A stretch of 64,000 nucleotides of DNA. It comes from a virus. The stretch lies in the IMG/VR virus record IMGVR_UViG_3300047323_000675. One strand, 5' to 3'. Each line of letters begins with the position of its first letter. Positions within the stretch are counted from its first letter, which is position 1. The notes below the pieces were generated by a model. That model was not told where the DNA came from and did no database searches. It saw only the letters and a program-made list of their open reading frames with translations. The position numbers were made by a program, and so were the translations under genes. Positions 1-64,000 of this stretch are shown here, in pieces.

Positions 1-16
1 ATCCAATATTACTGAT

Positions 17-538
17 ATGAGTGAAATGTTTAAGAATTCACAATTTAATGGCAATATCTCTAAATGGAATGTCTCTAAAGTAAAAAATATGAATGACATG
101 TTTCACAATTGTTCATTTAATGGAGACATTAGTAGATGGGATGTGTCAAGTGTTGAAGACATGACTAGTATGTTTTATGCTTCAGATTTTAATAGTGATA
201 TAAGTCAATGGAATGTTTGCAATGTAAAACATATGTATCATATGTTTTGTGAATCTCATTTTAATGTTGATATATCTAAATGGGATGTAAGTAATGTTGA
301 AGAAATGAGTTATATGTTTATGTACTCTAATTTTGATAAAGATTTATCCAACTGGAAGCCATTTAAAGCGGAGAAAATAATACAAATTGTGGACACAACT
401 AATGCACCAATTCCATACTGGGCTTTGATTGAAGATAAAGAAAAAAGAATAAATGCTATTAATAATTATTGGTTGAAAAAAGAATTGGATATAAATTTAG
501 ACTCTAATCTAATTTTTGACAGAAAAATGAAATTATAA
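17..538 (+). CDS. DUF285/BspA-like repeat protein (5' partial), carries C-terminal tail
   Basis: ~22-aa repeats such as ISKWNVSKVKNMNDMF; frame is open back to nt 2, so the gene starts upstream of the window; ends KKELDINL..RKMKL. Confidence 0.8.
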   Translation: MSEMFKNSQFNGNISKWNVSKVKNMNDMFHNCSFNGDISRWDVSSVEDMTSMFYASDFNSDISQWNVCNVKHMYHMFCESHFNVDISKWDVSNVEEMSYMFMYSNFDKDLSNWKPFKAEKIIQIVDTTNAPIPYWALIEDKEKRINAINNYWLKKELDINLDSNLIFDRKMKL

Positions 539-539
539 A

Positions 540-564
540 AAAAGGCACTTTATAAGTGCCTTTT
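540..564. terminator. Bidirectional intrinsic terminator
   Basis: AAAAGGCACTT-tat-AAGTGCCTTTT between convergent genes. Confidence 0.85.
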
Positions 565-579
565 TATTTACTTGTTATT

Positions 580-1017
580 TCATTTTACTACTGCTCTCCA
601 ACTATAATTTTGACCTTTGCTGAGCCAATAATCACGCATTTTTATCCAAAAGTAGATAGGTAAAATTAAAAATGAGATTCCACCGAAAATAAACAAACCA
701 ACTATATTTAATACATTGCCAGTAACTCTATTGATACCTAATAAAGTAAATAATGTATCTGAGGCTATAATAAACCAAATAAAATAAACAAACATTGAAA
801 TAATAAAAAGAATAAAGCCAATAAAAAATGTTCCAATGAATGCAGTAGTCCAACCCGATAGATGATTATGTAATGGTTCGCCTAATCCTATTATAGAACT
901 GATAACAAATAGTATTACAGCAATAAAACTAAAAACAAAAAACAATGTTGGATATAAAATTGTCCAATTAAAGTAATTCTTCCATTTATCATTTAATAGT
1001 ATTGATTGATTATCCAT
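580..1017 (-). CDS. Hypothetical membrane protein (~3 TM)
   Basis: 145-aa ORF with three long hydrophobic segments. Confidence 0.7.
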   Translation of the reverse strand: MDNQSILLNDKWKNYFNWTILYPTLFFVFSFIAVILFVISSIIGLGEPLHNHLSGWTTAFIGTFFIGFILFIISMFVYFIWFIIASDTLFTLLGINRVTGNVLNIVGLFIFGGISFLILPIYFWIKMRDYWLSKGQNYSWRAVVK

Positions 1018-1105
1018 TTAATTCATCCTTTTATTAATTATCTTTAATAATAACATAAATAATTATTTTTAAAAATTAATTTTTATGCTTAAGGAAAGAG
1101 ATGAA

Positions 1106-1133
1106 TTGTAAATCAAATTATATTATTTATAAT
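1106..1133 (+). promoter_or_regulatory. sigma70-like promoter of first ankyrin operon
   Basis: TTGTAA-N16-TATAAT, then GGAG RBS; same layout at 5186. Confidence 0.5.
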
Positions 1134-1153
1134 TAGTGAAGGAGAATAAGATT

Positions 1154-1537
1154 ATGAATGAAAAACAATATGGTGATTTAGAGAGTGATTCCGAGGAAGC
1201 ATTAAGTATTATTTTACAAACTTTATGTGTTACAGGTGATTTAGAAGCGATTAAGGAAAACTTAACTTCTAAAACTGCGAAAAATCATGGTAGTATATAT
1301 TATAATGATAATTTTCCTTTTCAATTATTGATGAATAAAAGACACCTTCATGTAATTGAATATTTAATATTTGATTATAAAATGGAAAAAACTCCAAGTT
1401 TAGAAAAATTATTAAATTTATATCAAGGTGATATGCCAAAAAAAGTTAATAATATGTTTAAAATTAGAGAGGTAAATGAATTGTCTCAAGAATTAACTAT
1501 GAATGTTGAAGAAAAAAATAAGAAGCCTAAATTATGA
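1154..1537 (+). CDS. Short ankyrin-family protein with tail
   Basis: YLIFDY C-cap, tail KNKKPKL; ATG at 1154 behind GGAG (track uses GTG 1136). Confidence 0.75.
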   Translation: MNEKQYGDLESDSEEALSIILQTLCVTGDLEAIKENLTSKTAKNHGSIYYNDNFPFQLLMNKRHLHVIEYLIFDYKMEKTPSLEKLLNLYQGDMPKKVNNMFKIREVNELSQELTMNVEEKNKKPKL

Positions 1538-2451
1538 TAGATGAAAAATTAGCAGAAAAATTTAATCAAATGTCTTTAAATGAATTATCTGATAAATTTT
1601 TAATTGAATGTAGCAGAGGTAACTTAGATAATGTTAAATATCTTTTAAGCTCTGCAAATAAAAAAGCTTTCTATTTATATCAATATATCAATGGTGGTTT
1701 TATAGAGGCTTGTAAAAATGGTCATTTTGAAATTGTAAAATTTTTAGTTATCTCAAAAGAATTAGAAACTTGTGCGGATATATCTTCAAGTGATGATTTA
1801 GCATTTCGTTATGCAGCAGCTAGAGGTCATAACGAAATTGTAAAATACCTTTTAACTTCAACTGAATTAGAAAAACATGCAAATATAAATGCTGAAGATA
1901 ATGAAGCATTTCGTATGGCTTGTCGTACTGGTAATTTAGAGCTTGTTAAATATTTATTAATCTCAACTGAATTAAAAGAACATGCCCAAATTAATGATAA
2001 TGGCAAATATGATTCTGGATTAATGTTAGCATGTCAAAAAGGTCATTTAGATGTAATAAGATATTTATTAACATCATCTGATTTAAAAAAGCATGCAAAT
2101 GTTGAGGAAGATAGCCAACGACCAATTTTTACTGCTGCTTATGAAGGTCACTTAGAAGTGGTAAAGTTTTTATTAAAATTACCTGAATTAGAGAATAATA
2201 TTAATATAGAGCAGATTAAAAAAGCTACTTTTGCTTCTGCATTAAATAATAATCAAATAAATGTTTTAAAATATTTTATTTTTGATTTAAATATTCCTAA
2301 AGATGATTATGTTGATGACTGTTTTAGAAATTGCTCTGATAGTGAAATTAAAAAAACTTTAAAGGAGTGGTTTGATATAAGAGAGTTGAGTCAAGAGCTT
2401 GATAGGGATTTAGAAAATAATCAAACCATAAATAAAAAGGTTAAATTATGA
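1534..2451 (+). CDS. Ankyrin-repeat protein with tail
   Basis: GHxEIVKYLLTS repeats, YFIFDL cap, tail NKKVKL. Confidence 0.85.
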   Translation: MIDEKLAEKFNQMSLNELSDKFLIECSRGNLDNVKYLLSSANKKAFYLYQYINGGFIEACKNGHFEIVKFLVISKELETCADISSSDDLAFRYAAARGHNEIVKYLLTSTELEKHANINAEDNEAFRMACRTGNLELVKYLLISTELKEHAQINDNGKYDSGLMLACQKGHLDVIRYLLTSSDLKKHANVEEDSQRPIFTAAYEGHLEVVKFLLKLPELENNINIEQIKKATFASALNNNQINVLKYFIFDLNIPKDDYVDDCFRNCSDSEIKKTLKEWFDIRELSQELDRDLENNQTINKKVKL

Positions 2452-3365
2452 TAGATGAAGAATTAGCCGAAAAATTTAGAAAAATGTCTGATTCTGAATG
2501 TTCTAATCAATTTATTGAAGAATGTAAGAATGGTAATTTAGACAATATTAAATATCTTTTATTTTCTGAAGATATCAAGAATTTTGATTTATCTAAATAT
2601 ATTAATGCTGGTTTTTCTGAGGCTTGTCGAAATGGGAATTTTGAAGTTATAAAGTATTTAACCACTTCATCGGATTTAAAAGAAAAATTTGATATAGCTA
2701 TAAATTATAATCTTTTATTTCGTTTAGCTGCTACTTATGGGCATAATGAAATTGTAAAATATTTATTAACATCATCAGATTTAAAAGAACATGCAAACAT
2801 ACATGCTTCAAATGAGGAAGCTTTCCGCTTAGCTTGTCGTTTTGGGCACCTATCTATTGTAAAGTATTTATTAACATCACCAGAACTTAAAGAACATGCA
2901 GAGATAAATGACAGTGGAAAAAATTATTCTGGATTAGTAATGGCTTGTCAAAAAGGTGAATTAGAAATAATAAAATATTTATTAACTTCTCCCGATTTAA
3001 AACAACATGCAAATATAAATGAAAATAATAATCTTCCAATTTCTTCTGCTGCTTATGAAGGCCAATTGGAGACAGTAAAATTTTTATTTAGTTTACTAAA
3101 ATTGAGAAACGATACAAATATAGAAGAAATAAAAAAATCCACTTTTTCTTTTGCATTAAATAACAACAAAATAGATATTTTAAAATTTTTTATTTTTGAC
3201 TTAAACATGCCTAAAGATGATTATATTAGTAATCTAATTAAATCTCATTCTAATCATGAAACAAAAAAAACTGTAAATGAATTTTTTAATATTAGAAAAT
3301 TAAACCAAGAACTTCATAAAGATTTAGAGAATAATGTATCTACAAGTAAAAAGGTTAAATTATGA
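2448..3365 (+). CDS. Ankyrin-repeat protein with tail
   Basis: Close paralog of 1534; tail SKKVKL. Confidence 0.85.
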   Translation: MIDEELAEKFRKMSDSECSNQFIEECKNGNLDNIKYLLFSEDIKNFDLSKYINAGFSEACRNGNFEVIKYLTTSSDLKEKFDIAINYNLLFRLAATYGHNEIVKYLLTSSDLKEHANIHASNEEAFRLACRFGHLSIVKYLLTSPELKEHAEINDSGKNYSGLVMACQKGELEIIKYLLTSPDLKQHANINENNNLPISSAAYEGQLETVKFLFSLLKLRNDTNIEEIKKSTFSFALNNNKIDILKFFIFDLNMPKDDYISNLIKSHSNHETKKTVNEFFNIRKLNQELHKDLENNVSTSKKVKL

Positions 3366-4294
3366 TAGATAAGGAAATCGCTGAACATTATAGAAGATTA
3401 TCTTATTATGGTATTTCAGAACAATTTTTATTAGATTGCAAAAATGGTGACTTAGATAAGGTTAGATATACTTTACTATCACCAGAAATGAAGCATATTA
3501 ATGTATTATTATCGGTTGATGATGGTTTTATTGAAGCTTGTAAAAATGGTCATTTTGAACTTGTTAAATTTTTTGCTGCATCAAAAGAATTAAAAGTAAA
3601 TGCAGATATATCTAAAGGTGATTGTGCTGGATTTCGTTTAGCCGCAGGTAACGGTTATAATGATATTGCTAAGTATCTTTTAACATCTCCTGATTTAAAG
3701 AAACATGCTGACATACATGCTTTAGATGAAGAAGCTTTTCGTTTAGCCTGTTATCATGGAAACTTACCATTAGTAAGGTATTTATTGACATCACCTGAAT
3801 TAAAAGAACATGCAAAAATTAAAGAATCAGGAAAAAATTATTCAGGATTATTGTTTGCTTGTCAGCGAGGTCAGTTAGAAATAGTAAAGTATTTATTGAC
3901 ATCAACTGAATTAGAAAAAAATGCAGATATTACTGAAAATCATGGTAGTGCATTTTATGCTGCTGCATCTAACGGACAAATAGAAGTATTGAAATATTTA
4001 CTGACTTCATCTGATGTAAAACAACATTCAGATTTAAATTTTAGGAATAGTGCTGTTTTTACTTATGCATTAGAAAATGATTATATAGATATAGTAAAAT
4101 TTTTAATTTTTGATTTAAATATTGTTAGAACCCAAACTATTGATAAGCATTTAAAAAATATGCCTAATGAAGAAGTAGAGAATTTTTTTAAAATTAGGGA
4201 CTTTAATCAAGAACTTAATAAAGAGTTAGATAATAATTTGAATCAAGAGCTTTCATGGAATGAAGAAACAACAAAAGGAAAATTAAAACTATGA
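3362..4294 (+). CDS. Ankyrin-repeat protein with tail
   Basis: Paralog of 1534/2448; duplicated NQEL in tail, ends KGKLKL. Confidence 0.85.
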   Translation: MIDKEIAEHYRRLSYYGISEQFLLDCKNGDLDKVRYTLLSPEMKHINVLLSVDDGFIEACKNGHFELVKFFAASKELKVNADISKGDCAGFRLAAGNGYNDIAKYLLTSPDLKKHADIHALDEEAFRLACYHGNLPLVRYLLTSPELKEHAKIKESGKNYSGLLFACQRGQLEIVKYLLTSTELEKNADITENHGSAFYAAASNGQIEVLKYLLTSSDVKQHSDLNFRNSAVFTYALENDYIDIVKFLIFDLNIVRTQTIDKHLKNMPNEEVENFFKIRDFNQELNKELDNNLNQELSWNEETTKGKLKL

Positions 4295-4450
4295 TAGATA
4301 AATAAAAGGTAAATTAATAATTTTCAATTGTATTCCCTTTATAATTAATACAGTTATTTTATTTTATCTTATACTATTGAATTCAAATGTATATATATTG
4401 TTATTTAGTTTTTAATAGATATAATAGTCATAATTAAAAAATAAATATTT

Positions 4451-5149
4451 ATGGAAAATTTAGAGTTATATAACAAATATAATGGTTGCTCATCCAATAC
4501 TTTAACAAGCGAATTAATTAGTCTATGTGAGCAAGGTAATCTAGAAGCTGTAAAATATGTTTTAACTTCTAAAGATTTAGAGCATCATGCAAAGATAGAA
4601 TCCTATGATTATGCTGCATTACACAATGCTTGTGAGCATGGACATTTAGATATTGTCAAATATCTACTTACCTCACCTGATTTAAAAGAAAAAGCAAATA
4701 TTAATGCTCATACTGGTCATAGTAGTGTTTTAAGTGCAGCTTGTAGAAGTGGAAATTTAGCACTTGTTAGTTATTTATTAGCCTCACCTGATTTAAAAGA
4801 ACATATTAATATTCATACTGATAAAGATGCAGCAATGCAATGGGCAATTATTGGTGATGATATAGAATTAGTAAAACATTTGCTATTTTCTCCTGAATTA
4901 AAAGAACATATAAAAATTCATGACAACTATGATAAAGCATTTGAAACAGCTTTAAGAGCCAATAAACAAGATATATTGCATTATTTTATTTTCGATTTAA
5001 ATATTGAAAAGACAGAAGATATTGATGGTTACTTATATGAGTTTGGAAAATGGGATGTAAAGGATATGTTTAAAAAGCGCGAATTAAAAGAAGACTTAGA
5101 TAACGAACTTTCTGTTAAGAATAATCAAATTAAACCAAATAAGATTTGA
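4451..5149 (+). CDS. Ankyrin-repeat protein with tail
   Basis: GHLDIVKYLLTSPDLKE repeats; tail IKPNKI. Confidence 0.85.
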   Translation: MENLELYNKYNGCSSNTLTSELISLCEQGNLEAVKYVLTSKDLEHHAKIESYDYAALHNACEHGHLDIVKYLLTSPDLKEKANINAHTGHSSVLSAACRSGNLALVSYLLASPDLKEHINIHTDKDAAMQWAIIGDDIELVKHLLFSPELKEHIKIHDNYDKAFETALRANKQDILHYFIFDLNIEKTEDIDGYLYEFGKWDVKDMFKKRELKEDLDNELSVKNNQIKPNKI

Positions 5150-5160
5150 TCTTTAAGATT

Positions 5161-5182
5161 AAACGGCAATAAGCCGTTTTTT
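5161..5182 (+). terminator. Intrinsic terminator
   Basis: AAACGGC-aataa-GCCGTTT plus T tract. Confidence 0.75.
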
Positions 5183-5185
5183 ATT

Positions 5186-5213
5186 TTGTAAATCAATAAA
5201 TCTTATTTATAAT
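5186..5213 (+). promoter_or_regulatory. sigma70-like promoter of the long ankyrin operon
   Basis: TTGTAA-N16-TATAAT, similar to 1106-1133. Confidence 0.5.
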
Positions 5214-5242
5214 AATGATAAGAAAGATACAAGGTATAAATT

Positions 5243-5647
5243 ATGTGGGGTGAATATTATAATTCTAAACAAAATGAAGAGCCTTTTTCAGATTATGCTA
5301 ATGCTGATCAAAAACAACTGAATGGTTTTTTAAAAGTTATGTGTATCTATGAATCATTACCACATATAAAATATTTATTAGAATCACCTTTATTAAGAAT
5401 ACATGCTGATTTCCATGCTGATAATGATGAAGCATTTAAATGTTTACAGAATTGTGATTTAAAAATAATTAAATACTTAATTTTTGATTATGGGCTTAAA
5501 ACTAATGAAAACATAGAGAAAATCTTAGATAATTCTGATACTGATTTTGCGATGGCAGTAAGAAATATGTTTAAGCTCAGAGATTATCAAGTATTAAATA
5601 CGGAATTACCTGCTAATGAAATTAAAGTTAAAAAGAATAAGGTATAA
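5243..5647 (+). CDS. Short ankyrin-family protein with tail
   Basis: IKYLLESPLLRIHADFHA unit, YLIFDY cap, tail VKKNKV. Confidence 0.75.
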   Translation: MWGEYYNSKQNEEPFSDYANADQKQLNGFLKVMCIYESLPHIKYLLESPLLRIHADFHADNDEAFKCLQNCDLKIIKYLIFDYGLKTNENIEKILDNSDTDFAMAVRNMFKLRDYQVLNTELPANEIKVKKNKV

Positions 5648-6031
5648 ATGATGAGTAAATATGGTGTAGGCTATAACACACTAACACAAGAAGAATTAAA
5701 CGAGATGTTTAGTAGAATGTGTTTTTATGAAGACTTTAATGAAGTTAAATATATATTAACTTCACCAGATATAAAGCTTCGTCCTAACTTAAATTTTAAA
5801 CTTGATGAACCATTTGCATTTTTATTAGAAGATAAAAATTTAGAAATATTACAATATTTAATAATTGAACATAATATGGAAAAGACAAAAAATATTGTTG
5901 AAATAATGCAAAAGAATGAAAGTGAATTTATTCAGCAAGTAGAAGAATTATTTAACATAAGAGATTTAAAATGTTCATTAGATAACGAGTTAGTTAAAAA
6001 TGATGGTAATGTTAGGAAGGCTAAAATATGA
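5648..6031 (+). CDS. Short ankyrin-family protein with tail
   Basis: VKYILTSPD unit; tail VRKAKI. Confidence 0.75.
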   Translation: MMSKYGVGYNTLTQEELNEMFSRMCFYEDFNEVKYILTSPDIKLRPNLNFKLDEPFAFLLEDKNLEILQYLIIEHNMEKTKNIVEIMQKNESEFIQQVEELFNIRDLKCSLDNELVKNDGNVRKAKI

Positions 6032-6717
6032 ATGATCCTTTTTTATATGAACAATATAAAAATCTAAATAAAGAGCAATTAACAGAAGAATTAATTGAAG
6101 CATGTAGGAAGGGTGATTTGGATGTGGTTAAATATTTATTGAATTCAAAGGATTTAATTGAGCATGCAGATATAAATGGATTTATAAGCTCTCCATTGCT
6201 GTGTGCTTGTGAATATGGGCATTTAGAAGTAGTAAAGTATTTGTTAACATCTAACGAACTACAAGAACATGCTACAATTAATAATTTATTTAATCCATTG
6301 ATTCCAGCTTGCAGGGATGGTCATTTAGATATTGTAAAATATTTACTGATATCTCCTGAATTAAAAAACCAAATAGATATCCATGTTCAAAATGATGCTC
6401 CTTTTGCTTGGGCATGTATAAGAGGTCATTTAAATGTTATTAAATATTTATTAACCTCGCCTGAATTAGAAGAACATATAGAACTTCATTCCCATAATGA
6501 TACAGGTTTTAAATCAGCCATACAAGGTAATCAATTAGAAGTGATTCGTTATTTTATCTTTGATTTAAATATGGAAAAGAGTGCATGTGTACAGCAATAT
6601 TTAAAAGAAAATCCTAATGAAGATATAGATAAAATGTTTGAAATGAGAAGTTTAAATAAATCTTTAAGTCATGAGCTTATTTCTCATGAAAATGAATTTA
6701 GGAAACATAAATTATGA
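6028..6717 (+). CDS. Ankyrin-repeat protein with tail
   Basis: GHLEVVKYLLTS repeats; tail FRKHKL. Confidence 0.85.
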   Translation: MNDPFLYEQYKNLNKEQLTEELIEACRKGDLDVVKYLLNSKDLIEHADINGFISSPLLCACEYGHLEVVKYLLTSNELQEHATINNLFNPLIPACRDGHLDIVKYLLISPELKNQIDIHVQNDAPFAWACIRGHLNVIKYLLTSPELEEHIELHSHNDTGFKSAIQGNQLEVIRYFIFDLNMEKSACVQQYLKENPNEDIDKMFEMRSLNKSLSHELISHENEFRKHKL

Positions 6718-7286
6718 GGAATCCTATTTTATATGAAAAATTTAAAAATGAAGATATAGATGATGCTTTTATTGATGCATGCCAGGATGGTAATTTTGAA
6801 GAAGTAAAATATTTGTTAAATTCTCATGATTTAGTAAAAAATGCTGATATTCATGCATATGATGATTTAGGATTTAGAAAAGCTTGTGCTAGGGGACATC
6901 TTGATATAGCTAGATATTTATTAACATCACCTGAGTTAGAGGAACATGCAGATATGAATGCATGTGAGAATGAATCTTTAAAAGTAAATTCAACAAATGG
7001 AAATTTATATAGTGTTAAATTTATGACTTCTCCTGAGTTCAAAGATAAGCTTAAGTTAGATGGTGTATTAGAATTCTTTTTTAAGTATGTTAATCAGAAA
7101 AATGTACATGTTGCTCATTATTTTATCTTTGATTTAAATATTGAAAGAACAGAAAGTATTAACAAAATTTTAAAAGATTATCCTGATAGTAAATTAGAGA
7201 AAGCATTTGCTTTAAGAGATTTGAATAAAGAATTAAATACAGAATTAAGTATTAATAAAGAAATCCCAAAGAAGGTTAAGATATGA
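6714..7286 (+). CDS. Ankyrin-repeat protein with tail
   Basis: GHLDIARYLLTSPELEEHA; tail PKKVKI. Confidence 0.8.
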   Translation: MRNPILYEKFKNEDIDDAFIDACQDGNFEEVKYLLNSHDLVKNADIHAYDDLGFRKACARGHLDIARYLLTSPELEEHADMNACENESLKVNSTNGNLYSVKFMTSPEFKDKLKLDGVLEFFFKYVNQKNVHVAHYFIFDLNIERTESINKILKDYPDSKLEKAFALRDLNKELNTELSINKEIPKKVKI

Positions 7287-7783
7287 TTAATTATTACGAA
7301 GAATTTAAAGGCTTAAAGAAAGATGAGTTAATTCTTAGGTTAAATGAGAGTTTATTAGATGCATGCACACATGGTGATTTAGATAAGATTAAATATATTT
7401 TAACTTCTCCAGAATTGGAGTATCATGGTGATATCCATTATAAGAAGGATTCTCCACTTTCTTTGGCTGTTTTTTCAAGGAAACTTGAAATTGTGAAATA
7501 TTTATTATCATCACCTGATTTAAAAGAACATGCGAATTTACATGCCGATGGTGATAATGCTTTTTTATGTGCAGCTTATTATAATCATTCCGATATAGTC
7601 AATTATTTTATTTTTGATTTTAAAATTGAAAAAAGTACATCTATTGTAAAAGATCTAGCAGATACACCAAATATAGAGCAAAAAATAAACAAATTGTTTG
7701 AAATAAGAGATTTAAATCAAGAAATAAATGCAGAGCTTACAGAAAAAGATAATAAAGAAAAGCAAAAGAAGGCTAAATTATGA
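7283..7783 (+). CDS. Ankyrin-repeat protein with tail
   Basis: GDLDKIKYILTSPE; tail QKKAKL. Confidence 0.8.
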   Translation: MINYYEEFKGLKKDELILRLNESLLDACTHGDLDKIKYILTSPELEYHGDIHYKKDSPLSLAVFSRKLEIVKYLLSSPDLKEHANLHADGDNAFLCAAYYNHSDIVNYFIFDFKIEKSTSIVKDLADTPNIEQKINKLFEIRDLNQEINAELTEKDNKEKQKKAKL

Positions 7784-8622
7784 GTAATTTTACTAATGAA
7801 GAAATTTTTAAGGAATTAGAAGGAAGGACTTTATCCGGCTTTCTTAAAGAATTATGTCTTAAAAATGATTTTGACAAGTTCAAATACATTTTTGAATCAG
7901 ATATGTTGGAAGAACATTTTGGAATAAGGAAAAGTGAACATTTAAGCGATACTTTGGAAGAGATAGAAAGAATTATATTAGATTCGGATTTAATAAAAAA
8001 ATGTTGTGAAGTAGATGCTGTAGAAATATTGGAATATATCTTAGCTTATTGTTATGGTTCAAATGCATTTCATTTAGAAGATTTACAATCTCAAATTGAT
8101 GATGCTGTATCAGTATGTTGCCGTTATGGATCATTAAAATCTCTAGACTATATTTTGAATTCAGAAAAAATTACAATTAATGGAAAAATTGAAGGTGATT
8201 ATCTATTTATGTATGCTTTTGAAAATAATCATTTAGATGTAGTTGAATATTTACTGAATTCTCCCAAAGCAGAAAATATAAAAAATGAATCAATTAAAAG
8301 TGGTCAATTATTAAAAAATGCATGTGCATATGGTAACTTAGATGCAATTAAATTTGTTTTTAATGCACCACAATTAAAAGATAAAATAGACATTCATGTT
8401 AATAAAGATGATTGCTTTAGAATATTAGCAAGACAGAACAAAGAAGAGATACTTAATTATTTTATATTTGAATTAGAATTAAATCGAACAAAATATATTG
8501 ATAATTATTTAAAAGTGAACCAAAGAAAAGATATAGATTCAATGTTTGAAGCAAGAGACTTACAAAAAGAACTTAATAACGAACTAAAAGATAATAAAAG
8601 TGAAAAAAAACCTAAAATATGA
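7780..8622 (+). CDS. Divergent ankyrin-repeat protein with tail
   Basis: NHLDVVEYLL, GNLDAIKFV; YFIFEL cap; tail EKKPKI. Confidence 0.8.
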   Translation: MSNFTNEEIFKELEGRTLSGFLKELCLKNDFDKFKYIFESDMLEEHFGIRKSEHLSDTLEEIERIILDSDLIKKCCEVDAVEILEYILAYCYGSNAFHLEDLQSQIDDAVSVCCRYGSLKSLDYILNSEKITINGKIEGDYLFMYAFENNHLDVVEYLLNSPKAENIKNESIKSGQLLKNACAYGNLDAIKFVFNAPQLKDKIDIHVNKDDCFRILARQNKEEILNYFIFELELNRTKYIDNYLKVNQRKDIDSMFEARDLQKELNNELKDNKSEKKPKI

Positions 8623-9044
8623 TTCATCCTACTATAAATAAAGAAAATAAAACACCTGAAGAAATAGCTCAAGAGGAAGTAGATTTATATTTTATCAGGA
8701 TGTGTTATTCCTGTGATTTTGAGCATATAAAATACTTATTGACCTCACCTGAATTACAAAGACATGCAAATGTTCATGCACAGAATGATAAAGGATTTGC
8801 AAATATTCTAGATGATTTACTAGAAGCAAGAATTCAAAATTGTTCTGATAGAACAACTGAGATTATGCAATATTTAATTTTTGATTTTAATATTGAAAAA
8901 ACAAAAGATATTGAAAAAATTTTAATTAGCAGAGGTGAATTAGGTGTAAAATATTTAAAAATGTTTGAACAGCGTGAACTAAATAATATATTAAAATCTG
9001 AATTAATAGAAAATAATGATAACCCCAAAAAAACTAAAATATGA
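8619..9044 (+). CDS. Short ankyrin-family protein with tail
   Basis: HIKYLLTSPELQRHANVHA; tail PKKTKI. Confidence 0.75.
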   Translation: MIHPTINKENKTPEEIAQEEVDLYFIRMCYSCDFEHIKYLLTSPELQRHANVHAQNDKGFANILDDLLEARIQNCSDRTTEIMQYLIFDFNIEKTKDIEKILISRGELGVKYLKMFEQRELNNILKSELIENNDNPKKTKI

Positions 9045-9451
9045 GTATAAAAAATAGTGATTATTCAAAATATAAAAATGCCACACAAAAAGAATTAGAT
9101 AAGGCATTTCTCCATAGTTGTATCTATACAAAATTTGATCATATAAAATATTTACTAACTTCACCAGAATTAAAAAGACATGCAAATGTGCATACAAATG
9201 AAGACTTAGGTTTTGCTCATCTTATGGGAAACAAAGAAAAAGCTAGAGATATTATTACATATCTTATATTTGATTTTAATATTGAAAAAACTTCAACTAT
9301 TGAAGAGATATTAGAGTATGAAATGGACTCATTAGAATTAATAAATTTAACTAAAGATATAAAAAGAATGTTTGAACAAAGAGAATTAAATCAAGAATTA
9401 GATTCTATATTAGTAAAAAATGATAAACATTTTAAAAAGATAAAGATATGA
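9041..9451 (+). CDS. Short ankyrin-family protein with tail
   Basis: Close paralog of 8619; tail FKKIKI. Confidence 0.75.
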   Translation: MSIKNSDYSKYKNATQKELDKAFLHSCIYTKFDHIKYLLTSPELKRHANVHTNEDLGFAHLMGNKEKARDIITYLIFDFNIEKTSTIEEILEYEMDSLELINLTKDIKRMFEQRELNQELDSILVKNDKHFKKIKI

Positions 9452-10335
9452 ATGATTTTGAAAAACTTAAACATTTAGATGCTTTTGTATTTAATCTAAA
9501 ATTACATTCAGAGATTAGTGATGGAAATTTAGATTTGGTTAAATATGTTATCACTAAAATGGATGGTAGTGAAAGTAAAGTTAACTTTTTATTTGAAATT
9601 GCTTGTGGAGCAAATCAGGTAGCTATCATAGATTATTTGCTACATTCTGAAGAAGTGAAAAATAAAGCGAACATTAATATTAATCGTCATATGTCTTTTT
9701 TATTAGCATGTGAAAAAAGCTTAGAAGTTGTTAAGTTTTTAATACCTTTATTAGAATTTAAAGATGATGATGAAAAAGAATATGTTGCTAAACATGCCAT
9801 ATATAAATCATGTGAGGGTGGTAATCTAGAATTAGTTAAATATCTCTTATCTGAGAGTATTATAAATGATAATTTTAAGTTAACAGATAATTCCGAAGAA
9901 TTAAGTAATTTAGTTAATGTAGTTGCTGCAAAAGGAAAAATTGATATCTTTGAGTATTTATTAAATTTGGATAATAACAAAGAAATAATTTTAAGTTGTG
10001 ATCATGCATTAGAGGAAATAATTTTAAATTGTTTTATTGAAAGTCGTTTTGAAATGATTGAACATTTATTTAATCATAAAGAGCTTAGTAAGAATATAGA
10101 CCTTAATAAAGATAATGATTATTTATTTAATTTTCTTTGTGAACAAGGTGCTGATTATGAGATTGAATATTTAATTTTTGAATTAAAGATAAAGAGAACC
10201 GAAGAGATTAATAAAATAATAGAAAAAGAAGATTATTCCCATTATAAAGAAATGTTTGATAAAAGGGATTTGAATATTTTATTGAATGATGAACTTCAAA
10301 AGAATGATATTAATCAAAAAAGACCGAAATTATGA
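9448..10335 (+). CDS. Divergent ankyrin-repeat protein with tail
   Basis: GNLDLVKYV, GNLELVKYLL; tail QKRPKL. Confidence 0.8.
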   Translation: MNDFEKLKHLDAFVFNLKLHSEISDGNLDLVKYVITKMDGSESKVNFLFEIACGANQVAIIDYLLHSEEVKNKANININRHMSFLLACEKSLEVVKFLIPLLEFKDDDEKEYVAKHAIYKSCEGGNLELVKYLLSESIINDNFKLTDNSEELSNLVNVVAAKGKIDIFEYLLNLDNNKEIILSCDHALEEIILNCFIESRFEMIEHLFNHKELSKNIDLNKDNDYLFNFLCEQGADYEIEYLIFELKIKRTEEINKIIEKEDYSHYKEMFDKRDLNILLNDELQKNDINQKRPKL

Positions 10336-10931
10336 ATTCAATATATAAAGTTTTATTAAAAGGTGCAATTAATTTACAAGAACGATTAAATGTAATTTTA
10401 CATTCAGGTTGTTCAGATGGCGACTTAGATATAGTAAAATATGTTTTAACATCTATTGAATTAGAACAACATGCTAATATTAATTCACAAAAAGATAAAG
10501 CATTAATTAATGCATGCTCAAATGGGCATTTAGATATAGTCAAATATTTATTAACTTCGGATGAGTTAAAAAAGCATTCTAATATCCATGCACAAAATGA
10601 TGGTTCAATTGAATATGCATGTTTTGGTGGACATTTAGAAGTTATTAAATACTTAACTACTTCAGAAGAATTAAAAAAACGGATAGACATTAATAAAAAC
10701 AAAAATAAGAATTTTGGTGCTGCTCTTGAAGGCAAGCATTTAGATATCATCCGTTATTTTATTATTGATTTAAATATAGAAAAAAATAAAGGTGTTAAGA
10801 CTTTATTGAATTTATATCCAAATATAGAAGCAGAGAAATTATTTAAATTAAGAGAATTAAATAAGGATTTAAATGCCGAATTAATAGACAAAAGAAATTC
10901 TAATAGAAAGCATAAAAATTTAAAATTATGA
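10332..10931 (+). CDS. Ankyrin-repeat protein with tail
   Basis: GHLDIVKYLLTSDELKKH; tail HKNLKL. Confidence 0.85.
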   Translation: MNSIYKVLLKGAINLQERLNVILHSGCSDGDLDIVKYVLTSIELEQHANINSQKDKALINACSNGHLDIVKYLLTSDELKKHSNIHAQNDGSIEYACFGGHLEVIKYLTTSEELKKRIDINKNKNKNFGAALEGKHLDIIRYFIIDLNIEKNKGVKTLLNLYPNIEAEKLFKLRELNKDLNAELIDKRNSNRKHKNLKL

Positions 10932-11335
10932 ACAATCATGAAATTTACACAAAATACAAAAAAGCTGATCAATCAGAGTTAAATGGATATCTTCGTGGTT
11001 TAGGAAATCATTATGATTATCCAAATTTAGAACATATCAAGTATTTATTAACTTCTCCAGAATTAACAATCCATGCTAATGTGCATGTTGGTAATGATAG
11101 TTTATTTAGAGAACTTTTAATCAACATATATGATGATGTTGCATTAGAGGTAATGCGATATTTAATTTTTGACTACAATATAGTTAAAACTCCTACAATT
11201 GAAAAAACTTTAAATTGTAGTGACTCTAAAACTATAGATACAGTTAAAGATATGTTTAAAATACGGGAATTAAATGAATCTTTAACTAACGATTTAACAG
11301 GCAAAGAACTTACTCCTAAAAAGTTAAAAATATGA
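10928..11335 (+). CDS. Short ankyrin-family protein with tail
   Basis: HIKYLLTSPELTIHANVH; tail PKKLKI. Confidence 0.75.
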   Translation: MNNHEIYTKYKKADQSELNGYLRGLGNHYDYPNLEHIKYLLTSPELTIHANVHVGNDSLFRELLINIYDDVALEVMRYLIFDYNIVKTPTIEKTLNCSDSKTIDTVKDMFKIRELNESLTNDLTGKELTPKKLKI

Positions 11336-11715
11336 ATATTTATGACAATATGCATCAAAATATGCATAAAGAAGAATTAACTGGTTCTTTTGTTGTCGCT
11401 TGCAATATTGGTGATTTAGATGCAATTAAATCCTTATTAGAAAATCCTGATTTTGAAAAACATGTAGATGTTCATTTCAATAATGATGTAGCTTTTCAGT
11501 GGATATTATGTAATAACAGATTTGAGGTTATGAAATATCTTATCTTAGAATATCAGATAGATAAAACTAAAAAAATTAAAGAATATTTAACTACTTTCAG
11601 AAAAGAAAGCATTATTAAAGAGGCAATTAGGCTATTTGAACTACAAGAACTCAATAGTTCATTAAATAAAGAATTAACCACAAATGATAATAAGAATAGA
11701 AAAATAAAATTATGA
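11332..11715 (+). CDS. Short ankyrin-family protein with tail
   Basis: ACNIGDLDAIKSLL; tail NRKIKL. Confidence 0.75.
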   Translation: MNIYDNMHQNMHKEELTGSFVVACNIGDLDAIKSLLENPDFEKHVDVHFNNDVAFQWILCNNRFEVMKYLILEYQIDKTKKIKEYLTTFRKESIIKEAIRLFELQELNSSLNKELTTNDNKNRKIKL

Positions 11716-12101
11716 CTGAAAATAATGATATCTATAATGCATATAAAGGTTTACCTAAAGAAGATTTGAATGATTCTTTTATCACTGCATGTAAGTGGGG
11801 GCGATTAGAGCAAGTGAAATGTTTATTAGAGAATCAAGAATTTAGTAAGTATATAGATGTTCATTATAAAGATGATGAAGCTTTTGTGTGGTCATTAGTT
11901 AATTCTAAAAGAGAAATATTTTCTTATCTAATTCATGAATATAGAATAGAGAAAACAGATCGCATAAAAGAGTGTTTATCCAATAGTATTTCAGATGTTG
12001 TTGATGATGCAGCACAAATGTTTGAAATGCGTGAATTAAATGAACGGTTAAATGAAGATTTAACCCCAAATAATCAAAATTCTAAAAAAGCAAAAATATG
12101 A
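11712..12101 (+). CDS. Short ankyrin-family protein with tail
   Basis: Paralog of 11332; tail SKKAKI. Confidence 0.75.
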   Translation: MTENNDIYNAYKGLPKEDLNDSFITACKWGRLEQVKCLLENQEFSKYIDVHYKDDEAFVWSLVNSKREIFSYLIHEYRIEKTDRIKECLSNSISDVVDDAAQMFEMRELNERLNEDLTPNNQNSKKAKI

Positions 12102-12772
12102 ATGAATTATTAGAAAATGCAGATAATTTTGAACTATTAAATCAATTACTGATAGCTTGTAGTAATGGAGACTTAGAGACTGTTAGATATGTCTTAACAA
12201 ACGCTAAAATACAACCATCTGATATTAATTATTTTGATAATTCACCAATAAGAAATGCTTGTTATCACGGTCATTTAGAAATTGTTAAATATTTATTAAC
12301 ATCTAAAGAGTTAAAAGAGAATGTTAATATTCAAGTAATTAATGATGCTCCATTAAGAGTGGCTTGTGCAGAAGGACATTTTCATATTGTTAAATATTTG
12401 CTTACATCAGAAGATTTAAAAGAACATTCTAATGTTAATGCAATAAATAATGATGCAATGGATTATGCATGTTCAAAAGGTCATCTAGATATAATAAAGT
12501 ACTTAGTATCTTCTACGGAAATAAAGAAAAATATTGATATTGCAGATTATGATTATAAAGCTTTTAGAGTGGCTTTGGAAAATAATAATTTAGAAATTAT
12601 TAAATATTTTATTTTTGATTTAAATATTGAAAGAAATTCTCATATTGATGTATATTTGGAAAATCATAAAAGTGAAATAGTTGAAGATTGGTTTAAATTG
12701 AAAGAATTGAATAAATCATTAAATAAGGAACTAAACTCTAAGGATATTAAGCTTAAAAAGGTTAAATTATGA
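12098..12772 (+). CDS. Ankyrin-repeat protein with tail
   Basis: GHLEIVKYLLTSKE repeats; tail LKKVKL. Confidence 0.85.
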   Translation: MNELLENADNFELLNQLLIACSNGDLETVRYVLTNAKIQPSDINYFDNSPIRNACYHGHLEIVKYLLTSKELKENVNIQVINDAPLRVACAEGHFHIVKYLLTSEDLKEHSNVNAINNDAMDYACSKGHLDIIKYLVSSTEIKKNIDIADYDYKAFRVALENNNLEIIKYFIFDLNIERNSHIDVYLENHKSEIVEDWFKLKELNKSLNKELNSKDIKLKKVKL

Positions 12773-13101
12773 CTAATGAAGATTTATATAGTAAGTTTAG
12801 TGACTGTAGTGAAAAGGAATTAAATAAAATATTAATAGAAGCATGTTATGATGGTAAATTAGAAATAATTAAGTATGTTTTAGAATCAGAAAATTTAAAA
12901 GAGCATGCCAACATTCATTATAATAGAGATAATTCTTTTTATTGGCTTTTATTAAAAGAACATTTTGATATAATTGAATATCTAATATATGATTATAAAA
13001 TAGAAAAGACAGAATTAATTGAGCTTCATTTAAATAGTTTTAAGAATAAAAAATTTACAAATAAAATAAAAGAAATGTTTAATAATCCTGAAAGGAATTG
13101 A
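12769..13101 (+). CDS. Short ankyrin-family protein lacking tail (possibly truncated)
   Basis: ACYDGKLEIIKYVL and YLIYDY cap, but ends NNPERN. Confidence 0.65.
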   Translation: MTNEDLYSKFSDCSEKELNKILIEACYDGKLEIIKYVLESENLKEHANIHYNRDNSFYWLLLKEHFDIIEYLIYDYKIEKTELIELHLNSFKNKKFTNKIKEMFNNPERN

Positions 13102-13105
13102 AAAT

Positions 13106-13468
13106 ATGAAGAAAGAAATTTTTTTGAATGAACCAAATGAAGAAATGTATGAAGCATTAAAGAAAAGTGAAGAAATATCTAACTCAATTATTAATGCTTG
13201 TTATGATGGTGATCTAAAATTAGTTAAAAATTTATTATTAACTCCCAACTTAAAAATTCAACCTGATATTCATTTTATGTGTGATAGTGCTTTCGCTTAT
13301 GCATTACTTAAGAAAAATATAAAGATATTAGAGTATTTAATTATGGAGTTAAAAATAGAAAAAACCGATTATATAATTGGATATCTTGCTAATCCTGATA
13401 GTAGATACGATGTAAAATCAATTAAAAAAGCTGAAGAATGGTTTAGCAAAAGAGATTTAATTAAATAA
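13106..13468 (+). CDS. Short ankyrin-family protein with truncated tail
   Basis: ACYDGDLKLVKNLL; stops at WFSKRDLIK, partway into the RELN helix. Confidence 0.65.
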   Translation: MKKEIFLNEPNEEMYEALKKSEEISNSIINACYDGDLKLVKNLLLTPNLKIQPDIHFMCDSAFAYALLKKNIKILEYLIMELKIEKTDYIIGYLANPDSRYDVKSIKKAEEWFSKRDLIK

Positions 13469-13470
13469 AA

Positions 13471-14148
13471 ATGTTTATAAAAGAAAAATACAAATATCAT
13501 TCAAAGAGTCAATTAAAGGAAGAACTTATCTCTTCTTGTAAAAAAGGTGATTTAACTTTAACTAAAGTTTTATTGGATAATACTGAATTAAAACTGTATT
13601 CTTTTTTTGATTATTTAGGTGATGCAATTATAGCTGCTAGTAGAAATGGACATCTTGATATTCTTAAACATTTAAATTCTTTATTAGATAATAATGAAAA
13701 GAAAGGGATGGAGCCATATTATAATACAGCCTTAACTGCTGCTTGTAGAGATGGAAATATAGAAATAGTCAAATATTTTTTATCATCAAAAGAATTAGAA
13801 GGCTTTGTTGATATTCATACAGAAGATGATAACCCAATAGATTGGGCATGTAGTATGGGGCATTTAGATATAGTGGAATATTTAACTACATCAACAGATA
13901 TCAAAGAAAGAGTAGATGTTAATAAAAGTCCTAATGCATTTATTATTGCTAGTGCTAATGGAAAATTTGATATTATCCGTTATTTTATTTTTGATTTAAA
14001 TATGAAGAAATCCCATCATGTTCAATTATTCTTAAAAGACAATCCTAATGATGAGATTGATAATATGTTCAGTTTACGGGAATTAAATGAATCATTGAAA
14101 GGTAGTTTAATTGAAAATAAAATGTCAGAAAAAAAGAATAAGTTATGA
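13471..14148 (+). CDS. Ankyrin-repeat protein with tail
   Basis: GHLDILKHL, GHLDIVEYLTTS; tail EKKNKL. Confidence 0.85.
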   Translation: MFIKEKYKYHSKSQLKEELISSCKKGDLTLTKVLLDNTELKLYSFFDYLGDAIIAASRNGHLDILKHLNSLLDNNEKKGMEPYYNTALTAACRDGNIEIVKYFLSSKELEGFVDIHTEDDNPIDWACSMGHLDIVEYLTTSTDIKERVDVNKSPNAFIIASANGKFDIIRYFIFDLNMKKSHHVQLFLKDNPNDEIDNMFSLRELNESLKGSLIENKMSEKKNKL

Positions 14149-14696
14149 ATAATTCATATTCTGTGAAAAAGAAAAAATTTCGCTTAGACTCTGCATTTAA
14201 AGATGCATGTACAAAGGGTGATTTAACACAAGTTAAAAATTTAATTAAATCAAATAATGATAATATTGATTATGATTTAGGATTAATATTTGCATCTACA
14301 TATGGGCACTTAGATATAGTCAAATATTTATTAACATCTTCAGAATTAGAAAAACATGCAAATATAAATACTCAGGATGATTATCCATTAAGAATTGCAA
14401 GTAGTAATTTACACATAGATGTTATCAAATACTTATTAACATCTCCAGAGTTAAAGAAACATGCAGATATACATGCCCGTAATGATGAGGTTTTTTATAC
14501 AATATGTGCATTGAGAGACTATAATATGTTAAAATATTTAATTATTGATTTTGGAATTAGAAAAAATGAAAAAATCACTCCATTTATAGAAGCTGATGAA
14601 GAAATAAATAATATGTTTAAATTACGCGAATTAAACGAATCATTAAGAGATAGTTTAATTGAAAATAAATTTTCGGGGAAAAAGAACAAATTATGA
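14145..14696 (+). CDS. Ankyrin-repeat protein with tail
   Basis: GHLDIVKYLLTSSELEKHA; tail nearly identical to 13471, GKKNKL. Confidence 0.85.
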   Translation: MNNSYSVKKKKFRLDSAFKDACTKGDLTQVKNLIKSNNDNIDYDLGLIFASTYGHLDIVKYLLTSSELEKHANINTQDDYPLRIASSNLHIDVIKYLLTSPELKKHADIHARNDEVFYTICALRDYNMLKYLIIDFGIRKNEKITPFIEADEEINNMFKLRELNESLRDSLIENKFSGKKNKL

Positions 14697-15280
14697 ATGA
14701 TGATGATTTATATAAAGAATATTCTCAGCTTAATCAATTTAAAATAAATACAGCATTTACTGAGGCTTGTGGCAATGGAGAGTTAGATAAAGTAAGATTT
14801 TTATTAACATCAAATAGGCTTAGTTTCCATGCTGATATTCATTATTTTAATGATATGGGATTTGTTTCTGCATGTTTATATAGAAAATTCAATATCGTTA
14901 AATATTTATTAACTTCATCTGAGTTAAAGGAAAATGCAAATATAAATGCTCAAGATGATTTTGCAATAAGAGGACTGTGTAACTACTCAGATGTGGATAT
15001 TATTAAATATTTATTAACATCCTCTGAATTAAAAACGCATTCTAATATACATGCACAGTATGATGATGCTTTTAAAAATGCATATATTGCTCAACATTTC
15101 AATGTATTACAATACTTAATTCTAGATTTTAAAATTGAGCGAACAGAAGAAATTAATCAATTCATGATTGAAAATCCAAATAAAGAAATAGAAGAAATGT
15201 TTAAAAAAAGAGAATTAAAAGAATCATTAGAAAAAGGTTTAGATTATAATACAGCTATTATTAAAAAGAATAAATTATGA
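14693..15280 (+). CDS. Ankyrin-repeat protein with tail
   Basis: IVKYLLTSSELKE repeats; tail IKKNKL. Confidence 0.8.
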   Translation: MNDDDLYKEYSQLNQFKINTAFTEACGNGELDKVRFLLTSNRLSFHADIHYFNDMGFVSACLYRKFNIVKYLLTSSELKENANINAQDDFAIRGLCNYSDVDIIKYLLTSSELKTHSNIHAQYDDAFKNAYIAQHFNVLQYLILDFKIERTEEINQFMIENPNKEIEEMFKKRELKESLEKGLDYNTAIIKKNKL

Positions 15281-16026
15281 ATGATTCAAATTTAATTGGT
15301 GATTTATATAAAGCCTGCGACATTGGTGATTTAGAAACAGTTAGAAATATATTAACTTCAAATTCTTTAAAAGAAAAAATTAGTATAGAAGAAATATTAA
15401 GTGAAGCATTAATTGTTGCTTGTTCTAAAGGTCAATTAGAAGTGGTTAAATATCTATTAACTTCGCAAGAATTAAAAGAACAAGCACAAGTTAATAGAGA
15501 AGAAAGTAAAGCATTTATTTATGCTTGCGCAAATGGGCACCTAGAAGTAGTAAAATATTTACTAACCTCTCTAGAATTAAAGGAACATGCCAACATTACT
15601 GCTCAAGAAAATGACCCTTTGGATTGGGCTTGTAATAATGGTCATTTAGAGGTAGTAAAGTATTTATTATCATTCCCAGAAGTTACAAAACATGAAGAAT
15701 GTGGATTTAAAGAATTCCAAGCACTTATGAATGCGATTAATCCAGGTCATTTAGATATAGTTAAATACATAGTATCAAATTTTGATGTTGACTTACATAA
15801 GTATCATGATAATGCATTTAGAACAGCTTATAATAATGATCATATGGAAATACTTCAGTATTTTATTATTGATTTAAATTTGGAAAAAACTGAACATATT
15901 TTCTTACATATGAAAGCAAACCCAAATAAGGAAGTTAAAAGATTATTTGAGTTAAGAGATATGTCCAAAACACTTAATAATGAATTATTAATTAATAATG
16001 ATAAATTTAAAAAGAATAAAATATAA
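15277..16026 (+). CDS. Ankyrin-repeat protein with tail
   Basis: GHLEVVKYLL repeats; tail FKKNKI. Confidence 0.85.
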   Translation: MNDSNLIGDLYKACDIGDLETVRNILTSNSLKEKISIEEILSEALIVACSKGQLEVVKYLLTSQELKEQAQVNREESKAFIYACANGHLEVVKYLLTSLELKEHANITAQENDPLDWACNNGHLEVVKYLLSFPEVTKHEECGFKEFQALMNAINPGHLDIVKYIVSNFDVDLHKYHDNAFRTAYNNDHMEILQYFIIDLNLEKTEHIFLHMKANPNKEVKRLFELRDMSKTLNNELLINNDKFKKNKI

Positions 16027-16041
16027 AAAACAAATAAAAAT

Positions 16042-16779
16042 ATGAATGAAACTGATTTATATGAAAAATTTAAAGACTTAAATCAAGAAAAATTAAATTC
16101 TAGCTTAATCTCAGCTTGTCAACATGGTATATTTGATGAGATTAAATTTCTGCTTAATTCTCCTAAGTTAACTATTCATGCAGATATATTAGCAACTACT
16201 GGAAATATAGGTTCTTATAGTCTAAAAACTCCTTTAAGTGCAGCATGTAAGGATGGTCATTTAGATGTTGTAAAATATTTACTCAATGCAACAGAATTAA
16301 AACAACATGCAGATATAAAACAAAAAAAGTATCATGCCTTATTTGAGGCCACTATGTATGGTTGGTTTGATATTGTAAAATATTTATTAGAATTACCTGA
16401 ATTAAAAGAAAATTATAGTATAAATATGATTGGTAATGATGGAGGAACTTTATTTGGCGAGGCTGCACATCGTGGGCGTGTTGATATTGTAAAATATTTA
16501 TTAGAATCTAATGAATTTAAAAAACATATAGATGTTCATGAAAATGAAGACTTTGCTTTTAAGTGTGGATTAAGGTACAACACAGATGAGCATAAAGACT
16601 TAATTAAATATTTAATTTTTGATCACAACATCAAGAAAACGGAAAATATCAAAAAACATTTAAAAACATATCCAAGTGTTGATGTGGAAAAATGGCTTGA
16701 ATTAAATGATTTAAATCATACACTAGAAAACGAATTAGTTTCTGTTAAAATAGATAGAAATAAACAGATTAAATTATGA
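16042..16779 (+). CDS. Ankyrin-repeat protein with tail
   Basis: TPLSAACKDGHLDVVKYLL; tail NKQIKL. Confidence 0.85.
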   Translation: MNETDLYEKFKDLNQEKLNSSLISACQHGIFDEIKFLLNSPKLTIHADILATTGNIGSYSLKTPLSAACKDGHLDVVKYLLNATELKQHADIKQKKYHALFEATMYGWFDIVKYLLELPELKENYSINMIGNDGGTLFGEAAHRGRVDIVKYLLESNEFKKHIDVHENEDFAFKCGLRYNTDEHKDLIKYLIFDHNIKKTENIKKHLKTYPSVDVEKWLELNDLNHTLENELVSVKIDRNKQIKL

Positions 16780-17702
16780 AAAATAGGGCTGGGTTTAATT
16801 CTTTATCTATTGATGAGTTAAATGAACAATTAACTGAGGCTTGTAAAGTTGGTTGCTTAGATACAATAAAATATTTATTGGAGTCAAAAGAATTAAATCA
16901 GCATCCAAATTATTTCAATTATCATGGTTATGATTCTAGTCTTTCCAAATTAATAATGGAAGTAACAAATAATGGGGATTTAGATATTCTTCAATATTTA
17001 TTTACTGAAACTCCTATTAAAGAATCAAATGCATTACAAATGTATTTAAATCATTCACTTCATATTGCCTGCTTAACTGACAAGATTGATATTGTTAAAT
17101 TTGTTTTGACTTCAACAATTTTACAAACACATGCTCAAATTAATTCAAACTCTAGTCAAGCATTAGTTTATGCATATCAAAAAAGAAACTTTCCTTTGAT
17201 GGATTATTTATTAACAGATTCACAATTGATGGAAAAATCATTTATCCCAATTCAGGTTTGGATAAAAACAGATGACAATGATTTAGACCTAGTTAAATAT
17301 TTATTAAAAAATACAAGAACTCCATATTTATCTGAATCCGTAGATGATTTATTTGTTCATGCATGTAAAAATGGCTATTTAGAGATGACTAAATTTTTAG
17401 TAGAGTCTAAAGAACTGACAGAGAATGCAAAGATAAATAGTGACAATTACAAAGGTTTTATTAAAGCCATAGAAAATAAACAAAGCCATATTTTACAGTA
17501 TTTAATATTTGATTTAAACATAAGAAAAACAACAGAATTACATAAAATATTATCTCATGAAACAAATTTTGGTAAAGATCGTGATTTTGCTCAAAATGTT
17601 GTTAATTGGCTTAATTTAAGAGAAGTTAATAAACAATTAAATACTGAATTGATTGAAACAAATGTTAATGATATAGAGCAAAAGAAAAAGGTTAAATTAT
17701 GA
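16776..17702 (+). CDS. Divergent ankyrin-repeat protein with tail
   Basis: ACKNGYLEMTKFLV; YLIFDL cap; tail KKKVKL. Confidence 0.8.
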   Translation: MKNRAGFNSLSIDELNEQLTEACKVGCLDTIKYLLESKELNQHPNYFNYHGYDSSLSKLIMEVTNNGDLDILQYLFTETPIKESNALQMYLNHSLHIACLTDKIDIVKFVLTSTILQTHAQINSNSSQALVYAYQKRNFPLMDYLLTDSQLMEKSFIPIQVWIKTDDNDLDLVKYLLKNTRTPYLSESVDDLFVHACKNGYLEMTKFLVESKELTENAKINSDNYKGFIKAIENKQSHILQYLIFDLNIRKTTELHKILSHETNFGKDRDFAQNVVNWLNLREVNKQLNTELIETNVNDIEQKKKVKL

Positions 17703-18379
17703 ATTATGATAATTTTAAAAATAAAAACCAGCATGAATTAAATGAACTTTTCGTAAATGCATGTATAACTGGAGAACTAGATGTTGTAAAATATCTTTTA
17801 ACCTCTCCAGAATTAAATATTCATGCTCAAATTAACTATAACCAAAATGATGGATTATATTTTGCTACAGTACAAAATCATGTTCCCATAGTAGAATATT
17901 TACTTACCTCTCCAGAATTAACAGAAAAAGCAAATATTGTAGATAAAAATTCTAATGGGGGAAATGATCCATTTATCTCCTGTTGTGCAGAAGGACACAT
18001 ATATCTTTTAAAATTATTTTTAACATCACCTAAAATCAAGAAAAGAGTTCTTTTATCTGAAAGAGAAGATGAAGCTTTACATTATGCCACAAAGAATAAT
18101 CAATTTGAGGTAGTTAAGTATTTGATGACATCACCAGATTTATGGAGAAAAGCAAATCCTGACTTAGCATTTCGTAAAGCCTATGAAAATGGTAATTTGG
18201 AAATGGTTAAATATTTAATATTTGAATTAAATATAAAAAGATCACCATATATTAGACTTTATATGGGAAGAAATCCTAATGACACAATAGATAGTTGGTT
18301 TGATATGAAAGAATTAAATCAAGATTTAAAAAGTGAGCTTTTAACAAACGAATCTATTCAGAAAAAACTTAAATTATGA
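17699..18379 (+). CDS. Ankyrin-repeat protein with tail
   Basis: GELDVVKYLLTSPEL; tail QKKLKL. Confidence 0.85.
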   Translation: MNYDNFKNKNQHELNELFVNACITGELDVVKYLLTSPELNIHAQINYNQNDGLYFATVQNHVPIVEYLLTSPELTEKANIVDKNSNGGNDPFISCCAEGHIYLLKLFLTSPKIKKRVLLSEREDEALHYATKNNQFEVVKYLMTSPDLWRKANPDLAFRKAYENGNLEMVKYLIFELNIKRSPYIRLYMGRNPNDTIDSWFDMKELNQDLKSELLTNESIQKKLKL

Positions 18380-19287
18380 AAAATAACAAATTATATGAAC
18401 AATTTAAAGATTTATCTCAAGATGAGCTATATAAAAGTTTATTAAAAGCGGCTGAAAAAGGAGATTTAGAGGTAATTCAATATCTGTTAGAAAATAAAGA
18501 TTTAAAGCACAAGGTGAGTATAAGTTATATAAACCACAGTAATCCTTTTATATATGCTTGTAATTGTGGTCATTTGGATATAATTGAATATTTTGTGAAT
18601 TCTTCAGATCCACAAGGGCCAGGATATTGCTTGGAGATTATAAATAGAGGTTTAATTCAAGCATGTATTAAAGGAAATAATGAGGTTATTAAATTCTTAT
18701 TATCTTCTCCTAAATTAAAAAACCATGCCGATATTAATGCAGATAAAGGAACTCCACTATATTTATTAGTAAGTGATGGCGATTTAGATATAATTAGGTA
18801 TTTATTATCTTCTCCAGATTTAAAAAATCATGCAGATATTAATGCAATAGATGGTTCTATATTGGTTGAAGCATGTGGGCAAGGACATTTAGAAGTTGTC
18901 AAATATTTGCTTACCTCACCAGAACTTAAGGAACATGCAAATATCAGTGCTCAAAATAATATGCCATTTAAAAAAGCTTGTATGGAAGGTCATTTAGAAA
19001 TTGTCAAATATTTAGTTACAAATCCTGAATTTGAAAATAAAATAAATTTGAAGAAAAGAGCTAGCTCTTACTTCAAAGATGCTCTTATGTGTGGGCAACT
19101 AAATGTTATAAATTATTTTATCTTTGATTTAAATATCAATAAAACAAAGACTATACAACATTTTTTAGAAAAGAATCCAAACGAAAAAGTTGAAAATTGG
19201 TTTACTTTAAGAGAGGTGAATAAAAGCCTTAATAAAGATTTACCACAAAATAGTGTATTGCAGAAAAAAAACAAAAATAAAATATGA
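18376..19287 (+). CDS. Ankyrin-repeat protein with tail
   Basis: Multiple GHLE[VI]VKYL repeats; tail KNKNKI. Confidence 0.85.
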   Translation: MKNNKLYEQFKDLSQDELYKSLLKAAEKGDLEVIQYLLENKDLKHKVSISYINHSNPFIYACNCGHLDIIEYFVNSSDPQGPGYCLEIINRGLIQACIKGNNEVIKFLLSSPKLKNHADINADKGTPLYLLVSDGDLDIIRYLLSSPDLKNHADINAIDGSILVEACGQGHLEVVKYLLTSPELKEHANISAQNNMPFKKACMEGHLEIVKYLVTNPEFENKINLKKRASSYFKDALMCGQLNVINYFIFDLNINKTKTIQHFLEKNPNEKVENWFTLREVNKSLNKDLPQNSVLQKKNKNKI

Positions 19288-20078
19288 ATAATTATTACGA
19301 AGAATTTAAAGGATTTGAAGGTAATAACTTAATTGATTTATTAAATCAAGACTTTATTAATTCTTGTGAAATAGGTGATTTAGATAAATTAAAATATGTT
19401 TTAACATCTTCTGAATTATCTGAGCATGCAAATTTAAATGATAATTATAGGTCAGCATTAAATATAGCTTGTGAAAATGGACATTTAGAAGTTGTTAAAT
19501 ATTTATTAACTTATCCTAATTATCAAACTATGCGTGTTAACGATAATGCAGCTTTAATTCTTGCTAGTGAAAACGGACATTTAGATATTGTAAGATACCT
19601 CCTTACAACACCGATAATAAAAGATACATATAGCAACCAAGAAGATATTGATTTATCTCTACAGCAAGCATGTGGAGAAGGATACATAGATATAGTTAAG
19701 TATTTATTAACTTCATCAGAAATAGAAAAACATGCTGATATTAAATTTAGATATTATAGTTCTTTAAATGTAGCAATTGCAAAAGATAGAATTGAAGTTG
19801 TTAAGTATTTAGTCACATCACCAGAGTTAACCGATAAAGCAGATATACATATAAATAATGATAGCATGTTTAATACTGCTGTTTACTTTAATCGTATAGA
19901 TATTATTAAATATTTTATTTTTGATTTAAATATTGAGCGAAATATTTATATTGATGAGTCGCTAGAAAAAAAGCCAAATAAAGAAGTTGAAGAGTTATTT
20001 AAATTAAGGGAGTTGAATCAAGATTTAAATAACGAGTTGAGAATTAAAAAAAATACTTCAAAGAGAACAAAAATATGA
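19284..20078 (+). CDS. Ankyrin-repeat protein with tail
   Basis: ACENGHLEVVKYLL; N-terminus like 7283 (NYYEEFKG); tail SKRTKI. Confidence 0.85.
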   Translation: MNNYYEEFKGFEGNNLIDLLNQDFINSCEIGDLDKLKYVLTSSELSEHANLNDNYRSALNIACENGHLEVVKYLLTYPNYQTMRVNDNAALILASENGHLDIVRYLLTTPIIKDTYSNQEDIDLSLQQACGEGYIDIVKYLLTSSEIEKHADIKFRYYSSLNVAIAKDRIEVVKYLVTSPELTDKADIHINNDSMFNTAVYFNRIDIIKYFIFDLNIERNIYIDESLEKKPNKEVEELFKLRELNQDLNNELRIKKNTSKRTKI

Positions 20079-20923
20079 AGGATTTATCTCCAATATATAA
20101 TGAGGAAAAGCTAGTCCATTATGCAAATTTAAAAACTTTATCCCAAGAAGATTTATCAAAAGAATTAGAAAAAGCTTGTGATAAAAATGATGCGGAAAAG
20201 GTTAAATATCTTTTAGAATCTAAGGAGTTATATATAAGACCAAATATCAATGGTGCAGAATCTACAAAAGAATACGATGAGCATCCGATAATTAAAATAT
20301 GCACTATTGGTAATTTAGAGTTATTAGATTATATTTTAACCCTACCAAGTTTAAAGGTTAAGTTTAAAAATTTAGAAGATCAATTAAGTAGAGGATTGGT
20401 AAGAGCATGTGAAAAAAATCATCTAGAATTAATTAAATATATCTTAACTTCGCCAAGAATCGAGACACATGCGAATATTAACTATAGAGATGATGAAGCA
20501 TTATCTTGGGCATGCACCTATGGTAATTTGGAGGTAGTAAAATATTTATTAACTTCACCTGAATTAAAAAAACATGCAGATATTAATTGTAGAAATGGTG
20601 AGCCTATATTTGAGGCTTGTTGGCATAATCATATGCATGTAGTAAGTTATTTACTAACTTCCCCGGAATTACAAGAACATGCTGATGTTCATATAAATAC
20701 TGATTTTGTCACAATCTCAGCAATAACAGGTGAAAATTTAGAATTAATAAAATTTTTAATTTTTGATGTGAAAATAAAACAAACTGAAAATATAAAAAGT
20801 GTTTTAGAAAAAGTGAAAAACCAAACTATAATAGATTGGTTTAAATTAAGAGATTTGAATAATAGCCTTGAAAATGAATTAGATAAGAAAGAAGAAAATA
20901 TTATAAGGAAAATAAAATTATGA
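20075..20923 (+). CDS. Ankyrin-repeat protein with tail
   Basis: GNLEVVKYLLTSPELKKHA; tail IRKIKL. Confidence 0.85.
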   Translation: MKDLSPIYNEEKLVHYANLKTLSQEDLSKELEKACDKNDAEKVKYLLESKELYIRPNINGAESTKEYDEHPIIKICTIGNLELLDYILTLPSLKVKFKNLEDQLSRGLVRACEKNHLELIKYILTSPRIETHANINYRDDEALSWACTYGNLEVVKYLLTSPELKKHADINCRNGEPIFEACWHNHMHVVSYLLTSPELQEHADVHINTDFVTISAITGENLELIKFLIFDVKIKQTENIKSVLEKVKNQTIIDWFKLRDLNNSLENELDKKEENIIRKIKL

Positions 20924-21807
20924 ATGATTTATATGAAAAGTATAAAAAAATCGATCCAAAAAATTTAGCTAATGTTCTTCTTCAAAAATGTATTGAAGGT
21001 TGTTTAGATGAGATCCGTTATGTATTAACTTCTAAAGAATTTGGAAAAAATTTAATCATAAATGATAATTTACTTCATATTGCATGCAAAAATGGACATT
21101 TAGATATAGTTAAATTTTTATTATTATCTTCAGAATTGGAAAAACCATTGAGAGTACAAAGTTCTTTTAATACACCATTAATTGAAGCTGCAAAGAATGG
21201 ACATTTAGACATAGTTAAATTTTTATTAACCTCAAATGATTTAAAAGAACATGCTGATATTCATGCTCAAGAAGATCAAGCCTTAATATGGTCTATTACG
21301 AATAAACATTCTGAAGTAGCTAAATATCTTTTAATTTCACCTGATTTAAAAGAACATGCAAATATCCATGCAAAAGATGGTATGCCATTTGTAATGGCAG
21401 CAAGCACAGGTAACTTAGAATTGGTTAAATTTTTATTAACATCTCCACTTTTAAAAGAACATAGTAATATTGATGCCTTAGATAACCGTGCAATAGTTTG
21501 GACAGTTACAAACGATCATATGGCTGTTACTAAATATCTTTTAACATCACCTGAACTTAAAAAGCATGCGAATATTCATGCACAAGAAGATTCGGCTTTT
21601 GAAGGTGCTTTAAGAAAAAATAACTTAGAGATGATTAAATACTTAATTTTTGATATAGGTATTCAAAGGAATGAATATATAAATCAATATTTTCAATATC
21701 ATCCAAATGCAGAAGTGGAAAACTGGTTTAATTTATGTGAATTGAATAAAGAATTAAGAAATAATTTAGAAACAAATAATCCTAATATAAAGAAATCTAA
21801 AATATGA
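20920..21807 (+). CDS. Ankyrin-repeat protein with tail
   Basis: Regular 35-aa repeats (KNGHLDIVKFLLTSNDLKEHADIHAQEDQALIWSI); tail IKKSKI. Confidence 0.85.
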   Translation: MNDLYEKYKKIDPKNLANVLLQKCIEGCLDEIRYVLTSKEFGKNLIINDNLLHIACKNGHLDIVKFLLLSSELEKPLRVQSSFNTPLIEAAKNGHLDIVKFLLTSNDLKEHADIHAQEDQALIWSITNKHSEVAKYLLISPDLKEHANIHAKDGMPFVMAASTGNLELVKFLLTSPLLKEHSNIDALDNRAIVWTVTNDHMAVTKYLLTSPELKKHANIHAQEDSAFEGALRKNNLEMIKYLIFDIGIQRNEYINQYFQYHPNAEVENWFNLCELNKELRNNLETNNPNIKKSKI

Positions 21808-22625
21808 AAAAAAGTTATTTTGATAAATTTAATGATTTATCACAAGAAGAACTGAATAAAGAATTAGAGTCAGCTTGTAAAAAAAATGATTTAGATGCTA
21901 TTAAGTATCTTTTAACATCACCTGAACTTAAAATTCATGCTGATATACATTCAGGTCGTAATGCTGTTTTTAGAATAGCTTGTGTATATGGTCATCTTGA
22001 TATCGTGAGATATCTATTAACTGATAAAAATTTAAAAGAAAAAATTGATATTCATATAGATGATGATATAGGTTTAGCTTTAGCTGCTTCTTACGGTGAA
22101 TTAAAAATAGTTAAATATTTATTAACTTCACCAGAATTAAAAGAGCATGCGAATATACAAGCAGATGATAATAAGGTCTTGAAAGCTGCCTGTATATTTG
22201 GTGATGTAGGATTGGTAAAATATTTATTATCTTCTCCTGAACTAAAGCAACATGCAGATGTTACTGTAGAAAATAATTTTTGTTTCATTGAATCACTTTC
22301 ATTAGGTCATATAGATTTAGCTAAATATTTATTAACTTTTGATGAAATTCGAAACCACCCAAATTTTGATAAACATAAAGAAAAGGTTTTTCAAAAAGCT
22401 TTAGCTAACATAGAAAATTCTGAAGAGATTAATGGACGGATGTTAGCAATTAAATTTTTAATTTTTGACTTAAATATAGAAAAAAATCAACAGATTGAAA
22501 ATTATTTGTCTGATTTAAATTTTAAACAAATAGAAGATTGGTTTTCTTTAAGAGAATTAAATAAATCATTGGAAAATGAGTTACCTGTAAGTAAGCATGC
22601 AGCAAATACAAGACTTAAAGTTTGA
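21804..22625 (+). CDS. Ankyrin-repeat protein with tail, last gene of the array
   Basis: GHLDIVRYLL repeats; tail NTRLKV. Confidence 0.85.
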   Translation: MKKSYFDKFNDLSQEELNKELESACKKNDLDAIKYLLTSPELKIHADIHSGRNAVFRIACVYGHLDIVRYLLTDKNLKEKIDIHIDDDIGLALAASYGELKIVKYLLTSPELKEHANIQADDNKVLKAACIFGDVGLVKYLLSSPELKQHADVTVENNFCFIESLSLGHIDLAKYLLTFDEIRNHPNFDKHKEKVFQKALANIENSEEINGRMLAIKFLIFDLNIEKNQQIENYLSDLNFKQIEDWFSLRELNKSLENELPVSKHAANTRLKV

Positions 22626-22773
22626 TTCTTTCTTTCAAGAAAATTTCCTTTAAGAATCAAAAACATATAGCTAACCTATATGAAGCACGATTGAAAAAAA
22701 GTAGTTGCATTTTTCTATAAAGGTATTGTATAGTTCACCTACTGGTTAACTACTGATGCCTACAGGAGCTATC

Positions 22774-23229
22774 ATGAAGATCATGATGTTTGAGGGGACA
22801 CCTCAAGAGTTAAAGGAAATTAAGCATTTTGGTTTTTTTGATTCAAACCCACATACTGACCTTCCACAAAAAGGAGAGGATATTGGAGTTAAGACAGTTA
22901 ACAGTAGTGAGGAAGAACTTACTAAAGAAGCTGTTATTAGTGCATTGGTGCGTCATGGTGGGCTAACCTCTAACCAGAAAGCAATTGTTAAAGCTATTTA
23001 TGAGCACGGTAAAGAAGGTATTGCATCTAGTGAGATTTCAAAAATTACTGGATTTATACCAAGCACTATAAAGGCAACAATGAGAACAATAGGTAAGCGT
23101 GTTGCTCATACCAAAAATTGGCCAGATGGAGTTAAGGCATTTGATCAATATTGGACTGGTTCACAGAATATTTACAAATTGCACTCGATTATGAGAGAAG
23201 TTTTTGATGTTGGTGCAATTAAGCTGTAA
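22774..23229 (+). CDS. Putative winged-HTH DNA-binding protein
   Basis: LTSNQKAIVKAIY..GIASSEISKITG..STIKATMRTI resembles a wHTH; AGGAG RBS before 22774; more GC-rich than flanks. Confidence 0.5.
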   Translation: MKIMMFEGTPQELKEIKHFGFFDSNPHTDLPQKGEDIGVKTVNSSEEELTKEAVISALVRHGGLTSNQKAIVKAIYEHGKEGIASSEISKITGFIPSTIKATMRTIGKRVAHTKNWPDGVKAFDQYWTGSQNIYKLHSIMREVFDVGAIKL

Positions 23230-23241
23230 TTAAGATAACCT

Positions 23242-23301
23242 GGAGCCTTTGGCTTCTTAGAGGTGGCTCGCTGGCCTTATGGTCGCGCCACCTCTTTTTT
23301 T
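23242..23301 (+). terminator. GC-rich double hairpin or terminator
   Basis: GGAGCC-ttt-GGCTTC, then AGAGGTGGC...GCCACCTCT plus T7. Confidence 0.65.
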
Positions 23302-23318
23302 ATTCCTAGGAGATGTTT

Positions 23319-23753
23319 ATGAAAGAATTGGAAGAAATTGAAGAAATTGCTAAAGGTATGCGTGAGATTCTTGAGCGTATTTTGTTAGATAGCATAAAAA
23401 CTACAGAGACAAGTGGGGTTTGTCTATATGGGGCAATTCTCCTATCTAATGCTATTAATCAATTTGCTGAAGCAAAAGCAATAGTGTGCGGTGGTGGACC
23501 AGAAGAAAATTGTGGAATTATTGATAAAAATGGTGATAAAAAAGGTCATTATTGGGTCGAAGGAACGACTAATAATGGTGTGCATTTTATTGCCGATATA
23601 ACTTCAGATCAATTTGAGTACCCTAAAGTTGTAGTTCTTAATGAAGATCAGGGTGGCAATAGATATTTCCCAGGTCATCATGAAACAATTCAGCAACATG
23701 TTAAACAGGAAATTAAATCATGTATGCAAAGTGGAAAAAAATACAATCGTTAA
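23319..23753 (+). CDS. Putative transglutaminase/papain-like fold protein
   Basis: GVCLYGA...GHYWVE...IADITSDQF gives a plausible Cys-His-Asp triad; AGGAG RBS. Confidence 0.45.
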   Translation: MKELEEIEEIAKGMREILERILLDSIKTTETSGVCLYGAILLSNAINQFAEAKAIVCGGGPEENCGIIDKNGDKKGHYWVEGTTNNGVHFIADITSDQFEYPKVVVLNEDQGGNRYFPGHHETIQQHVKQEIKSCMQSGKKYNR

Positions 23754-23807
23754 TTTGGTTTTTGGTTTAGAATAGTTTAAAATAAGAAAATAACTTATTT
23801 TATAAAT

Positions 23808-24506
23808 ATGAAATCAATAGATGCTGGAATTTTTTTTGATCAGATGATAGATGACTTAAATAATGGAAATTTAAGTAGAAAATCTGAAATGGTAGAATTT
23901 TTTAAAAAATATAATACTAATCCTAATCCAACAAAAACCAACATCATGCAAACTTGGTTAAACTATGTTTTAACCGATGCTTGTAAGAATGGCCACTTAA
24001 ATGTTGTAGATTTCGTATTGACTTCAGAAGAATTGCCCCTTCGTGCTGAGATTAACTTTAATAAAGATTTAGCATTATTTAATGCATGTGAGAATAATCA
24101 TTTAGATATTGTTAAATTTCTTTTAACCTCAACAAAATTACAAGAACATGGAAATATTCATGCACGAAACCAATCAATATTGACTTATCCATGCAAGAAT
24201 GGATGTTTGGAAATTATTAAATACCTTACATCCTCACCTGATTTAAAAGAACATGCGGATATTCATGCCAATAATGATGAGCCATTTATGAACTTAGCAT
24301 ATAATAATCATTTGGAAGTAATTAAATACTTCATTTTTGATTTAAAAATGCAAAAAACCTCTAATATTATTCATATTGCATCTCAAGTTTATCATATTGA
24401 TTTAGAAGAACAACTTGATCAGTGGGTTAAAGTAAGAGATTTCAAAGAACTCGTACAAGATTTGCCAACCAATGAAAGTAAGACTAGCAATAAATTAAAA
24501 GTTTAA
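23808..24506 (+). CDS. Ankyrin-repeat protein with tail
   Basis: ACKNGHLNVV, NHLDIVKFLLTS; tail SNKLKV. Confidence 0.85.
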   Translation: MKSIDAGIFFDQMIDDLNNGNLSRKSEMVEFFKKYNTNPNPTKTNIMQTWLNYVLTDACKNGHLNVVDFVLTSEELPLRAEINFNKDLALFNACENNHLDIVKFLLTSTKLQEHGNIHARNQSILTYPCKNGCLEIIKYLTSSPDLKEHADIHANNDEPFMNLAYNNHLEVIKYFIFDLKMQKTSNIIHIASQVYHIDLEEQLDQWVKVRDFKELVQDLPTNESKTSNKLKV

Positions 24507-24553
24507 AATTTTTAACTTTACTTTTTTCCTATTTCTAATATGATAGCTCCAAT

Positions 24554-25639
24554 TTGGAGAGTATTTTGGATTTATCAAAACCATTAATTATCAATACAGA
24601 GCTTTTTTTGCAATGTCATGGGCATTGTTCAGGATGTTTTTTAACTGAAATAGAAAGAATGGAAGAAAATACTCATTTAAACAAAATTCGCAAACCAATA
24701 TTAGATTTATTAAGTAAAGAAGATAATTATACTCATGTCATATTAGGTTTTGGTAGAGGTAATTTACTTAATTTAGCTGAGAAAAGCCTCAATGATTTAT
24801 TAAGCCTAATGCAAGATTGTGAATCATTAGTTTCTAAAGATAAAATAACATATGAGGTTTCCTCATCTTTAATTGGTAAGATTGATAGTCAAATAGAAAA
24901 AGCTGCTTTCCTACTTAATAAAAATAAAAATATTTACTTCAATGTTGTTATTAATTCTGAGATTACTTCAAATAATTTTTGGACTAATTGGGAAAAATTT
25001 TATGATGCGAATTCCAATATAAGAAAATCATGGGGAATGTCTGATAACTTTTCAGATATTTTGGTTTTAAACATAAATCCTCAAATATTACCTGATTTAA
25101 ACTTTATAGAAAAATATGTAGCTCATCATGGTTCGCCATTCAATATTAGCTTATTTCCATTTAGTAGTAATGAAATTTCTAATGATGACTTATTGGCTTT
25201 AAACAATTGGTCAATTAAATTGTGGAATAAGTTTAAGCATAAAGACTTAAATATTAAAAATTATTTAGAATCATTAAATAAAGTAGATATTGGAAGTGAT
25301 TTAGTAGATATTATAAGTTATCATGAAAGTAATAAAAATGCTTATTATTTTGTAGATAAAAATGGGGAAGTTACACCAGGCTCGTTATCTATAATGGGTG
25401 AAGTAGATTATGTGAGATTAGTAAATAAATTTAGCACAAATCCAGATCCAAAAAATGCTTTAATGCTTATGCAAAAAACAAAGCCTTGCAATATGTGTGA
25501 ATACCAAAAGGAATGCTTATTAAGTGGTGCTTATTTAAATATGGTAAACAATTCAAAAAAAATAAAAACTGCAAAACATTGTTTGAGTGGTTATGCACCA
25601 ATTTTTGAATTGTCAGCTAATTCACATATTTCTTCATAA
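24554..25639 (+). CDS. Divergent radical SAM protein with C-terminal SPASM/Twitch-like Cys motif
   Basis: CHGHCSGC (CxxxCxxC) near N-terminus; CNMCEYQKEC...C near C-terminus; TTG start. Confidence 0.7.
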   Translation: MESILDLSKPLIINTELFLQCHGHCSGCFLTEIERMEENTHLNKIRKPILDLLSKEDNYTHVILGFGRGNLLNLAEKSLNDLLSLMQDCESLVSKDKITYEVSSSLIGKIDSQIEKAAFLLNKNKNIYFNVVINSEITSNNFWTNWEKFYDANSNIRKSWGMSDNFSDILVLNINPQILPDLNFIEKYVAHHGSPFNISLFPFSSNEISNDDLLALNNWSIKLWNKFKHKDLNIKNYLESLNKVDIGSDLVDIISYHESNKNAYYFVDKNGEVTPGSLSIMGEVDYVRLVNKFSTNPDPKNALMLMQKTKPCNMCEYQKECLLSGAYLNMVNNSKKIKTAKHCLSGYAPIFELSANSHISS

Positions 25640-26826
25640 TGCTTAAAAAGCTGTTTAGCAACATGAAGACATTCTAGCTCCTTAATATTCTTTTTAATTG
25701 CTAATGCAATATTAATATCTTTTTTAGCTGCTTGATTAAGAACATAATTATAGATGTGAAAACCACTATTTGCACAATATTTATTATATTCACAACTATT
25801 GCATGGTTCTTTAATAAATTGTTTAGTAACATTTTTCTTAGTTTCTACCAAATGTTTAGAAAACATTTCTTTAATACTTAATTGTTCAACTACATTTCCA
25901 ATTGCATCAAAACCTAACCTTGGAGTATGTGCTATATCGCCAATTGCTTCATATTTTGGAAATATGTTTCCTTTATCATCAATTTGAATACTTTTATGAA
26001 CTAACTCTGGCAAATTATATTCAAGATTTTCTTGGAAAGATAATTCTTGTTCAGGCATTTTGCATTTTAAATTATTAATAGTTTTGATAATAACTGGTCT
26101 ATAACTAGTATCTAAATTTTTACTTTCTGCAATTAACTCATCAAATTTTAAAAGCCATGAAGCCAATTTTTTTTGATTCATATAAACATATTGAAGATTA
26201 TCAAATGTAGGAGTCCAATTAATTGTTACTTCATCAAATTCATTTTGTAATGCAAAACTAAATAATTCGTCAGGAGTAATTGCATTAATTGCTTCTTCAC
26301 TTAAATTAATTGCTAAGTCGACTTTACCTATTAATTTATTAGTTTCAATTATATTTTTTTTATAAACTTCCGCAAATTTTTTATGATATAAATGTTTAGG
26401 ATCTAATACTGCAATAATATAAAAAGGTATGCCTCTTTTTTGACTCAAATCATACATAAATTTAACTTTATCCATGATTACTTCATGTTTGCCAATCATA
26501 CTTGCACTATAGAATATTCCATTATACGGATTAGAAAGATTTGCGGACTCTATTAGGCTTGCACCTAAATCATAGGTATTTGCTAAATAATCTTTAGACA
26601 TTAAGAAATGATCAGCAATACCATAAGTTAAATTAATTTTTTCTAAATTCTTTAGTGTTGGAATATATTCTTTAAGTTTATTAATAGCATGAATCATTGT
26701 TGTTGGTGCCATGTCTGCATTATCAGATTTCCTTTCTAAAGAAGAAAGTGTGCAGCCTGGGCAATGACCAGGACACCCATAAACATCATCTATTTCTATT
26801 TGAATTTCATTGCTATATTGAGACAT
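25591..26826 (-). CDS. Divergent radical SAM protein with C-terminal SPASM/Twitch-like Cys motif
   Basis: CPGHCPGC; CNSCEYNKYC...C; ATG 26826 follows upstream TAA with GGAG RBS. Confidence 0.72.
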   Translation of the reverse strand: MSQYSNEIQIEIDDVYGCPGHCPGCTLSSLERKSDNADMAPTTMIHAINKLKEYIPTLKNLEKINLTYGIADHFLMSKDYLANTYDLGASLIESANLSNPYNGIFYSASMIGKHEVIMDKVKFMYDLSQKRGIPFYIIAVLDPKHLYHKKFAEVYKKNIIETNKLIGKVDLAINLSEEAINAITPDELFSFALQNEFDEVTINWTPTFDNLQYVYMNQKKLASWLLKFDELIAESKNLDTSYRPVIIKTINNLKCKMPEQELSFQENLEYNLPELVHKSIQIDDKGNIFPKYEAIGDIAHTPRLGFDAIGNVVEQLSIKEMFSKHLVETKKNVTKQFIKEPCNSCEYNKYCANSGFHIYNYVLNQAAKKDINIALAIKKNIKELECLHVAKQLFKHYEEICELADNSKIGA

Positions 26827-26827
26827 A

Positions 26828-28132
26828 TTAAAACTCCAATCTCTTAAATCCATCAATCATATTTTGTAAAAATACACGATCTTTTTGGAACTCTCTAATA
26901 ACTGGTAAGTAACCATAACAATCTTTTCCATCATCTTCTTGGAATTTTCTAAAAAATGGAATAGCATGAGAAGCACAAAAACTTTTATATTTACATCCAG
27001 CACATTTTTTATGTTTCATTAAATGTAAAATATTTTGATGGAGCATTTTCTCTAATACACCATTAGGGTCTGTAACTATCTCATGAATTGGTGTTTCAAC
27101 GATATTCCCTAGTTTTGGAAAACCAAAGTTATTATCTAGTACATGTTGTCCCATAGATTCAGACCATAAATATAAATCCAAATTATGGTCAATATAAAGA
27201 CTAGTTAAGAAAATATCACGAGTTTTATCTTTAATGATACGGATATCAAAAGGCTCTTCCGGAATTTCATTTTCAATAAAATCAAAGTCTATACTTCCAT
27301 CTGGTCTAATAGCTTGATATTCTTTATATTCATCAAGTAATGTTACTGCGTATTCTGCAATAGGAATTGGATGAATATTAAGCTTATATTGTAAAATCCA
27401 ATGAGCAACTCCAGTTAACCATTGAACTTCTTGGTCAACTGATACAACTTGCTTCATATTAAAGTTTCTAGTCTTTGATGGAGTATAACGACCAAATTGC
27501 ATTTGTGTTTCAATAAATCCTAATGGGGCAACACATTCATCAACAAACTTTTTTGGATCACTAAATTTATCTAGTAATCTTTTTGTAATTAAAACTTCAG
27601 GATATCCAAGAATTCCATGATTACGCATTTCTAAAATCATGTCTTTAAGTTGATAAGGATTATCAACTATAGGGTCATAAATAATTTCTAAAAAAATTCT
27701 ACTACCATTAGGATTATTTTCAGGTTTAGTTAATTCGTAAAATTTTGAAATATCATCAGTTGGTGCTGTTGAGAAAACTTTAAATTCAGCATTCATTGTT
27801 TGGCTTATATCCAATAAGATCTCTAAAGGAAGTTCACTATGATTTCCAAATCTGAAAGTATAGCTAAAATGATTAACTTTAAAACCATTTTTACCAAAAT
27901 ATCCGGTTTCTTTAGTGTTTAAATTTTGCTGAATCCATGCATAATATTCCTGAACTCTAGTGTGAATAAGTTGCATCTGTTCATTAGACAAAATAGGCTG
28001 TAATCTCTTATTTTTGAAATAAGTATCAACTAGGCAGCCAGGACAACCTTTACCGCAACCATCATAACTATGAATTGCTATTTGTAAATCATCCATAACA
28101 CCTAATGTACTATTTGTTCTTTCAAAAATCAT
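26828..28132 (-). CDS. Divergent radical SAM protein with C-terminal SPASM/Twitch-like Cys motif
   Basis: CGKGCPGC; CAGCKYKSFC...C; AGGA RBS before ATG 28132 (track start 28222 overlaps the divergent gene). Confidence 0.72.
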   Translation of the reverse strand: MIFERTNSTLGVMDDLQIAIHSYDGCGKGCPGCLVDTYFKNKRLQPILSNEQMQLIHTRVQEYYAWIQQNLNTKETGYFGKNGFKVNHFSYTFRFGNHSELPLEILLDISQTMNAEFKVFSTAPTDDISKFYELTKPENNPNGSRIFLEIIYDPIVDNPYQLKDMILEMRNHGILGYPEVLITKRLLDKFSDPKKFVDECVAPLGFIETQMQFGRYTPSKTRNFNMKQVVSVDQEVQWLTGVAHWILQYKLNIHPIPIAEYAVTLLDEYKEYQAIRPDGSIDFDFIENEIPEEPFDIRIIKDKTRDIFLTSLYIDHNLDLYLWSESMGQHVLDNNFGFPKLGNIVETPIHEIVTDPNGVLEKMLHQNILHLMKHKKCAGCKYKSFCASHAIPFFRKFQEDDGKDCYGYLPVIREFQKDRVFLQNMIDGFKRLEF

Positions 28133-28196
28133 AAATTTCCTAACTTGTGTTTTTATCAGTTCTTTTATATATTGTTTTAAGAAAAAAAGCAAATTA

Positions 28197-28991
28197 ATGA
28201 TTATGGAAAAAATTATATACAAATGGATTGAAACGCTTATTAATAATGGGGATATACCGTTAGAAATAATTGATGATAACTTTACTATTGAAGATGGTAT
28301 GAATTTAGAACAATATTGGGAGTATGAAAAATCAAATTTTAATCAATATGCAGAGAATTGTAGACTTAAAGAAGGTTTTAATATTTCAATTGTTAATGCT
28401 CAAAAATTAAATGCCAACAAGAATATTGTCTCTTTTTATGTAAAAAATAATTTAGGAAAAATTATTTTCAAAATGAATTTGACAATTTTAAATAATAGTA
28501 AAATTTCATCAAATAATTATTATTCCCATATCGTCCCCAAATTTGTAATTGAAAAAAATAAAATAATAAAATTAGGTTTAGCAATTAAATCACCAAAAGA
28601 AATAGAGAATATAATTTCTAGTGATTTAGAATTAATTAGCTTTGATAAAAGTTCTAGTTTTAACGAAGATGGTTTTTATACTGCTCAATTTGAAATTGAA
28701 GATGAAATACAAAATAAAGTATTCAATTTTTATATAAAAATGGGTGAAATAAAGGAGAAAAGAACTATATTCTTTGATAATTTTGATTTATCTCTTTGTC
28801 CTTATATTCTAGGTGATTGGACAATGATAACTAAAGATGATGCTTATCCAGTTAATCTTGCAGTTTATTACATAAATGGATTGATTAAAAATGTTGCTTA
28901 TCCAATAGCAGAATTAGAAGGATTATATGGAGTTAAAAAGATTATTGTTACTGATTCATTAGATAATGATTGGATAATAAATGTAAAATAA
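28197..28991 (+). CDS. Hypothetical protein, divergent from radical SAM operon
   Basis: 264-aa ORF, no motif recognised, no tail. Confidence 0.6.
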   Translation: MIMEKIIYKWIETLINNGDIPLEIIDDNFTIEDGMNLEQYWEYEKSNFNQYAENCRLKEGFNISIVNAQKLNANKNIVSFYVKNNLGKIIFKMNLTILNNSKISSNNYYSHIVPKFVIEKNKIIKLGLAIKSPKEIENIISSDLELISFDKSSSFNEDGFYTAQFEIEDEIQNKVFNFYIKMGEIKEKRTIFFDNFDLSLCPYILGDWTMITKDDAYPVNLAVYYINGLIKNVAYPIAELEGLYGVKKIIVTDSLDNDWIINVK

Positions 28992-29062
28992 AAGTTTTAA
29001 TTGATTTCTTCTTTTCTTGAGTTATTTATTTTACATCTTATAATTAAAAGAAAAGGTCAAAT

Positions 29063-29482
29063 ATGGATAAAGATAACTGGATAGAAAATTACGAAAAAAA
29101 TTCGGATATTATTGAAAAATCTTTAAAAGAGAATAAAGATTTTACTTGTTCTGCATTTTTCTCTTTAGGTTTGGCTAGTATAGGAGCAGCCGTTACAATT
29201 TCTTCTAATTCTGAGCCATTATTAGCTAGTGGTATTGCAGCAGTATTAACTGGATTAGTAATGGGTGGTTATTTTTTTATGAGTAAAGAAAAGAATAAAG
29301 AAATAATTGATACTAAGATGATAGTGCTTGAGAAAATTTATAATTTAATGCCAGAAAAAGATAAAGATTTATTAAACCAAAAAATTCAATCAAAACAAAA
29401 AACAATTGAAAAAATCAAGTTATTACGCGAAACAACAATTGTAAGAGAGGATGGAATCACTAATCCTTTTGCCATTAGATAA
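29063..29482 (+). CDS. Hypothetical membrane protein (2 TM)
   Basis: Two hydrophobic helices; AAGG RBS. Confidence 0.65.
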   Translation: MDKDNWIENYEKNSDIIEKSLKENKDFTCSAFFSLGLASIGAAVTISSNSEPLLASGIAAVLTGLVMGGYFFMSKEKNKEIIDTKMIVLEKIYNLMPEKDKDLLNQKIQSKQKTIEKIKLLRETTIVREDGITNPFAIR

Positions 29483-29491
29483 AGGAATTAT

Positions 29492-29911
29492 ATGCAAATT
29501 ACTGAATTAGTGAATATGTATGAAACTACTGAAAGTAATACTAGAGAAGCCAATCAAAAATATTCTTTTTATAAACATGCTTGTTTTTTATCTGTTGGAT
29601 TGGCTGTTGGTAGTATCGCAGTATATAATCTTACAAATGGACATTATAATAATATAAATGATGCTAGTATTTTGACATTCATAGCTGGTTCTTTATCCAC
29701 CTTATATCTGAAGATGACTAAAGATATGTATAAAAGCCTACTAGATAGTAGAACAGAGACATTAGCCAAATTATGTCAATTAATGACTCCTGAAGATGTA
29801 GCAACTGTTAAGATAAGAAGATTAGAGATGGAAAACTTAAAAGAAGAAATGAAATTAAGTGATAAAAATTTTTTGAAATCTAATAAGAAATTAAAAAAGA
29901 TTAAGCCATGA
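29492..29911 (+). CDS. Hypothetical membrane protein (2 TM), Lys-rich C-terminus
   Basis: Similar layout to 29063; ends KKLKKIKP; ATGA overlap with next gene. Confidence 0.65.
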   Translation: MQITELVNMYETTESNTREANQKYSFYKHACFLSVGLAVGSIAVYNLTNGHYNNINDASILTFIAGSLSTLYLKMTKDMYKSLLDSRTETLAKLCQLMTPEDVATVKIRRLEMENLKEEMKLSDKNFLKSNKKLKKIKP

Positions 29912-30489
29912 TGACTTTGTATGAAAAATATAAAAATGCATCTTTGGATGATCTTAATAAAGATTTAGTAAATGCTTGTATTGAAGGAGAATTAGAAATT
30001 GTTCAGTATTTATTATCCTCAACGGACTTAAAACAACATGCTGATATTAATGATGAAGACTGTTTGGCTTTCTGCTTTGCTTGTTCTACAGGTAACTTAG
30101 ATATTGTAAAATACATGCTAACTTCTCCAGAATTAAAAATTCATGTGAATATTAATGCTAAAGAAGGAGAGCCTTTAAGTTGGGCTTGTGAAAATGGTCA
30201 ATTAGAGGTAGTAAAATATTTACTTAGTTCATCAGACTTAAAAGAACATGCAAATCTTCATATAAATAATGACAATCCTTTTGCTGCTGCTCATATGAAT
30301 TATCACGATGATATTACAAATTTTTTAATCTTTGGTTGTAATATTGAGAGAAACAATAATATCAGAAGGATTCTTGCTGAAAAACCTGATGAACAAATAG
30401 ACTCTTGGTTTAAGTTAAGAGATTTAAATAAAGAATTAAACTCGGATTTAATTAATCACGAATCTAATTTAAAAAAACCTAAATTATAG
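29908..30489 (+). CDS. Ankyrin-repeat protein with tail
   Basis: GELEIVQYLLSS repeats; tail LKKPKL. Confidence 0.85.
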   Translation: MMTLYEKYKNASLDDLNKDLVNACIEGELEIVQYLLSSTDLKQHADINDEDCLAFCFACSTGNLDIVKYMLTSPELKIHVNINAKEGEPLSWACENGQLEVVKYLLSSSDLKEHANLHINNDNPFAAAHMNYHDDITNFLIFGCNIERNNNIRRILAEKPDEQIDSWFKLRDLNKELNSDLINHESNLKKPKL

Positions 30490-30490
30490 T

Positions 30491-30712
30491 TCATTTTACT
30501 TTTTTAGAAAATTCAGCAATAGCATTATATTGTTTAGCAGAAAGCTTTAAAAATTTTTTAATGAGCTCTTTATCTTTAGAATAATACTCCTGTGCAAAAT
30601 CAAAATTGTCTGGAAGCAAGTTTAAATCAGTTGCTTTCGCCCATTGGACAAAATTAACTAAACTTTTTTCCATGCTTTCTCGTAAGCCCAAGTCAACTTT
30701 ACTGATATCCAT
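30491..30712 (-). CDS. Small hypothetical protein (73 aa)
   Basis: GGAG RBS, clean ORF convergent on the ankyrin gene. Confidence 0.55.
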   Translation of the reverse strand: MDISKVDLGLRESMEKSLVNFVQWAKATDLNLLPDNFDFAQEYYSKDKELIKKFLKLSAKQYNAIAEFSKKVK

Positions 30713-30831
30713 GTTTTCTCCATGTAAGGTTGATATCCATCATATCACACCTAGAGGTTTATTCCAATTGAATAATTAGTATAACATGTTAATATTAACA
30801 AGAGTCAATTGAAAATACAATAAATAAAAAT

Positions 30832-31320
30832 ATGGATAAAGATGAATTAGAGAAAATCAATAATTTCACAAATACTGAAATGGTTCAGTATCTTGAACAT
30901 TACTGTTATGTTGGCAATTTTGAAGCAGTTAAATATATGCTAACATCTCCAAACATTAAAAATCCTTTAAATCTTTATATTTGTGGTGATAATGCAATTT
31001 TTCAAGCTTGTAAGAATGGACATTTAAATATAGTTCAATATTTAACATCCTCTCCTGAATTATCTAATCATGTTGCATATTCTGATAAGATTGATAAAGG
31101 ATTTATTGGGGCATGCGAAAAATGGCACTTAGATGTAATTAAATATTTAATTTTTGATTATAAAATTGAATTTTCTAGTGAAATTTATGAATATCTTGGA
31201 GATAGTCTAATGAATGATGAAATAGAAGAAATGTTTTATGTCCGAAGTCTGCATGATGATATTGATAAAGACTTATCTATAAATACAAAAGATAAAGTAG
31301 TTAAGAAAATAAAAATATAA
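30832..31320 (+). CDS. Ankyrin-repeat protein with tail
   Basis: ACKNGHLNIVQYLTSSPE; tail VKKIKI. Confidence 0.8.
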   Translation: MDKDELEKINNFTNTEMVQYLEHYCYVGNFEAVKYMLTSPNIKNPLNLYICGDNAIFQACKNGHLNIVQYLTSSPELSNHVAYSDKIDKGFIGACEKWHLDVIKYLIFDYKIEFSSEIYEYLGDSLMNDEIEEMFYVRSLHDDIDKDLSINTKDKVVKKIKI

Positions 31321-32439
31321 TTATTTAATTAAGCTATAAATATCACACTCACTATAATCTTCAATTAGCATATTTTTCTTAAATAATTCAGAACTTAATC
31401 CAGAAGGAACAACCTGAATGCATCTTGAATTAAGTGGACAACCTTGGCAAACATCTAATAAAAAATGGTTCTTTTTTTCTATCTTTTTATCAGAATAAAC
31501 TTTATCTTGATTATAAGTAGATTCTTTTAAATAAGTAGGTAAAAGGAAGTTTAAATTAGATTCAAAATATTTTGGATTAATCATTTTATTTTTATAATAT
31601 CCAATAAGTTCATTAATTGAATCAACTTTAGTAAAATCTAATTTTTCATATTTTTTCTGATAATTCTCTATAAATGGAAGAGGTGGCATTATTTTGGATG
31701 ATAAGTCAGACTCATTTTCATAGAAATAGCCACTCAAATAAATACCTTTTTGCCCTACAATAATGTGTTTTTCTTCGATTTCAGGGATTTCATGTTCATA
31801 TGAACATTGAACACCAATATATTCAAAATCGTTTATATATTTTTTAAAATCAAAAACTTCACCAGCTTTAATATTGTAGTATTGCTCAGAATAATTTCCA
31901 TTACTATCACCTAAATGTAAAGTTAATGGACAATCTTTTTTTGATATTAGTTGATGCTTATTAATTATTTCACTGTAATGTTCAGTTTTATAGCGATTAT
32001 AAATGTCAGAAAGTTTTCCAACATAAGAAGAAGAAATAAGTTTTAAATTACCATTGTTTTTTTCGTAAAACAAGACATTGCAAGGCTTGTTGAGAGAACA
32101 CAGTAATTCACTATCTATTTGAAAACAAATATGATAATTATTGTCATCTTCAACAAGTGGATCTTCATGCGAATTAGGTGTAACTATTCTAAATTTATAC
32201 AAATCTATATATATATCTTTTGAATATATCTCATTATTATTTTCATCTACTAAAGAAAAATAATAAGCTTTGTTGCCTATTAGCTCCTTTGGGACTCCAA
32301 ATTGCACCATAAAAAAATGAAAAAAAGAAATACCTTCTTGGAAGAATCTAAATCCTTTTTCTACAGAAAAAATTACATTACTCATGATTTCAAGACTTTT
32401 ATTTGAAAAAAGCTTATATCGTTTAAAGATAAAAGGCAA
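31321..32439 (-). CDS. Hypothetical protein with C-terminal SPASM-like Cys motif, no SAM motif
   Basis: CQGCPLNSRC...EC at C-terminus; no CxxxCxxC; start uncertain (TTG 32439 or ATG 32385). Confidence 0.6.
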   Translation of the reverse strand: MPFIFKRYKLFSNKSLEIMSNVIFSVEKGFRFFQEGISFFHFFMVQFGVPKELIGNKAYYFSLVDENNNEIYSKDIYIDLYKFRIVTPNSHEDPLVEDDNNYHICFQIDSELLCSLNKPCNVLFYEKNNGNLKLISSSYVGKLSDIYNRYKTEHYSEIINKHQLISKKDCPLTLHLGDSNGNYSEQYYNIKAGEVFDFKKYINDFEYIGVQCSYEHEIPEIEEKHIIVGQKGIYLSGYFYENESDLSSKIMPPLPFIENYQKKYEKLDFTKVDSINELIGYYKNKMINPKYFESNLNFLLPTYLKESTYNQDKVYSDKKIEKKNHFLLDVCQGCPLNSRCIQVVPSGLSSELFKKNMLIEDYSECDIYSLIK

Positions 32440-32447
32440 GTATTAGT

Positions 32448-32475
32448 TTGACAATTATTTTTTTCTGAATATAAT
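32448..32475 (+). promoter_or_regulatory. sigma70-like promoter
   Basis: TTGACA-N16-TATAAT. Confidence 0.6.
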
Positions 32476-32502
32476 TTCCTAAATTTTTAAGGAATATGAG
32501 CT

Positions 32503-33252
32503 ATGTTATTACAAGATTTATTTAAGGAAGAAAACAAAAATTTGAAATCAGCTTATTCCATTACATTAAATGATGAGTCATCTTCTGTAGAATATTCAAC
32601 TCCTCCATTAAATTTAGAAGAGATTGGTTTTATATTTCGGGTTAATGAAGAAGGTGAAATAGAAGAAAATTTATTAGATGTAATTATTAATTGTGGCTTA
32701 AAGAATTTACCTACTTTAGTTGAAGTTCCTAGCCAATTAATTTCCGAAGAAAAAGTTTCAGTAAAATATTTGATTCAAATGGCAAGTAATATTGGATTTT
32801 TCTTAGCATTTCTTCCGCCAGGTCATGAAGAAGTAGGAAACTTAATTACTATCTCGCAATACAAAGATGTAGTTATGCAAGTTACCGAAGAGATGCTAAA
32901 AAGACCTAATTTTGATAAGTTTGTTTATCCTGTTTCAAATTATTTTGAGTACTTAATGTTAGAACAAATTTTAGGCAAAGATAAGCTTGTAAATTTTAGA
33001 CCTGAAAGTGAATATATCAAAGATAATTTTTCTAATTTAATGACAAGTAAGGATAGTGACGATTTTAAATTATCTATTCGTAATCGTTTATATGATTTTT
33101 ATGGTGGAGAAAATGAATTTAATTTAGTTGCTCAAACTATTTTAGATGGTGTTTATGAAAAAAGTAAGGAAATATTTACAGATATAGTTGAGCATTCTCT
33201 TCCGGAACAAGAGGGAAATAATATTAATGAATTAAACAATGAAAATAAATAA
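32503..33252 (+). CDS. Acidic hypothetical protein
   Basis: 249-aa ORF with AAGGA RBS, own promoter and terminator; no tail. Confidence 0.65.
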   Translation: MLLQDLFKEENKNLKSAYSITLNDESSSVEYSTPPLNLEEIGFIFRVNEEGEIEENLLDVIINCGLKNLPTLVEVPSQLISEEKVSVKYLIQMASNIGFFLAFLPPGHEEVGNLITISQYKDVVMQVTEEMLKRPNFDKFVYPVSNYFEYLMLEQILGKDKLVNFRPESEYIKDNFSNLMTSKDSDDFKLSIRNRLYDFYGGENEFNLVAQTILDGVYEKSKEIFTDIVEHSLPEQEGNNINELNNENK

Positions 33253-33265
33253 ATTTTAAATTAAG

Positions 33266-33287
33266 AGGCTCTTTAAGGGCCTTTTTT
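33266..33287 (+). terminator. Intrinsic terminator
   Basis: AGGCTCT-tta-AGGGCCT plus T tract. Confidence 0.7.
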
Positions 33288-33341
33288 CTTGATTTCATAA
33301 AAAAAGACACTAAAATAAATATAATATTAAGGGAAAAATAT

Positions 33342-34382
33342 ATGAAAAAAGATATACTAAGCAAATTAAGTGCTGAAACATTTAGCCAAATGGCTGCTAA
33401 TGGGGATATTTCTGATAACTTTTCAAAAGGTTTAACAGATAAATTCTTAAGTTTAGGTGTTACAACTGTTTTAGCTGGAATGATGTTTCTTTCTAGCGGA
33501 GTTGCACATGCTGATGATGTAAGAACTGGTGCAATTACTTTAAGCGGTTTATTTGGATTAATGTCTAATAATACAAAACCAAAAGATATTCCTTCGGATT
33601 GCTATGTGCAAGGAACAAGTGGAATGAAAACTGGTGGTGCTGGTGCTGTTGGTGGTTGGTTGGGTAGTAAAGTAGGCGATGGCAATGGTCAAAAAGTTGC
33701 AACTATTGCTGGAGCAATTATTGGTGTTACTGCTGCTCAGACTAGCGAAAACGATAGAATGAGAAGAGAGTGTTCTGAGCAAATGGCTTATAACAAAAAA
33801 GTTAATGGTATCCCAATGTATGCCACTAATAATAGTTCTCCACAATCACCTATTCTATATGAAGGCAGAACTGTAAATGGAAGAAGCTTTTATGTAACTA
33901 TGCAAGATAGCCCAGGTATTGCCGGATTATCTGGAAGAGTTGCTGGTGGTGCTAGTGTAGATAATGACCCAATTGTAAGAAATGCAATGGAAAAAGGTTC
34001 TGAATTATTAGCTATGTCTTATAAAAATTTAGAAAAACAAGCACAAGTATATAATAAAGTAATGAGTGGTAGAACCACTGTAGCAAAATTAACTAGATAT
34101 GCTGTAGATACAAATGATGTTGGAGCCAATTCTGAATTAAATAGGAATAACCAAGCAATGCTTGCTCAAGCTAAAAGAGAATTTGATATGGCTTATAGCG
34201 AATATTCAAGAAGGAGATCAGTATTTGCAAATGTAGCAGATAATGCAGTTGTAGATGGATTTGATATTTCTAGATATAGGGATTCATTAGAGTATTTTGT
34301 ACCGCCAGATTCAGCAACTATGACTTATAATGGTAGATTAAGTAATAGTTATGCCGTAATTCCTGCTCCTGCAAGACCATAA
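33342..34382 (+). CDS. Glycine-zipper 2TM domain protein, probably exported
   Basis: GAGAVGGWLGSKVGDGNGQKVATIAGAIIG; signal-like segment ending AHA/DD. Confidence 0.7.
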   Translation: MKKDILSKLSAETFSQMAANGDISDNFSKGLTDKFLSLGVTTVLAGMMFLSSGVAHADDVRTGAITLSGLFGLMSNNTKPKDIPSDCYVQGTSGMKTGGAGAVGGWLGSKVGDGNGQKVATIAGAIIGVTAAQTSENDRMRRECSEQMAYNKKVNGIPMYATNNSSPQSPILYEGRTVNGRSFYVTMQDSPGIAGLSGRVAGGASVDNDPIVRNAMEKGSELLAMSYKNLEKQAQVYNKVMSGRTTVAKLTRYAVDTNDVGANSELNRNNQAMLAQAKREFDMAYSEYSRRRSVFANVADNAVVDGFDISRYRDSLEYFVPPDSATMTYNGRLSNSYAVIPAPARP

Positions 34383-34394
34383 TTTATATAAAAG

Positions 34395-34424
34395 AAAGCC
34401 CTCACATGAGGGCTTTTATTTTTT
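34395..34424. terminator. Bidirectional intrinsic terminator
   Basis: AAAGCCCTCA-ca-TGAGGGCTTT. Confidence 0.85.
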
Positions 34425-34619
34425 CTGAACCGCATTAAAAACATTAATATTGATTGGCTTATTACAAATCTTACAATCAATTTGTTTAGGGTTATAGCAA
34501 TTATTTTCTTTATCATATGCGATAGTCACACTCATCCTTAAAAGGCAGTGTGGACACATAATAGGAAAACAATTAAATTTAGATGATCGTAGTTTATAAT
34601 AAGTTTCTATATGATTCAT
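34416..34619 (-). CDS. Small zinc-ribbon-like protein
   Basis: CPHC...CKIC in 67 aa. Confidence 0.5.
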   Translation of the reverse strand: MNHIETYYKLRSSKFNCFPIMCPHCLLRMSVTIAYDKENNCYNPKQIDCKICNKPININVFNAVQKK

Positions 34620-34783
34620 GTTTTGAATTAATTATGTTTTCGACAATATTAATATTTTATCTAAAAACCGAAATTATTGCAACAACTTATTAATATATTA
34701 AAACTTAATACACCATTAAATAATTTAAGCTTGACTTTAATTTATCTCTGTTATAAATTTCTTTTTAACAACTAGGTTAAAAT

Positions 34784-35254
34784 ATGCAAAATACAAATCT
34801 TGAAAATTTAATTGATGGAATAAATCATATAAGTTTAAATCACGAGGATTTATTAGATACAGTATTAGACTTTGCTAGTTTATATAGCAAACAAAATCCA
34901 AATGAAGCAACAGTAATAGATAGATTTTTCGTTTACGGGACATTTATTGACCAATCTGTAATCGCAGCAAGAGAAGCGATAGTTTTAGCAATGAATGCAA
35001 TTACTTTAAATGAACAAATAGATTTTGAAGATGTTATTAAGGGTTGTGTAAATCTTACCAATCAAAGACAAGCTGAAGATGATATTTGTGCTGATGATGA
35101 TACAAAAATTGCAATGCAACAGTTCCTTAAAGAACTAAGAAAAGAATTATTCAGCCGCTTATATTCACAAAATAAAGATTTTGACCGTTATTCCAAAATT
35201 AGTAAATCTGTTCTCAAACACCGATTTGATTTGTTTATGAATCAAACATTTTAA
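34784..35254 (+). CDS. Hypothetical protein
   Basis: 156-aa ORF with AGG RBS and an upstream TTGACT promoter-like site. Confidence 0.6.
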   Translation: MQNTNLENLIDGINHISLNHEDLLDTVLDFASLYSKQNPNEATVIDRFFVYGTFIDQSVIAAREAIVLAMNAITLNEQIDFEDVIKGCVNLTNQRQAEDDICADDDTKIAMQQFLKELRKELFSRLYSQNKDFDRYSKISKSVLKHRFDLFMNQTF

Positions 35255-35256
35255 TA

Positions 35257-36180
35257 ATGAAAAATTTTTATTTATTCTCAATGCTTATTGCTTTGGGTGG
35301 ATTTTCACTTGTTCAAGCACAAGATACACTAAAAGATGTAATTAAAGTAGAAAAATCAGATACTTCTACAAAGAAAGAAGCAGATGATGATGTTTTATTT
35401 GTTCAAGAAGGCGAGGAAGAAAAGTCTTCAGCTAAAACATATGATAATTTTTCAATTGCAATTCAATCTAAAGATTATAAAAAAATTGATAGTTATCTAC
35501 TAAAAGGTTCTAATATTAATATAAACCTTTATAATGGCAATACAATAGTTCATATCTCAGCTTTTCATAGAGACTTAGATTTTTTACTTTTTGCTTCTGA
35601 ACGAAAAGCTAATTTAGCTCAACTTAATAATAATGATGAAAGCATTCTATATTGGGCAGCAGGAGGTCAGAGTGTTCAGTATTTAGAAGAAGCTAGAGCT
35701 ATATTAGGTAAAAATTTTAATACTTTATTAGCTAAGCAGACAAAAATAGGAAGAACACCTTTACATTCAGCAATTCTTTATTCAGCTAACTCAGATGTAA
35801 TTAAATGGCTCATTGATAATAAAGTGAATATGAATGCAAAAGATATAAACGGTAAAACAGCACTTCACTATGCTGCTGGGATGCGAAGATGGGAAGCATT
35901 AGAAGTTATGCTAAAAAAAGGAGGAAATATAAATGAAGCAGATGATGAAGGTAAAACTGTAGAAGATTATATTTTTGAAAGAATGGATGTTTTATCTGTA
36001 GATATGTTTTATCCTTATGTAAGTCCTGCCAAAAAATTATTTATAGAAGAATCTATTGGTAAAATATTCCCTGACAAACTTACTAAGCTAAATCCAAAAT
36101 ATAAACAAAATCTTTCACAGTTAAATAAACATGCTCCATTTAAAGAAGAGTTTATTGAAGGAAAAGAAGTTATAAAGTGA
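35257..36180 (+). CDS. Secreted canonical ankyrin-repeat protein (no tail)
   Basis: Signal peptide MKNFYLFSMLIALGGFSLVQA; GRTPLHSA and GKTALHYAA motifs. Confidence 0.8.
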   Translation: MKNFYLFSMLIALGGFSLVQAQDTLKDVIKVEKSDTSTKKEADDDVLFVQEGEEEKSSAKTYDNFSIAIQSKDYKKIDSYLLKGSNININLYNGNTIVHISAFHRDLDFLLFASERKANLAQLNNNDESILYWAAGGQSVQYLEEARAILGKNFNTLLAKQTKIGRTPLHSAILYSANSDVIKWLIDNKVNMNAKDINGKTALHYAAGMRRWEALEVMLKKGGNINEADDEGKTVEDYIFERMDVLSVDMFYPYVSPAKKLFIEESIGKIFPDKLTKLNPKYKQNLSQLNKHAPFKEEFIEGKEVIK

Positions 36181-36438
36181 TAAAAATGTATAAATGATTG
36201 TATATCTAATCAATTAAGTAAACTAAGTTTTTCTCAACAGAAACTATGTTAAATTTCTTTAATCATTTTATAAAAATGTTTGCATAAATCTTCTTTTTTT
36301 TGTATATATACATTATTTTCTAAAACATAATGTAAATACTTATATAAATGTATGTAACTATTTGATTTAAAAACATTTATTTAGAAAATAGGAATTTTTA
36401 ATTATATTGCATAAAATTAATTATAAAAGGAAAAAAAC

Positions 36439-36918
36439 ATGAGTAAAAACAATAATTTACATGAATATGTTGAGCCAGTTTTTGCGTTAGAGTATACAAA
36501 AGAAGAAAAAGTTAAATTTGTAAAAAAAGGATTTATTTTCGGAGGGGCTACTGTTCTTTTAATGAAGTTTTTTTTCATACCTTTACTTGCTGAATTTGCT
36601 AGTGTCGCACATAATATAAATTTTTTAGGTATATCTGGAACAACAATACTACTAGTTGGAATATTTTTAGGTGTTCCAATATTATCAGGAATAATACTTC
36701 TTCCAATATTTAAAGTAGCTATAAAAAGTATACAGCAAAAACAATATCCACCTAAAGAACTTAAAGTTTTTCAAAAAACAAGAATAATTAAAGGAAAAAA
36801 AGCAATTGCCAAAGCGGTTATTATTTTGCTATTATATTTTGTTGCAATAATTCCCGTAACTATTTTCGGATATAGCAGTTTAAATATTATGCTTAATAAC
36901 AGGAATAGTGGCAAATAA
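36439..36918 (+). CDS. Hypothetical membrane protein (3 TM)
   Basis: Three hydrophobic segments; AAGGA RBS. Confidence 0.65.
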   Translation: MSKNNNLHEYVEPVFALEYTKEEKVKFVKKGFIFGGATVLLMKFFFIPLLAEFASVAHNINFLGISGTTILLVGIFLGVPILSGIILLPIFKVAIKSIQQKQYPPKELKVFQKTRIIKGKKAIAKAVIILLLYFVAIIPVTIFGYSSLNIMLNNRNSGK

Positions 36919-36949
36919 AAATATTATTATGAAAAGGAAAATATAAATA

Positions 36950-37906
36950 ATGAAGCAATTAAAAAAACAAAAACATCAATTAGTAATTTTAGGTAGTGGT
37001 CCTGCTGGTTGGACTGCTGCAATCTATGCTGCTCGTGCAGGATTAAAGCCTGTTGTTATTTCAGGATTTTCAAAAGGTGGTCAGTTAATGACTACTACCG
37101 ATGTTGAAAATTGGCCAGGAGAAAAAGCTGTAGAGGGACCAGAACTAATTTCTAATTTAGAAGCACATGCGGTTCACTTTGGAACCCAACTCATTGAAGA
37201 TCATATTGATAGAGTAGATTTTTCAAAAAAACCATTTAAGTTATTTAGTCATGAAGCTGAATATGAATGTGATGCAGTTATTATATGTACAGGTGCTAAT
37301 GCAAAATATCTTGGTTTAGATAGTGAACAAGAGTTTTTAGGTCGTGGTGTATCAGGATGTGCTACTTGTGATGGTTTCTTCTATCGTAATGATGAAGTAG
37401 CTGTTGTAGGTGGAGGTAATACTGCGGTTGAGGAAGCAATTTATTTATCTAACATTGCGTCTAAAGTACATTTAGTTCATAGGAGAGATACATTTAAAGC
37501 GGAAAAAATTATGATTGATCGCCTACAAAGAAGAATTGATCAAGGCCTTGTTGAACTACACTTAGATAGTGAAGTAAATGAAGTTAAAGGTGATGAGACA
37601 GGTGTTACATCGTTAGAGATTAAAAATACAAAAAGTGGCGACACTAAGGATATTCCATTAAGAGGTGTATTTATTGCTATTGGTCATTCACCTAACACTT
37701 TAATTTTTAAAGGTCATTTAGAATTAGATAAAAATGGTTATATTCTAACTAAAAAAGCATCTAACCATGTTACTCAAACAAGTATTCGTGGAGTATTTGC
37801 TGCTGGTGATGTTCAAGACAATATCTATCGTCAAGCAATTACGAGTGCTGGTGCAGGTTGCCAGGCAGCATTAGATGCAATTGAATACTTAGAAGGATTA
37901 AATTGA
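36950..37906 (+). CDS. trxB: Thioredoxin-disulfide reductase
   Basis: [29 protein letters not shown] (CxxC), [19 protein letters not shown]. Confidence 0.95.
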
Positions 37907-37922
37907 TTAATCTATAAAATAT

Positions 37923-37954
37923 AAAAAGCTCAGAATTTACTGGGCTTTTTTTTT
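37923..37954 (+). terminator. Intrinsic terminator
   Basis: AAAAAGCTCAG-aattta-CTGGGCTTTTT plus T tract. Confidence 0.8.
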
Positions 37955-37999
37955 AAATTTAATTTGTTAAAATATAAGTACACTATTTGGGAATTAAAA

Positions 38000-38488
38000 A
38001 TGGAATATAAATTGGAAGATCTATCTATTCATCCTAAAATATTAGCAGAGAATAAATATAATAAATTTAATGATAGCACTAAAAGATATAACGAAGAATA
38101 TATGGAGTCATGGCAAAAAACCATTTATAACGATTATGGAAAAGCTTATTTCATAAATTTTAATTTTTATAATATGACTCATATTTATTCGCAACATAAG
38201 ATAAAAGGAAATCCATATTCTTGGGAAGCCGATTTACAGTTTAATTCACTTGATAATGATATGACAGTAAATATCAAAGTTTTTGGAACTCATCGTAATT
38301 TGCATTCTGTGGAAAATTTTTGTGAAAAAATGTTTAATCAAATGCAGTTTAAAAATTATGATTATTACAGTGATGAAGATGAGTATAAGCATAAAAAAGG
38401 TTTAGAAGTTATTAATGATGTAAATGAATTAGAAAAAGAACTGCCAAAATCAAATACTAAGAAAAAGAATACAAAAAGAAAAATTTAA
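38000..38488 (+). CDS. Hypothetical protein with C-terminal tail
   Basis: Ends VNELEKELPKSNTKKKNTKRKI; ATG 38000 preferred to TTG 37964. Confidence 0.65.
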   Translation: MEYKLEDLSIHPKILAENKYNKFNDSTKRYNEEYMESWQKTIYNDYGKAYFINFNFYNMTHIYSQHKIKGNPYSWEADLQFNSLDNDMTVNIKVFGTHRNLHSVENFCEKMFNQMQFKNYDYYSDEDEYKHKKGLEVINDVNELEKELPKSNTKKKNTKRKI

Positions 38489-38515
38489 AAAGGCTCCGTA
38501 AGGGGCTTTTCTTTT
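38489..38515 (+). terminator. Intrinsic terminator
   Basis: AGGCTCC-gtaa-GGGGCTT plus T tract. Confidence 0.7.
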
Positions 38516-38558
38516 ATATATATTTTAATATTCTTAACTTATATTAAAATATATACAT

Positions 38559-39017
38559 ATGAAAAATAGATTAATTATTCAAAAAACAGATTCTGATTGT
38601 GGATTAGCTTGTATTACTATGATAGCAGAATGCCCATATGAAGAAGTATTATCTAATTTTATGAAATTAGGATTATATGGGAAACATAACAAAACTCGTC
38701 CTTATGCTACTAATTTTAAAGATGTAAAAAGTATTTTATCTAGCTTAGGCTTTGAAGGAAAAGTGAAAAAATTTAAAACTTGGGATGAAATTAATTGTCC
38801 ATCAATTGTAAAAATTCCCAATGGTAGAAAACGCTCTTTTCATTGGATTGTTGCAATACCACATTCTGAGCATAAAGTAGTAATATATGATCCATGTTTT
38901 GAATTTTTAAGTTATTTTGAAAATCCGCCATTAGATGAAGCATATATTGATCCTAATAATTTTATGGGAAAATTTAAACCAAATGGTTCATTTATTGCAT
39001 GCCAAAAAATAAAATGA
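38559..39017 (+). CDS. Standalone peptidase C39-like protein
   Basis: QKTDSDCGLAC (Q..C), FHWIV (His), VIYDP (Asp); no ABC transporter domain. Confidence 0.75.
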   Translation: MKNRLIIQKTDSDCGLACITMIAECPYEEVLSNFMKLGLYGKHNKTRPYATNFKDVKSILSSLGFEGKVKKFKTWDEINCPSIVKIPNGRKRSFHWIVAIPHSEHKVVIYDPCFEFLSYFENPPLDEAYIDPNNFMGKFKPNGSFIACQKIK

Positions 39018-39150
39018 TATGACTTAAGTTATCTAGACTTCATGTTAAAAATTGATATAATTAAATAATTAATAAGCTGAAATAATGAAGTTGAAAAATT
39101 ATAAAAAATTTAATAATAAAAAAATCAAATAAAAGAAAGTATAGAAACAA

Positions 39151-39564
39151 ATGCAGAAAAAGATTATCCCAATAGAAGAACAATTAAGTTATTATTTAAG
39201 AGAAGGAAGTGGAATATTTGCATATGCTTTAGCAAAGTTATTTAATCAAGGGAAAATTTATATCCTTTCAGATTTATATGGCGAGGATTGGAGTGATGAT
39301 ATACCATATGAAGTAACACATGTTTATTTCTCACCAGATAGAAAAATATTAATAGATGCTAAAGGTCGTAGAACTGAATCTGCAATGGCGAAAGATTTTG
39401 CTTTGGCAGGAGGAAATTATAAAATAATTGGCGGATTTGAACCAAATGATTTTAAGAAACATTTCATGGGGTCATCTAATAAATATCCATTATTTGGGAA
39501 AAACTCTGATATAATACTAGCTCAAGAATTAATAAAGAAATACTCAAACATTTACTTATTATAA
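39151..39564 (+). CDS. Hypothetical protein, possible papain-like fold
   Basis: GSGIFAYAL...THVY...IDAKG pattern; Ser where a catalytic Cys might be expected. Confidence 0.5.
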   Translation: MQKKIIPIEEQLSYYLREGSGIFAYALAKLFNQGKIYILSDLYGEDWSDDIPYEVTHVYFSPDRKILIDAKGRRTESAMAKDFALAGGNYKIIGGFEPNDFKKHFMGSSNKYPLFGKNSDIILAQELIKKYSNIYLL

Positions 39565-39574
39565 GAGGATGTAT

Positions 39575-39865
39575 ATGATTTATAAACTTGGAAATGGCGA
39601 AGATCTTAATCGAGAAAATCCTGATACTTTTTATATTCCGACAAGAGAAGAAAGAGAATCTATTAAAGAAGGTGACACCGTAAAGCTTATGTTTATTTTT
39701 GAAGATGAAAATGCAATGACAGAAAGAATGTGGGTACAAGTTGTGTCAAAAGCTGGTAATCAATATAAAGGTTTTTTAGATAATGTTCCTTATTCAACAG
39801 ATTCAATAAAAGCAGGCGATGAAGTTATTTTTTCTCCTGAACATATTATTCAAATTTATTCTTAA
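39575..39865 (+). CDS. DUF2314-like protein
   Basis: ERMWVQV..YKGFLDNVP..IKAGDEVIFSPEHI; GAGG RBS. Confidence 0.6.
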   Translation: MIYKLGNGEDLNRENPDTFYIPTREERESIKEGDTVKLMFIFEDENAMTERMWVQVVSKAGNQYKGFLDNVPYSTDSIKAGDEVIFSPEHIIQIYS

Positions 39866-39892
39866 AAAAAGCCCTCAACTGAGGGCTTTTTT
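39865..39892. terminator. Bidirectional intrinsic terminator
   Basis: AAAAAAGCCCTCA-ac-TGAGGGCTTTTT. Confidence 0.85.
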
Positions 39893-39893
39893 A

Positions 39894-40241
39894 TTACATG
39901 ACTCCAAAAAATATATCAATAAATAAAGCATATATAATTAATACTTGTTCTTGACTGATATTTTTCCAATCTAAATTATTGCGAGAATCAAGTATTTGAA
40001 ATTCCTTCATTTTACTATTCAAATAATTAATTTTAACTGAAGTATTTTTCTTTGTGCTTTCATCTTCAGGATTAACAAAAGATTCATATACACAAATATT
40101 ATCTATATGAGGCCACATTTGGATACATTTACTCGAAATAGTTTGATTCGCAAGCAAAATTGCATTAATTTGCTGTAAATCCTTTTTTAAATGGTAAGAG
40201 GTGCTTCTTTTGCTAGTATTTGTATTGTTAATATTGCTCAT
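39894..40241 (-). CDS. Hypothetical protein
   Basis: 115-aa ORF ending at the shared terminator. Confidence 0.55.
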   Translation of the reverse strand: MSNINNTNTSKRSTSYHLKKDLQQINAILLANQTISSKCIQMWPHIDNICVYESFVNPEDESTKKNTSVKINYLNSKMKEFQILDSRNNLDWKNISQEQVLIIYALFIDIFFGVM

Positions 40242-40420
40242 GTTTAGTTATTCAAAATTTGAGTAACAATATAGTAGGAAAGAAATAAAGTCAAGATGTC
40301 AACAAGCTTATGTTTATAGGTTTAATTAAGAATAGTGAGCTTCATTTCTATTAACAATAATATAAATTTGTAATTTAATTTGAGCTTGCTACAATAATAG
40401 TAATGGTGGAGAAATTATAT

Positions 40421-41149
40421 ATGAAAATTTTAAAAATGAATTGGGCAAAAACTTCTTGGTTAAGACAAGGCTCTTATGGTAATGATTCTTTATTATCATT
40501 TGATTGTTTTATTCCTAAAGATATATTTGAGATAATTAAACCTTCATTTGAAGGCTATATACAAAAAAATGAAAAGAAAACTGCTGTATATAATTTAAAT
40601 GTTATTAGTTCCTTACTTGAAAAGGATCTACAAGTTGAAGTAGACGGTGTAAATATAAATAAAGATGATTTCTATAACCATAAAATGAGAGTTATTGGAT
40701 TATTTGAAAAAAGTACAAATGAAGTAGTCTCAAATTTAGCTAAATTATATAATCAGGAGCTAAAAAATAAAAAATTTAAAGAAGAAGTATCAAAAACAGT
40801 TAATGATATTTTTGGAAATAAGTATTTCATGGAATTATCAATAGGAGTTAAAGTTCCTGAAGATGCAAATTTTGAAAAAATAAATGTAGGTGGGGTGGAG
40901 TACAATATAGATTTTAAATATGGTGTTCAAGAGTCTACCCAATGGGAGGAAGTTTCTCATGAAAACTTTCAAGGAAAATTTGTTTATAGAGCTATACCAA
41001 ACAAAAATAAATTACCAGAATTAAGAGCATTTTTAGAAGAGGCGAAAAATTATGTTAACAATTCTTTAATTGATGAAAATAGCAAATGGTTGCCAGGATT
41101 TGATGCTGCAACTTTTGAACCAAAGAAAAAATTTAGTCCCAAAAAATAA
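40421..41149 (+). CDS. Hypothetical protein, Lys-rich C-terminus
   Basis: Long ORF; GGAG RBS before 40421; ends PKKKFSPKK. Confidence 0.65.
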   Translation: MKILKMNWAKTSWLRQGSYGNDSLLSFDCFIPKDIFEIIKPSFEGYIQKNEKKTAVYNLNVISSLLEKDLQVEVDGVNINKDDFYNHKMRVIGLFEKSTNEVVSNLAKLYNQELKNKKFKEEVSKTVNDIFGNKYFMELSIGVKVPEDANFEKINVGGVEYNIDFKYGVQESTQWEEVSHENFQGKFVYRAIPNKNKLPELRAFLEEAKNYVNNSLIDENSKWLPGFDAATFEPKKKFSPKK

Positions 41150-41171
41150 AAATCAATATTATCTTTTAAAT

Positions 41172-41208
41172 AAAGCCAAACTTTTTAAATTTGTTTGGCT
41201 TTATTTTT
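41172..41208 (+). terminator. Intrinsic terminator
   Basis: AAAGCCAAAC-N11-GTTTGGCTTT plus T tract. Confidence 0.7.
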
Positions 41209-41304
41209 TATTTAAAAAGTTGACAAAATTATAACAAAACTTTATTTGATTCAAATATTTAATTATATCAAAGTATGTTTTTTAAGCTACCCTTTTTACA
41301 AGCA

Positions 41305-41324
41305 TACTGTAAGTATTTACACTA
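41305..41324 (+). promoter_or_regulatory. lux-box-like operator upstream of luxI
   Basis: TACTGTAAGTATTTACACTA, 16/20 palindromic, CTGTA...TACA core; TATTAT -10 candidate at 41343-41348. Confidence 0.65.
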
Positions 41325-41389
41325 ATCTATAAGCCGGATTTATATTATATCTTAAATAACAAAAACAATAGTAAGCGAAAGGATATAGT

Positions 41390-41986
41390 ATGAAGTATGA
41401 AATTATAAGAAATGGTGATAATTTATTTAAAAAATATGAAGCTGATATTTATAAGCTTAGATATAAAGTCTTTAAAGAAATATTAAATTGGAAAGTTGAT
41501 ACAGTAGATGGTGATAAAGAAATAGATTATTTTGATTCTTTAGATGATTTACACTATGTAATTACTTTAGATGATGATGGAACTTTAGTAGGATGTATGA
41601 GATTACTTCCAACAATAAATGATTATATGTTAGAAAAAGTTTTTCCTAATTTATTAGATAATCAAAATATACCTAAAGAAGAAAAAATATGGGAAATAAG
41701 CAGATTTGCAATAGACCCTGATTATCAAAGACAAACAAACATGTTAGCCTTTAATAAAGCAACTCTTTTATTAATGAAAGGAATGTGTGAGTTTTCTAAA
41801 AATCAAAATATTGATTCATATGTAGCAGTAACAACTGATAGAATGGATAGAATGCTCAAAAAACTTAAAATGGATTCACAAATGTTAGGTAAAAAATTAG
41901 CAATGGAAGATTGTAATGTCGTTACACTTCAATTAAATATGAATAATAACAGTTTTAATGCAGTTGAAGAAGCACTTACAAACTAA
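41390..41986 (+). CDS. luxI: Acyl-homoserine lactone synthase (LuxI family)
   Basis: LRYKVFKEILNW, EIDYFD, GCMRLLPT, WEISRF motifs; AAGGA RBS. Confidence 0.93.
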   Translation: MKYEIIRNGDNLFKKYEADIYKLRYKVFKEILNWKVDTVDGDKEIDYFDSLDDLHYVITLDDDGTLVGCMRLLPTINDYMLEKVFPNLLDNQNIPKEEKIWEISRFAIDPDYQRQTNMLAFNKATLLLMKGMCEFSKNQNIDSYVAVTTDRMDRMLKKLKMDSQMLGKKLAMEDCNVVTLQLNMNNNSFNAVEEALTN

Positions 41987-42671
41987 TCATGTTTTTAGTA
42001 ATAGCTAAAGAAATAATTTGATTTTTAGATACACAATTAAATTTTTTCTTTAGCTTTTCGCTATAATCAACACAAGTTCGATAAGAAATATTCATTATAA
42101 TAGAAATTTCTTCCATTGTTTTACCAATTGCTAACCACTTGAGAAATTCGGTTTCTCTTGGTGTTAGTCTTGGATTTTGGAAAAAGTCATGTTTACTTAC
42201 TTCTAATTCAAAAATTTTATGATGAATAAATGGAACTATTGCATTAATATATAACATTGCCTCAAAAGGTATCTTTTTCTTTCCTGCAATAGCAAATAAC
42301 CCTTTTTCGCCACGAGGACCATGAATAGGAAATGTTATGCCATTAGGAATTCCTGCATCGCTAGATTCTTCTCTTAATTTTGCACAATTTTGAAATAATT
42401 CATCAGACCATTCAATTGGTTGAACATTTTGAAAAGCATATGCAATGGTTGCATCATTAAGATAATACTTATTTTTTTTGTAATGATTGATCCAAGATTC
42501 AGAACAACCAGAAAATATATATGGTTCCTCATTAGTTATGATGCTAGGTGCCTTAATCCCATAATTGAATTCATTAACACCATAAAAATTAATGTTTTTC
42601 AAAATTAATTCCTTAACTTCATTCATTGAAGAAGCTGTTGCAAGATCCTGCATAAAATTGATATTTACCAT
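41976..42671 (-). CDS. luxR: AHL-responsive LuxR-family regulator
   Basis: Autoinducer-binding W-x3-Y-x8-D...W...G plus HTH LTPRETEFLKWLAIGKT; 11-bp convergent overlap with luxI. Confidence 0.92.
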   Translation of the reverse strand: MVNINFMQDLATASSMNEVKELILKNINFYGVNEFNYGIKAPSIITNEEPYIFSGCSESWINHYKKNKYYLNDATIAYAFQNVQPIEWSDELFQNCAKLREESSDAGIPNGITFPIHGPRGEKGLFAIAGKKKIPFEAMLYINAIVPFIHHKIFELEVSKHDFFQNPRLTPRETEFLKWLAIGKTMEEISIIMNISYRTCVDYSEKLKKKFNCVSKNQIISLAITKNMISL

Positions 42672-42744
42672 ATACTCTTAAAATTTACTTTTATAATTAT
42701 TAAACAATTCTATAATATCTTATTGATTTAATCAAGAAAGGAAA

Positions 42745-42764
42745 GACTGCATATTTTTACAGTA
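42745..42764 (-). promoter_or_regulatory. Second lux-box-like site upstream of luxR
   Basis: GACTGCATATTTTTACAGTA fits NNCT-N12-AGNN; its reverse complement shares TACTGTAA with the luxI box. Confidence 0.5.
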
Positions 42765-42936
42765 TTAAAATATAACAATTTATATATTATAATGGACCAA
42801 AATATAATATTTTTATTATAAAAAAAGCTAACAAAAATAAACCATAAAGACTGAAAATATTGATTAGATTCTTTCCTAAACTCACATTTACTCTATATTT
42901 TAAATACAGAAAAGCAACACTAAAAACCTTATTTGT

Positions 42937-42965
42937 TTGACATATTTATAACAAATGTATAAAAT
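42937..42965 (+). promoter_or_regulatory. sigma70-like promoter
   Basis: TTGACA-N17-TAAAAT. Confidence 0.6.
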
Positions 42966-42993
42966 ATAATATATGTTGACTAAAGGAAACAAT

Positions 42994-43308
42994 ATGGAAA
43001 ATAAAGAAATTATATCTCCTGAATTTATTATTTTTAAAGGTGATAAAAGTTTTGTTTTTGGAATCAAAGGATTAAACAAAGAAAATCAGAAGAATATCAA
43101 AAGCTCCATTAATTCATCAGAAGCCTCAATTGAAATTAATGAGAGCAATACTTTGGTCTTACATGCTGGTGAACAATCATATAGTTTTAATCTAGAGCCA
43201 TATTTTGGATTCTTTTCACCATCAAAGTTTTATGTAGGTTTTGATTTTATTGATGAAAAACCTCATTTGGATGATGATTATCGTAGAATGTTTAGAGTGC
43301 AAAAATAA
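42994..43308 (+). CDS. Hypothetical protein
   Basis: AAAGGA RBS before ATG 42994; promoter and terminator flank it. Confidence 0.6.
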   Translation: MENKEIISPEFIIFKGDKSFVFGIKGLNKENQKNIKSSINSSEASIEINESNTLVLHAGEQSYSFNLEPYFGFFSPSKFYVGFDFIDEKPHLDDDYRRMFRVQK

Positions 43309-43312
43309 TAAT

Positions 43313-43339
43313 AAAAACCCACATTTTAGTGGGTTTTTT
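43313..43339 (+). terminator. Intrinsic terminator
   Basis: AAAAACCCAC-atttta-GTGGGTTTTT. Confidence 0.8.
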
Positions 43340-43382
43340 CTTTATATTATGATATAATAGCCCTTTATTAATAGGGGTAATT

Positions 43383-44435
43383 ATGCACGATTTAACCTGT
43401 AAAGAATATATAGAACTTATCAATAGTTTAAATTTACCATCAAGAAATAGACAAGTCCTTTTCCAAAAAATTAGATATGGTGGTGGAGTTATTAATGCTA
43501 GTTTTGGCGATCAACTTGTTTTTAATTCAAACACTTATGCAACAAGCTATTTCGTTAATGATGTTTTTACTAATTTAGGTAAGGATTTTTACCATTTACT
43601 AAAATATAGTAAATGGAAGAAAGAATTTATAGACGCAATTCCTAACTTCTTTAGTAATACTTCAGGCAGTAAAAAAAATGAATACTTTACTAAAATTTAT
43701 GAAGTAATAAAAAAATCAGAAGAATTAAATTTAAAGAGTTTAGAAAATAGGAATTTTTTTCTCAAAATCTTTCATATTGCTGTAAATATTGAAGCAAAAA
43801 TTGAAGAAGACTCTATTGTTAAAATAATGTATGACATGTTCAAAGATAAAGAGAATATTGATTTAGATTTATTTAAAGAAATTTTTGCTCTTTATATTGA
43901 AAAAATAAAAACAGATGCAAAGTACCAAAAAAGAATTAATGATATTAAAGCTTGGGCTGCAACTCAAGATTTTACTGAATTAACAAAGAAATATAAAAAT
44001 ATTCGTAATTATTTTGATGATTCGAATGAAGAAAAGGTATTTACTGCATCATCAAAAAAGTATGATTTAAAAGCTATTGCAAAACAAAATAAAACTAAAT
44101 TAAGTGTTATTCAGCAAAATTTTAATGAATTAAATAATTTTATTAGTGAAAAATTAAAAACTAATGAAAATATTCAAGATTTTATTATCCGTGATGAAAA
44201 AATATTCTATAAGGTATTGATTGTTTACGATAAAAGAGATTTTGTAATTAATGCAGCAATTAAAATGCATGAATCATTCTTTGCAATGATTAAAGGTAGC
44301 GAATCGCTTGAAAAAGAATTGATGTATTCTCTATGGGATAAATTAATGATGAAGGCAGATCTTGAAAGTAGTTTTGCAGAAGCCAATAAGGGAACAGGTC
44401 AAATAGAGGCTCCTCGTAAAATTACAAAATTATAA
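43383..44435 (+). CDS. Unknown-family protein with tail-like C-terminus (paralog A)
   Basis: Starts MHDLTCKEYIE; alignable by eye with 44522; ends RKITKL. Confidence 0.7.
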   Translation: MHDLTCKEYIELINSLNLPSRNRQVLFQKIRYGGGVINASFGDQLVFNSNTYATSYFVNDVFTNLGKDFYHLLKYSKWKKEFIDAIPNFFSNTSGSKKNEYFTKIYEVIKKSEELNLKSLENRNFFLKIFHIAVNIEAKIEEDSIVKIMYDMFKDKENIDLDLFKEIFALYIEKIKTDAKYQKRINDIKAWAATQDFTELTKKYKNIRNYFDDSNEEKVFTASSKKYDLKAIAKQNKTKLSVIQQNFNELNNFISEKLKTNENIQDFIIRDEKIFYKVLIVYDKRDFVINAAIKMHESFFAMIKGSESLEKELMYSLWDKLMMKADLESSFAEANKGTGQIEAPRKITKL

Positions 44436-44437
44436 TT

Positions 44438-44466
44438 AAAAAGCTCACAATTTTGTGGGCTTTTTT
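44438..44466 (+). terminator. Intrinsic terminator
   Basis: AAAAAGCTCACAA-tt-TTGTGGGCTTTTT. Confidence 0.8.
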
Positions 44467-44521
44467 GTTTTCCTAAGATTTTTAATTATAATTATATTAA
44501 TAATAATTGAAGAGTTAAATT

Positions 44522-45562
44522 ATGCATGATATGACTTGTAAAGAATATATTGAGATTATTGATGGACTTGATATTAGCTTAATTTCTCGTGGTGCTTTGT
44601 ATGACTTAATTAATTATACTAAAGATGGAACTTTAGATAAATTATTTGTAATGGATGTTATTGATTCAGAATATAGTTTAGTCTCAGAAGTTTTTAGACA
44701 TGTCGGACAAGATATTGAACCCTTTCTTCAATATCGAAAATGGAAAAATAAATTTATAGCAGTTGCTCATAACAAGCTCGGTGAAAGCTTTGGACATGAA
44801 AAAAATTTATTGTTTACTAAAATATTTCAAATTTTTAAAAATTCACCTAATTTAAATTTAAAAGAAAAAGATAACCAAGATTATTTTCTTAATTTATTTA
44901 AAAAATCTGTTGAATTAAGAGCTAAAAATGAAGAACAGTCAGTAGTTCATGTTTTATATAGCTTATTTAAAGAAAAAGAGGAACTTACTAAAGAATTTCT
45001 TAAAGAATTATTTGCTATCTATGTAGATAACATAAAAACTGATCCTAAATATCAATATAGAATAAAAGAGATAAAAGATTGGGCTATAAATCAGGATTTT
45101 AGTGAATTATCAAAAAAATATAAAAATATCAGAAATTATTTTAATACTGATTTAAGTGAAAAAATATGTGAAGCATCTGTCAAAAGATATGATTTAAATG
45201 ATATTGCTGAAAAAACAAAAACTAAATTAGTATGGATTGAAGAAAATTTTAATGCCATAACTAAATTAGTAGATAAAAAATTAATAGGAAATACTAATAT
45301 TCATAATTTTGTATGTATAGATGAAAAAATATTTCATAAAGTTATTCTAGTTTATGAAAAAAGAGATTCTATTGTTGAAGCTGCAACAACTATTCATGAT
45401 GTTTTCTTTTCTATGATAAGTAAGACTAAATCTTTAGAAACTGAATTGATAGAAAATTTATGGGAAAAATTATCTTTAAAAGCTGAAATTGAGGCTGATT
45501 TTAATAAACATAATAAACAACATCCCAAACCAAATGTTTCTACCAAAGTGCAGAAGATTTAA
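44522..45562 (+). CDS. Unknown-family protein with tail-like C-terminus (paralog B)
   Basis: Starts MHDMTCKEYIE; shares ELxKKYKNIRNYF; ends KVQKI. Confidence 0.7.
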   Translation: MHDMTCKEYIEIIDGLDISLISRGALYDLINYTKDGTLDKLFVMDVIDSEYSLVSEVFRHVGQDIEPFLQYRKWKNKFIAVAHNKLGESFGHEKNLLFTKIFQIFKNSPNLNLKEKDNQDYFLNLFKKSVELRAKNEEQSVVHVLYSLFKEKEELTKEFLKELFAIYVDNIKTDPKYQYRIKEIKDWAINQDFSELSKKYKNIRNYFNTDLSEKICEASVKRYDLNDIAEKTKTKLVWIEENFNAITKLVDKKLIGNTNIHNFVCIDEKIFHKVILVYEKRDSIVEAATTIHDVFFSMISKTKSLETELIENLWEKLSLKAEIEADFNKHNKQHPKPNVSTKVQKI

Positions 45563-45624
45563 TTAATTTTTTATATTGACAAAAATTATACAAATATTAC
45601 TTATATATAAAAAATGGATAATAT

Positions 45625-45894
45625 ATGATTATTGAAATAACTTTACCAATTCATGATGATTTAACTTTAATTGCTGCTTGGGATTTTTCAGATAAGGTAT
45701 GGAATGAAAAACAAGCAACATTAAATAAATTTATTAACGGAGTATTAAAGATAAAAGAAGTTAAATATCAAGAAAAAAAATGGAAAGAAAATATCATCTT
45801 TGAATTAGATGCTAAACCTTTCCATTTTTATGATATACAAAATTATTTTAATGATTATTTTAAATCTTTGGGTGCTACTATTTTAGTAAATTAA
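45625..45894 (+). CDS. Hypothetical protein
   Basis: 89-aa ORF behind a TTGACA promoter-like site. Confidence 0.55.
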   Translation: MIIEITLPIHDDLTLIAAWDFSDKVWNEKQATLNKFINGVLKIKEVKYQEKKWKENIIFELDAKPFHFYDIQNYFNDYFKSLGATILVN

Positions 45895-47327
45895 AATCTG
45901 CGTTTTCTTTGAAGACTTTTTTGATCTAAACCAAAGAAAGAGTCATCTACAACAAAGTATTTACCACCTTTTGGAGTTAATTGACGACAATAGTCATTAT
46001 CAATTAATAAAATCCAATTTTTAGGTTCTTTAACTTTATCTCTTAGTTCAAACTCAAGATCTCCATCAGATAATACAACAACATTGTCAGGATATTTCCT
46101 TTTTTCTTTTTTCATGATTTTAAGAATTTCTTCTTCAATACAGTCAAAACCACCAGCATTACCACCATAAAAGCTAATTTGATGCTTTTTTACATCTACT
46201 TCTTCACAATCATCTCCAAATGCAAAAGCACGGCAATGAACTTGTTTTTCTTTAAGGAGTGATACAACGATATTTGAAAATGTATTAAACATATCACGAC
46301 AAGAGCCTGAAGAGTCAATAAATATCCAAACTTCTTTTTTATCTTTGCCTGAAAATTTTTCTTCTTCTTTAATATTAGGTAAAATAATATTACTGTTTTG
46401 TTTTAAGAATGAGGTATAACGACGATGAGTTCCTACCCAAACCTCATGTTCATCATCACTAATATCTTTTTTCTTAGGAATTAAAAGTTTCATTAATTTA
46501 TTAAAACTAGGCTTTTCTGGTGGTGCTTCAAACTCAACTGTATTTCCTTTAATTCTTTTTCCCAATGGAACACCTTTAGGAATGTGTTCTTTAATGCCTT
46601 CTCCAAATTCAGCAAATTCAGGACTCTCAGCTATAGTCTCAGCTACTTCAGGATTTTTTTCTAAAATATTTTTAAAAGCTTCGGAAAAATTATCAGGAGA
46701 AAACTCTGGAGGCTTATTACCTGAACCACCTTCCTTATCTTCTTTTTTTTCTTTAGAATCTTTTTTATTCCCTTTTCCAGACTTTTGTTTATTTTCATTA
46801 TCTTGGCTCTCTCCATTCCCATGTGAGCCTAATAACTTAGGTTCCTTTTTTAAGTCCTTCCTTTGTGCTAGTTTATTATAGTAGTATTCAAAACTTTTAT
46901 CTGTTGGAACATTTGTTTCTTCAGGAAAGCATGTCTCAACCCAACAATAAGGCTGCCAATCAAATCCTTCTCTATGTAAACCAATTTTTTCATGGATATG
47001 ATGATTAATAACAATATCACTAGCTTGATTGCCAATTGAGAAGTCACCACCTAAAGCAATAATTCTTTTTCCGTGATCATATACCACATGATATAATTCA
47101 TGAAGAACAACGAAAGTTTTAGCATCATCACATAATCCATCCCAAAAATCAGGATTAACAAGCATTTCTAAAGTATTTCCTTCTTTATCAAAAGTAATAC
47201 ATGCAGTAGAAACTTCATCACTATAAGAAACATTAGCAAGATTGTAGAGTGCAGCATAAAAAACATCACACTCTTCAATTCTTTTTTTAATTTTAAAAAA
47301 ATCGCTAATATTAAAAGGTTTTTTCAT
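45891..47327 (-). CDS. VWA-like protein with N-terminal HExxH metallopeptidase-like domain (DUF2201 type)
   Basis: HELYH; low-complexity charged linker; FIDSSGS MIDAS-like motif; SDGD; ATG 47327 follows the ATPase stop. Confidence 0.8.
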   Translation of the reverse strand: MKKPFNISDFFKIKKRIEECDVFYAALYNLANVSYSDEVSTACITFDKEGNTLEMLVNPDFWDGLCDDAKTFVVLHELYHVVYDHGKRIIALGGDFSIGNQASDIVINHHIHEKIGLHREGFDWQPYCWVETCFPEETNVPTDKSFEYYYNKLAQRKDLKKEPKLLGSHGNGESQDNENKQKSGKGNKKDSKEKKEDKEGGSGNKPPEFSPDNFSEAFKNILEKNPEVAETIAESPEFAEFGEGIKEHIPKGVPLGKRIKGNTVEFEAPPEKPSFNKLMKLLIPKKKDISDDEHEVWVGTHRRYTSFLKQNSNIILPNIKEEEKFSGKDKKEVWIFIDSSGSCRDMFNTFSNIVVSLLKEKQVHCRAFAFGDDCEEVDVKKHQISFYGGNAGGFDCIEEEILKIMKKEKRKYPDNVVVLSDGDLEFELRDKVKEPKNWILLIDNDYCRQLTPKGGKYFVVDDSFFGLDQKSLQRKRRF

Positions 47328-47329
47328 TA

Positions 47330-49054
47330 TCAATAACCTCTTTTCTTTGGTTTGGAATTCATCCATCCACCACCATAAGATTTATCATAAGGATTATCAT
47401 AAGAATTATCATAAGGATTATTATAAGCTTCTTTTTTTTGAGCTACATAACTTTCTTTGTCAGAAATAGAATCGTATTCTTCTGGAGTGATAATATCTTT
47501 AATATTTTTATTAACAGTAGCGCTCTTTTTTCTTTGAGATGGGCGCGCAGTAAGTTCAGAATAAGTTGATTTTATTTCTTCAGAAGTTAAACCTGCATAC
47601 TTGTCCATAACTTTTTGAATTCTATCATTCATATCTAAAAATTGAGTATCAATGTCATTCTTTTTCCAAATATAAGATGAAACAGATGGATCTAAAAAAG
47701 AATCAAAAGTTTTTTGTATGGAATCATTAATACTTGTTTCAGCAGAAATTAATGCAAAAACAATACCAATTCTTTCAGCTATCTGTTCTTTTGCTCTTTC
47801 TATTGTAATACTATTACTCTTTGCAGCACTTATAGCTTTATTGGTAACATTTCTCATCTTGTTCCAATTAAAGATTTTAATATCTGAACCACTTAATTTC
47901 CAAGATTTTTTCATTAATCCCTGTTCATCAATTAAGCTAACTAATGTTTTTTCAGCATTACTATCAGGAATCAAGCTATTTTCAATTAATGCTTTAGTTG
48001 CAGCAGCTTTTTGAACATATGCCTCTTTAACTTCTTCGGTCATAAATTCTTTAAATTGCTCGAAATTCTTTTTAACAAAAGGATTTTTACCTGGATTCAT
48101 ACAAACAATATCTTTAATAATATCTTTTGCTACAATAGCATTATCCGAGTTTTCAGTACCAATTTTCATGATTAAATCATGAACTTTGCTTTTAGATAAG
48201 AATTCTTTAGAAAGCCATTCTTTATCTAAATGTGGTAAGAAAAACTCAAATATTTCACGGTTACTTCTGAAATAGTTAGCTACATTGGTTGGATAATTCT
48301 TACTTAAAATACCTTTTGATGCACCTACAGTCTTAGCATTAAAATCTTTTTCCAATATAATTAATTGACTTGCAGATTTTAAATCTTCTTTAAGTTTTTG
48401 TGTATTGCCAACAGTAATCATGTCAGCTAAATCACCACCAACTAAATGGAACTGTACCGAGTCAAACAATCTTCGTGGACTAATTTCTTTCTGAACAGCT
48501 TCTGGTTGGTTTTGCCACCAATTACAGAATATTTCTCCTACTTGACCATAAGATTTTTTAAAGTATGCAACATCTACTTCGTATGGTATTTTAATATGGA
48601 TTTGAAATCTATCTTTTACAGCAGGATCTAATGGCTCAACATGGTATTCTTCATCTTCAGTATGAGGATTGATTGCGGCCCAAATCATTTTAATATTATA
48701 TGGTTTACCATTAATAGTTTTAAATTGCATTAACTCCATTAATGCGTTCATTACTTTTTTAGGAGCGCGATTAAGTTCATCAATAAATATAACATCATAT
48801 TTATCATCTACAAAATCTTCTGGAGGAATAAGTCTTAAAACTTCTTTTCCATCTTCTCTGGTAACTGTACTAGGAACACCAACTAAATCTGTCCAAGGGT
48901 CCATAGTAGGTGCAGAAAAATATTTAACTCTATATCCCGCTTTCAGAAAAGTGCTGGAAATAATAGAGGTTTTACCAACTCCTCTTTGTCCTTCAAATAA
49001 AACATTGTAATTATTATTTACATATAGTTCTAATTTTCTTTGATCAACTAACAT
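47330..49054 (-). CDS. MoxR-like (AAA_5) AAA+ ATPase
   Basis: Walker A GQRGVGKT, Walker B VIFIDELNRA, AAINP, LDPAVKDRF. Confidence 0.85.
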   Translation of the reverse strand: MLVDQRKLELYVNNNYNVLFEGQRGVGKTSIISSTFLKAGYRVKYFSAPTMDPWTDLVGVPSTVTREDGKEVLRLIPPEDFVDDKYDVIFIDELNRAPKKVMNALMELMQFKTINGKPYNIKMIWAAINPHTEDEEYHVEPLDPAVKDRFQIHIKIPYEVDVAYFKKSYGQVGEIFCNWWQNQPEAVQKEISPRRLFDSVQFHLVGGDLADMITVGNTQKLKEDLKSASQLIILEKDFNAKTVGASKGILSKNYPTNVANYFRSNREIFEFFLPHLDKEWLSKEFLSKSKVHDLIMKIGTENSDNAIVAKDIIKDIVCMNPGKNPFVKKNFEQFKEFMTEEVKEAYVQKAAATKALIENSLIPDSNAEKTLVSLIDEQGLMKKSWKLSGSDIKIFNWNKMRNVTNKAISAAKSNSITIERAKEQIAERIGIVFALISAETSINDSIQKTFDSFLDPSVSSYIWKKNDIDTQFLDMNDRIQKVMDKYAGLTSEEIKSTYSELTARPSQRKKSATVNKNIKDIITPEEYDSISDKESYVAQKKEAYNNPYDNSYDNPYDKSYGGGWMNSKPKKRGY

Positions 49055-49141
49055 GATTTTCCTTATAATTATTTTTATATTATAAAAGATTTAAAAATGT
49101 TTTCAAATATTTGATTTATATTTTTGATAGTATTCTAAATA

Positions 49142-49168
49142 AAAAAGACCAAACGAATTGGTCTTTTT
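49142..49168. terminator. Intrinsic terminator at end of HRxDGPA array
   Basis: AAAAAGACCAA-acgaa-TTGGTCTTTTT. Confidence 0.8.
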
Positions 49169-49751
49169 ATAATTTCAATTTTTTGTGATTTTTATCGGTA
49201 TTAATTTTAATGTCTTTTTGTAATATCAAATGCCAATATTCTGGTTCATCATATGGTCTTCCTTCATAATAGAACTCAACATTATTTTGTTCTACGATTG
49301 CAGGCCCATCTTCCCTATGTAGTTTTCCGAAGACTATCCACATTGTTTGTTCACCAACAGAACAAAATGCTGGTTCGTTATTTGGATTATGTAATTGTCC
49401 ATTATAATACCAAGCATAGCTTCCATCCGAATCAATTCTGGCTGGACCATTTTCACGATGTAATTGATTATTTTTATACCAAAACATATCACCATTAGGA
49501 TTTGTTGTCGTAGGATTATCGCCATCACGATGCCTTTTACCATGCTTCCACCATTCTTTTCTACCATCTGAATAAATAATAGCTGGCTCATCATTATCTC
49601 TATGAAGTTTTCCCTTAAAATACCATTCTTCAGTCCCATCAGCATGAATAATTGCAGGGCCATTTATTCTATGTGGTTCTCCATTAACTTCCCAATGTTT
49701 ATCACCACAACTACCAATTCTTGTTGGATTATCTATCATAATTAAATGCAA
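49167..49751 (-). CDS. HRxDGPA (MORN-variant) repeat protein with tail
   Basis: LHRENGPA repeats; tail HKKLKL. Confidence 0.8.
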   Translation of the reverse strand: MHLIMIDNPTRIGSCGDKHWEVNGEPHRINGPAIIHADGTEEWYFKGKLHRDNDEPAIIYSDGRKEWWKHGKRHRDGDNPTTTNPNGDMFWYKNNQLHRENGPARIDSDGSYAWYYNGQLHNPNNEPAFCSVGEQTMWIVFGKLHREDGPAIVEQNNVEFYYEGRPYDEPEYWHLILQKDIKINTDKNHKKLKL

Positions 49752-49779
49752 AATATTAAATAAAAAATTATACCATAAT

Positions 49780-50775
49780 TTAAATTTTCAACTTCTTTTT
49801 ATCTATAGAATGTTTTTTATCAACTTCATTATTTAATTGGAAATACAAGAATTCTTTTTCTGTAATCTTTTCATTATTAACCCAATATTCAATATCTCCA
49901 TTTTCATATATAACAGCCGGTCCTGTAAGCCTATGCTTATTGCCTTTAAAATACCATTCTTTTTTATCTCCTGGAATATAAACTGCTGCTTCATCATTGG
50001 GGTTATGAAGAACGCTTTCACAATACCACTTATATCCGCCATCTTTAAAAATCATTGCTGGAGCATTATCTCTATGAATATATCCTTTGTTATACCAAAA
50101 TTTATCGCCATTTGCGAAAATAATTGCAGGCTTGTCATTATCTCTATGAATTTCACCATTTTGATACCAATATTCTGAACCATGTTTATCTATAACAGCA
50201 GGCTTATCTCCATCTCTATGGTATTTATCATTTATATACCATTCCTTAGCTCCATTATCATTTATAATAGCAGGTAAATCATTATCTCTATGAATTTTTC
50301 CATGTTTATACCAAATTTGCTCTCCGTCAGGATCAATAATTGCAGGAAGATCATTTTCTCTATGTTCTTTACCATTTATTACCCAAGCTTGAACTCCATC
50401 TGAATGAATAACAGCAGGTTTATCACCATCTCTATGAACATCACCATTTTTATACCACATTAATTTACCATCTTCTTTGATAACTGCTGGCTCATCACCA
50501 TCTCTATGAAGCTCTCCATCTTTATACCATTCTTGTTTACCATTTTTATAACTAACTGCTGCTTCAGTTAAACAATGTAATTGACCTTCAAAATACCATT
50601 TAGTAAATTCACGACTAATAATAGCTGGTCCATCAACTCTATGTAACCTTCCATGTTTGTACCACTCTTGTCTGCCATCTTTACTAATAATAGCTGGACC
50701 ATCTTCACGATGATGTAAACCATTTAATAGCCAATGTTCAATTCCATTCTGATTAATATATTCTATTTTATCCAT
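49780..50775 (-). CDS. HRxDGPA repeat protein with tail
   Basis: About 12 repeats of 22-23 aa; tail KKKLKI. Confidence 0.85.
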   Translation of the reverse strand: MDKIEYINQNGIEHWLLNGLHHREDGPAIISKDGRQEWYKHGRLHRVDGPAIISREFTKWYFEGQLHCLTEAAVSYKNGKQEWYKDGELHRDGDEPAVIKEDGKLMWYKNGDVHRDGDKPAVIHSDGVQAWVINGKEHRENDLPAIIDPDGEQIWYKHGKIHRDNDLPAIINDNGAKEWYINDKYHRDGDKPAVIDKHGSEYWYQNGEIHRDNDKPAIIFANGDKFWYNKGYIHRDNAPAMIFKDGGYKWYCESVLHNPNDEAAVYIPGDKKEWYFKGNKHRLTGPAVIYENGDIEYWVNNEKITEKEFLYFQLNNEVDKKHSIDKKKLKI

Positions 50776-50776
50776 T

Positions 50777-51226
50777 TTAAACCTTTAACTTCTTTTTTCC
50801 AAATTCATCGTTTGTAGTTAACTCAATATTTAATTCATTATTTAATTTAAATCTATTAAATTCATGCTCGGTATATTCAATGCCATCAATGTACCATGAT
50901 AATTTACCTCTTGGATGAATTATTGCAGGGCCATCTATTCTGTGTGGTATACCATTTTTGAACCATTCTTGCATAGCACCATTTTGCATAATTAAAGCCG
51001 GACCATTTTCCCTATGTAAATCCCCCTTTTGATACCATCCTTGATTACCATCTTTGAAAACTACAGCAGGTAAGTCATTATCTCGATGTAATTTCCCTTT
51101 TTGATACCATTGTTCTGTTCCATTTTTAGTAATGACAGCAGGCAAATCATTATCTCTATGAAGTAATCCATTTTTATACCAAACTTGACTACCGTTCTCG
51201 TCTATTTCCATTATTTCATCAGCCAT
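50777..51226 (-). CDS. HRxDGPA repeat protein with tail
   Basis: LHRDNDLPA repeats; tail KKKLKV. Confidence 0.85.
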   Translation of the reverse strand: MADEIMEIDENGSQVWYKNGLLHRDNDLPAVITKNGTEQWYQKGKLHRDNDLPAVVFKDGNQGWYQKGDLHRENGPALIMQNGAMQEWFKNGIPHRIDGPAIIHPRGKLSWYIDGIEYTEHEFNRFKLNNELNIELTTNDEFGKKKLKV

Positions 51227-51234
51227 AATAATCC

Positions 51235-51837
51235 TTATATCTTTATTTTCTTTTTAACTGAAGCACTATTGATATTTAAATCTTTTGTTAATTTTTTATG
51301 CAATTTGATTGCATTAAATTCTTGTTCAGAATACTGAACTCCCCGAATCCAATATTCTTTACTACCATCAGCTTTAGTAATAGCTGGTCCATTTAAGCGA
51401 TGTCTTTTACCACGAAGCCACCATTCTTCACATTTATTTGCATGAATAATAGCTGGTTTACCTTTTCTATGATATTGCCCATTAACTGCCCATACTGTTC
51501 TTGCTCCACGAACATACATTGCTGGCTCGCCATTAGGATTATGTAATGAACCATCTTTATACCATGCATAAGAACCATCTTTTTCAATTTCTGCGGGTCC
51601 ATTATCTCTATGTTTTAAACCGTTTTTGAACCAATTTTTAGCACCATCAGCAAATATGATTGCAGGCTCATCATTATCTCTATGAAGTAATCCATTTCTA
51701 TACCATTTTTTTAAACCACCAACATAAATTTCAGCAGGACCATCTTCCCGATGAGATCTACCATTAACTTTCCAAAATTGATTACCTAAAAGATCTTGTT
51801 CATATATTGGTTCTTGCTTCTCTACTTTTTCATTCAT
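51235..51837 (-). CDS. HRxDGPA repeat protein with tail
   Basis: HREDGPA repeats; tail KKKIKI. Confidence 0.85.
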   Translation of the reverse strand: MNEKVEKQEPIYEQDLLGNQFWKVNGRSHREDGPAEIYVGGLKKWYRNGLLHRDNDEPAIIFADGAKNWFKNGLKHRDNGPAEIEKDGSYAWYKDGSLHNPNGEPAMYVRGARTVWAVNGQYHRKGKPAIIHANKCEEWWLRGKRHRLNGPAITKADGSKEYWIRGVQYSEQEFNAIKLHKKLTKDLNINSASVKKKIKI

Positions 51838-52598
51838 ATTTTAACTTTTTTAATTATATTTTTTTTATTATTTAAATCTTCAAATTCTAATTCTTTTTCA
51901 AGCATATTTTTAATAATTTCATAAAAATTTTCTCTGGTATATTCTTTCCCATCAATCCAATACTCTGATTTTTGATTGTTAATCATTGCTGGACCATCTA
52001 AACGATGTAACTTGTTATATTTATACCATTTCTCATGACCATTATGAGTTATAACTGCTGGTTTGCCATCTCGATGACAAAATCCATTGTGATACCAATA
52101 TTTATCACCATTCGCATCTATAGTAGCAGGTAAATCGTTATCTCTATGCCATTCACCATTTTTATACCACTCTTGTGAACCATCTGCTTTAATTACTGCT
52201 GGTAAGTCATTATCTCGGTGAAGAAATCCATTTTTGTACCATTCTTTAGTTCCATCAGCTTTAATAATTGCAGGTAAATCATGATCTCTGTTTAATTGAC
52301 CATTTTGATACCATTTTTGTGTTCCATCATTATAAATGCCAGCAGGCATATCATTATTTCTATGGATTAATCCTCTAATTCTCCATTCTTTAGTGCCATT
52401 TGAGTCAATAACAGCAGGAAGATCATTATCTCTGTGAAGTAATCCTTGTTGATACCATAATTCAAGTCCACCAGGAATAATCCTCGCAGGTCCATCTTCA
52501 CGATGAAAGAAACCACCCGCTTTCCAAGTTTTAACTCCATTTTCTAATAATTCATAAACAGGATTTTCCCAATCTATATCGTCCCATTTTACTTTCAT
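51834..52598 (-). CDS. HRxDGPA repeat protein with tail
   Basis: LHRDNDLPA repeats; tail IKKVKI. Confidence 0.85.
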   Translation of the reverse strand: MKVKWDDIDWENPVYELLENGVKTWKAGGFFHREDGPARIIPGGLELWYQQGLLHRDNDLPAVIDSNGTKEWRIRGLIHRNNDMPAGIYNDGTQKWYQNGQLNRDHDLPAIIKADGTKEWYKNGFLHRDNDLPAVIKADGSQEWYKNGEWHRDNDLPATIDANGDKYWYHNGFCHRDGKPAVITHNGHEKWYKYNKLHRLDGPAMINNQKSEYWIDGKEYTRENFYEIIKNMLEKELEFEDLNNKKNIIKKVKI

Positions 52599-53020
52599 AA
52601 TTTCATTTTCTTTTTATTAATTATTTTTTCGGTAAGTTCTTTATTTAAGCTAATAGCATTAAACTCCTGTTCAGAAATTTTTATGCCATTAAGCCACCAA
52701 GATTTAAATCCTTCGTTTGTTATTACCGCAGGTCCGTCTTCACGATGATATTTTCCATTTAAAGCCCATATAGTTGAAGCCTCAGTATATGAAGCTGGCT
52801 CAGTTCCTTCTCTATGAATTTCTCCATTTTTATACCATGTGAACCACCCTTTAGGATGTGTCATTGCAGGACCATTTTCTCTATGTTTTTTTCCATTCAA
52901 ATACCATTGTTCAGTTCCATCTCTTCCAATGATAGCAGGGCCATCCTCACGATGAAGCTTTCCATTTAATCTCCAAAATATATTTCCTGCTTCTTCTTGT
53001 CTAATAGGATTTTGGCTCAT
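52595..53020 (-). CDS. HRxDGPA repeat protein with tail
   Basis: LHREDGPA repeats; tail KKKMKL. Confidence 0.85.
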   Translation of the reverse strand: MSQNPIRQEEAGNIFWRLNGKLHREDGPAIIGRDGTEQWYLNGKKHRENGPAMTHPKGWFTWYKNGEIHREGTEPASYTEASTIWALNGKYHREDGPAVITNEGFKSWWLNGIKISEQEFNAISLNKELTEKIINKKKMKL

Positions 53021-53152
53021 AATTTAAATTTTTAGGTGTTATTTTAAGATTATAAAACATTTTAGTATAATTCCAAATTATATAATCTGGCAATTAAATT
53101 TATTTTCAATAATTACATTTAAACGACATTATAATTTATTTTTAAAAATGCG

Positions 53153-53187
53153 TTGACTCATTTTAAAAAACGCCCTATATTTCCGCC
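53153..53187 (+). promoter_or_regulatory. sigma70 promoter with GC-rich discriminator
   Basis: TTGACT-N17-TATATT-TCCGCC; no sizeable + strand ORF until 53957. Confidence 0.6.
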
Positions 53188-53570
53188 TTCATGTTTTATG
53201 CGTCGATTAAAAAAGGAGTTATCTTACTCTTTTCATATTCACGATTGGAGCATTATAACCACCAAATAGCTTGATGTTGAGGCATGGATAAACAAAACTG
53301 ACAACCTATCTTGAAAAGATAGCCATTTATAGTAAAAGTTGGAGTATTGGTTAATAAGGATAAAAATCTGAAGGTAGTACAATGGGAGCACAGCACACTA
53401 TCACCGAAGCTAAATCTAGACCGGGCTGTGGGGTTTTTAAGTAACCTGAACTAGAAACTTGCGAAACTTAAAATTAGCAAGGCCGTATCTTGGGCAAACC
53501 TTGGCGTGCAAAGCAAAAGGAAAACTTTCTTGGTTTTTCTATAGGGAAAGCTTTGCCGTCCAAGGCATAT
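53188..53570 (+). ncRNA. Candidate structured non-coding RNA of unknown class
   Basis: Stems 53306-53322, CACAGC/GCTGTG (53389/53430), CTTGC/GCAAG (53458/53481), CCTTGG..GCAAAGC/GCTTTGC..CCAAGG (53499-53565); GC above background. Confidence 0.45.
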
Positions 53571-53642
53571 AAAAATCAATAATAAAGATCAATAGGTAAA
53601 TTTAAATATATTAAATAAAGTTAACTTTGAATTAAACTACAT

Positions 53643-53813
53643 TTAATTTCCTGAATAAACTTTTTGTAATGTATCAGTAGGAAAAATTTTACTTCTAAAA
53701 TCATTGCCATCATCCCAAATGCAATATATATCATCTTTTGATTTATTACTAACAGTCATTTTTGGACTGCCGCTTTTCAATTGAACAATATCTCCAATTT
53801 TTAACTCTCCCAA
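53643..53813 (-). CDS. YodC/DUF2158-like small protein (not in ORF track)
   Basis: TTG start with GGGAGA RBS; 56 aa MGELKIGDIVQLKSGSPKMTV..YCIW. Confidence 0.75.
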   Translation of the reverse strand: MGELKIGDIVQLKSGSPKMTVSNKSKDDIYCIWDDGNDFRSKIFPTDTLQKVYSGN

Positions 53814-53956
53814 AATATTCTCCCAAATTAATAATTTAACATTATGTAAAATTCATATAAAATCAAGAATTGTATATTCACCATAATAATTATTGAACAA
53901 AAAGCATTGTGTGTTTGATTAAAAATATTATAATTAAATTAAAACAAGAATAATTT

Positions 53957-55666
53957 ATGTCAGAACCAACACAATTTACCAATCAAGAAATATTAAATAG
54001 TACTTTATTATCAAGTATGGCTTATTTAGAAGATAGACTGATTCGTCATGGTGATACTCTTCAAAGAAGAACTATGTCAAAATTGGATATAATTACTTTT
54101 TTAAATGAAAATAAAATTTCTAAAGAAAGTATTAAAACTATTGAAGATTTTGATAAATGTGTGGATAAATGCCTTCAGAAAGTAATGTCCAATCCATCAT
54201 TTAAAAACATTGTTGCTCAGAAAACAGAATTTTATAGAAGTTTTCAAGAAGAGTTTGGTATTGTTGAGAACACTAATAAAACTGTTATCACTAAAATTGC
54301 TAGAAAAGATTCTATTTGGGAACTTAAAAAAATTGTTACCGAGAATTTAATTAAAGAATTAAAGCTTTTTGATATTAAATTTATTGATTATAGAAACAAT
54401 TTAGAAAAGCGAATAATCAAATCAGTTGTAAGTGGTAATGAAGAAAAAAGGATGATGTATAGAGATGTGAAGAATTTATGGGAAAAATTTTCACCAATAG
54501 ACTTTTCATTAGAACTACAAAAAAAGTATAAACTTTATGACCCAAAGAATGACAGCAATATTAAAGCTACCTTTTATAATGGCTATATAGATGCTGGTCA
54601 AGGAGGAAAGAAATATAAGGATGCTTCTTTACTTATGGGATATGTTAAAGAAAAAAATGAAGATGTTTTATATATCTCTTTTCGTGGAACTGAACAAAAA
54701 GTTAAATCTGCATTTAGATATTTTTTAGAAAATTATCCGAATATGGAAAGGCAGTATAATTATTTTGAACCAATTATTAAAGATGTTTTAAAAGAAGAGA
54801 TTAAGAAATATAAATTATCACATCCTAATAAAAAGTTAAAAGTTATTTTTACTGGACATAGTTTAGGGGCAGCACTAGCTGAGAAATCACTCGATAAATT
54901 TCATGATGATGAAAATACATCATTTAAGGGAATTTTTGTTTCAAATCCTGGTTCATTTCACTATGTTCAAAATATGGTGAATAAATTAGACCAAATTGAT
55001 TGCGATTTAGATAAAATAAAGAATTCCAATATAAAAAATGGTAAAACTAAATTTTTATCACTTGGAGCTACTGCAATGAAAAAAGCAATAAAAGTTGTAA
55101 AAATAGCAGTATTGGGAATAGTTGGAACTACAAGTTATATGGTAGGTGCTGTGGATATAAAAATAAAACAAATGAGCATAAAAGATGTAAATAGAGCAGA
55201 ATTATTTGCTGATATGTTTGAGCTTTCAACTCTATATACTGCAAAGATGTTAAATGTTGGATTCAGAGGTGCTTTTTCTAGTATAAGTTGGCTAATTAAA
55301 AAAGCAGTTTCTCCTGTGATTGATAAAAAAAGTGCAGATCCTAGAGCTTGCACTATTAATCATGAACAAGACAATATACCACATATAGGTAAAGCATTAT
55401 TCCAGAACCACAATCCACAAAGTGTTATATTAAATAGTCCATTACCAATTGAAGAAAATAAAAATATTGTCGCCAAAATTTTCCAAATTGATTATCATGG
55501 GCGTGAGGTTTACTATACTGAATTAAAGCGTAAATCGTTAGAAGGTGATTTATATAAACCGAAAGGAAGTACAGAAAAAGCACCTATAGTTGACAAGATT
55601 AAGAAACTGAGAGAGAATCTGGCAACTAATAAAGCAAAAGAGAAAACTAATGGTAAGAAAATATGA
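53957..55666 (+). CDS. Class 3 lipase (alpha/beta hydrolase) with N-terminal extension
   Basis: ISFRGTE lid motif, IFTGHSLGAAL nucleophile elbow, candidate Asp (HEQDNIP) and His (DYHG); ends NGKKI. Confidence 0.8.
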   Translation: MSEPTQFTNQEILNSTLLSSMAYLEDRLIRHGDTLQRRTMSKLDIITFLNENKISKESIKTIEDFDKCVDKCLQKVMSNPSFKNIVAQKTEFYRSFQEEFGIVENTNKTVITKIARKDSIWELKKIVTENLIKELKLFDIKFIDYRNNLEKRIIKSVVSGNEEKRMMYRDVKNLWEKFSPIDFSLELQKKYKLYDPKNDSNIKATFYNGYIDAGQGGKKYKDASLLMGYVKEKNEDVLYISFRGTEQKVKSAFRYFLENYPNMERQYNYFEPIIKDVLKEEIKKYKLSHPNKKLKVIFTGHSLGAALAEKSLDKFHDDENTSFKGIFVSNPGSFHYVQNMVNKLDQIDCDLDKIKNSNIKNGKTKFLSLGATAMKKAIKVVKIAVLGIVGTTSYMVGAVDIKIKQMSIKDVNRAELFADMFELSTLYTAKMLNVGFRGAFSSISWLIKKAVSPVIDKKSADPRACTINHEQDNIPHIGKALFQNHNPQSVILNSPLPIEENKNIVAKIFQIDYHGREVYYTELKRKSLEGDLYKPKGSTEKAPIVDKIKKLRENLATNKAKEKTNGKKI

Positions 55667-56318
55667 TCCTCAGGATGTCTTTGAGGAAATTAAAAACAAT
55701 TTTAAATCAATTGAAACTTTTGATAAGTTAGTGCAATCTTCAGCACTCTACTATCAAGAGTATGGCTTATTAGATGTTCTAAAGCTCTTTATTCCTAACA
55801 ACAATAACTATGATTGTTTAAATCAATGGACTACTGAAAAAGCTGAAACAGCAGCCAATGATGTTATTCGCGTCTTTATGGAACAAAGAATCTCTAATGC
55901 ATATCTTAAGGAAATCCAACAGGAAGGTATCTATTTGGCTTTCCAAACTAGAACTTCAGTATTTTTGAGCTATTCTGAATATATTGGAGAAGCATCTTAT
56001 ATAATCGGTAATGCGAGAAATAATGGTGTTAGTATTACTGCTGATGAGTGGCTTAGAGATTTCCCTTATGAGTTTCATGCAGCTTGGTATAACCGTACAG
56101 CAGTGTCGGAAGAAATCGCTATTTTGTTAAAAGAACCAGAAAATGAAATTTTAGCTCAAGCACTTTATGATGGTAAACAAAATTGGTTAGAAAATTTTAG
56201 ATACCCAGAAATTGACAATTGGAGTCCTACTAGTAAATTTATTGAAGTTTTTCAATGGGATGATACTGAAGATGAAAAACAACAGTTAACAAAAGAATTT
56301 AGAAAAAATTATAACTGA
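55650..56318 (+). CDS. Hypothetical protein coupled to lipase gene
   Basis: Overlaps the lipase 3' end by 17 nt; shared terminator. Confidence 0.6.
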   Translation: MVRKYDPQDVFEEIKNNFKSIETFDKLVQSSALYYQEYGLLDVLKLFIPNNNNYDCLNQWTTEKAETAANDVIRVFMEQRISNAYLKEIQQEGIYLAFQTRTSVFLSYSEYIGEASYIIGNARNNGVSITADEWLRDFPYEFHAAWYNRTAVSEEIAILLKEPENEILAQALYDGKQNWLENFRYPEIDNWSPTSKFIEVFQWDDTEDEKQQLTKEFRKNYN

Positions 56319-56324
56319 ATACTT

Positions 56325-56350
56325 ATAGCCCAACTACGGGCTATATTTTT
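56325..56350 (+). terminator. Intrinsic terminator
   Basis: ATAGCCC-aactac-GGGCTAT plus T tract. Confidence 0.7.
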
Positions 56351-56379
56351 AATTTATTTTTAAAATCCTAATTTTTCAT

Positions 56380-57021
56380 TCATAATTTCAATTTCTTTTT
56401 ACTAGAATTATTTATATCTAATTCTTTTTGTAGCATTGAATAATTAAATTCTTGTTCGGTGATTTTTTTTCCATCTAACCACCATTCTTTTCTACCATCT
56501 CTATAAACTACAGCAGGACCATCTTCACGATGTATTTTTCCATCAACTGCCCATGTTTGTTTGTCTTTTCCTACAGTAGCAGGTTTTCCGCCATCTCTAT
56601 GATGTAACCCATTTTTGTACCATTTCATAGCACCATTAGCTTTTATAGTAGCAGGTAAATCACCATCTCTATGCAAGACTCCATTTTTATACCATTGTTT
56701 AACTTTTGGGTTAATCACAGCAGGTAAGTCTCCATCTCTATGAAGTTTTCCATGTACATACCACTCTTGCATTAAACTTGATAATTGTCTTGCTGGAAGG
56801 CCATTATCCCTATGTTTAACTCCATTAAGCCACCATTCTTTTAAACCATGTGTGTATACTTTTGCAGGAAGATCTCCGTCACGATGGTACTTCCCATTGA
56901 TAGCCCACTTTTTATTTCCATGAGCTAGTTCTACCGCAGGGCCATCTTCACGATGAAGTTGGCCATTAACTTTCCAATACTTATTTCCTTTAACATCTAT
57001 TTCTGTAGGTTCCATGCTCAT
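56380..57021 (-). CDS. HRxDGPA repeat protein with tail
   Basis: LHRDGDLPA repeats; tail KKKLKL. Confidence 0.85.
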   Translation of the reverse strand: MSMEPTEIDVKGNKYWKVNGQLHREDGPAVELAHGNKKWAINGKYHRDGDLPAKVYTHGLKEWWLNGVKHRDNGLPARQLSSLMQEWYVHGKLHRDGDLPAVINPKVKQWYKNGVLHRDGDLPATIKANGAMKWYKNGLHHRDGGKPATVGKDKQTWAVDGKIHREDGPAVVYRDGRKEWWLDGKKITEQEFNYSMLQKELDINNSSKKKLKL

Positions 57022-57668
57022 AATTTTAATTTTCTATTTAATTTTTCAGAATTAATTTCTAAAACTTGTTCTAGTTTATAATGATTTACCTCTTGTTCTG
57101 AGCTAACTTTTCCATGAAGCCACCACTCTATTCCACCATCAGACCAAATTACTGCTGGTCCATCTTCTCTATGATATTCATCATTTAGTGCCCAAACTGT
57201 TTTAGTCTTTCCAACGAATGCAGGCTTTCCACCATCACGATGTAATTTACCATTTTTATACCATTTTTGACTACCTTTATGAGTAATACTAGCAGCCTGA
57301 TCATTATCTCTATGTAATAATCCGTGTTTGTACCATTTTTGATCGCCTTTTTTATTAATTGATGCAGGTAAATCTGTCTCTCTATGCAGTTGACCATTTT
57401 GGTACCATTCTTTTCTCCCATTATGTGAAACTATAGCGGGTAAATCACTATCTCTATGAAGTAAACCATTCTTATACCATTCTTGATGACCATCTTTGAA
57501 ATTAATAGCTGGCTCATCATTATATGAATGCAATTCCCCATTTTTATAATAATACTCTACATAACTAGAGATTACTGCTGGACCATCTTCACGATGAAGT
57601 TTGCCATCTACTTTCCAACATTTATTTCCTTTCGCATCTATCTCTGTAGGATTTGAATCATCTCTCAT
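57018..57668 (-). CDS. HRxDGPA repeat protein with tail
   Basis: LHREDGPA repeats; tail NRKLKL. Confidence 0.85.
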   Translation of the reverse strand: MRDDSNPTEIDAKGNKCWKVDGKLHREDGPAVISSYVEYYYKNGELHSYNDEPAINFKDGHQEWYKNGLLHRDSDLPAIVSHNGRKEWYQNGQLHRETDLPASINKKGDQKWYKHGLLHRDNDQAASITHKGSQKWYKNGKLHRDGGKPAFVGKTKTVWALNDEYHREDGPAVIWSDGGIEWWLHGKVSSEQEVNHYKLEQVLEINSEKLNRKLKL

Positions 57669-57680
57669 AACTATTCACTC

Positions 57681-58259
57681 TTATATTTTCAATTTCTTTT
57701 TATTATTATCATTTATGCATAATTCTTTTGCTAATTCATTATTAAATTTTAAAATTTTTATTTCTTCTTCATTAAGTTTTACACCATTGATCCACCACTC
57801 TTCATATGCTCCACTGATGACCGCTGGTCCATCAAATCTATGTTTATTTCCGTTAATATACCAAGCTTGATATGGGTGTTTATTGTCAGGTTCAACAACA
57901 GCCGGGCCATCTTCACGATGCAACAATCCATGCTGCATCCACTTCTCATTACCATATTTATCTTTAATAGCTGGACCATCTTCACGATGGGGAACTCCAT
58001 AAGTATACCAAGATTCTTTTCCGTTTTCTATAATAGCTGGTCCATTAATACGATGTAGTTCTCCCTCAAAATACCATTTTTGGTATTCATTTCCATTAAT
58101 GACAGCCGGACCATCTATTCTATGTCTTTTTCCATATTTAAACCATTGTTCTGTTCCGTCAAGATCAATAGTAGCTGGTCCATCTTCTCTATGAAATTTA
58201 TCATCAAGTAACCATATTTGACGATTAAATCGATCTAAGCTTTTTATTGGCTGATTCAT
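57681..58259 (-). CDS. HRxDGPA repeat protein with tail
   Basis: HRIDGPA repeats; tail KKKLKI. Confidence 0.85.
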   Translation of the reverse strand: MNQPIKSLDRFNRQIWLLDDKFHREDGPATIDLDGTEQWFKYGKRHRIDGPAVINGNEYQKWYFEGELHRINGPAIIENGKESWYTYGVPHREDGPAIKDKYGNEKWMQHGLLHREDGPAVVEPDNKHPYQAWYINGNKHRFDGPAVISGAYEEWWINGVKLNEEEIKILKFNNELAKELCINDNNKKKLKI

Positions 58260-58627
58260 ATTTTTAATTTTTTTGTACCTTTTTCATTAAAGGTTAACTC
58301 TTTTTGTAATATAATAAAATTAAATTCTTGTTCGGAATATTTAACACCATCAATCCACCATTCTTTTAAATTTAATCCATTTACCTCATCTTCTACAGCA
58401 GGACCATCTTCTCTATGAGCTTTTCCATGTTTAAACCAAACTTTTTTACCGCAATGTGTTTCCATCGCGGGACCATCATCTCTATGTTGTAATCCATTTA
58501 TATACCACACTTTAGTTCCTGATTTTGCTTCAATTGCAGGACCATTTTCTCTATGAAGCTTTCCATCAACTTCCCAAAATTTACATCCGTCAGAATCAAT
58601 TCTTGTAGGTTTATCATTGTTATTCAT
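58256..58627 (-). CDS. HRxDGPA repeat protein with tail
   Basis: LHRENGPA repeats; tail TKKLKI. Confidence 0.85.
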   Translation of the reverse strand: MNNNDKPTRIDSDGCKFWEVDGKLHRENGPAIEAKSGTKVWYINGLQHRDDGPAMETHCGKKVWFKHGKAHREDGPAVEDEVNGLNLKEWWIDGVKYSEQEFNFIILQKELTFNEKGTKKLKI

Positions 58628-59292
58628 AATTTAATTTTCTTCTTAGTAAATTCATCGTTCACGGATAGCTTGTTTCTTAATTCTTCATTTAGTTTTATTG
58701 CATTAAATTCTTTTTCTGATAGTTGTTTACCATTTAACCACCATTCATTTTCACCATTTGTTCGTATAACTGCTGGCCCATTATCTCTATGAAATTCACC
58801 TTCAACAACCCATGCTATATATTTATCTTTTTTATAAATTGCAGGTTTGGTTATATCAGGATTATGAATTTTATCATCGGTGTACCATTGATATGAACCA
58901 TCAGGATATTCTTCAGCCGGTCCATCTACACGATGTTTTTTACCATTTATATACCATATTTTAATGCCATTAGCTTTGAGATTTGAAGCTTCAATAGCTG
59001 GTCCATCATCTCTATGTAGAACTCCATATTTATACCATCTTTCGCTTCCATTAGAATCAATACTTGCAGGATCATTATCCCTATGTAATTTACCATCTTG
59101 ATACCAATGCATTTCACCATTTACATCAATAATTGCAGGTTGATCATTATCTCTATGAATTTTATCATTTTTAAACCATATTTCTTTGCCGTTTGCTTCA
59201 ATTACGGCAGGCCCATCTTCACGGTGAAGTTTACCATCTACTTCCCATAATTGGCTACCATTTTCATCAATATTTGTAGGTCTTGAACTCAT
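58624..59292 (-). CDS. HRxDGPA repeat protein with tail
   Basis: LHREDGPA repeats; tail KKKIKL. Confidence 0.85.
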   Translation of the reverse strand: MSSRPTNIDENGSQLWEVDGKLHREDGPAVIEANGKEIWFKNDKIHRDNDQPAIIDVNGEMHWYQDGKLHRDNDPASIDSNGSERWYKYGVLHRDDGPAIEASNLKANGIKIWYINGKKHRVDGPAEEYPDGSYQWYTDDKIHNPDITKPAIYKKDKYIAWVVEGEFHRDNGPAVIRTNGENEWWLNGKQLSEKEFNAIKLNEELRNKLSVNDEFTKKKIKL

Positions 59293-59416
59293 ATTTATAA
59301 TTTAAATATACTGTTTAAATTATAAAAAAATTATGATTAAAAAACAAATAAATATAGATAATTACTTATAAAATTATTTATTTTTAAAGAAAATTATGGT
59401 AAATCAAAAGAAATAG

Positions 59417-59609
59417 ATGATATACAAACTATTTTAATTGGCAGGCATGCAAACAGACTAATGATCAAAAATACTACAGCTTTGAACAAGAAATTTTTAG
59501 AAAAGCCTGGAATAGTGGAACTATTTATAAACAAAACAATATTATAAATTATGATCCAATCGATCATATAGTATTATCTAATGAACAGATTAAAAATGTA
59601 AATTTATAG
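59417..59609 (+). pseudogene. Possible frameshifted small gene
   Basis: ATG frame stops at codon 7; removing one T from CTATTTTAAT gives a continuous 63-aa ORF followed by a hairpin and T tract. Confidence 0.25.
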
Positions 59610-59669
59610 AGCCTACATTGAGTCGGCTTTATTTTTTTGTATAATAAAGATAATTATATTGGAGTATCA

Positions 59670-61037
59670 ATGAAATTATATACATTTGAAGAATTAGAGA
59701 AATTTACAAAAAAAGATATTAAAAATATCTTAACAGAGCGTGCTAAGATGTGTGGATCTTTATTAAATGATGCTCTCATTGGAAAAACTATAGAATCAGA
59801 AGGAAATGATGAAGAAGAAGAACCATTAAATTTCAAAATAAAAGAAATTATTTATCATCCTAGTAAAGAATTATCAATCAACGAAAAATTTATAGCCATA
59901 CCAGTAAACATCTATTTAGAAGATTATAATTGCACAACTAAAGCAGAAATTATATATGAAAATGAAACAACAGATTTTTCAATAAAAGATTTATTGCAAG
60001 AACAGATAATTAAAGGAACTAGATTTAGTTGGCGAGCAAAAAGGCTTCAGGGTTTAGATTATATTAATATAGAAATATTAATTCCTAATGCATTAATTAA
60101 TCCTGATATTAAAATATTTAATGAATATAATGATTTCATTACAACAAATCAAAAAGTAAGTTCAGTTAAAAAAATAAAACACAGAAAAGAATTAGAAAAA
60201 AAATTAGCTTTAGAAATAGAGGAGTTAAAATATCAAAAATTTAATATAGTAAAGGAATCTGGTTCGTATGTGCCTGAAGATAAAGAAGAATTAATGCAAT
60301 TTATTCATCATGCTAATCGAGTCTCTTTTGATAAACAAGCATTGGTTGAAGTTATGAAGAAATATTCAGATAATAAAGAAATAGTCGAAGCTATATTAGC
60401 AGGTTTTTATGAAGATATTTTCAAGTATGCATCAAATAGATTAAAAAACGATAGGGATTTTATAGAGTCATGTCTTGATAAAAAAATAGTCACTATCATG
60501 GAATATGTATGTGATAAATTTAAAGATGATGATGTATTAATACATAAAGCTGTTACAGTAAATGGTTCAGTTATTGAACATGCATCAGAAAGATTAAAAG
60601 ATGATAAAAATATCGCTCTAATTGCTGTCGGAAACAATCTAAGTGGGGATAGTGCTTATTTTAGTATTTCTGAGAATTTAAAAAAAGATAAAGATATTAT
60701 ATTAAAATTGGTTGAAACTAGAGGAGATTTTTTTGCAGTTTGTCCTGAAGTAGAAACCAATAAGGAACTGTTAATTAAAGCGTTTTCTACCGCATTTGAT
60801 CGTCAAAGCAGCAATTTATTAAGAAATACTAGTGAAGAATTAAGAAATGATAAAGAAGTTGCTTTAGCTGCAATAAAATGTAACCCTGATAACATTTATC
60901 ATATCGGTGAAAAATTAAAAAAAGAAATTGGTAGTTTTGATCCTTATACATATTTAAGTAGAATAGATTTATACAATGAAATAAATGAAGAAGTTATTAA
61001 TCATGAAGTTAGCCCAAAAAGAAAAATGAAAATGTAA
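59670..61037 (+). CDS. DUF4116-repeat protein with large N-terminal domain and tail
   Basis: KYASNRLKNDRDF, EHASERLKDDKNIAL, ELRNDKEVALAAI; ends KRKMKM; GGAG RBS before 59670. Confidence 0.8.
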   Translation: MKLYTFEELEKFTKKDIKNILTERAKMCGSLLNDALIGKTIESEGNDEEEEPLNFKIKEIIYHPSKELSINEKFIAIPVNIYLEDYNCTTKAEIIYENETTDFSIKDLLQEQIIKGTRFSWRAKRLQGLDYINIEILIPNALINPDIKIFNEYNDFITTNQKVSSVKKIKHRKELEKKLALEIEELKYQKFNIVKESGSYVPEDKEELMQFIHHANRVSFDKQALVEVMKKYSDNKEIVEAILAGFYEDIFKYASNRLKNDRDFIESCLDKKIVTIMEYVCDKFKDDDVLIHKAVTVNGSVIEHASERLKDDKNIALIAVGNNLSGDSAYFSISENLKKDKDIILKLVETRGDFFAVCPEVETNKELLIKAFSTAFDRQSSNLLRNTSEELRNDKEVALAAIKCNPDNIYHIGEKLKKEIGSFDPYTYLSRIDLYNEINEEVINHEVSPKRKMKM

Positions 61038-61046
61038 GGAATAAAT

Positions 61047-62417
61047 ATGAAATTATATACAATATCAGAATTAGAAAAATTATCATCAGATGAAATTATT
61101 GAGATTATTAATAGCCGTTACAAGCTATTCACCAAACTAACTAATGATGCAATTATTGGTAAAAAAGTAGAAACAATTGGCAGTAAAGCTAAAGAGATCA
61201 ACGGAAGACAGGAAAAAAGATCTTTCCCTATAAAAAACATTGAATATTTAGAGAATAAAAATCCACTTTTTGGTCAAGATGTTGCGATAATTCCAATCAA
61301 TATAATTCTAGATGGATATGATAGTAAAAGTAAAAATGGAACTCTTTATCATGATCATTTAACAACCAGTTCAATAAGTAATTTATTGCAAAAAAAAATA
61401 GAGAAAGACATAACAATTCATTGGAGTGCTAAAAAATTACAAGGACAAAATCATGTTAGTTTTGATTTATTATTCCCAATCAAGTTGATTGCTCCTGATA
61501 TAATTGCATATATAGATTATAATCCCGATTGGAATTCTAAAAAAATAATATCAAAAATAATAGATAATGAAAAAAAACAAAAATTAGAAAATAAATTATT
61601 AAAAGAAATTGAAGAAATTCAAAATAATAAATTTAATTTAATCAAGGAAAAACATGCATATGTTCCTGACAATAAAGAAGAATTAATGGAATTTATTCAA
61701 AAATATTCAAAAATATATGATAAAGATGCTTTAAATGAAGTAGTTAAAAAATATCCTGATAACAAAGAAATAGTATTAGCTGCAATAGGTCTTTTTAATG
61801 ATGAAGTTTTTAAATATGCATCAGATAAACTAAAAGATGATAGAGAATTTGTTAATTATTGTATTGAAAATCATAAAGGTAACATACTTGAATTTGCATC
61901 AGAAAGACTAAGAGATGATGAATCATTACTGCTAAAAGCAATTAAATCGGTCGGTGGTCAAATAATGAGAGCAGCATCAGATAGATTAAAAAATGATAAA
62001 AATATTGCGTTGATTGCAATTCAAAGTCAAGCAATGGCTTACACACACATTTCAGAAAATTTAAAAACGGATGAGGAAGTTATATCTATATTAATAGAGC
62101 AAAAGCCTGATTTTTTCAAACCACCTCCGATTATTCGAAATAACAAAGAACTTTTAATTAAAGCATTTAAAAATGCTTATCCTGACAGTAGCAATTTACT
62201 TTTAGAATATACTAGTGATGAACTTAAAAATGATACTCAAGTGGCTTTAGCTGCAATTGAATGTTCTCCAAGAAATATTGAATATATTGGTCAAAAATTA
62301 AAAGATGAAATTGGTGATTTTGAACCTTTTGCTTATTTAAAAAATATTGACTTATATAAAGAAATGCATAATGAAATGACAAATGACAATAGTAGTAAAA
62401 GAAAGCCAAAGATGTAA
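61047..62417 (+). CDS. DUF4116-repeat protein with large N-terminal domain and tail (paralog)
   Basis: KYASDKLKDDREFV, ELKNDTQVALAAI; ends KRKPKM. Confidence 0.8.
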   Translation: MKLYTISELEKLSSDEIIEIINSRYKLFTKLTNDAIIGKKVETIGSKAKEINGRQEKRSFPIKNIEYLENKNPLFGQDVAIIPINIILDGYDSKSKNGTLYHDHLTTSSISNLLQKKIEKDITIHWSAKKLQGQNHVSFDLLFPIKLIAPDIIAYIDYNPDWNSKKIISKIIDNEKKQKLENKLLKEIEEIQNNKFNLIKEKHAYVPDNKEELMEFIQKYSKIYDKDALNEVVKKYPDNKEIVLAAIGLFNDEVFKYASDKLKDDREFVNYCIENHKGNILEFASERLRDDESLLLKAIKSVGGQIMRAASDRLKNDKNIALIAIQSQAMAYTHISENLKTDEEVISILIEQKPDFFKPPPIIRNNKELLIKAFKNAYPDSSNLLLEYTSDELKNDTQVALAAIECSPRNIEYIGQKLKDEIGDFEPFAYLKNIDLYKEMHNEMTNDNSSKRKPKM

Positions 62418-62443
62418 AAAAAGCCAAATTAGTGGGCTTTTTT
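62417..62443 (+). terminator. Intrinsic terminator
   Basis: AAAAAAGCC-N9-GGCTTTTTT. Confidence 0.65.
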
Positions 62444-62465
62444 AATTTGTTATAATAAATTTATT

Positions 62466-62686
62466 ATGAACTTTTATTTTTCTTTTCAAATACAGTTATT
62501 AAAGAGTATAAAATAATTGATATTACACTTGAAACAACCAATCCTGACAAGAAATCACTTAAACAAATAGTAGAGTGTAAAGGAGTGTCAAGTAATGGTG
62601 AGGGAATTGAAAAACTAATATTCCCAAAATCAAACATATCTTTCAAATTAGAAAATGGCGAAATAAGCATATTTAAATCCTTATAG
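62466..62686 (+). pseudogene. Possible frameshifted small gene
   Basis: ATG 62466 precedes a T-rich tract; a shifted frame (SNTVIKEYKIIDITLE...FKSL*) is open to TAG 62686. Confidence 0.3.
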
Positions 62687-62802
62687 TTGTACTTTTCTAT
62701 TTCTATTAAATTATTTACTAAAAGTAAAATATTTTTTTCATTAATATCTAAATTAGACTATTTTCTGCTATAATACACTTTTTGAAGATATGGAGAAAAA
62801 TC

Positions 62803-63639
62803 ATGTTTTGGAGATTACATAAAGCTATTTTTGCGGAACAGATAGATAAAGCTGTGGAAGTAATCAAAGGATTAGGTGATGAATTCCAAGTAGTAAGTGG
62901 CACTCCATCTCAATTAGCCGAAGCTCCACTATCTATTAATCAACCAGCATTAGCTATTACTACTTTACAAGATGCACAAAGATTAATTCGAAAGGATTAC
63001 CCTAGTACTCCTTGGTTATTCTTCAATAATAATAAATATAAAGTATCTCATTGGTTGCCTCGTATTGATAAAACCATCCCAACTCTTAATAGAGAGGCTA
63101 TATTTCTTCCTGTTGGATTACTCAAAAACCTGACTTCTCAACAAGTTGATCGTATTGTTCCTAAAGGGGAAAAGATTTTTATTAAACCAGATACAGGAAA
63201 TAAAGTATTCACTGGATTTAGTATTATTAATGATGAAAACTTTATGAAAAACATTGAAGATAATTTAATGTTTTCACATATTGAAGCTGAAGAAATGTGT
63301 GTTTTATCTCCACACAAAGAATTGGAAGAAACTGAATGGCGTTTTTGGATTGCTGAAGGTGAAGTTATTGCCTATACACCATACTCATGGGATGATGAAC
63401 CTGAATTTTTTGAAGCTCCTAGCCAAGTTTTACAAATGGCCAAAGCTATGGCCAAAAACAATTGGCAACCCGATTATGTTTATGTAGCTGATTTTTGTAC
63501 TACAAAAGAAGGAGAAGTAATGCTGATAGAGATTAATGCTGCATCAACATCAGGTGTATATAAGGCTCAATTAGATAAACTATTACCAGGAATAAGACAT
63601 ACTTGCATTAGAGAATACGAAGGAACTATTGAAGATTAA
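62803..63639 (+). CDS. ATP-grasp domain protein (DUF4343/R2K-like)
   Basis: FIKPDTGNKVFTG, EWRFWI, VADFC, LIEINAASTSGVY; GGAG RBS before 62803. Confidence 0.75.
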   Translation: MFWRLHKAIFAEQIDKAVEVIKGLGDEFQVVSGTPSQLAEAPLSINQPALAITTLQDAQRLIRKDYPSTPWLFFNNNKYKVSHWLPRIDKTIPTLNREAIFLPVGLLKNLTSQQVDRIVPKGEKIFIKPDTGNKVFTGFSIINDENFMKNIEDNLMFSHIEAEEMCVLSPHKELEETEWRFWIAEGEVIAYTPYSWDDEPEFFEAPSQVLQMAKAMAKNNWQPDYVYVADFCTTKEGEVMLIEINAASTSGVYKAQLDKLLPGIRHTCIREYEGTIED

Positions 63640-63658
63640 TAATTAAAAGGAGATTACG

Positions 63659-64000
63659 ATGGATGAAGTTAAAAGTGTATCTAAAAAATTTAAAAAACCA
63701 GTATATATAGTTGATACTTCAAATAATCAGATTATAAGCAATGATACTGTATTTTCTATTAATGGTTATGATTTTGGTGATAGATTACTAGAAGGTGTGA
63801 TGTTTAGAGCTAAATTATCTGAAGATGGCAAAGAACTTACCGTTATTGGAACAAGTGATAATAAATATATGTCTGATCTTAATTCTGAAAAGTGGATGAA
63901 AGTAGCATTAAAGCTATTTACTCAAATCGCAAATGAAGGTGATTTTGTGTTTAGTGAAAAAAGCCATAAAAGCTCAGATTTAATTTTAGCAACAGAAGAA
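63659..64000 (+). CDS. Hypothetical protein (3' partial; not in ORF track)
   Basis: AAGGAG RBS; MDEVKSVSKKFKKPVYIVD... open to the window end. Confidence 0.65.
   Translation, partial: MDEVKSVSKKFKKPVYIVDTSNNQIISNDTVFSINGYDFGDRLLEGVMFRAKLSEDGKELTVIGTSDNKYMSDLNSEKWMKVALKLFTQIANEGDFVFSEKSHKSSDLILATEE

What the first reader, a model, noticed from the sequence alone, without database searches (positions are those of the whole stretch)
17..62417. One C-terminal tag on ~52 proteins from unrelated families: candidate translocation signal for an effector arsenal
Seen: 34 of 36 ankyrin-family genes, all 11 HRxDGPA genes, both DUF4116 genes, the DUF285 gene, 38000, 43383, 44522 and the lipase end in a Lys-rich stretch plus K-[LIVM]-COOH. 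In most, an amphipathic L-x-x-E-L helix lies ~10-25 residues upstream. TrxB, LuxI/LuxR, the radical SAM proteins, MoxR/VWA, ATP-grasp and the signal-peptide ankyrin protein lack it. Known: type IV secretion substrates use C-terminal signals (basic tail for VirB/D4; acidic E-block plus near-terminal hydrophobic residue for Dot/Icm), and ankyrin and lipase domains are common effectors of protist-associated bacteria. Inference: this is a portable export or targeting tag appended to interchangeable binding scaffolds. No secretion machinery is in this window. Nuclear-localisation or protease-degron roles are alternatives.
Basis: partly seen in the sequence, partly recalled or inferred. Interest (0 to 1): 0.88.

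Follow-up and report, generated by a model that had tools for sequence, protein, structure and literature searches.

The report
Shared C-terminal address tag on effectors
In this uncultured, very AT-rich proteobacterium, about 50 genes from at least six unrelated protein families in one 64-kb stretch end in the same roughly 30-residue tail (helix, floppy linker, Lys-Lys-x-Lys-hydrophobic-stop), which most likely marks them for export into a host cell, though the machine that reads the tail was not found.

Summary
53 of 84 gene-like ORFs end in K-[LIVM] (2.6% expected from composition; 3 of 160 wrong-frame ORFs). [KR][KR]xK[LIVM] is terminal in 41 of 84 ORFs but occurs internally only 7 times in 20,048 positions.

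Carriers are 34 ankyrin genes, 11 MORN-like genes, 2 DUF4116, 1 DUF285 and two orphan families. None has a signal peptide or membrane segment. TrxB, LuxI/LuxR, AAA/VWA and ATP-grasp genes lack the tail.

The tail is not a ribosome-binding-site by-product and not shared descent. Distant DUF4116 proteins lack it (4 of 111), while all close relatives keep it. Between orthologues the helix and positions -5, -4, -2 and -1 are conserved; the linker and -3 vary freely. The lipase tail is weak and absent from its orthologues.

Homologous ankyrin arrays in other lineages carry a different uniform ending (E-x-E-hydrophobic-Y-L), so the tags look like lineage-specific dialects.

Best reading (about 0.5): an export tag read at the free C-terminus, most like type IV secretion signals. 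It fails the strict E-block definition, and the 2.23-Mb genome could not be searched for a secretion system.

The same tag was followed up in a neighbouring window, and similar tags were noted on other DNA in this scan.

The parts
17..538 (+). DUF285 (BspA-like repeat) protein, cut by the window start, ending ..YWLKKELDINLDSNLIFDRKMKL. It is followed directly by an intrinsic-terminator-like hairpin, so it is not coupled to a downstream gene.
   Evidence: Pfam PF03382 E 2e-35; tail and downstream sequence. DUF285-like neighbours with the same tail occur in relatives (L091).
1136..12772 (+). Ankyrin array, part 1: 19 tandem genes. Most overlap the next start by ATGA, and all end in helix + linker + [KR]KxK[LIV].
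   Evidence: ORF list and tails. AF2 model of 6028-6717 with an alignment: pLDDT 93.7, helix 198-223, last ~9 residues at pLDDT ~53.
12769..13468 (+). Two short array fragments without the tag (12769-13101 ends ..MFNNPERN; 13106-13468 ends ..KRDLIK). These are truncated copies.
   Evidence: The orthologue of 12769-13101 in the sister species (L085 9654-10004, 65% identity) runs on to ..MFNNRDINKVKPKI.
13471..22625 (+). Ankyrin array, part 2: 12 tandem genes, all tagged.
   Evidence: There are 18 tagged orthologue pairs across this and the neighbouring tagged genes with the syntenic array L085 of a related species (47-71% identity).
23808..24506 (+). Canonical ankyrin protein (Ank_2 E 1e-26) with a weaker tag, ..DLPTNESKTSNKLKV.
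29492..31320 (+). 29492-29911 carries a tail-like end with an extra Pro (KKLKKIKP). It is followed by two tagged ankyrin genes, 29908-30489 and 30832-31320.
37964..38488 (+). Orphan protein (no Pfam hit) ending ..VNELEKELPKSNTKKKNTKRKI, followed by a terminator-like hairpin.
43383..45562 (+). Two paralogues of a lineage-restricted orphan family (43383-44435 and 44522-45562) ending ..PRKITKL and ..STKVQKI.
   Evidence: Only 8 homologues were found among 5.8 billion proteins, and all end in K-hydrophobic-x-K-hydrophobic. No Pfam family above its gathering score (44522-45562 has one sub-threshold Nipped-B_C hit) and no usable Atlas fold.
49167..53020 (-). Six tandem MORN-like (HRxDGPA repeat) genes, all ending ..EQEFNxIKLNxEL..N..KKKxK[LIV].
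   Evidence: The Atlas structure match is to MORN_2/YwqK-type beta-hairpin repeats, TM 0.8. An HMM built from ankyrin tails only finds these tails end-anchored, with E down to 1e-4 among 84 ORFs.
53957..55666 (+). Lipase_3 protein with a doubtful tag (..KIKKLRENLATNKAKEKTNGKKI).
   Evidence: Pfam PF01764 E 7e-7. Orthologues in L088, L090, L091 and L092 end EPKT, NKIR, NNLK and GLEI.
56380..59292 (-). Five more tandem MORN-like genes, all tagged.
59637..62417 (+). Two DUF4116 proteins (59637-61037 and 61047-62417) ending ..KRKMKM and ..KRKPKM.
   Evidence: Pfam PF13475. All 8 close homologues (37-64% identity) keep K-[MI] ends. Only 4 of 111 distant DUF4116 proteins end in K[LIVM].
35257..37906 (+). 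Untagged controls: a signal-peptide-like ankyrin protein (35257-36180), a membrane protein (36439-36918) and TrxB (36950-37906).
41390..42671 (.). Untagged controls: LuxI (41390-41986, +) and LuxR (41976-42671, -).
   Evidence: Pfam PF00765, PF03472 and PF00196; C-termini.
45891..49054 (-). Untagged controls: a DUF2201_N/VWA-type protein and an AAA ATPase.
   Evidence: C-termini.

Best explanation
The tail is a lineage-specific export (translocation) tag. It has three parts. First, an amphipathic helix with Leu at about -13, -17 and -21 and acidic residues beside them. Second, a freely variable Asn/Ser/Thr-rich linker of about 7 residues. Third, a basic tip [KR]-K-x-K-[LIVM] that must sit at the free carboxyl end.

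The tag is attached to soluble, signal-peptide-less, eukaryote-interaction-type scaffolds (ankyrin, MORN-like, DUF285, DUF4116, orphans). I infer that a cytoplasmic receptor of a non-Sec secretion system reads it and passes the proteins into a eukaryotic host cell. The most likely receptor is the coupling complex of a type IV system.

Shown: the tag exists, is non-random, is portable between families, is under position-specific selection, and excludes Sec and housekeeping proteins.
Inferred: that it means export, and which machine reads it.
For: - Enrichment far above chance and strict end-anchoring.
- 0 of 53 tagged proteins have a signal-peptide-like or TM-like segment, against 2 and 3 of 31 untagged ones.
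- Position-specific selection in 18 orthologue pairs: identity is 58% in the body, 62% in the helix, 27% in the linker, 72% at -4/-5, 22% at -3 and 83% at -1/-2.
- Portability: close DUF4116 relatives all carry the tag, while distant ones match only at the chance rate of 4/111. All 8 members of the orphan family carry it. An ankyrin-only tail HMM finds the MORN-like tails.
- The profile found 80 proteins among 1.84 billion at E<1e-3, and 79 matches are end-anchored.
- The tag also occurs at 36% GC on ankyrin and non-ankyrin ORFs of an integrase/VapE island (L083), so it is not a product of AT bias.
- Homologous ankyrin arrays elsewhere carry another uniform ending, E-x-E-[LIV]-Y-L (L094 and L095). 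This is expected if the tag co-evolves with a reader.
- Layout parallels published type IV signals. The optimal Dot/Icm signal ends ..SSLKL, and changing the last L to E abolishes transport (PMC5802825). Its acidic residues lie on a helix 11-18 residues from the end (PMC3096851). Type IV effectors typically have at least 3 H/R/K in the last 25 residues and hydrophilic C-termini (PMC3814349); here 52/52 meet both.
- The AF2 model shows a protruding terminal helix with a flexible tip.
Against: - No secretion system was seen in this window. Unchecked first-reader notes report none in the neighbouring windows. The genome could not be searched.
- The strict E-block EEXXE occurs in 0/52 tails. Net charge of +2 or more over the last 25 residues is met in only 21/52. 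A hydrophobic residue at -3/-4 is no commoner than in untagged proteins (34/52 against 19/31).
- Known type IV signals are degenerate; this one is stereotyped.
- K-K-x-K also fits the minimal nuclear-import consensus.
- The first half of the helix is part of the ankyrin fold (pLDDT >90), so only about 15 residues are clearly free.
- The lipase tag is not conserved in orthologues.
Confidence: 0.5

Rival explanations
1. The tag is a host-side sorting motif. After delivery by some other signal, the basic tip acts inside the eukaryotic cell, either as a monopartite nuclear import signal (K-[KR]-x-[KR]) or as a polybasic membrane or organelle anchor.
For: 33 of 52 tails match K[KR]x[KR] in the last six residues. 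The tip is flexible and exposed. Ankyrin effectors that enter the nucleus are known in other intracellular bacteria (established knowledge, not tested here).
Against: Nuclear import signals work at any position. This motif is strictly terminal (7 internal against 41 terminal occurrences) and needs a hydrophobic last residue. The conserved helix is not explained. It is hard to see why a DUF285 protein, MORN-like proteins and hundreds of ankyrins would all go to one compartment. PTS1 ([SAC][KRH][LM]) fits 1/52, and KKXX and KXKXX fit 0/52.
Confidence: 0.18
2. The tag is a bacterial-side handling tag rather than an export signal. It could be a C-terminal degron of the basic-plus-hydrophobic type recognised by ClpX (as in MuA, ..RRKKAI). 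It could also be a docking site for a chaperone that controls the level of these paralogues.
For: Basic residues followed by a hydrophobic last residue at a free C-terminus resemble ClpX C-motif 2 (established knowledge, not tested here). The requirement for the free end fits a protease or adaptor.
Against: It is hard to see why only eukaryote-interaction-type families and no housekeeping protein would be marked. The uniform but different dialects on homologous arrays in other lineages fit a co-evolving specialised reader better than the conserved ClpX.
Confidence: 0.1
3. The tag is an export tag for a system other than type IV, for example a type I ABC exporter (a stand-alone C39-like peptidase gene lies at 38559-39017) or an undescribed route.
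For: Type I signals are also uncleaved and C-terminal, and they contain an amphipathic helix (established knowledge). C39 Pfam hit, E 4e-9. No machine has been identified, so none is excluded.
Against: No RTX or Gly-rich repeats were found in the ten tagged representatives scanned. Published type I signals are not Lys-rich (established knowledge). No ABC/MFP/TolC genes are noted in the six windows read of this genome (unchecked notes).
Confidence: 0.15
4. The tag is a non-functional by-product. The Lys codons could come from AT bias, or from a purine-rich ribosome-binding site for the next, translationally coupled gene. Alternatively, the tail could be inherited with a single gene family.
For: 34 of 52 tagged genes overlap the next start by ATGA. 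AAG makes up 30% of tail Lys codons against 15% in gene bodies. 12 of the 34 junctions contain an AAGG/AGGA-type element.
Against: 22 of 34 coupled junctions have no SD-like element. None of the 18 uncoupled genes has one, yet 12 of those 18 keep the strict motif. Wrong-frame ORFs give 3/160. The tag occurs at 36% GC. It sits on at least six unrelated families, and distant DUF4116 proteins lack it. Cross-family DNA identity of the last 60 nt reaches at most 73%, so there is no recent cassette copying.
Confidence: 0.02

Closest known systems
Legionella/Coxiella Dot/Icm (type IVB) C-terminal translocation signals (E-block; optimal synthetic signal of Lifshitz et al., as quoted in PMC5802825; PMC3096851)
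   Same: The signal lies in the last ~30 residues. Acidic residues lie on a helix 11-25 residues from the end. A polar linker follows. The end is K-L at the free carboxyl terminus (the optimal signal ends ..SSLKL). The signal is attached to hundreds of unrelated, often ankyrin-type effectors that lack Sec signals.
   Different: There is no contiguous Glu block (EEXXE 0/52). The tip is strongly basic (K-K-x-K). The sequence is stereotyped rather than degenerate. Presence of a Dot/Icm system is unknown. The organism is not shown to be a Legionellales member; weak hints point to a betaproteobacterium.
Positively charged C-terminal signals of VirB/D4 (type IVA) substrates (Agrobacterium VirF/VirE2, Bartonella Bep tails; features summarised in PMC3814349)
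   Same: Hydrophilic, basic C-terminal tail (at least 3 H/R/K in the last 25 residues in 52/52 tails). The signal is uncleaved and transferable.
   Different: The tail is Lys-based, not Arg-based. Spacing to the terminus is fixed and the last residue is obligatorily hydrophobic. Net charge over 25 residues is +2 or more in only 21/52, because of the acidic helix. No BID-like domain is present.
XVIPCD, the conserved C-terminal VirD4-interacting domain of Xanthomonadales X-Tfe effectors
   Same: A recognisable, conserved C-terminal module shared by otherwise unrelated effectors of one lineage.
   Different: XVIPCD is a folded domain of about 120 residues on antibacterial toxins. This tag is about 30 residues with a flexible tip and sits on eukaryote-interaction scaffolds.
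Candidatus Ichthyocystis (intracellular betaproteobacterium) expanded effector gene families (PMC4943182)
   Same: Reduced genome of about 2.3-2.6 Mb. Tandem, duplicated and diversified gene families make up to a third of the genome and are predicted to be effectors.
   Different: That paper describes no shared C-terminal tag. The families differ (IchFam1-25). Any relationship to this organism is untested.
Classical monopartite nuclear localisation signal K-[KR]-x-[KR]
   Same: 33 of 52 tips match the four-residue consensus.
   Different: An NLS does not need the free C-terminus, a terminal hydrophobic residue or an upstream helix.

Membership tests
Dot/Icm (type IVB) C-terminal signal | Signal within the last ~30 residues, with a hydrophobic residue at the very end that is needed for transport (the optimal signal ends L-K-L; changing L to E inactivates it) | tested here: met
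   52/52 tails end in K-[LIVM]. The motif is terminal in 41 of 84 ORFs against 7 internal occurrences. Literature feature from PMC5802825.
Dot/Icm (type IVB) C-terminal signal | E-block: EEXXE, or 3-6 acidic residues within 6-10 residues, starting 11-18 residues from the end | tested here: not met
   EEXXE occurs in 0/52 tails. In relaxed form, at least 3 acidic residues fall in a 10-residue window of -10..-28 in 36/52 tagged against 11/31 untagged proteins. The acidic residues are spaced along a helix and are not a block.
Dot/Icm (type IVB) C-terminal signal | Hydrophobic residue or Pro at -3/-4 | tested here: inconclusive
   34/52 tagged against 19/31 untagged. This does not discriminate.
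Dot/Icm (type IVB) C-terminal signal | A Dot/Icm apparatus with a DotL/DotM coupling complex in the same genome | not testable with these tools
   No genome is held for the window, and JGI records cannot be searched.
VirB/D4 (type IVA) basic C-terminal signal | At least 3 H/R/K in the last 25 residues and a hydrophilic C-terminus | tested here: met
   52/52 meet both; 23/31 untagged proteins do. Thresholds from PMC3814349.
VirB/D4 (type IVA) basic C-terminal signal | Net charge of +2 or more over the last 25 residues | tested here: not met
   21/52. The last 8 residues average +3.2, but -9..-25 averages -1.2.
VirB/D4 (type IVA) basic C-terminal signal | VirD4 coupling protein and VirB apparatus in the genome | not testable with these tools
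Monopartite NLS | K-[KR]-x-[KR] accessible on the surface | tested here: met
   33/52 tails match. The tip is flexible in the AF2 model. Nuclear import itself is not testable here.
Peroxisomal PTS1 | [SAC]-[KRH]-[LM]-COOH | tested here: not met
   1/52. Position -3 is L, N, I, V or P and is unconstrained between orthologues.
Dilysine ER-retrieval motif | KKXX-COOH or KXKXX-COOH (Lys at -3) | tested here: not met
   0/52 for each.
Type I (RTX-type) secretion substrates | Gly-rich RTX repeats upstream of the C-terminal signal | tested here: not met
   No RTX-type Pfam hit in the ten tagged representatives. Only representatives were scanned.
ClpX C-motif 2 degron (MuA type) | Basic residues followed by a hydrophobic residue at the free C-terminus; ClpXP-dependent turnover | not testable with these tools
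   This is a pattern resemblance only, recalled from established knowledge. No stability data are available.

The most novel reading that the evidence does not exclude
The tag is one dialect of a wider, undescribed code. Protist- or animal-associated bacteria would label whole effector arsenals with a short, uniform, lineage-specific C-terminal peptide: K-K-x-K-hydrophobic here, and E-x-E-hydrophobic-Y-L on homologous ankyrin arrays elsewhere. Each peptide would co-evolve with its reader.
Probability: 0.25. Interest if true: 0.85.

Novelty: new variant of a known kind. Interest (0 to 1): 0.68.

Why it matters
If the tail is an export tag, a single short profile would list the whole effector set of an uncultured intracellular bacterium. 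Unchecked notes on neighbouring windows suggest several hundred tagged genes, which would be over a tenth of a 2.23-Mb genome.

A 30-residue peptide with three defined elements can be used for pull-downs, co-evolution analysis against the second dialect, and reporter assays. This is much harder with the degenerate Legionella signals.

It would also give a compact, transferable delivery tag, and a test case for how secretion signals and their receptors co-evolve.

Tried and rejected
- Whole-genome access failed: no G000 is held, and JGI and metagenome loci cannot be searched as handles. Secretion systems therefore could not be looked for.
- No taxonomic name was obtained. TrxB has at most 64% identity to beta- and gammaproteobacteria and sits on a long, unplaced branch. 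Cluster look-ups returned no names. Plasmid and viral collections gave no relatives. The UmuC of the 36%-GC relative L083 is closest to betaproteobacterial plasmids, at 62% or less; this is only a hint.
- The tail profile found nothing in 401 + 401 sampled GTDB genomes, drawn from the class of a Vibrio genome and the order of a Burkholderiales MAG. This serves as a specificity control. No relative with a searchable genome was gained.
- Context look-ups around homologues showed more arrays, an orphan IF-3, an integrase/VapE island and a TraI-like helicase, but no secretion apparatus.
- The ribosome-binding-site and composition explanation was tested and rejected.
- Recent DNA cassette transfer between families was rejected: identity over 60 nt is at most 73%.
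- PTS1 and KKXX readings were rejected.
- The single-sequence AF2 model of a MORN-like protein was poor (pLDDT 49) and is not relied on.
- The Atlas gave no fold for the orphan family.
- Literature searches found no earlier description of this tag.
- Complex prediction was not used, because no partner is known.

Full report
**What is there.** The window has 24-31% GC. It holds long tandem arrays of short genes, many overlapping the next start by ATGA. After choosing non-overlapping ORFs of 90 aa or more, 53 of 84 end in K-[LIVM]. Amino-acid composition predicts 2.6%, and wrong-frame ORFs of the same DNA give 3 of 160. The stricter [KR][KR]xK[LIVM] is terminal in 41 of 84 ORFs but occurs only 7 times at 20,048 internal positions. 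In 1,404 ORFs from 80 other proteobacterial loci, 10 end in K[LIVM] and none has the strict form.

**Carriers.** The tagged genes are:
- 34 ankyrin-array genes;
- 11 'HRxDGPA' genes, which have no Pfam hit but whose Atlas model matches MORN_2/YwqK-type beta-hairpin repeats at TM about 0.8;
- two DUF4116 proteins, one DUF285 protein and a Lipase_3 protein;
- an orphan pair (43383 and 44522) and another orphan (37964).

Untagged genes include TrxB, LuxI, LuxR, an AAA ATPase with a DUF2201_N/VWA-type partner, an R2K ATP-grasp protein, a C39-like peptidase, membrane proteins and a signal-peptide-like ankyrin. None of the 53 tagged proteins has a signal-peptide-like or transmembrane-like segment.

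**Anatomy of the tag.** Counting back from the stop codon:
- -1 is L, I, V or M.
- -2 is K.
- -3 is free (L13, N7, I7, V6, P5 and others).
- -4 and -5 are K or R in 46 of 52 tails each.
- -6 to -12 is an Asn/Ser/Thr/Lys-rich linker.
- L is the commonest residue at -13 (28/52), -17 (28/52) and -21 (23/52).
- N is at -20 in 23/52, acidic residues are commonest at -14 and -22, and F is at -26 in 22/52.

The last 8 residues carry a mean charge of +3.2, and -9..-25 a mean of -1.2. An AF2 model of the ankyrin 6028-6717 built with 48 sequences is confident (pLDDT 93.7). It shows one long terminal helix (198-223) whose first half packs on the ankyrin cap. Its end and the basic tip lose confidence, with the last 9 residues near pLDDT 53. 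Only about the last 15 residues are therefore clearly free.

**Not a by-product.**
- Coupling: 34 of 52 tagged genes overlap the next start, and AAG is enriched among tail Lys codons (30% against 15%). However, only 12 of the 34 junctions hold any SD-like element. None of the 18 uncoupled genes does, yet 12 of those 18 keep the strict motif. Several uncoupled genes are followed directly by terminator hairpins.
- Composition: the tag also occurs in a relative with 36% GC (L083).
- Descent: an HMM made from ankyrin tails alone finds the MORN-like tails, end-anchored. All 8 known members of the orphan family end in K-hydrophobic-x-K-hydrophobic. All 8 close DUF4116 relatives keep K-[MI] ends, while only 4 of 111 distant DUF4116 proteins (Salmonella, E. 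coli, Providencia, Mycoplasmopsis and others) end in K[LIVM].
- Recent DNA copying: cross-family identity of the last 60 nt is at most 73%, with a mean of 46% against 32% for gene bodies.

**Selection.** A syntenic array from a related species (L085, 28% GC) gives 18 tagged orthologue pairs. Identity is 58% in the body, 62% in the helix, 27% in the linker, 72% at -4/-5, 22% at -3 and 83% at -1/-2. One window gene without a tag (12769-13101) is a truncated copy; its orthologue runs on to ..NKVKPKI.

**A caveat on the lipase.** Its four orthologues with a readable C-terminus end EPKT, NKIR, NNLK and GLEI, so its tag is doubtful.

**Distribution.**
- The window belongs to a single 2,230,803-bp contig. 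Sister contigs of 2.217-2.224 Mb occur in many JGI samples.
- Of 120 ankyrin homologues from ENA, JGI, Logan and NCBI, 114 end in K[LIVM].
- The 36-position tail profile finds 80 proteins at E<1e-3 among 1.84 billion. 79 of the matches are end-anchored, and all of those are ankyrin or MORN-like. It finds nothing in 802 sampled GTDB genomes.
- Unchecked first-reader notes report 66-82 tagged genes in each neighbouring window.
- Ankyrin homologues in two other lineages (L094 at 41% GC, L095 at 44% GC) sit among genes, ankyrin and non-ankyrin, that end in a different uniform peptide, E-x-E-[LIV]-Y-L. L094 has a TraI-like helicase next door. Homologous scaffolds with lineage-specific uniform endings are what a signal co-evolving with its receptor would produce.

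**Organism.** It is a proteobacterium. TrxB is at most 64% identical to beta- and gammaproteobacterial sequences and lies on a long, unplaced branch. The UmuC of the 36%-GC relative is nearest to betaproteobacterial plasmids. LuxI/LuxR, ATGA coupling and terminator hairpins are bacterial features. No tRNA or Rfam family lies in the window.

**Mechanism.** The tagged proteins are soluble, lack Sec signals and belong to families typical of effectors that act on eukaryotic cells. The only feature they share is this tail, and it must be at the free end. The simplest reading is an export tag.

Among known signals, the layout is closest to type IV substrates. In Legionella the signal lies in the last ~30 residues. 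Acidic residues on a helix 11-18 residues from the end are needed (PMC3096851). The computed optimal signal ends ..SSLKL and is inactivated by changing the final L to E (PMC5802825). Type IV effectors generally have basic, hydrophilic C-termini (PMC3814349), and 52/52 tails meet both thresholds.

Membership nevertheless fails on defining points. EEXXE is found in 0/52 tails, net charge of +2 or more in 21/52, and a hydrophobic residue at -3/-4 does not discriminate. I therefore file it as 'works like' a type IV signal, not as a member of either known class. The machine remains unidentified.

**Rivals.**
- A host-side sorting role cannot be excluded, because K-K-x-K fits the minimal nuclear-import consensus in 33/52 tails. 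It does not explain the strict end-anchoring or the helix.
- PTS1 (1/52) and dilysine motifs (0/52) are rejected.
- A ClpX-type C-terminal degron or a chaperone dock is possible but fits the family distribution and the dialects less well.
- Another export route, such as type I, remains open.

**Novelty.** No paper describing this tag was found. The scan has noted comparable uniform basic tags with type IVB systems in Micavibrio-like genomes and has already followed up this same tag next door.

Noticed in passing
L094:94-8549 and L095:1830-7571: Ankyrin homologues in two other lineages (41% and 44% GC) sit among ankyrin and non-ankyrin genes that share a different uniform C-terminal ending, E-x-E-[LIV]-Y-L (for example EEQELYL, EQEQELYL, YQEQEIYL). 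L094 also has a TraI-like helicase (AAA_30, TraI_hel_assoc_N) next door.
   Followed up: partly
L083:801-20200: In a 36%-GC relative (ENA ERZ15185050, 130-kb contig), a tagged ankyrin and several small tagged non-ankyrin ORFs lie in an island. The island starts with a phage-type integrase, holds a VapE/DUF5906 primase, and lies upstream of umuDC. The tag therefore also travels on mobile DNA.
   Followed up: partly
window:12769-13468: Two array genes without the tag are truncated copies. The orthologue of the first in the sister species keeps a full tail (..NKVKPKI).
   Followed up: yes
window:59637-62417: The DUF4116 family uses Met as the last residue (..KRKxKM) in the two window paralogues and the five nearest relatives (44-64% identity; the two most distant end in Ile). 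This is a family-specific variant of the tip.
   Followed up: partly
window:1136-22625: AAG is twice as frequent among tail Lys codons as in gene bodies. 12 of 34 ATGA junctions carry an AAGG/AGGA element inside the K-K codons, so the tail coding sequence seems to be partly co-opted as a ribosome-binding site.
   Followed up: yes
window:38559-39017: A stand-alone 152-aa C39-type peptidase domain (PF03412, E 4e-9) has no ABC transporter attached. It lies next to a tagged orphan gene.
   Followed up: no
window:41390-42671: Convergent, overlapping luxI/luxR pair (Autoind_synth E 2e-37; Autoind_bind + GerE) inside an effector island of a presumably host-associated bacterium.
   Followed up: no
   Followed up: partly
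window:22756-23753: A conserved gene pair between arrays (22756-23229 ending GAIKL, and 23313-23753) is kept at 77% and 64% identity in the sister species, better than the surrounding ankyrin genes. No Pfam family was found.
   Followed up: no

Follow-up and report, generated by a model that had tools for sequence, protein, structure and literature searches.

Three adjacent genes in a viral DNA window of 64,000 nucleotides (the whole stretch that was analysed), here called A, B and C, encode genuine but very divergent radical SAM iron-sulfur enzymes. They are three anciently diverged paralogues and constitute a single, previously undescribed branch within the radical SAM/SPASM superfamily. We consider it probable (about 0.7) that they are dedicated parts of a conserved multi-radical-SAM system which acts on the Cys-His tail of a secreted precursor protein.

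Gene models and homologues

The three open reading frames were found where the earlier note had placed them (24554-28132), and are modelled as follows.

24566..25639, plus strand: gene A, 357 aa with start codon TTG 24566; divergent radical SAM enzyme
25591..26826, minus strand: gene B, 411 aa with start codon ATG 26826; divergent radical SAM enzyme
26828..28132, minus strand: gene C, 434 aa with start codon ATG 28132; divergent radical SAM enzyme

The reading frame of A is open from TTG 24554 (361 aa). Its start is most likely TTG 24566, judging from the preceding GGAGAG and from the gene starts in the relatives L010 and L011. In a public annotation A is called at 326 aa with a start 3' of the cluster motif, and this version is probably too short. 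The frame of B is open up to 26856 and its ATG at 26826 lies one base past the stop of C; C and B are translationally coupled. The 3' ends of A and B are convergent and overlap by 49 bp. Homologues of A number 109, none of them with a Pfam domain, while a word-index search found 101 homologues of B and, at 50% identity, a full search found 128 representatives. Of the three proteins C is the best conserved, with a mean column identity of 62% in an alignment of 39 homologues. Its 140 homologues are each at least 54% identical to it and are 432-434 aa in length, with which the start at ATG 28132 agrees.

Fold and family membership

The suggestion that A, B and C are paralogues is borne out by profile comparison, where hhalign gave probabilities of 99.9 for A-B and 99.5 for B-C. 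The A and B families align with an E-value of 1e-31 across 342 columns. The B profile also aligns with one of the canonical radical SAM/SPASM enzymes in the cluster described below (E 4.6e-5), with CxxxCxxC, the GGEP position and CxxCx5C all in register.

The earlier note had named the lack of a radical SAM TIM-barrel as evidence against its proposal; the barrel was found, and the models of B and C match solved enzymes with Z values of 20-22.5. In the AF2 model of B (pLDDT 94.4), all the best Foldseek matches are radical SAM enzymes, headed in Foldseek and VIA by ChlB and anSMEcpe (Z 22.5/22.4), to which 324-335 residues spanning 15-418 were aligned with an rmsd of 4.3 over 332. The AF2 model of C (pLDDT 87.9) aligned to anSMEcpe over 316 residues (VIA; Z 20.6, rmsd 3.9). 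Both models possess a C-terminal domain after the barrel, since the structural alignments reach residue 418 in B and 423-432 in C against whole anSMEcpe/ChlB chains. A is assigned to the same fold through its hhalign link to the B family.

None of the three proteins belongs to a curated family, in line with the earlier note, and all scored below threshold in every Pfam and NCBIfam model. PF04055 gave no match to A, B or C at E <= 0.1, and the sole Pfam trace for A was Fer4_12 at 13.6 bits. The SPASM model TIGR04085, whose cut-off is 27, gave 18.8 bits for B and 15.9 bits for C and did not match A. Scans of the trio, of two further cluster proteins (D and E) and of the neighbouring genes with Pfam, NCBIfam, PADLOC and PHROGs returned nothing at threshold, and profile searches of PDB sequences with the B, C, D and E families returned no relatives.

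Cysteine motifs and predicted cofactor layout

The N-terminal CxxxCxxC motif noted previously is present as CHGHCSGC in A, CPGHCPGC in B and CGKGCPGC in C, and so is the C-terminal CxxCx5C...C in all three. In A these motifs occupy ORF residues 21-28 (as CxxxCxGC) and 312-343. The invariant cysteines of A are C21, C25, C28, C312, C315, C321 and C343 (28 homologues aligned), and those of C are C26, C30, C33, C377, C380, C386 and C405 (39 homologues aligned), where the C-terminal four correspond to C407, C410, C416 and C435 in the numbering of the 464-aa ORF. In B the invariant residues are C28, C32, G34, C35, D82, C352, C355, C361 and C396 (ORF numbering; 76 homologues aligned). The two motifs are not due to chance because these seven cysteines are the sole invariant cysteines in each family alignment.

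The GGEP motif is absent, as had been observed, and is replaced by GFGRG(N) in A, YGI[AG]DH in B and RFGNH(SE) in C. These substitutes align with one another in hhalign and also fall on the GGEP when a canonical radical SAM enzyme is aligned, and they are themselves conserved (D82 and H83 in B; G96, H98 and E100 in C). In addition, the cluster motif carries glycine in place of the aromatic residue before the third cysteine in all three proteins. SAM binding and cleavage are therefore only inferred, given that both the GGEP motif and the aromatic residue are replaced. We predict that A, B and C would each bind a SAM-cleaving [4Fe-4S] cluster through CxxxCxGC and one auxiliary [4Fe-4S] cluster through CxxCx5C and the distal cysteine.

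The SPASM domain is characterised by seven cysteines in the pattern CX9-15GX4C ... CX2CX5CX3C ... C, which hold two auxiliary clusters. A SPASM-like C-terminal domain had been proposed for the trio and is indeed present, but it is not a full SPASM domain as only four cysteines are left from the usual seven or eight. Just CX2CX5C and one distal cysteine of the pattern are conserved in A, B and C, and the cysteine position of CX3C is occupied by Gly365 in B. In contrast, the full C-terminal set of eight is retained by the cluster's own canonical radical SAM/SPASM enzymes. In anSMEcpe the Aux II cluster is ligated by C317, C320, C326 and C348 (PMC5715301). Going by the motifs, the four C-terminal cysteines of the trio correspond to these Aux II ligands and the Aux I ligands are missing. 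Without Aux I the trio has no usual SPASM electron path, and this counts against our main reading.

Other genes of the window

Further genes of the window that are related to the trio by synteny, or that interrupt it, are given below.

28197..28991, plus strand: gene D, conserved 264-aa protein which travels with the trio
29063..31320, plus strand: insertion that splits the cluster, with two ankyrin genes and a pair of paralogous membrane proteins of 139 aa each
31321..32439, minus strand: conserved 372-aa protein with the C-terminal CxxCx5C...C only and without CxxxCxxC
32503..33252, plus strand: gene E, conserved 249-aa protein and cluster member
33342..35254, plus strand: two genes, one for a protein of 346 aa (membrane or exported) that has a glycine-zipper motif and one for a protein of 156 aa

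Homologues of D adjoin C or B in the loci L006-L013, L016, L017, L019, L021 and L026, and D has no relative in Pfam, PADLOC, PHROGs or the PDB. The 372-aa protein adjoins D in close relatives. It was considered as a fourth, full-length paralogue and rejected, as its hhalign match to the B and C families covers just 21-23 residues of the cysteine motif. The gene of E is located directly 3' of the precursor gene in proteobacterial clusters and overlaps it in L007 and L021; E was not matched by family models or the PDB. The gene pair at 33342..35254 is syntenic with the cluster only in low-GC relatives.

The ankyrin genes had been taken as the setting of the system but are a secondary insertion and no part of it. 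In the closest relative, L008, the insertion is missing and about 330 bp separate the homologues of D and of the 31321 gene. Genes A-E are present in the window, but neither a precursor nor canonical radical SAM/SPASM enzymes were found within it. The precursor probably lies outside the window, and the trio looks orphaned, because ankyrin and other genes were inserted here and pulled the cluster apart.

A conserved cluster with a Cys-His-tailed precursor

The trio had been described as lacking a recognisable pathway. This view does not hold across a synteny set of 31 loci from other bacteria and metagenomes, where A, B and C belong to a conserved cluster. They are accompanied by D and E, by between two and six canonical radical SAM/SPASM enzymes and by a signal-peptide protein, or two of them. 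The system has five to eleven radical-SAM-type genes. B is present in 24 of the 25 loci with a full C (the exception is a locus 2.3 kb long) and a clear A in 19 of them; B occurs alone in L003 and L005. D and E recur across loci.

The precursor is a protein of about 125-190 aa with a Sec signal and a C-terminal (C[HY]xx)n-CHG[SA]RGWR tail. A protein with a signal peptide and a GSRGWR or GARGWR end was observed in 15 loci. Where 10 kb is available on both sides of C, the precursor was found in 12 of 15 loci; no precursor was found inside 10 kb in L018, L020 and L029, which are well flanked and contain C. In close relatives (C 73-85% identical) the order is contiguous and reads 34784h-33342h-E-31321h-D-C-B-A-precursor(s)-rSAM-rSAM, with h denoting the homologue of a window gene.

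The system ranges over Alpha-, Beta- and Gammaproteobacteria and an AT-rich lineage with many ankyrin genes. Among cultured bacteria, Thiobacillus denitrificans DSM 12475 carries the cluster (locus L007) and Pararhizobium sp. BT-229 the B gene alone, and a C homologue is recorded in Agrobacterium rubi. No description of this system was found in literature on the tail motif or on phage or multi-radical-SAM systems.

Comparison with known systems

The closest structural relatives of the trio are anSMEcpe and ChlB (PDB 4k36-4k39, 9gm3 and 9gmc), with which the fold is shared over its full length (316-335 aligned residues). Both sides have the N-terminal CxxxCxxC, the C-terminal CxxCx5C of the trio aligns with the SPASM motif, and the genes are linked to a protein substrate that contains Cys, a probable one for the trio. 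However, identity is only 12-14% and no sequence model matches. The trio also differs in the glycine at the aromatic position, in GI[AG]DH, GRGN or FGNH at the GGEP position and in its reduced Aux II set of four C-terminal cysteines.

The twitch domain is a shortened form of the SPASM domain with a single auxiliary cluster (PMC9012708). Twitch enzymes such as BtrN, MoaA and SkfB resemble the trio in combining a radical SAM core with a C-terminal domain that has a single auxiliary cluster, which in the trio is a predicted one. The trio differs in keeping the CxxCx5C...C part that ligates Aux II in anSMEcpe, and the Z values of the B model to these three enzymes are lower (12-17.7).

At the level of the whole system, a close counterpart is HXS, in which a periplasmic short-repeat effector is matured by radical SAM enzymes and blocks the entry of phage DNA (PMC13128918). 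HXS (HxsA, HxsB/HxsC and HxsD) shares with the trio system a secreted His-containing short-repeat protein, more than one radical SAM enzyme and a small accessory protein (PMC13128918). The repeat is C-H-x-x with a GSRGWR end in the trio system and H-x-S in HXS, and the radical-SAM-type genes number five to eleven as compared with two. Phage cassettes encoding (CHxS)3...SRGRR tails are also similar, as Cys-His recurs at every fourth residue, [GST]SRGxR-COOH follows and several radical SAM enzymes are encoded beside them, whereas in the bacterial protein the tail finishes with GWR and a signal peptide is present. Members of the A, B and C families were not found in 120 phage loci with Cys-His-tail cassettes, where the HMMs gave 18-35 bits from the two cysteine motifs alone. 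A scan of viral contigs for the C family gave one weak partial match.

Proposed function and alternatives

The trio most likely helps to modify the Cys-His-tailed protein because it is clustered with the gene for that protein in relatives. The sequential or multi-enzyme modification system put forward in the earlier note is the best reading, while a nucleotide, which had been listed among the possible substrates, is unlikely on account of the conserved cluster with the precursor. In the mechanism we consider most likely, different radical SAM enzymes would work on the Cys-His repeat tail in the cytoplasm, either sequentially or as a complex. They would abstract hydrogen atoms and so may introduce cross-links, or radical modifications of another kind, into the Cys/His units of the repeat. 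Recognition might depend on the GSRGWR end together with E and/or D, and the precursor would be exported after its modification.

A role in HXS-type anti-phage defence concerns function only and is compatible with this mechanism. In its favour, the system, like HXS, combines paired radical SAM enzymes with a repeat protein that is secreted and with a small partner protein (PMC13128918), and the frequency of (CHxS)3...SRGRR tails in phage genomes hints at a phage-host theme. We nevertheless regard it as unlikely, since no component matches any PADLOC model, the neighbouring genes are not defence genes and the precursors examined show no peptidoglycan-binding domain. The HxsB/HxsC models (TIGR03978/TIGR03977, with cut-offs of 370 and 268) gave a sole match, of C to TIGR03978 at 14.5 bits. 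It is very improbable that the trio acts in the synthesis or modification of a small molecule (cofactor, lipid or nucleotide) and has the precursor system as a mere neighbour. DesII, BlsE, viperin and MoaA are among the fold relatives and the trio stands without a precursor in this window, but the best structural matches are the peptide and protein maturases ChlB, anSMEcpe, CteB, SuiB, TigE and SkfB. Moreover, the precursor stays syntenic with the trio in Betaproteobacteria (Thiobacillus), in Alphaproteobacteria and as far as the low-GC lineage, and no pathway genes for small molecules are conserved beside the trio.

The losses within the trio invite two other explanations. A, B and C could be catalytically silent, degenerate paralogues that act as scaffolds or chaperones and present the Cys-His tail to the canonical enzymes. 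This would account for the loss of GGEP, the aromatic residue and the Aux I ligands and for the failure of any Radical_SAM model to match, and NCBIfam does contain pseudo-SAM/SPASM families (TIGR04347). It is unlikely all the same, because the three cysteines of the SAM cluster are invariant in all three families (28-76 diverse sequences), the GGEP substitutes are conserved and C is strongly constrained over its whole length, which is more typical of an enzyme. A long shot is that Aux I was dropped as the substrate supplies it. The tail would then enter the vacant pocket and either act as ligand to a metal centre, iron-sulfur or other, or be built into it. The five to eleven radical SAM enzymes would in that case build on the tail, by a NifB-like or QhpD-like logic, a protein-bound metallocofactor or a densely cross-linked metal-binding module. 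If true, the product, exported to the periplasm, would represent a new class of protein-derived cofactor.

Implications

New chemistry of peptides and proteins comes chiefly from radical SAM/SPASM enzymes. The three families described here lie outside every curated model and form a distinct branch with an unusual predicted cofactor layout. For annotation, it follows that these "hypothetical proteins" are probably iron-sulfur enzymes, going by their motifs and models, and that one of them is probably called too short in public records. Their chemistry is directly testable because T. denitrificans DSM 12475, which has the cluster, is in culture, as is Pararhizobium sp. BT-229 with B, and a C homologue is on record for A. 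rubi. On our main reading, the five to eleven radical-SAM-type enzymes of the system serve a single short Cys-His repeat tail on a secreted protein, and a similar substrate tail is found in many phage genomes.

Gene boundaries and fold of the trio

Three neighbouring open reading frames in the window, referred to here as A, B and C, encode divergent radical SAM-type proteins.

24554-25639, + strand: ORF A, 361 aa
25591-26856, - strand: ORF B, 421 aa
26828-28222, - strand: ORF C, 464 aa

The starts of all three were refined by comparison with homologues and from the upstream sequence. C was found to start at the ATG at 28132, with AGGA ahead of it, which gives a protein of 434 aa (homologues, 432-434 aa). 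B starts at the ATG at 26826, one base past the TAA of C, and is 411 aa long. The start of A is most likely the TTG at 24566, which is preceded by GGAGAG and is the site at which the genes of the relatives L010 and L011 also start. The ATG used by the A orthologue of L008, the closest relative, is out of frame in the window, with a one-base difference in the CCAAATTT run (24541-24566, + strand). In public data A is called as a 326-aa gene that starts past the cluster motif and so drops it; this call is probably wrong. A and B are convergent with a 49-bp overlap and the same arrangement was observed in L008 and L010.

The Radical_SAM model did not match A, B or C, the SPASM model TIGR04085 scored 18.8 and 15.9 bits (cut-off 27) and profile searches of PDB sequences gave no relatives. 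The predicted structure of B has a mean pLDDT of 94.4 and its top Foldseek matches are radical SAM enzymes without exception. VIA-align superposed this model on ChlB (Z 22.5, rmsd 4.3, 332 residues) and on anSMEcpe (Z 22.4), with B residues 15-418 covered, while the C model (pLDDT 87.9) matched anSMEcpe with a Z of 20.6 and an rmsd of 3.9 over 316 residues. CteB, SuiB, TigE, SkfB and PqqE follow in the structural lists of both proteins. The solved structures closest to the trio are those of anSMEcpe and ChlB. The earlier note would have given up its reading if no radical SAM barrel were found; the B and C models match radical SAM enzymes, and the reading therefore withstands this check. The nearest neighbours of C in the ESM Atlas are radical SAM clusters from Pseudomonadota and from phages, which is a lead only.

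Conserved motifs and paralogy

A, B and C all carry CxxxCxGC near the N-terminus and CxxCx5C...C towards the C-terminus. A word-index search gave 101 homologues of B, and 128 representatives at 50% identity were found among 1.84 billion proteins; 140 homologues were collected for C and 109 for A. No precomputed Pfam domain is assigned to any collected homologue of the three families. In the alignments of B (76 sequences), C (39) and A (28), the seven cysteines of the motifs are invariant and no other cysteine is, and the pattern is therefore conserved and not a matter of chance. This upholds the motifs that the earlier note had read from the sequence. The segments which it had placed at the GGEP position can also be aligned to one another, and they fall on the GGEP of a canonical enzyme.

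Profile-profile comparison linked A to B (probability 99.9, E 1e-31) and B to C (probability 99.5, E 4e-22), and by these profiles the three families are homologous over their full length. The Thiobacillus cluster also encodes a canonical radical SAM/SPASM enzyme to which B could be aligned (E 4.6e-5), and all three motifs coincide in that alignment. C is at least 54% identical across phyla whereas B is 33-40% and A only 22-25% identical, which suggests that C carries out the most constrained step.

Unusual motifs and a proposed cofactor layout

The position before the third cluster cysteine is usually aromatic in radical SAM enzymes. It is a tyrosine in the canonical neighbours, whereas B and C always have glycine there and A usually does. 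Family-specific conserved motifs stand in place of GGEP in all three. Canonical enzymes encoded in the same clusters as the trio show the SPASM pattern with eight C-terminal cysteines, but in A, B and C these are reduced to CX2CX5C and one distal cysteine, and the CX3C position is glycine in B. The Aux II cluster of anSMEcpe is ligated by C317, C320, C326 and C348 (PMC5715301), and the set kept by the trio is exactly this one. We infer that an Aux II-like cluster is retained and Aux I lost, and that the C-terminal domain would differ both from a full SPASM and from a classical twitch domain (compare PMC9012708).

A conserved cluster with a Cys-His-tailed precursor

When species-representative genomes were scanned for the B family, seven loci were obtained, which belong to Rhodospirillales-type MAGs, one Methylococcales MAG, one Hyphomicrobiales MAG, Pararhizobium sp. 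BT-229 and Thiobacillus denitrificans DSM 12475. Scanning metagenomes for the C family added 24. Co-occurrence of the trio was scored with HMMs of the three families. A full C gene is present in 25 loci; 24 of them also have B, the one without it being just 2.3 kb in length, and 19 have a clear A. Extra paralogues of the same branch occur in the proteobacterial clusters, and a close relative has three tandem B copies between C and A (L009:6758-10631). Two further window genes, D (28197-28991) and E (32503-33252), travel with the trio.

Precursor genes were observed in 15 loci, with one or two per locus. Their products, about 125-190 aa long, start with a signal peptide and end in (C[HY]xx)n-CHG[SA]RGWR. 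Where the locus extends 10 kb on each of the two sides of C, a precursor is present in 12 of 15 cases. E lies directly 3' of the precursor gene in Thiobacillus and its allies, and the two overlap in L007 and L021. The precursor is flanked by canonical radical SAM/SPASM enzymes of the anSME/DynA type, and one compact proteobacterial cluster (L021) holds about eleven radical-SAM-type genes. In the close relatives whose C is 73-85% identical (L009-L014, L016 and L026), the contiguous order is homologues of the window genes at 34784 and 33342, E, a homologue of the 31321 gene, D, C, B, A, the precursor(s) and two canonical radical SAM genes. The T. denitrificans cluster (L007:11014-15204) also encodes a tryptophan-halogenase-like flavoprotein, an M50 peptidase, a DnaJ-domain protein and a DUF2167 protein, which recur in none of the other loci.

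Surroundings in the window

29063-31320, + strand: insertion between D and the 31321 gene, with two tandem paralogous 139-aa proteins (two predicted membrane helices each) and two ankyrin genes
31321-32439, - strand: 372-aa protein with a C-terminal CxxCx5C...C (C331/C334/C340/C365), invariant in nine homologues
36950-37906, + strand: thioredoxin-reductase-type flavoprotein, a few kb from the cluster
38559-39017, + strand: stand-alone C39 peptidase-like protein, 152 aa, a few kb from the cluster

The trio seems orphaned in the window because of the inserted genes and the genes upstream of A. The four inserted genes are absent from L008, where only about 330 bp are found. The upstream side of A, with an ankyrin gene, two small genes and a long ankyrin array, is the same in L008. 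No precursor gene was found within the 64-kb window. The 31321 protein has no CxxxCxxC and its gene adjoins D in close relatives; this protein could serve as an iron-sulfur partner or be the leftover of a fourth enzyme. Homologues of the flavoprotein and of the C39-like protein were found in none of the relatives' loci.

Relation to known systems and proposed mechanism

The described system nearest in logic to the trio cluster is HXS (PMC13128918), but neither the Hxs nor the PADLOC models gave a match. More than 120 phage contigs (L033-L152) encode proteins, often two per locus, that end in (CHxS)3 with a near-invariant SRGRR, and many proteins with such ends sit beside radical SAM genes. This tail is clearly akin to the bacterial CHG[SA]RGWR tail; the A, B and C families were not found in these phage loci. 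Literature searches gave no description of the Cys-His/RGWR tail or of the system.

The fold, the paralogy, the conserved cluster ligands and the synteny with a Cys-His-tailed secreted protein are established by these comparisons. A, B and C would each be catalytically active as radical SAM enzymes and hold one auxiliary cluster. They would treat the repeat tail serially, or in a complex with D, E and the canonical enzymes. Modification of the tail would precede Sec export of the precursor and could leave its Cys/His units cross-linked or otherwise altered by radical chemistry, with GSRGWR as a putative recognition element. Candidate roles of the mature protein are metal binding, service as a redox cofactor, and defence.

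The earlier interpretation is borne out in part, as to radical SAM identity and paralogy. Its lack of a recognisable pathway does not hold, since relatives keep the trio in a conserved cluster with the precursor, D, E and canonical radical SAM genes. The trio forms a new branch of radical SAM/SPASM enzymes with an atypical structure, and is part of a widespread, as yet undescribed system for protein modification. Its interest lies in the many enzymes devoted to one tail, in how oddly the cofactors are laid out and in the existence of hosts in culture.
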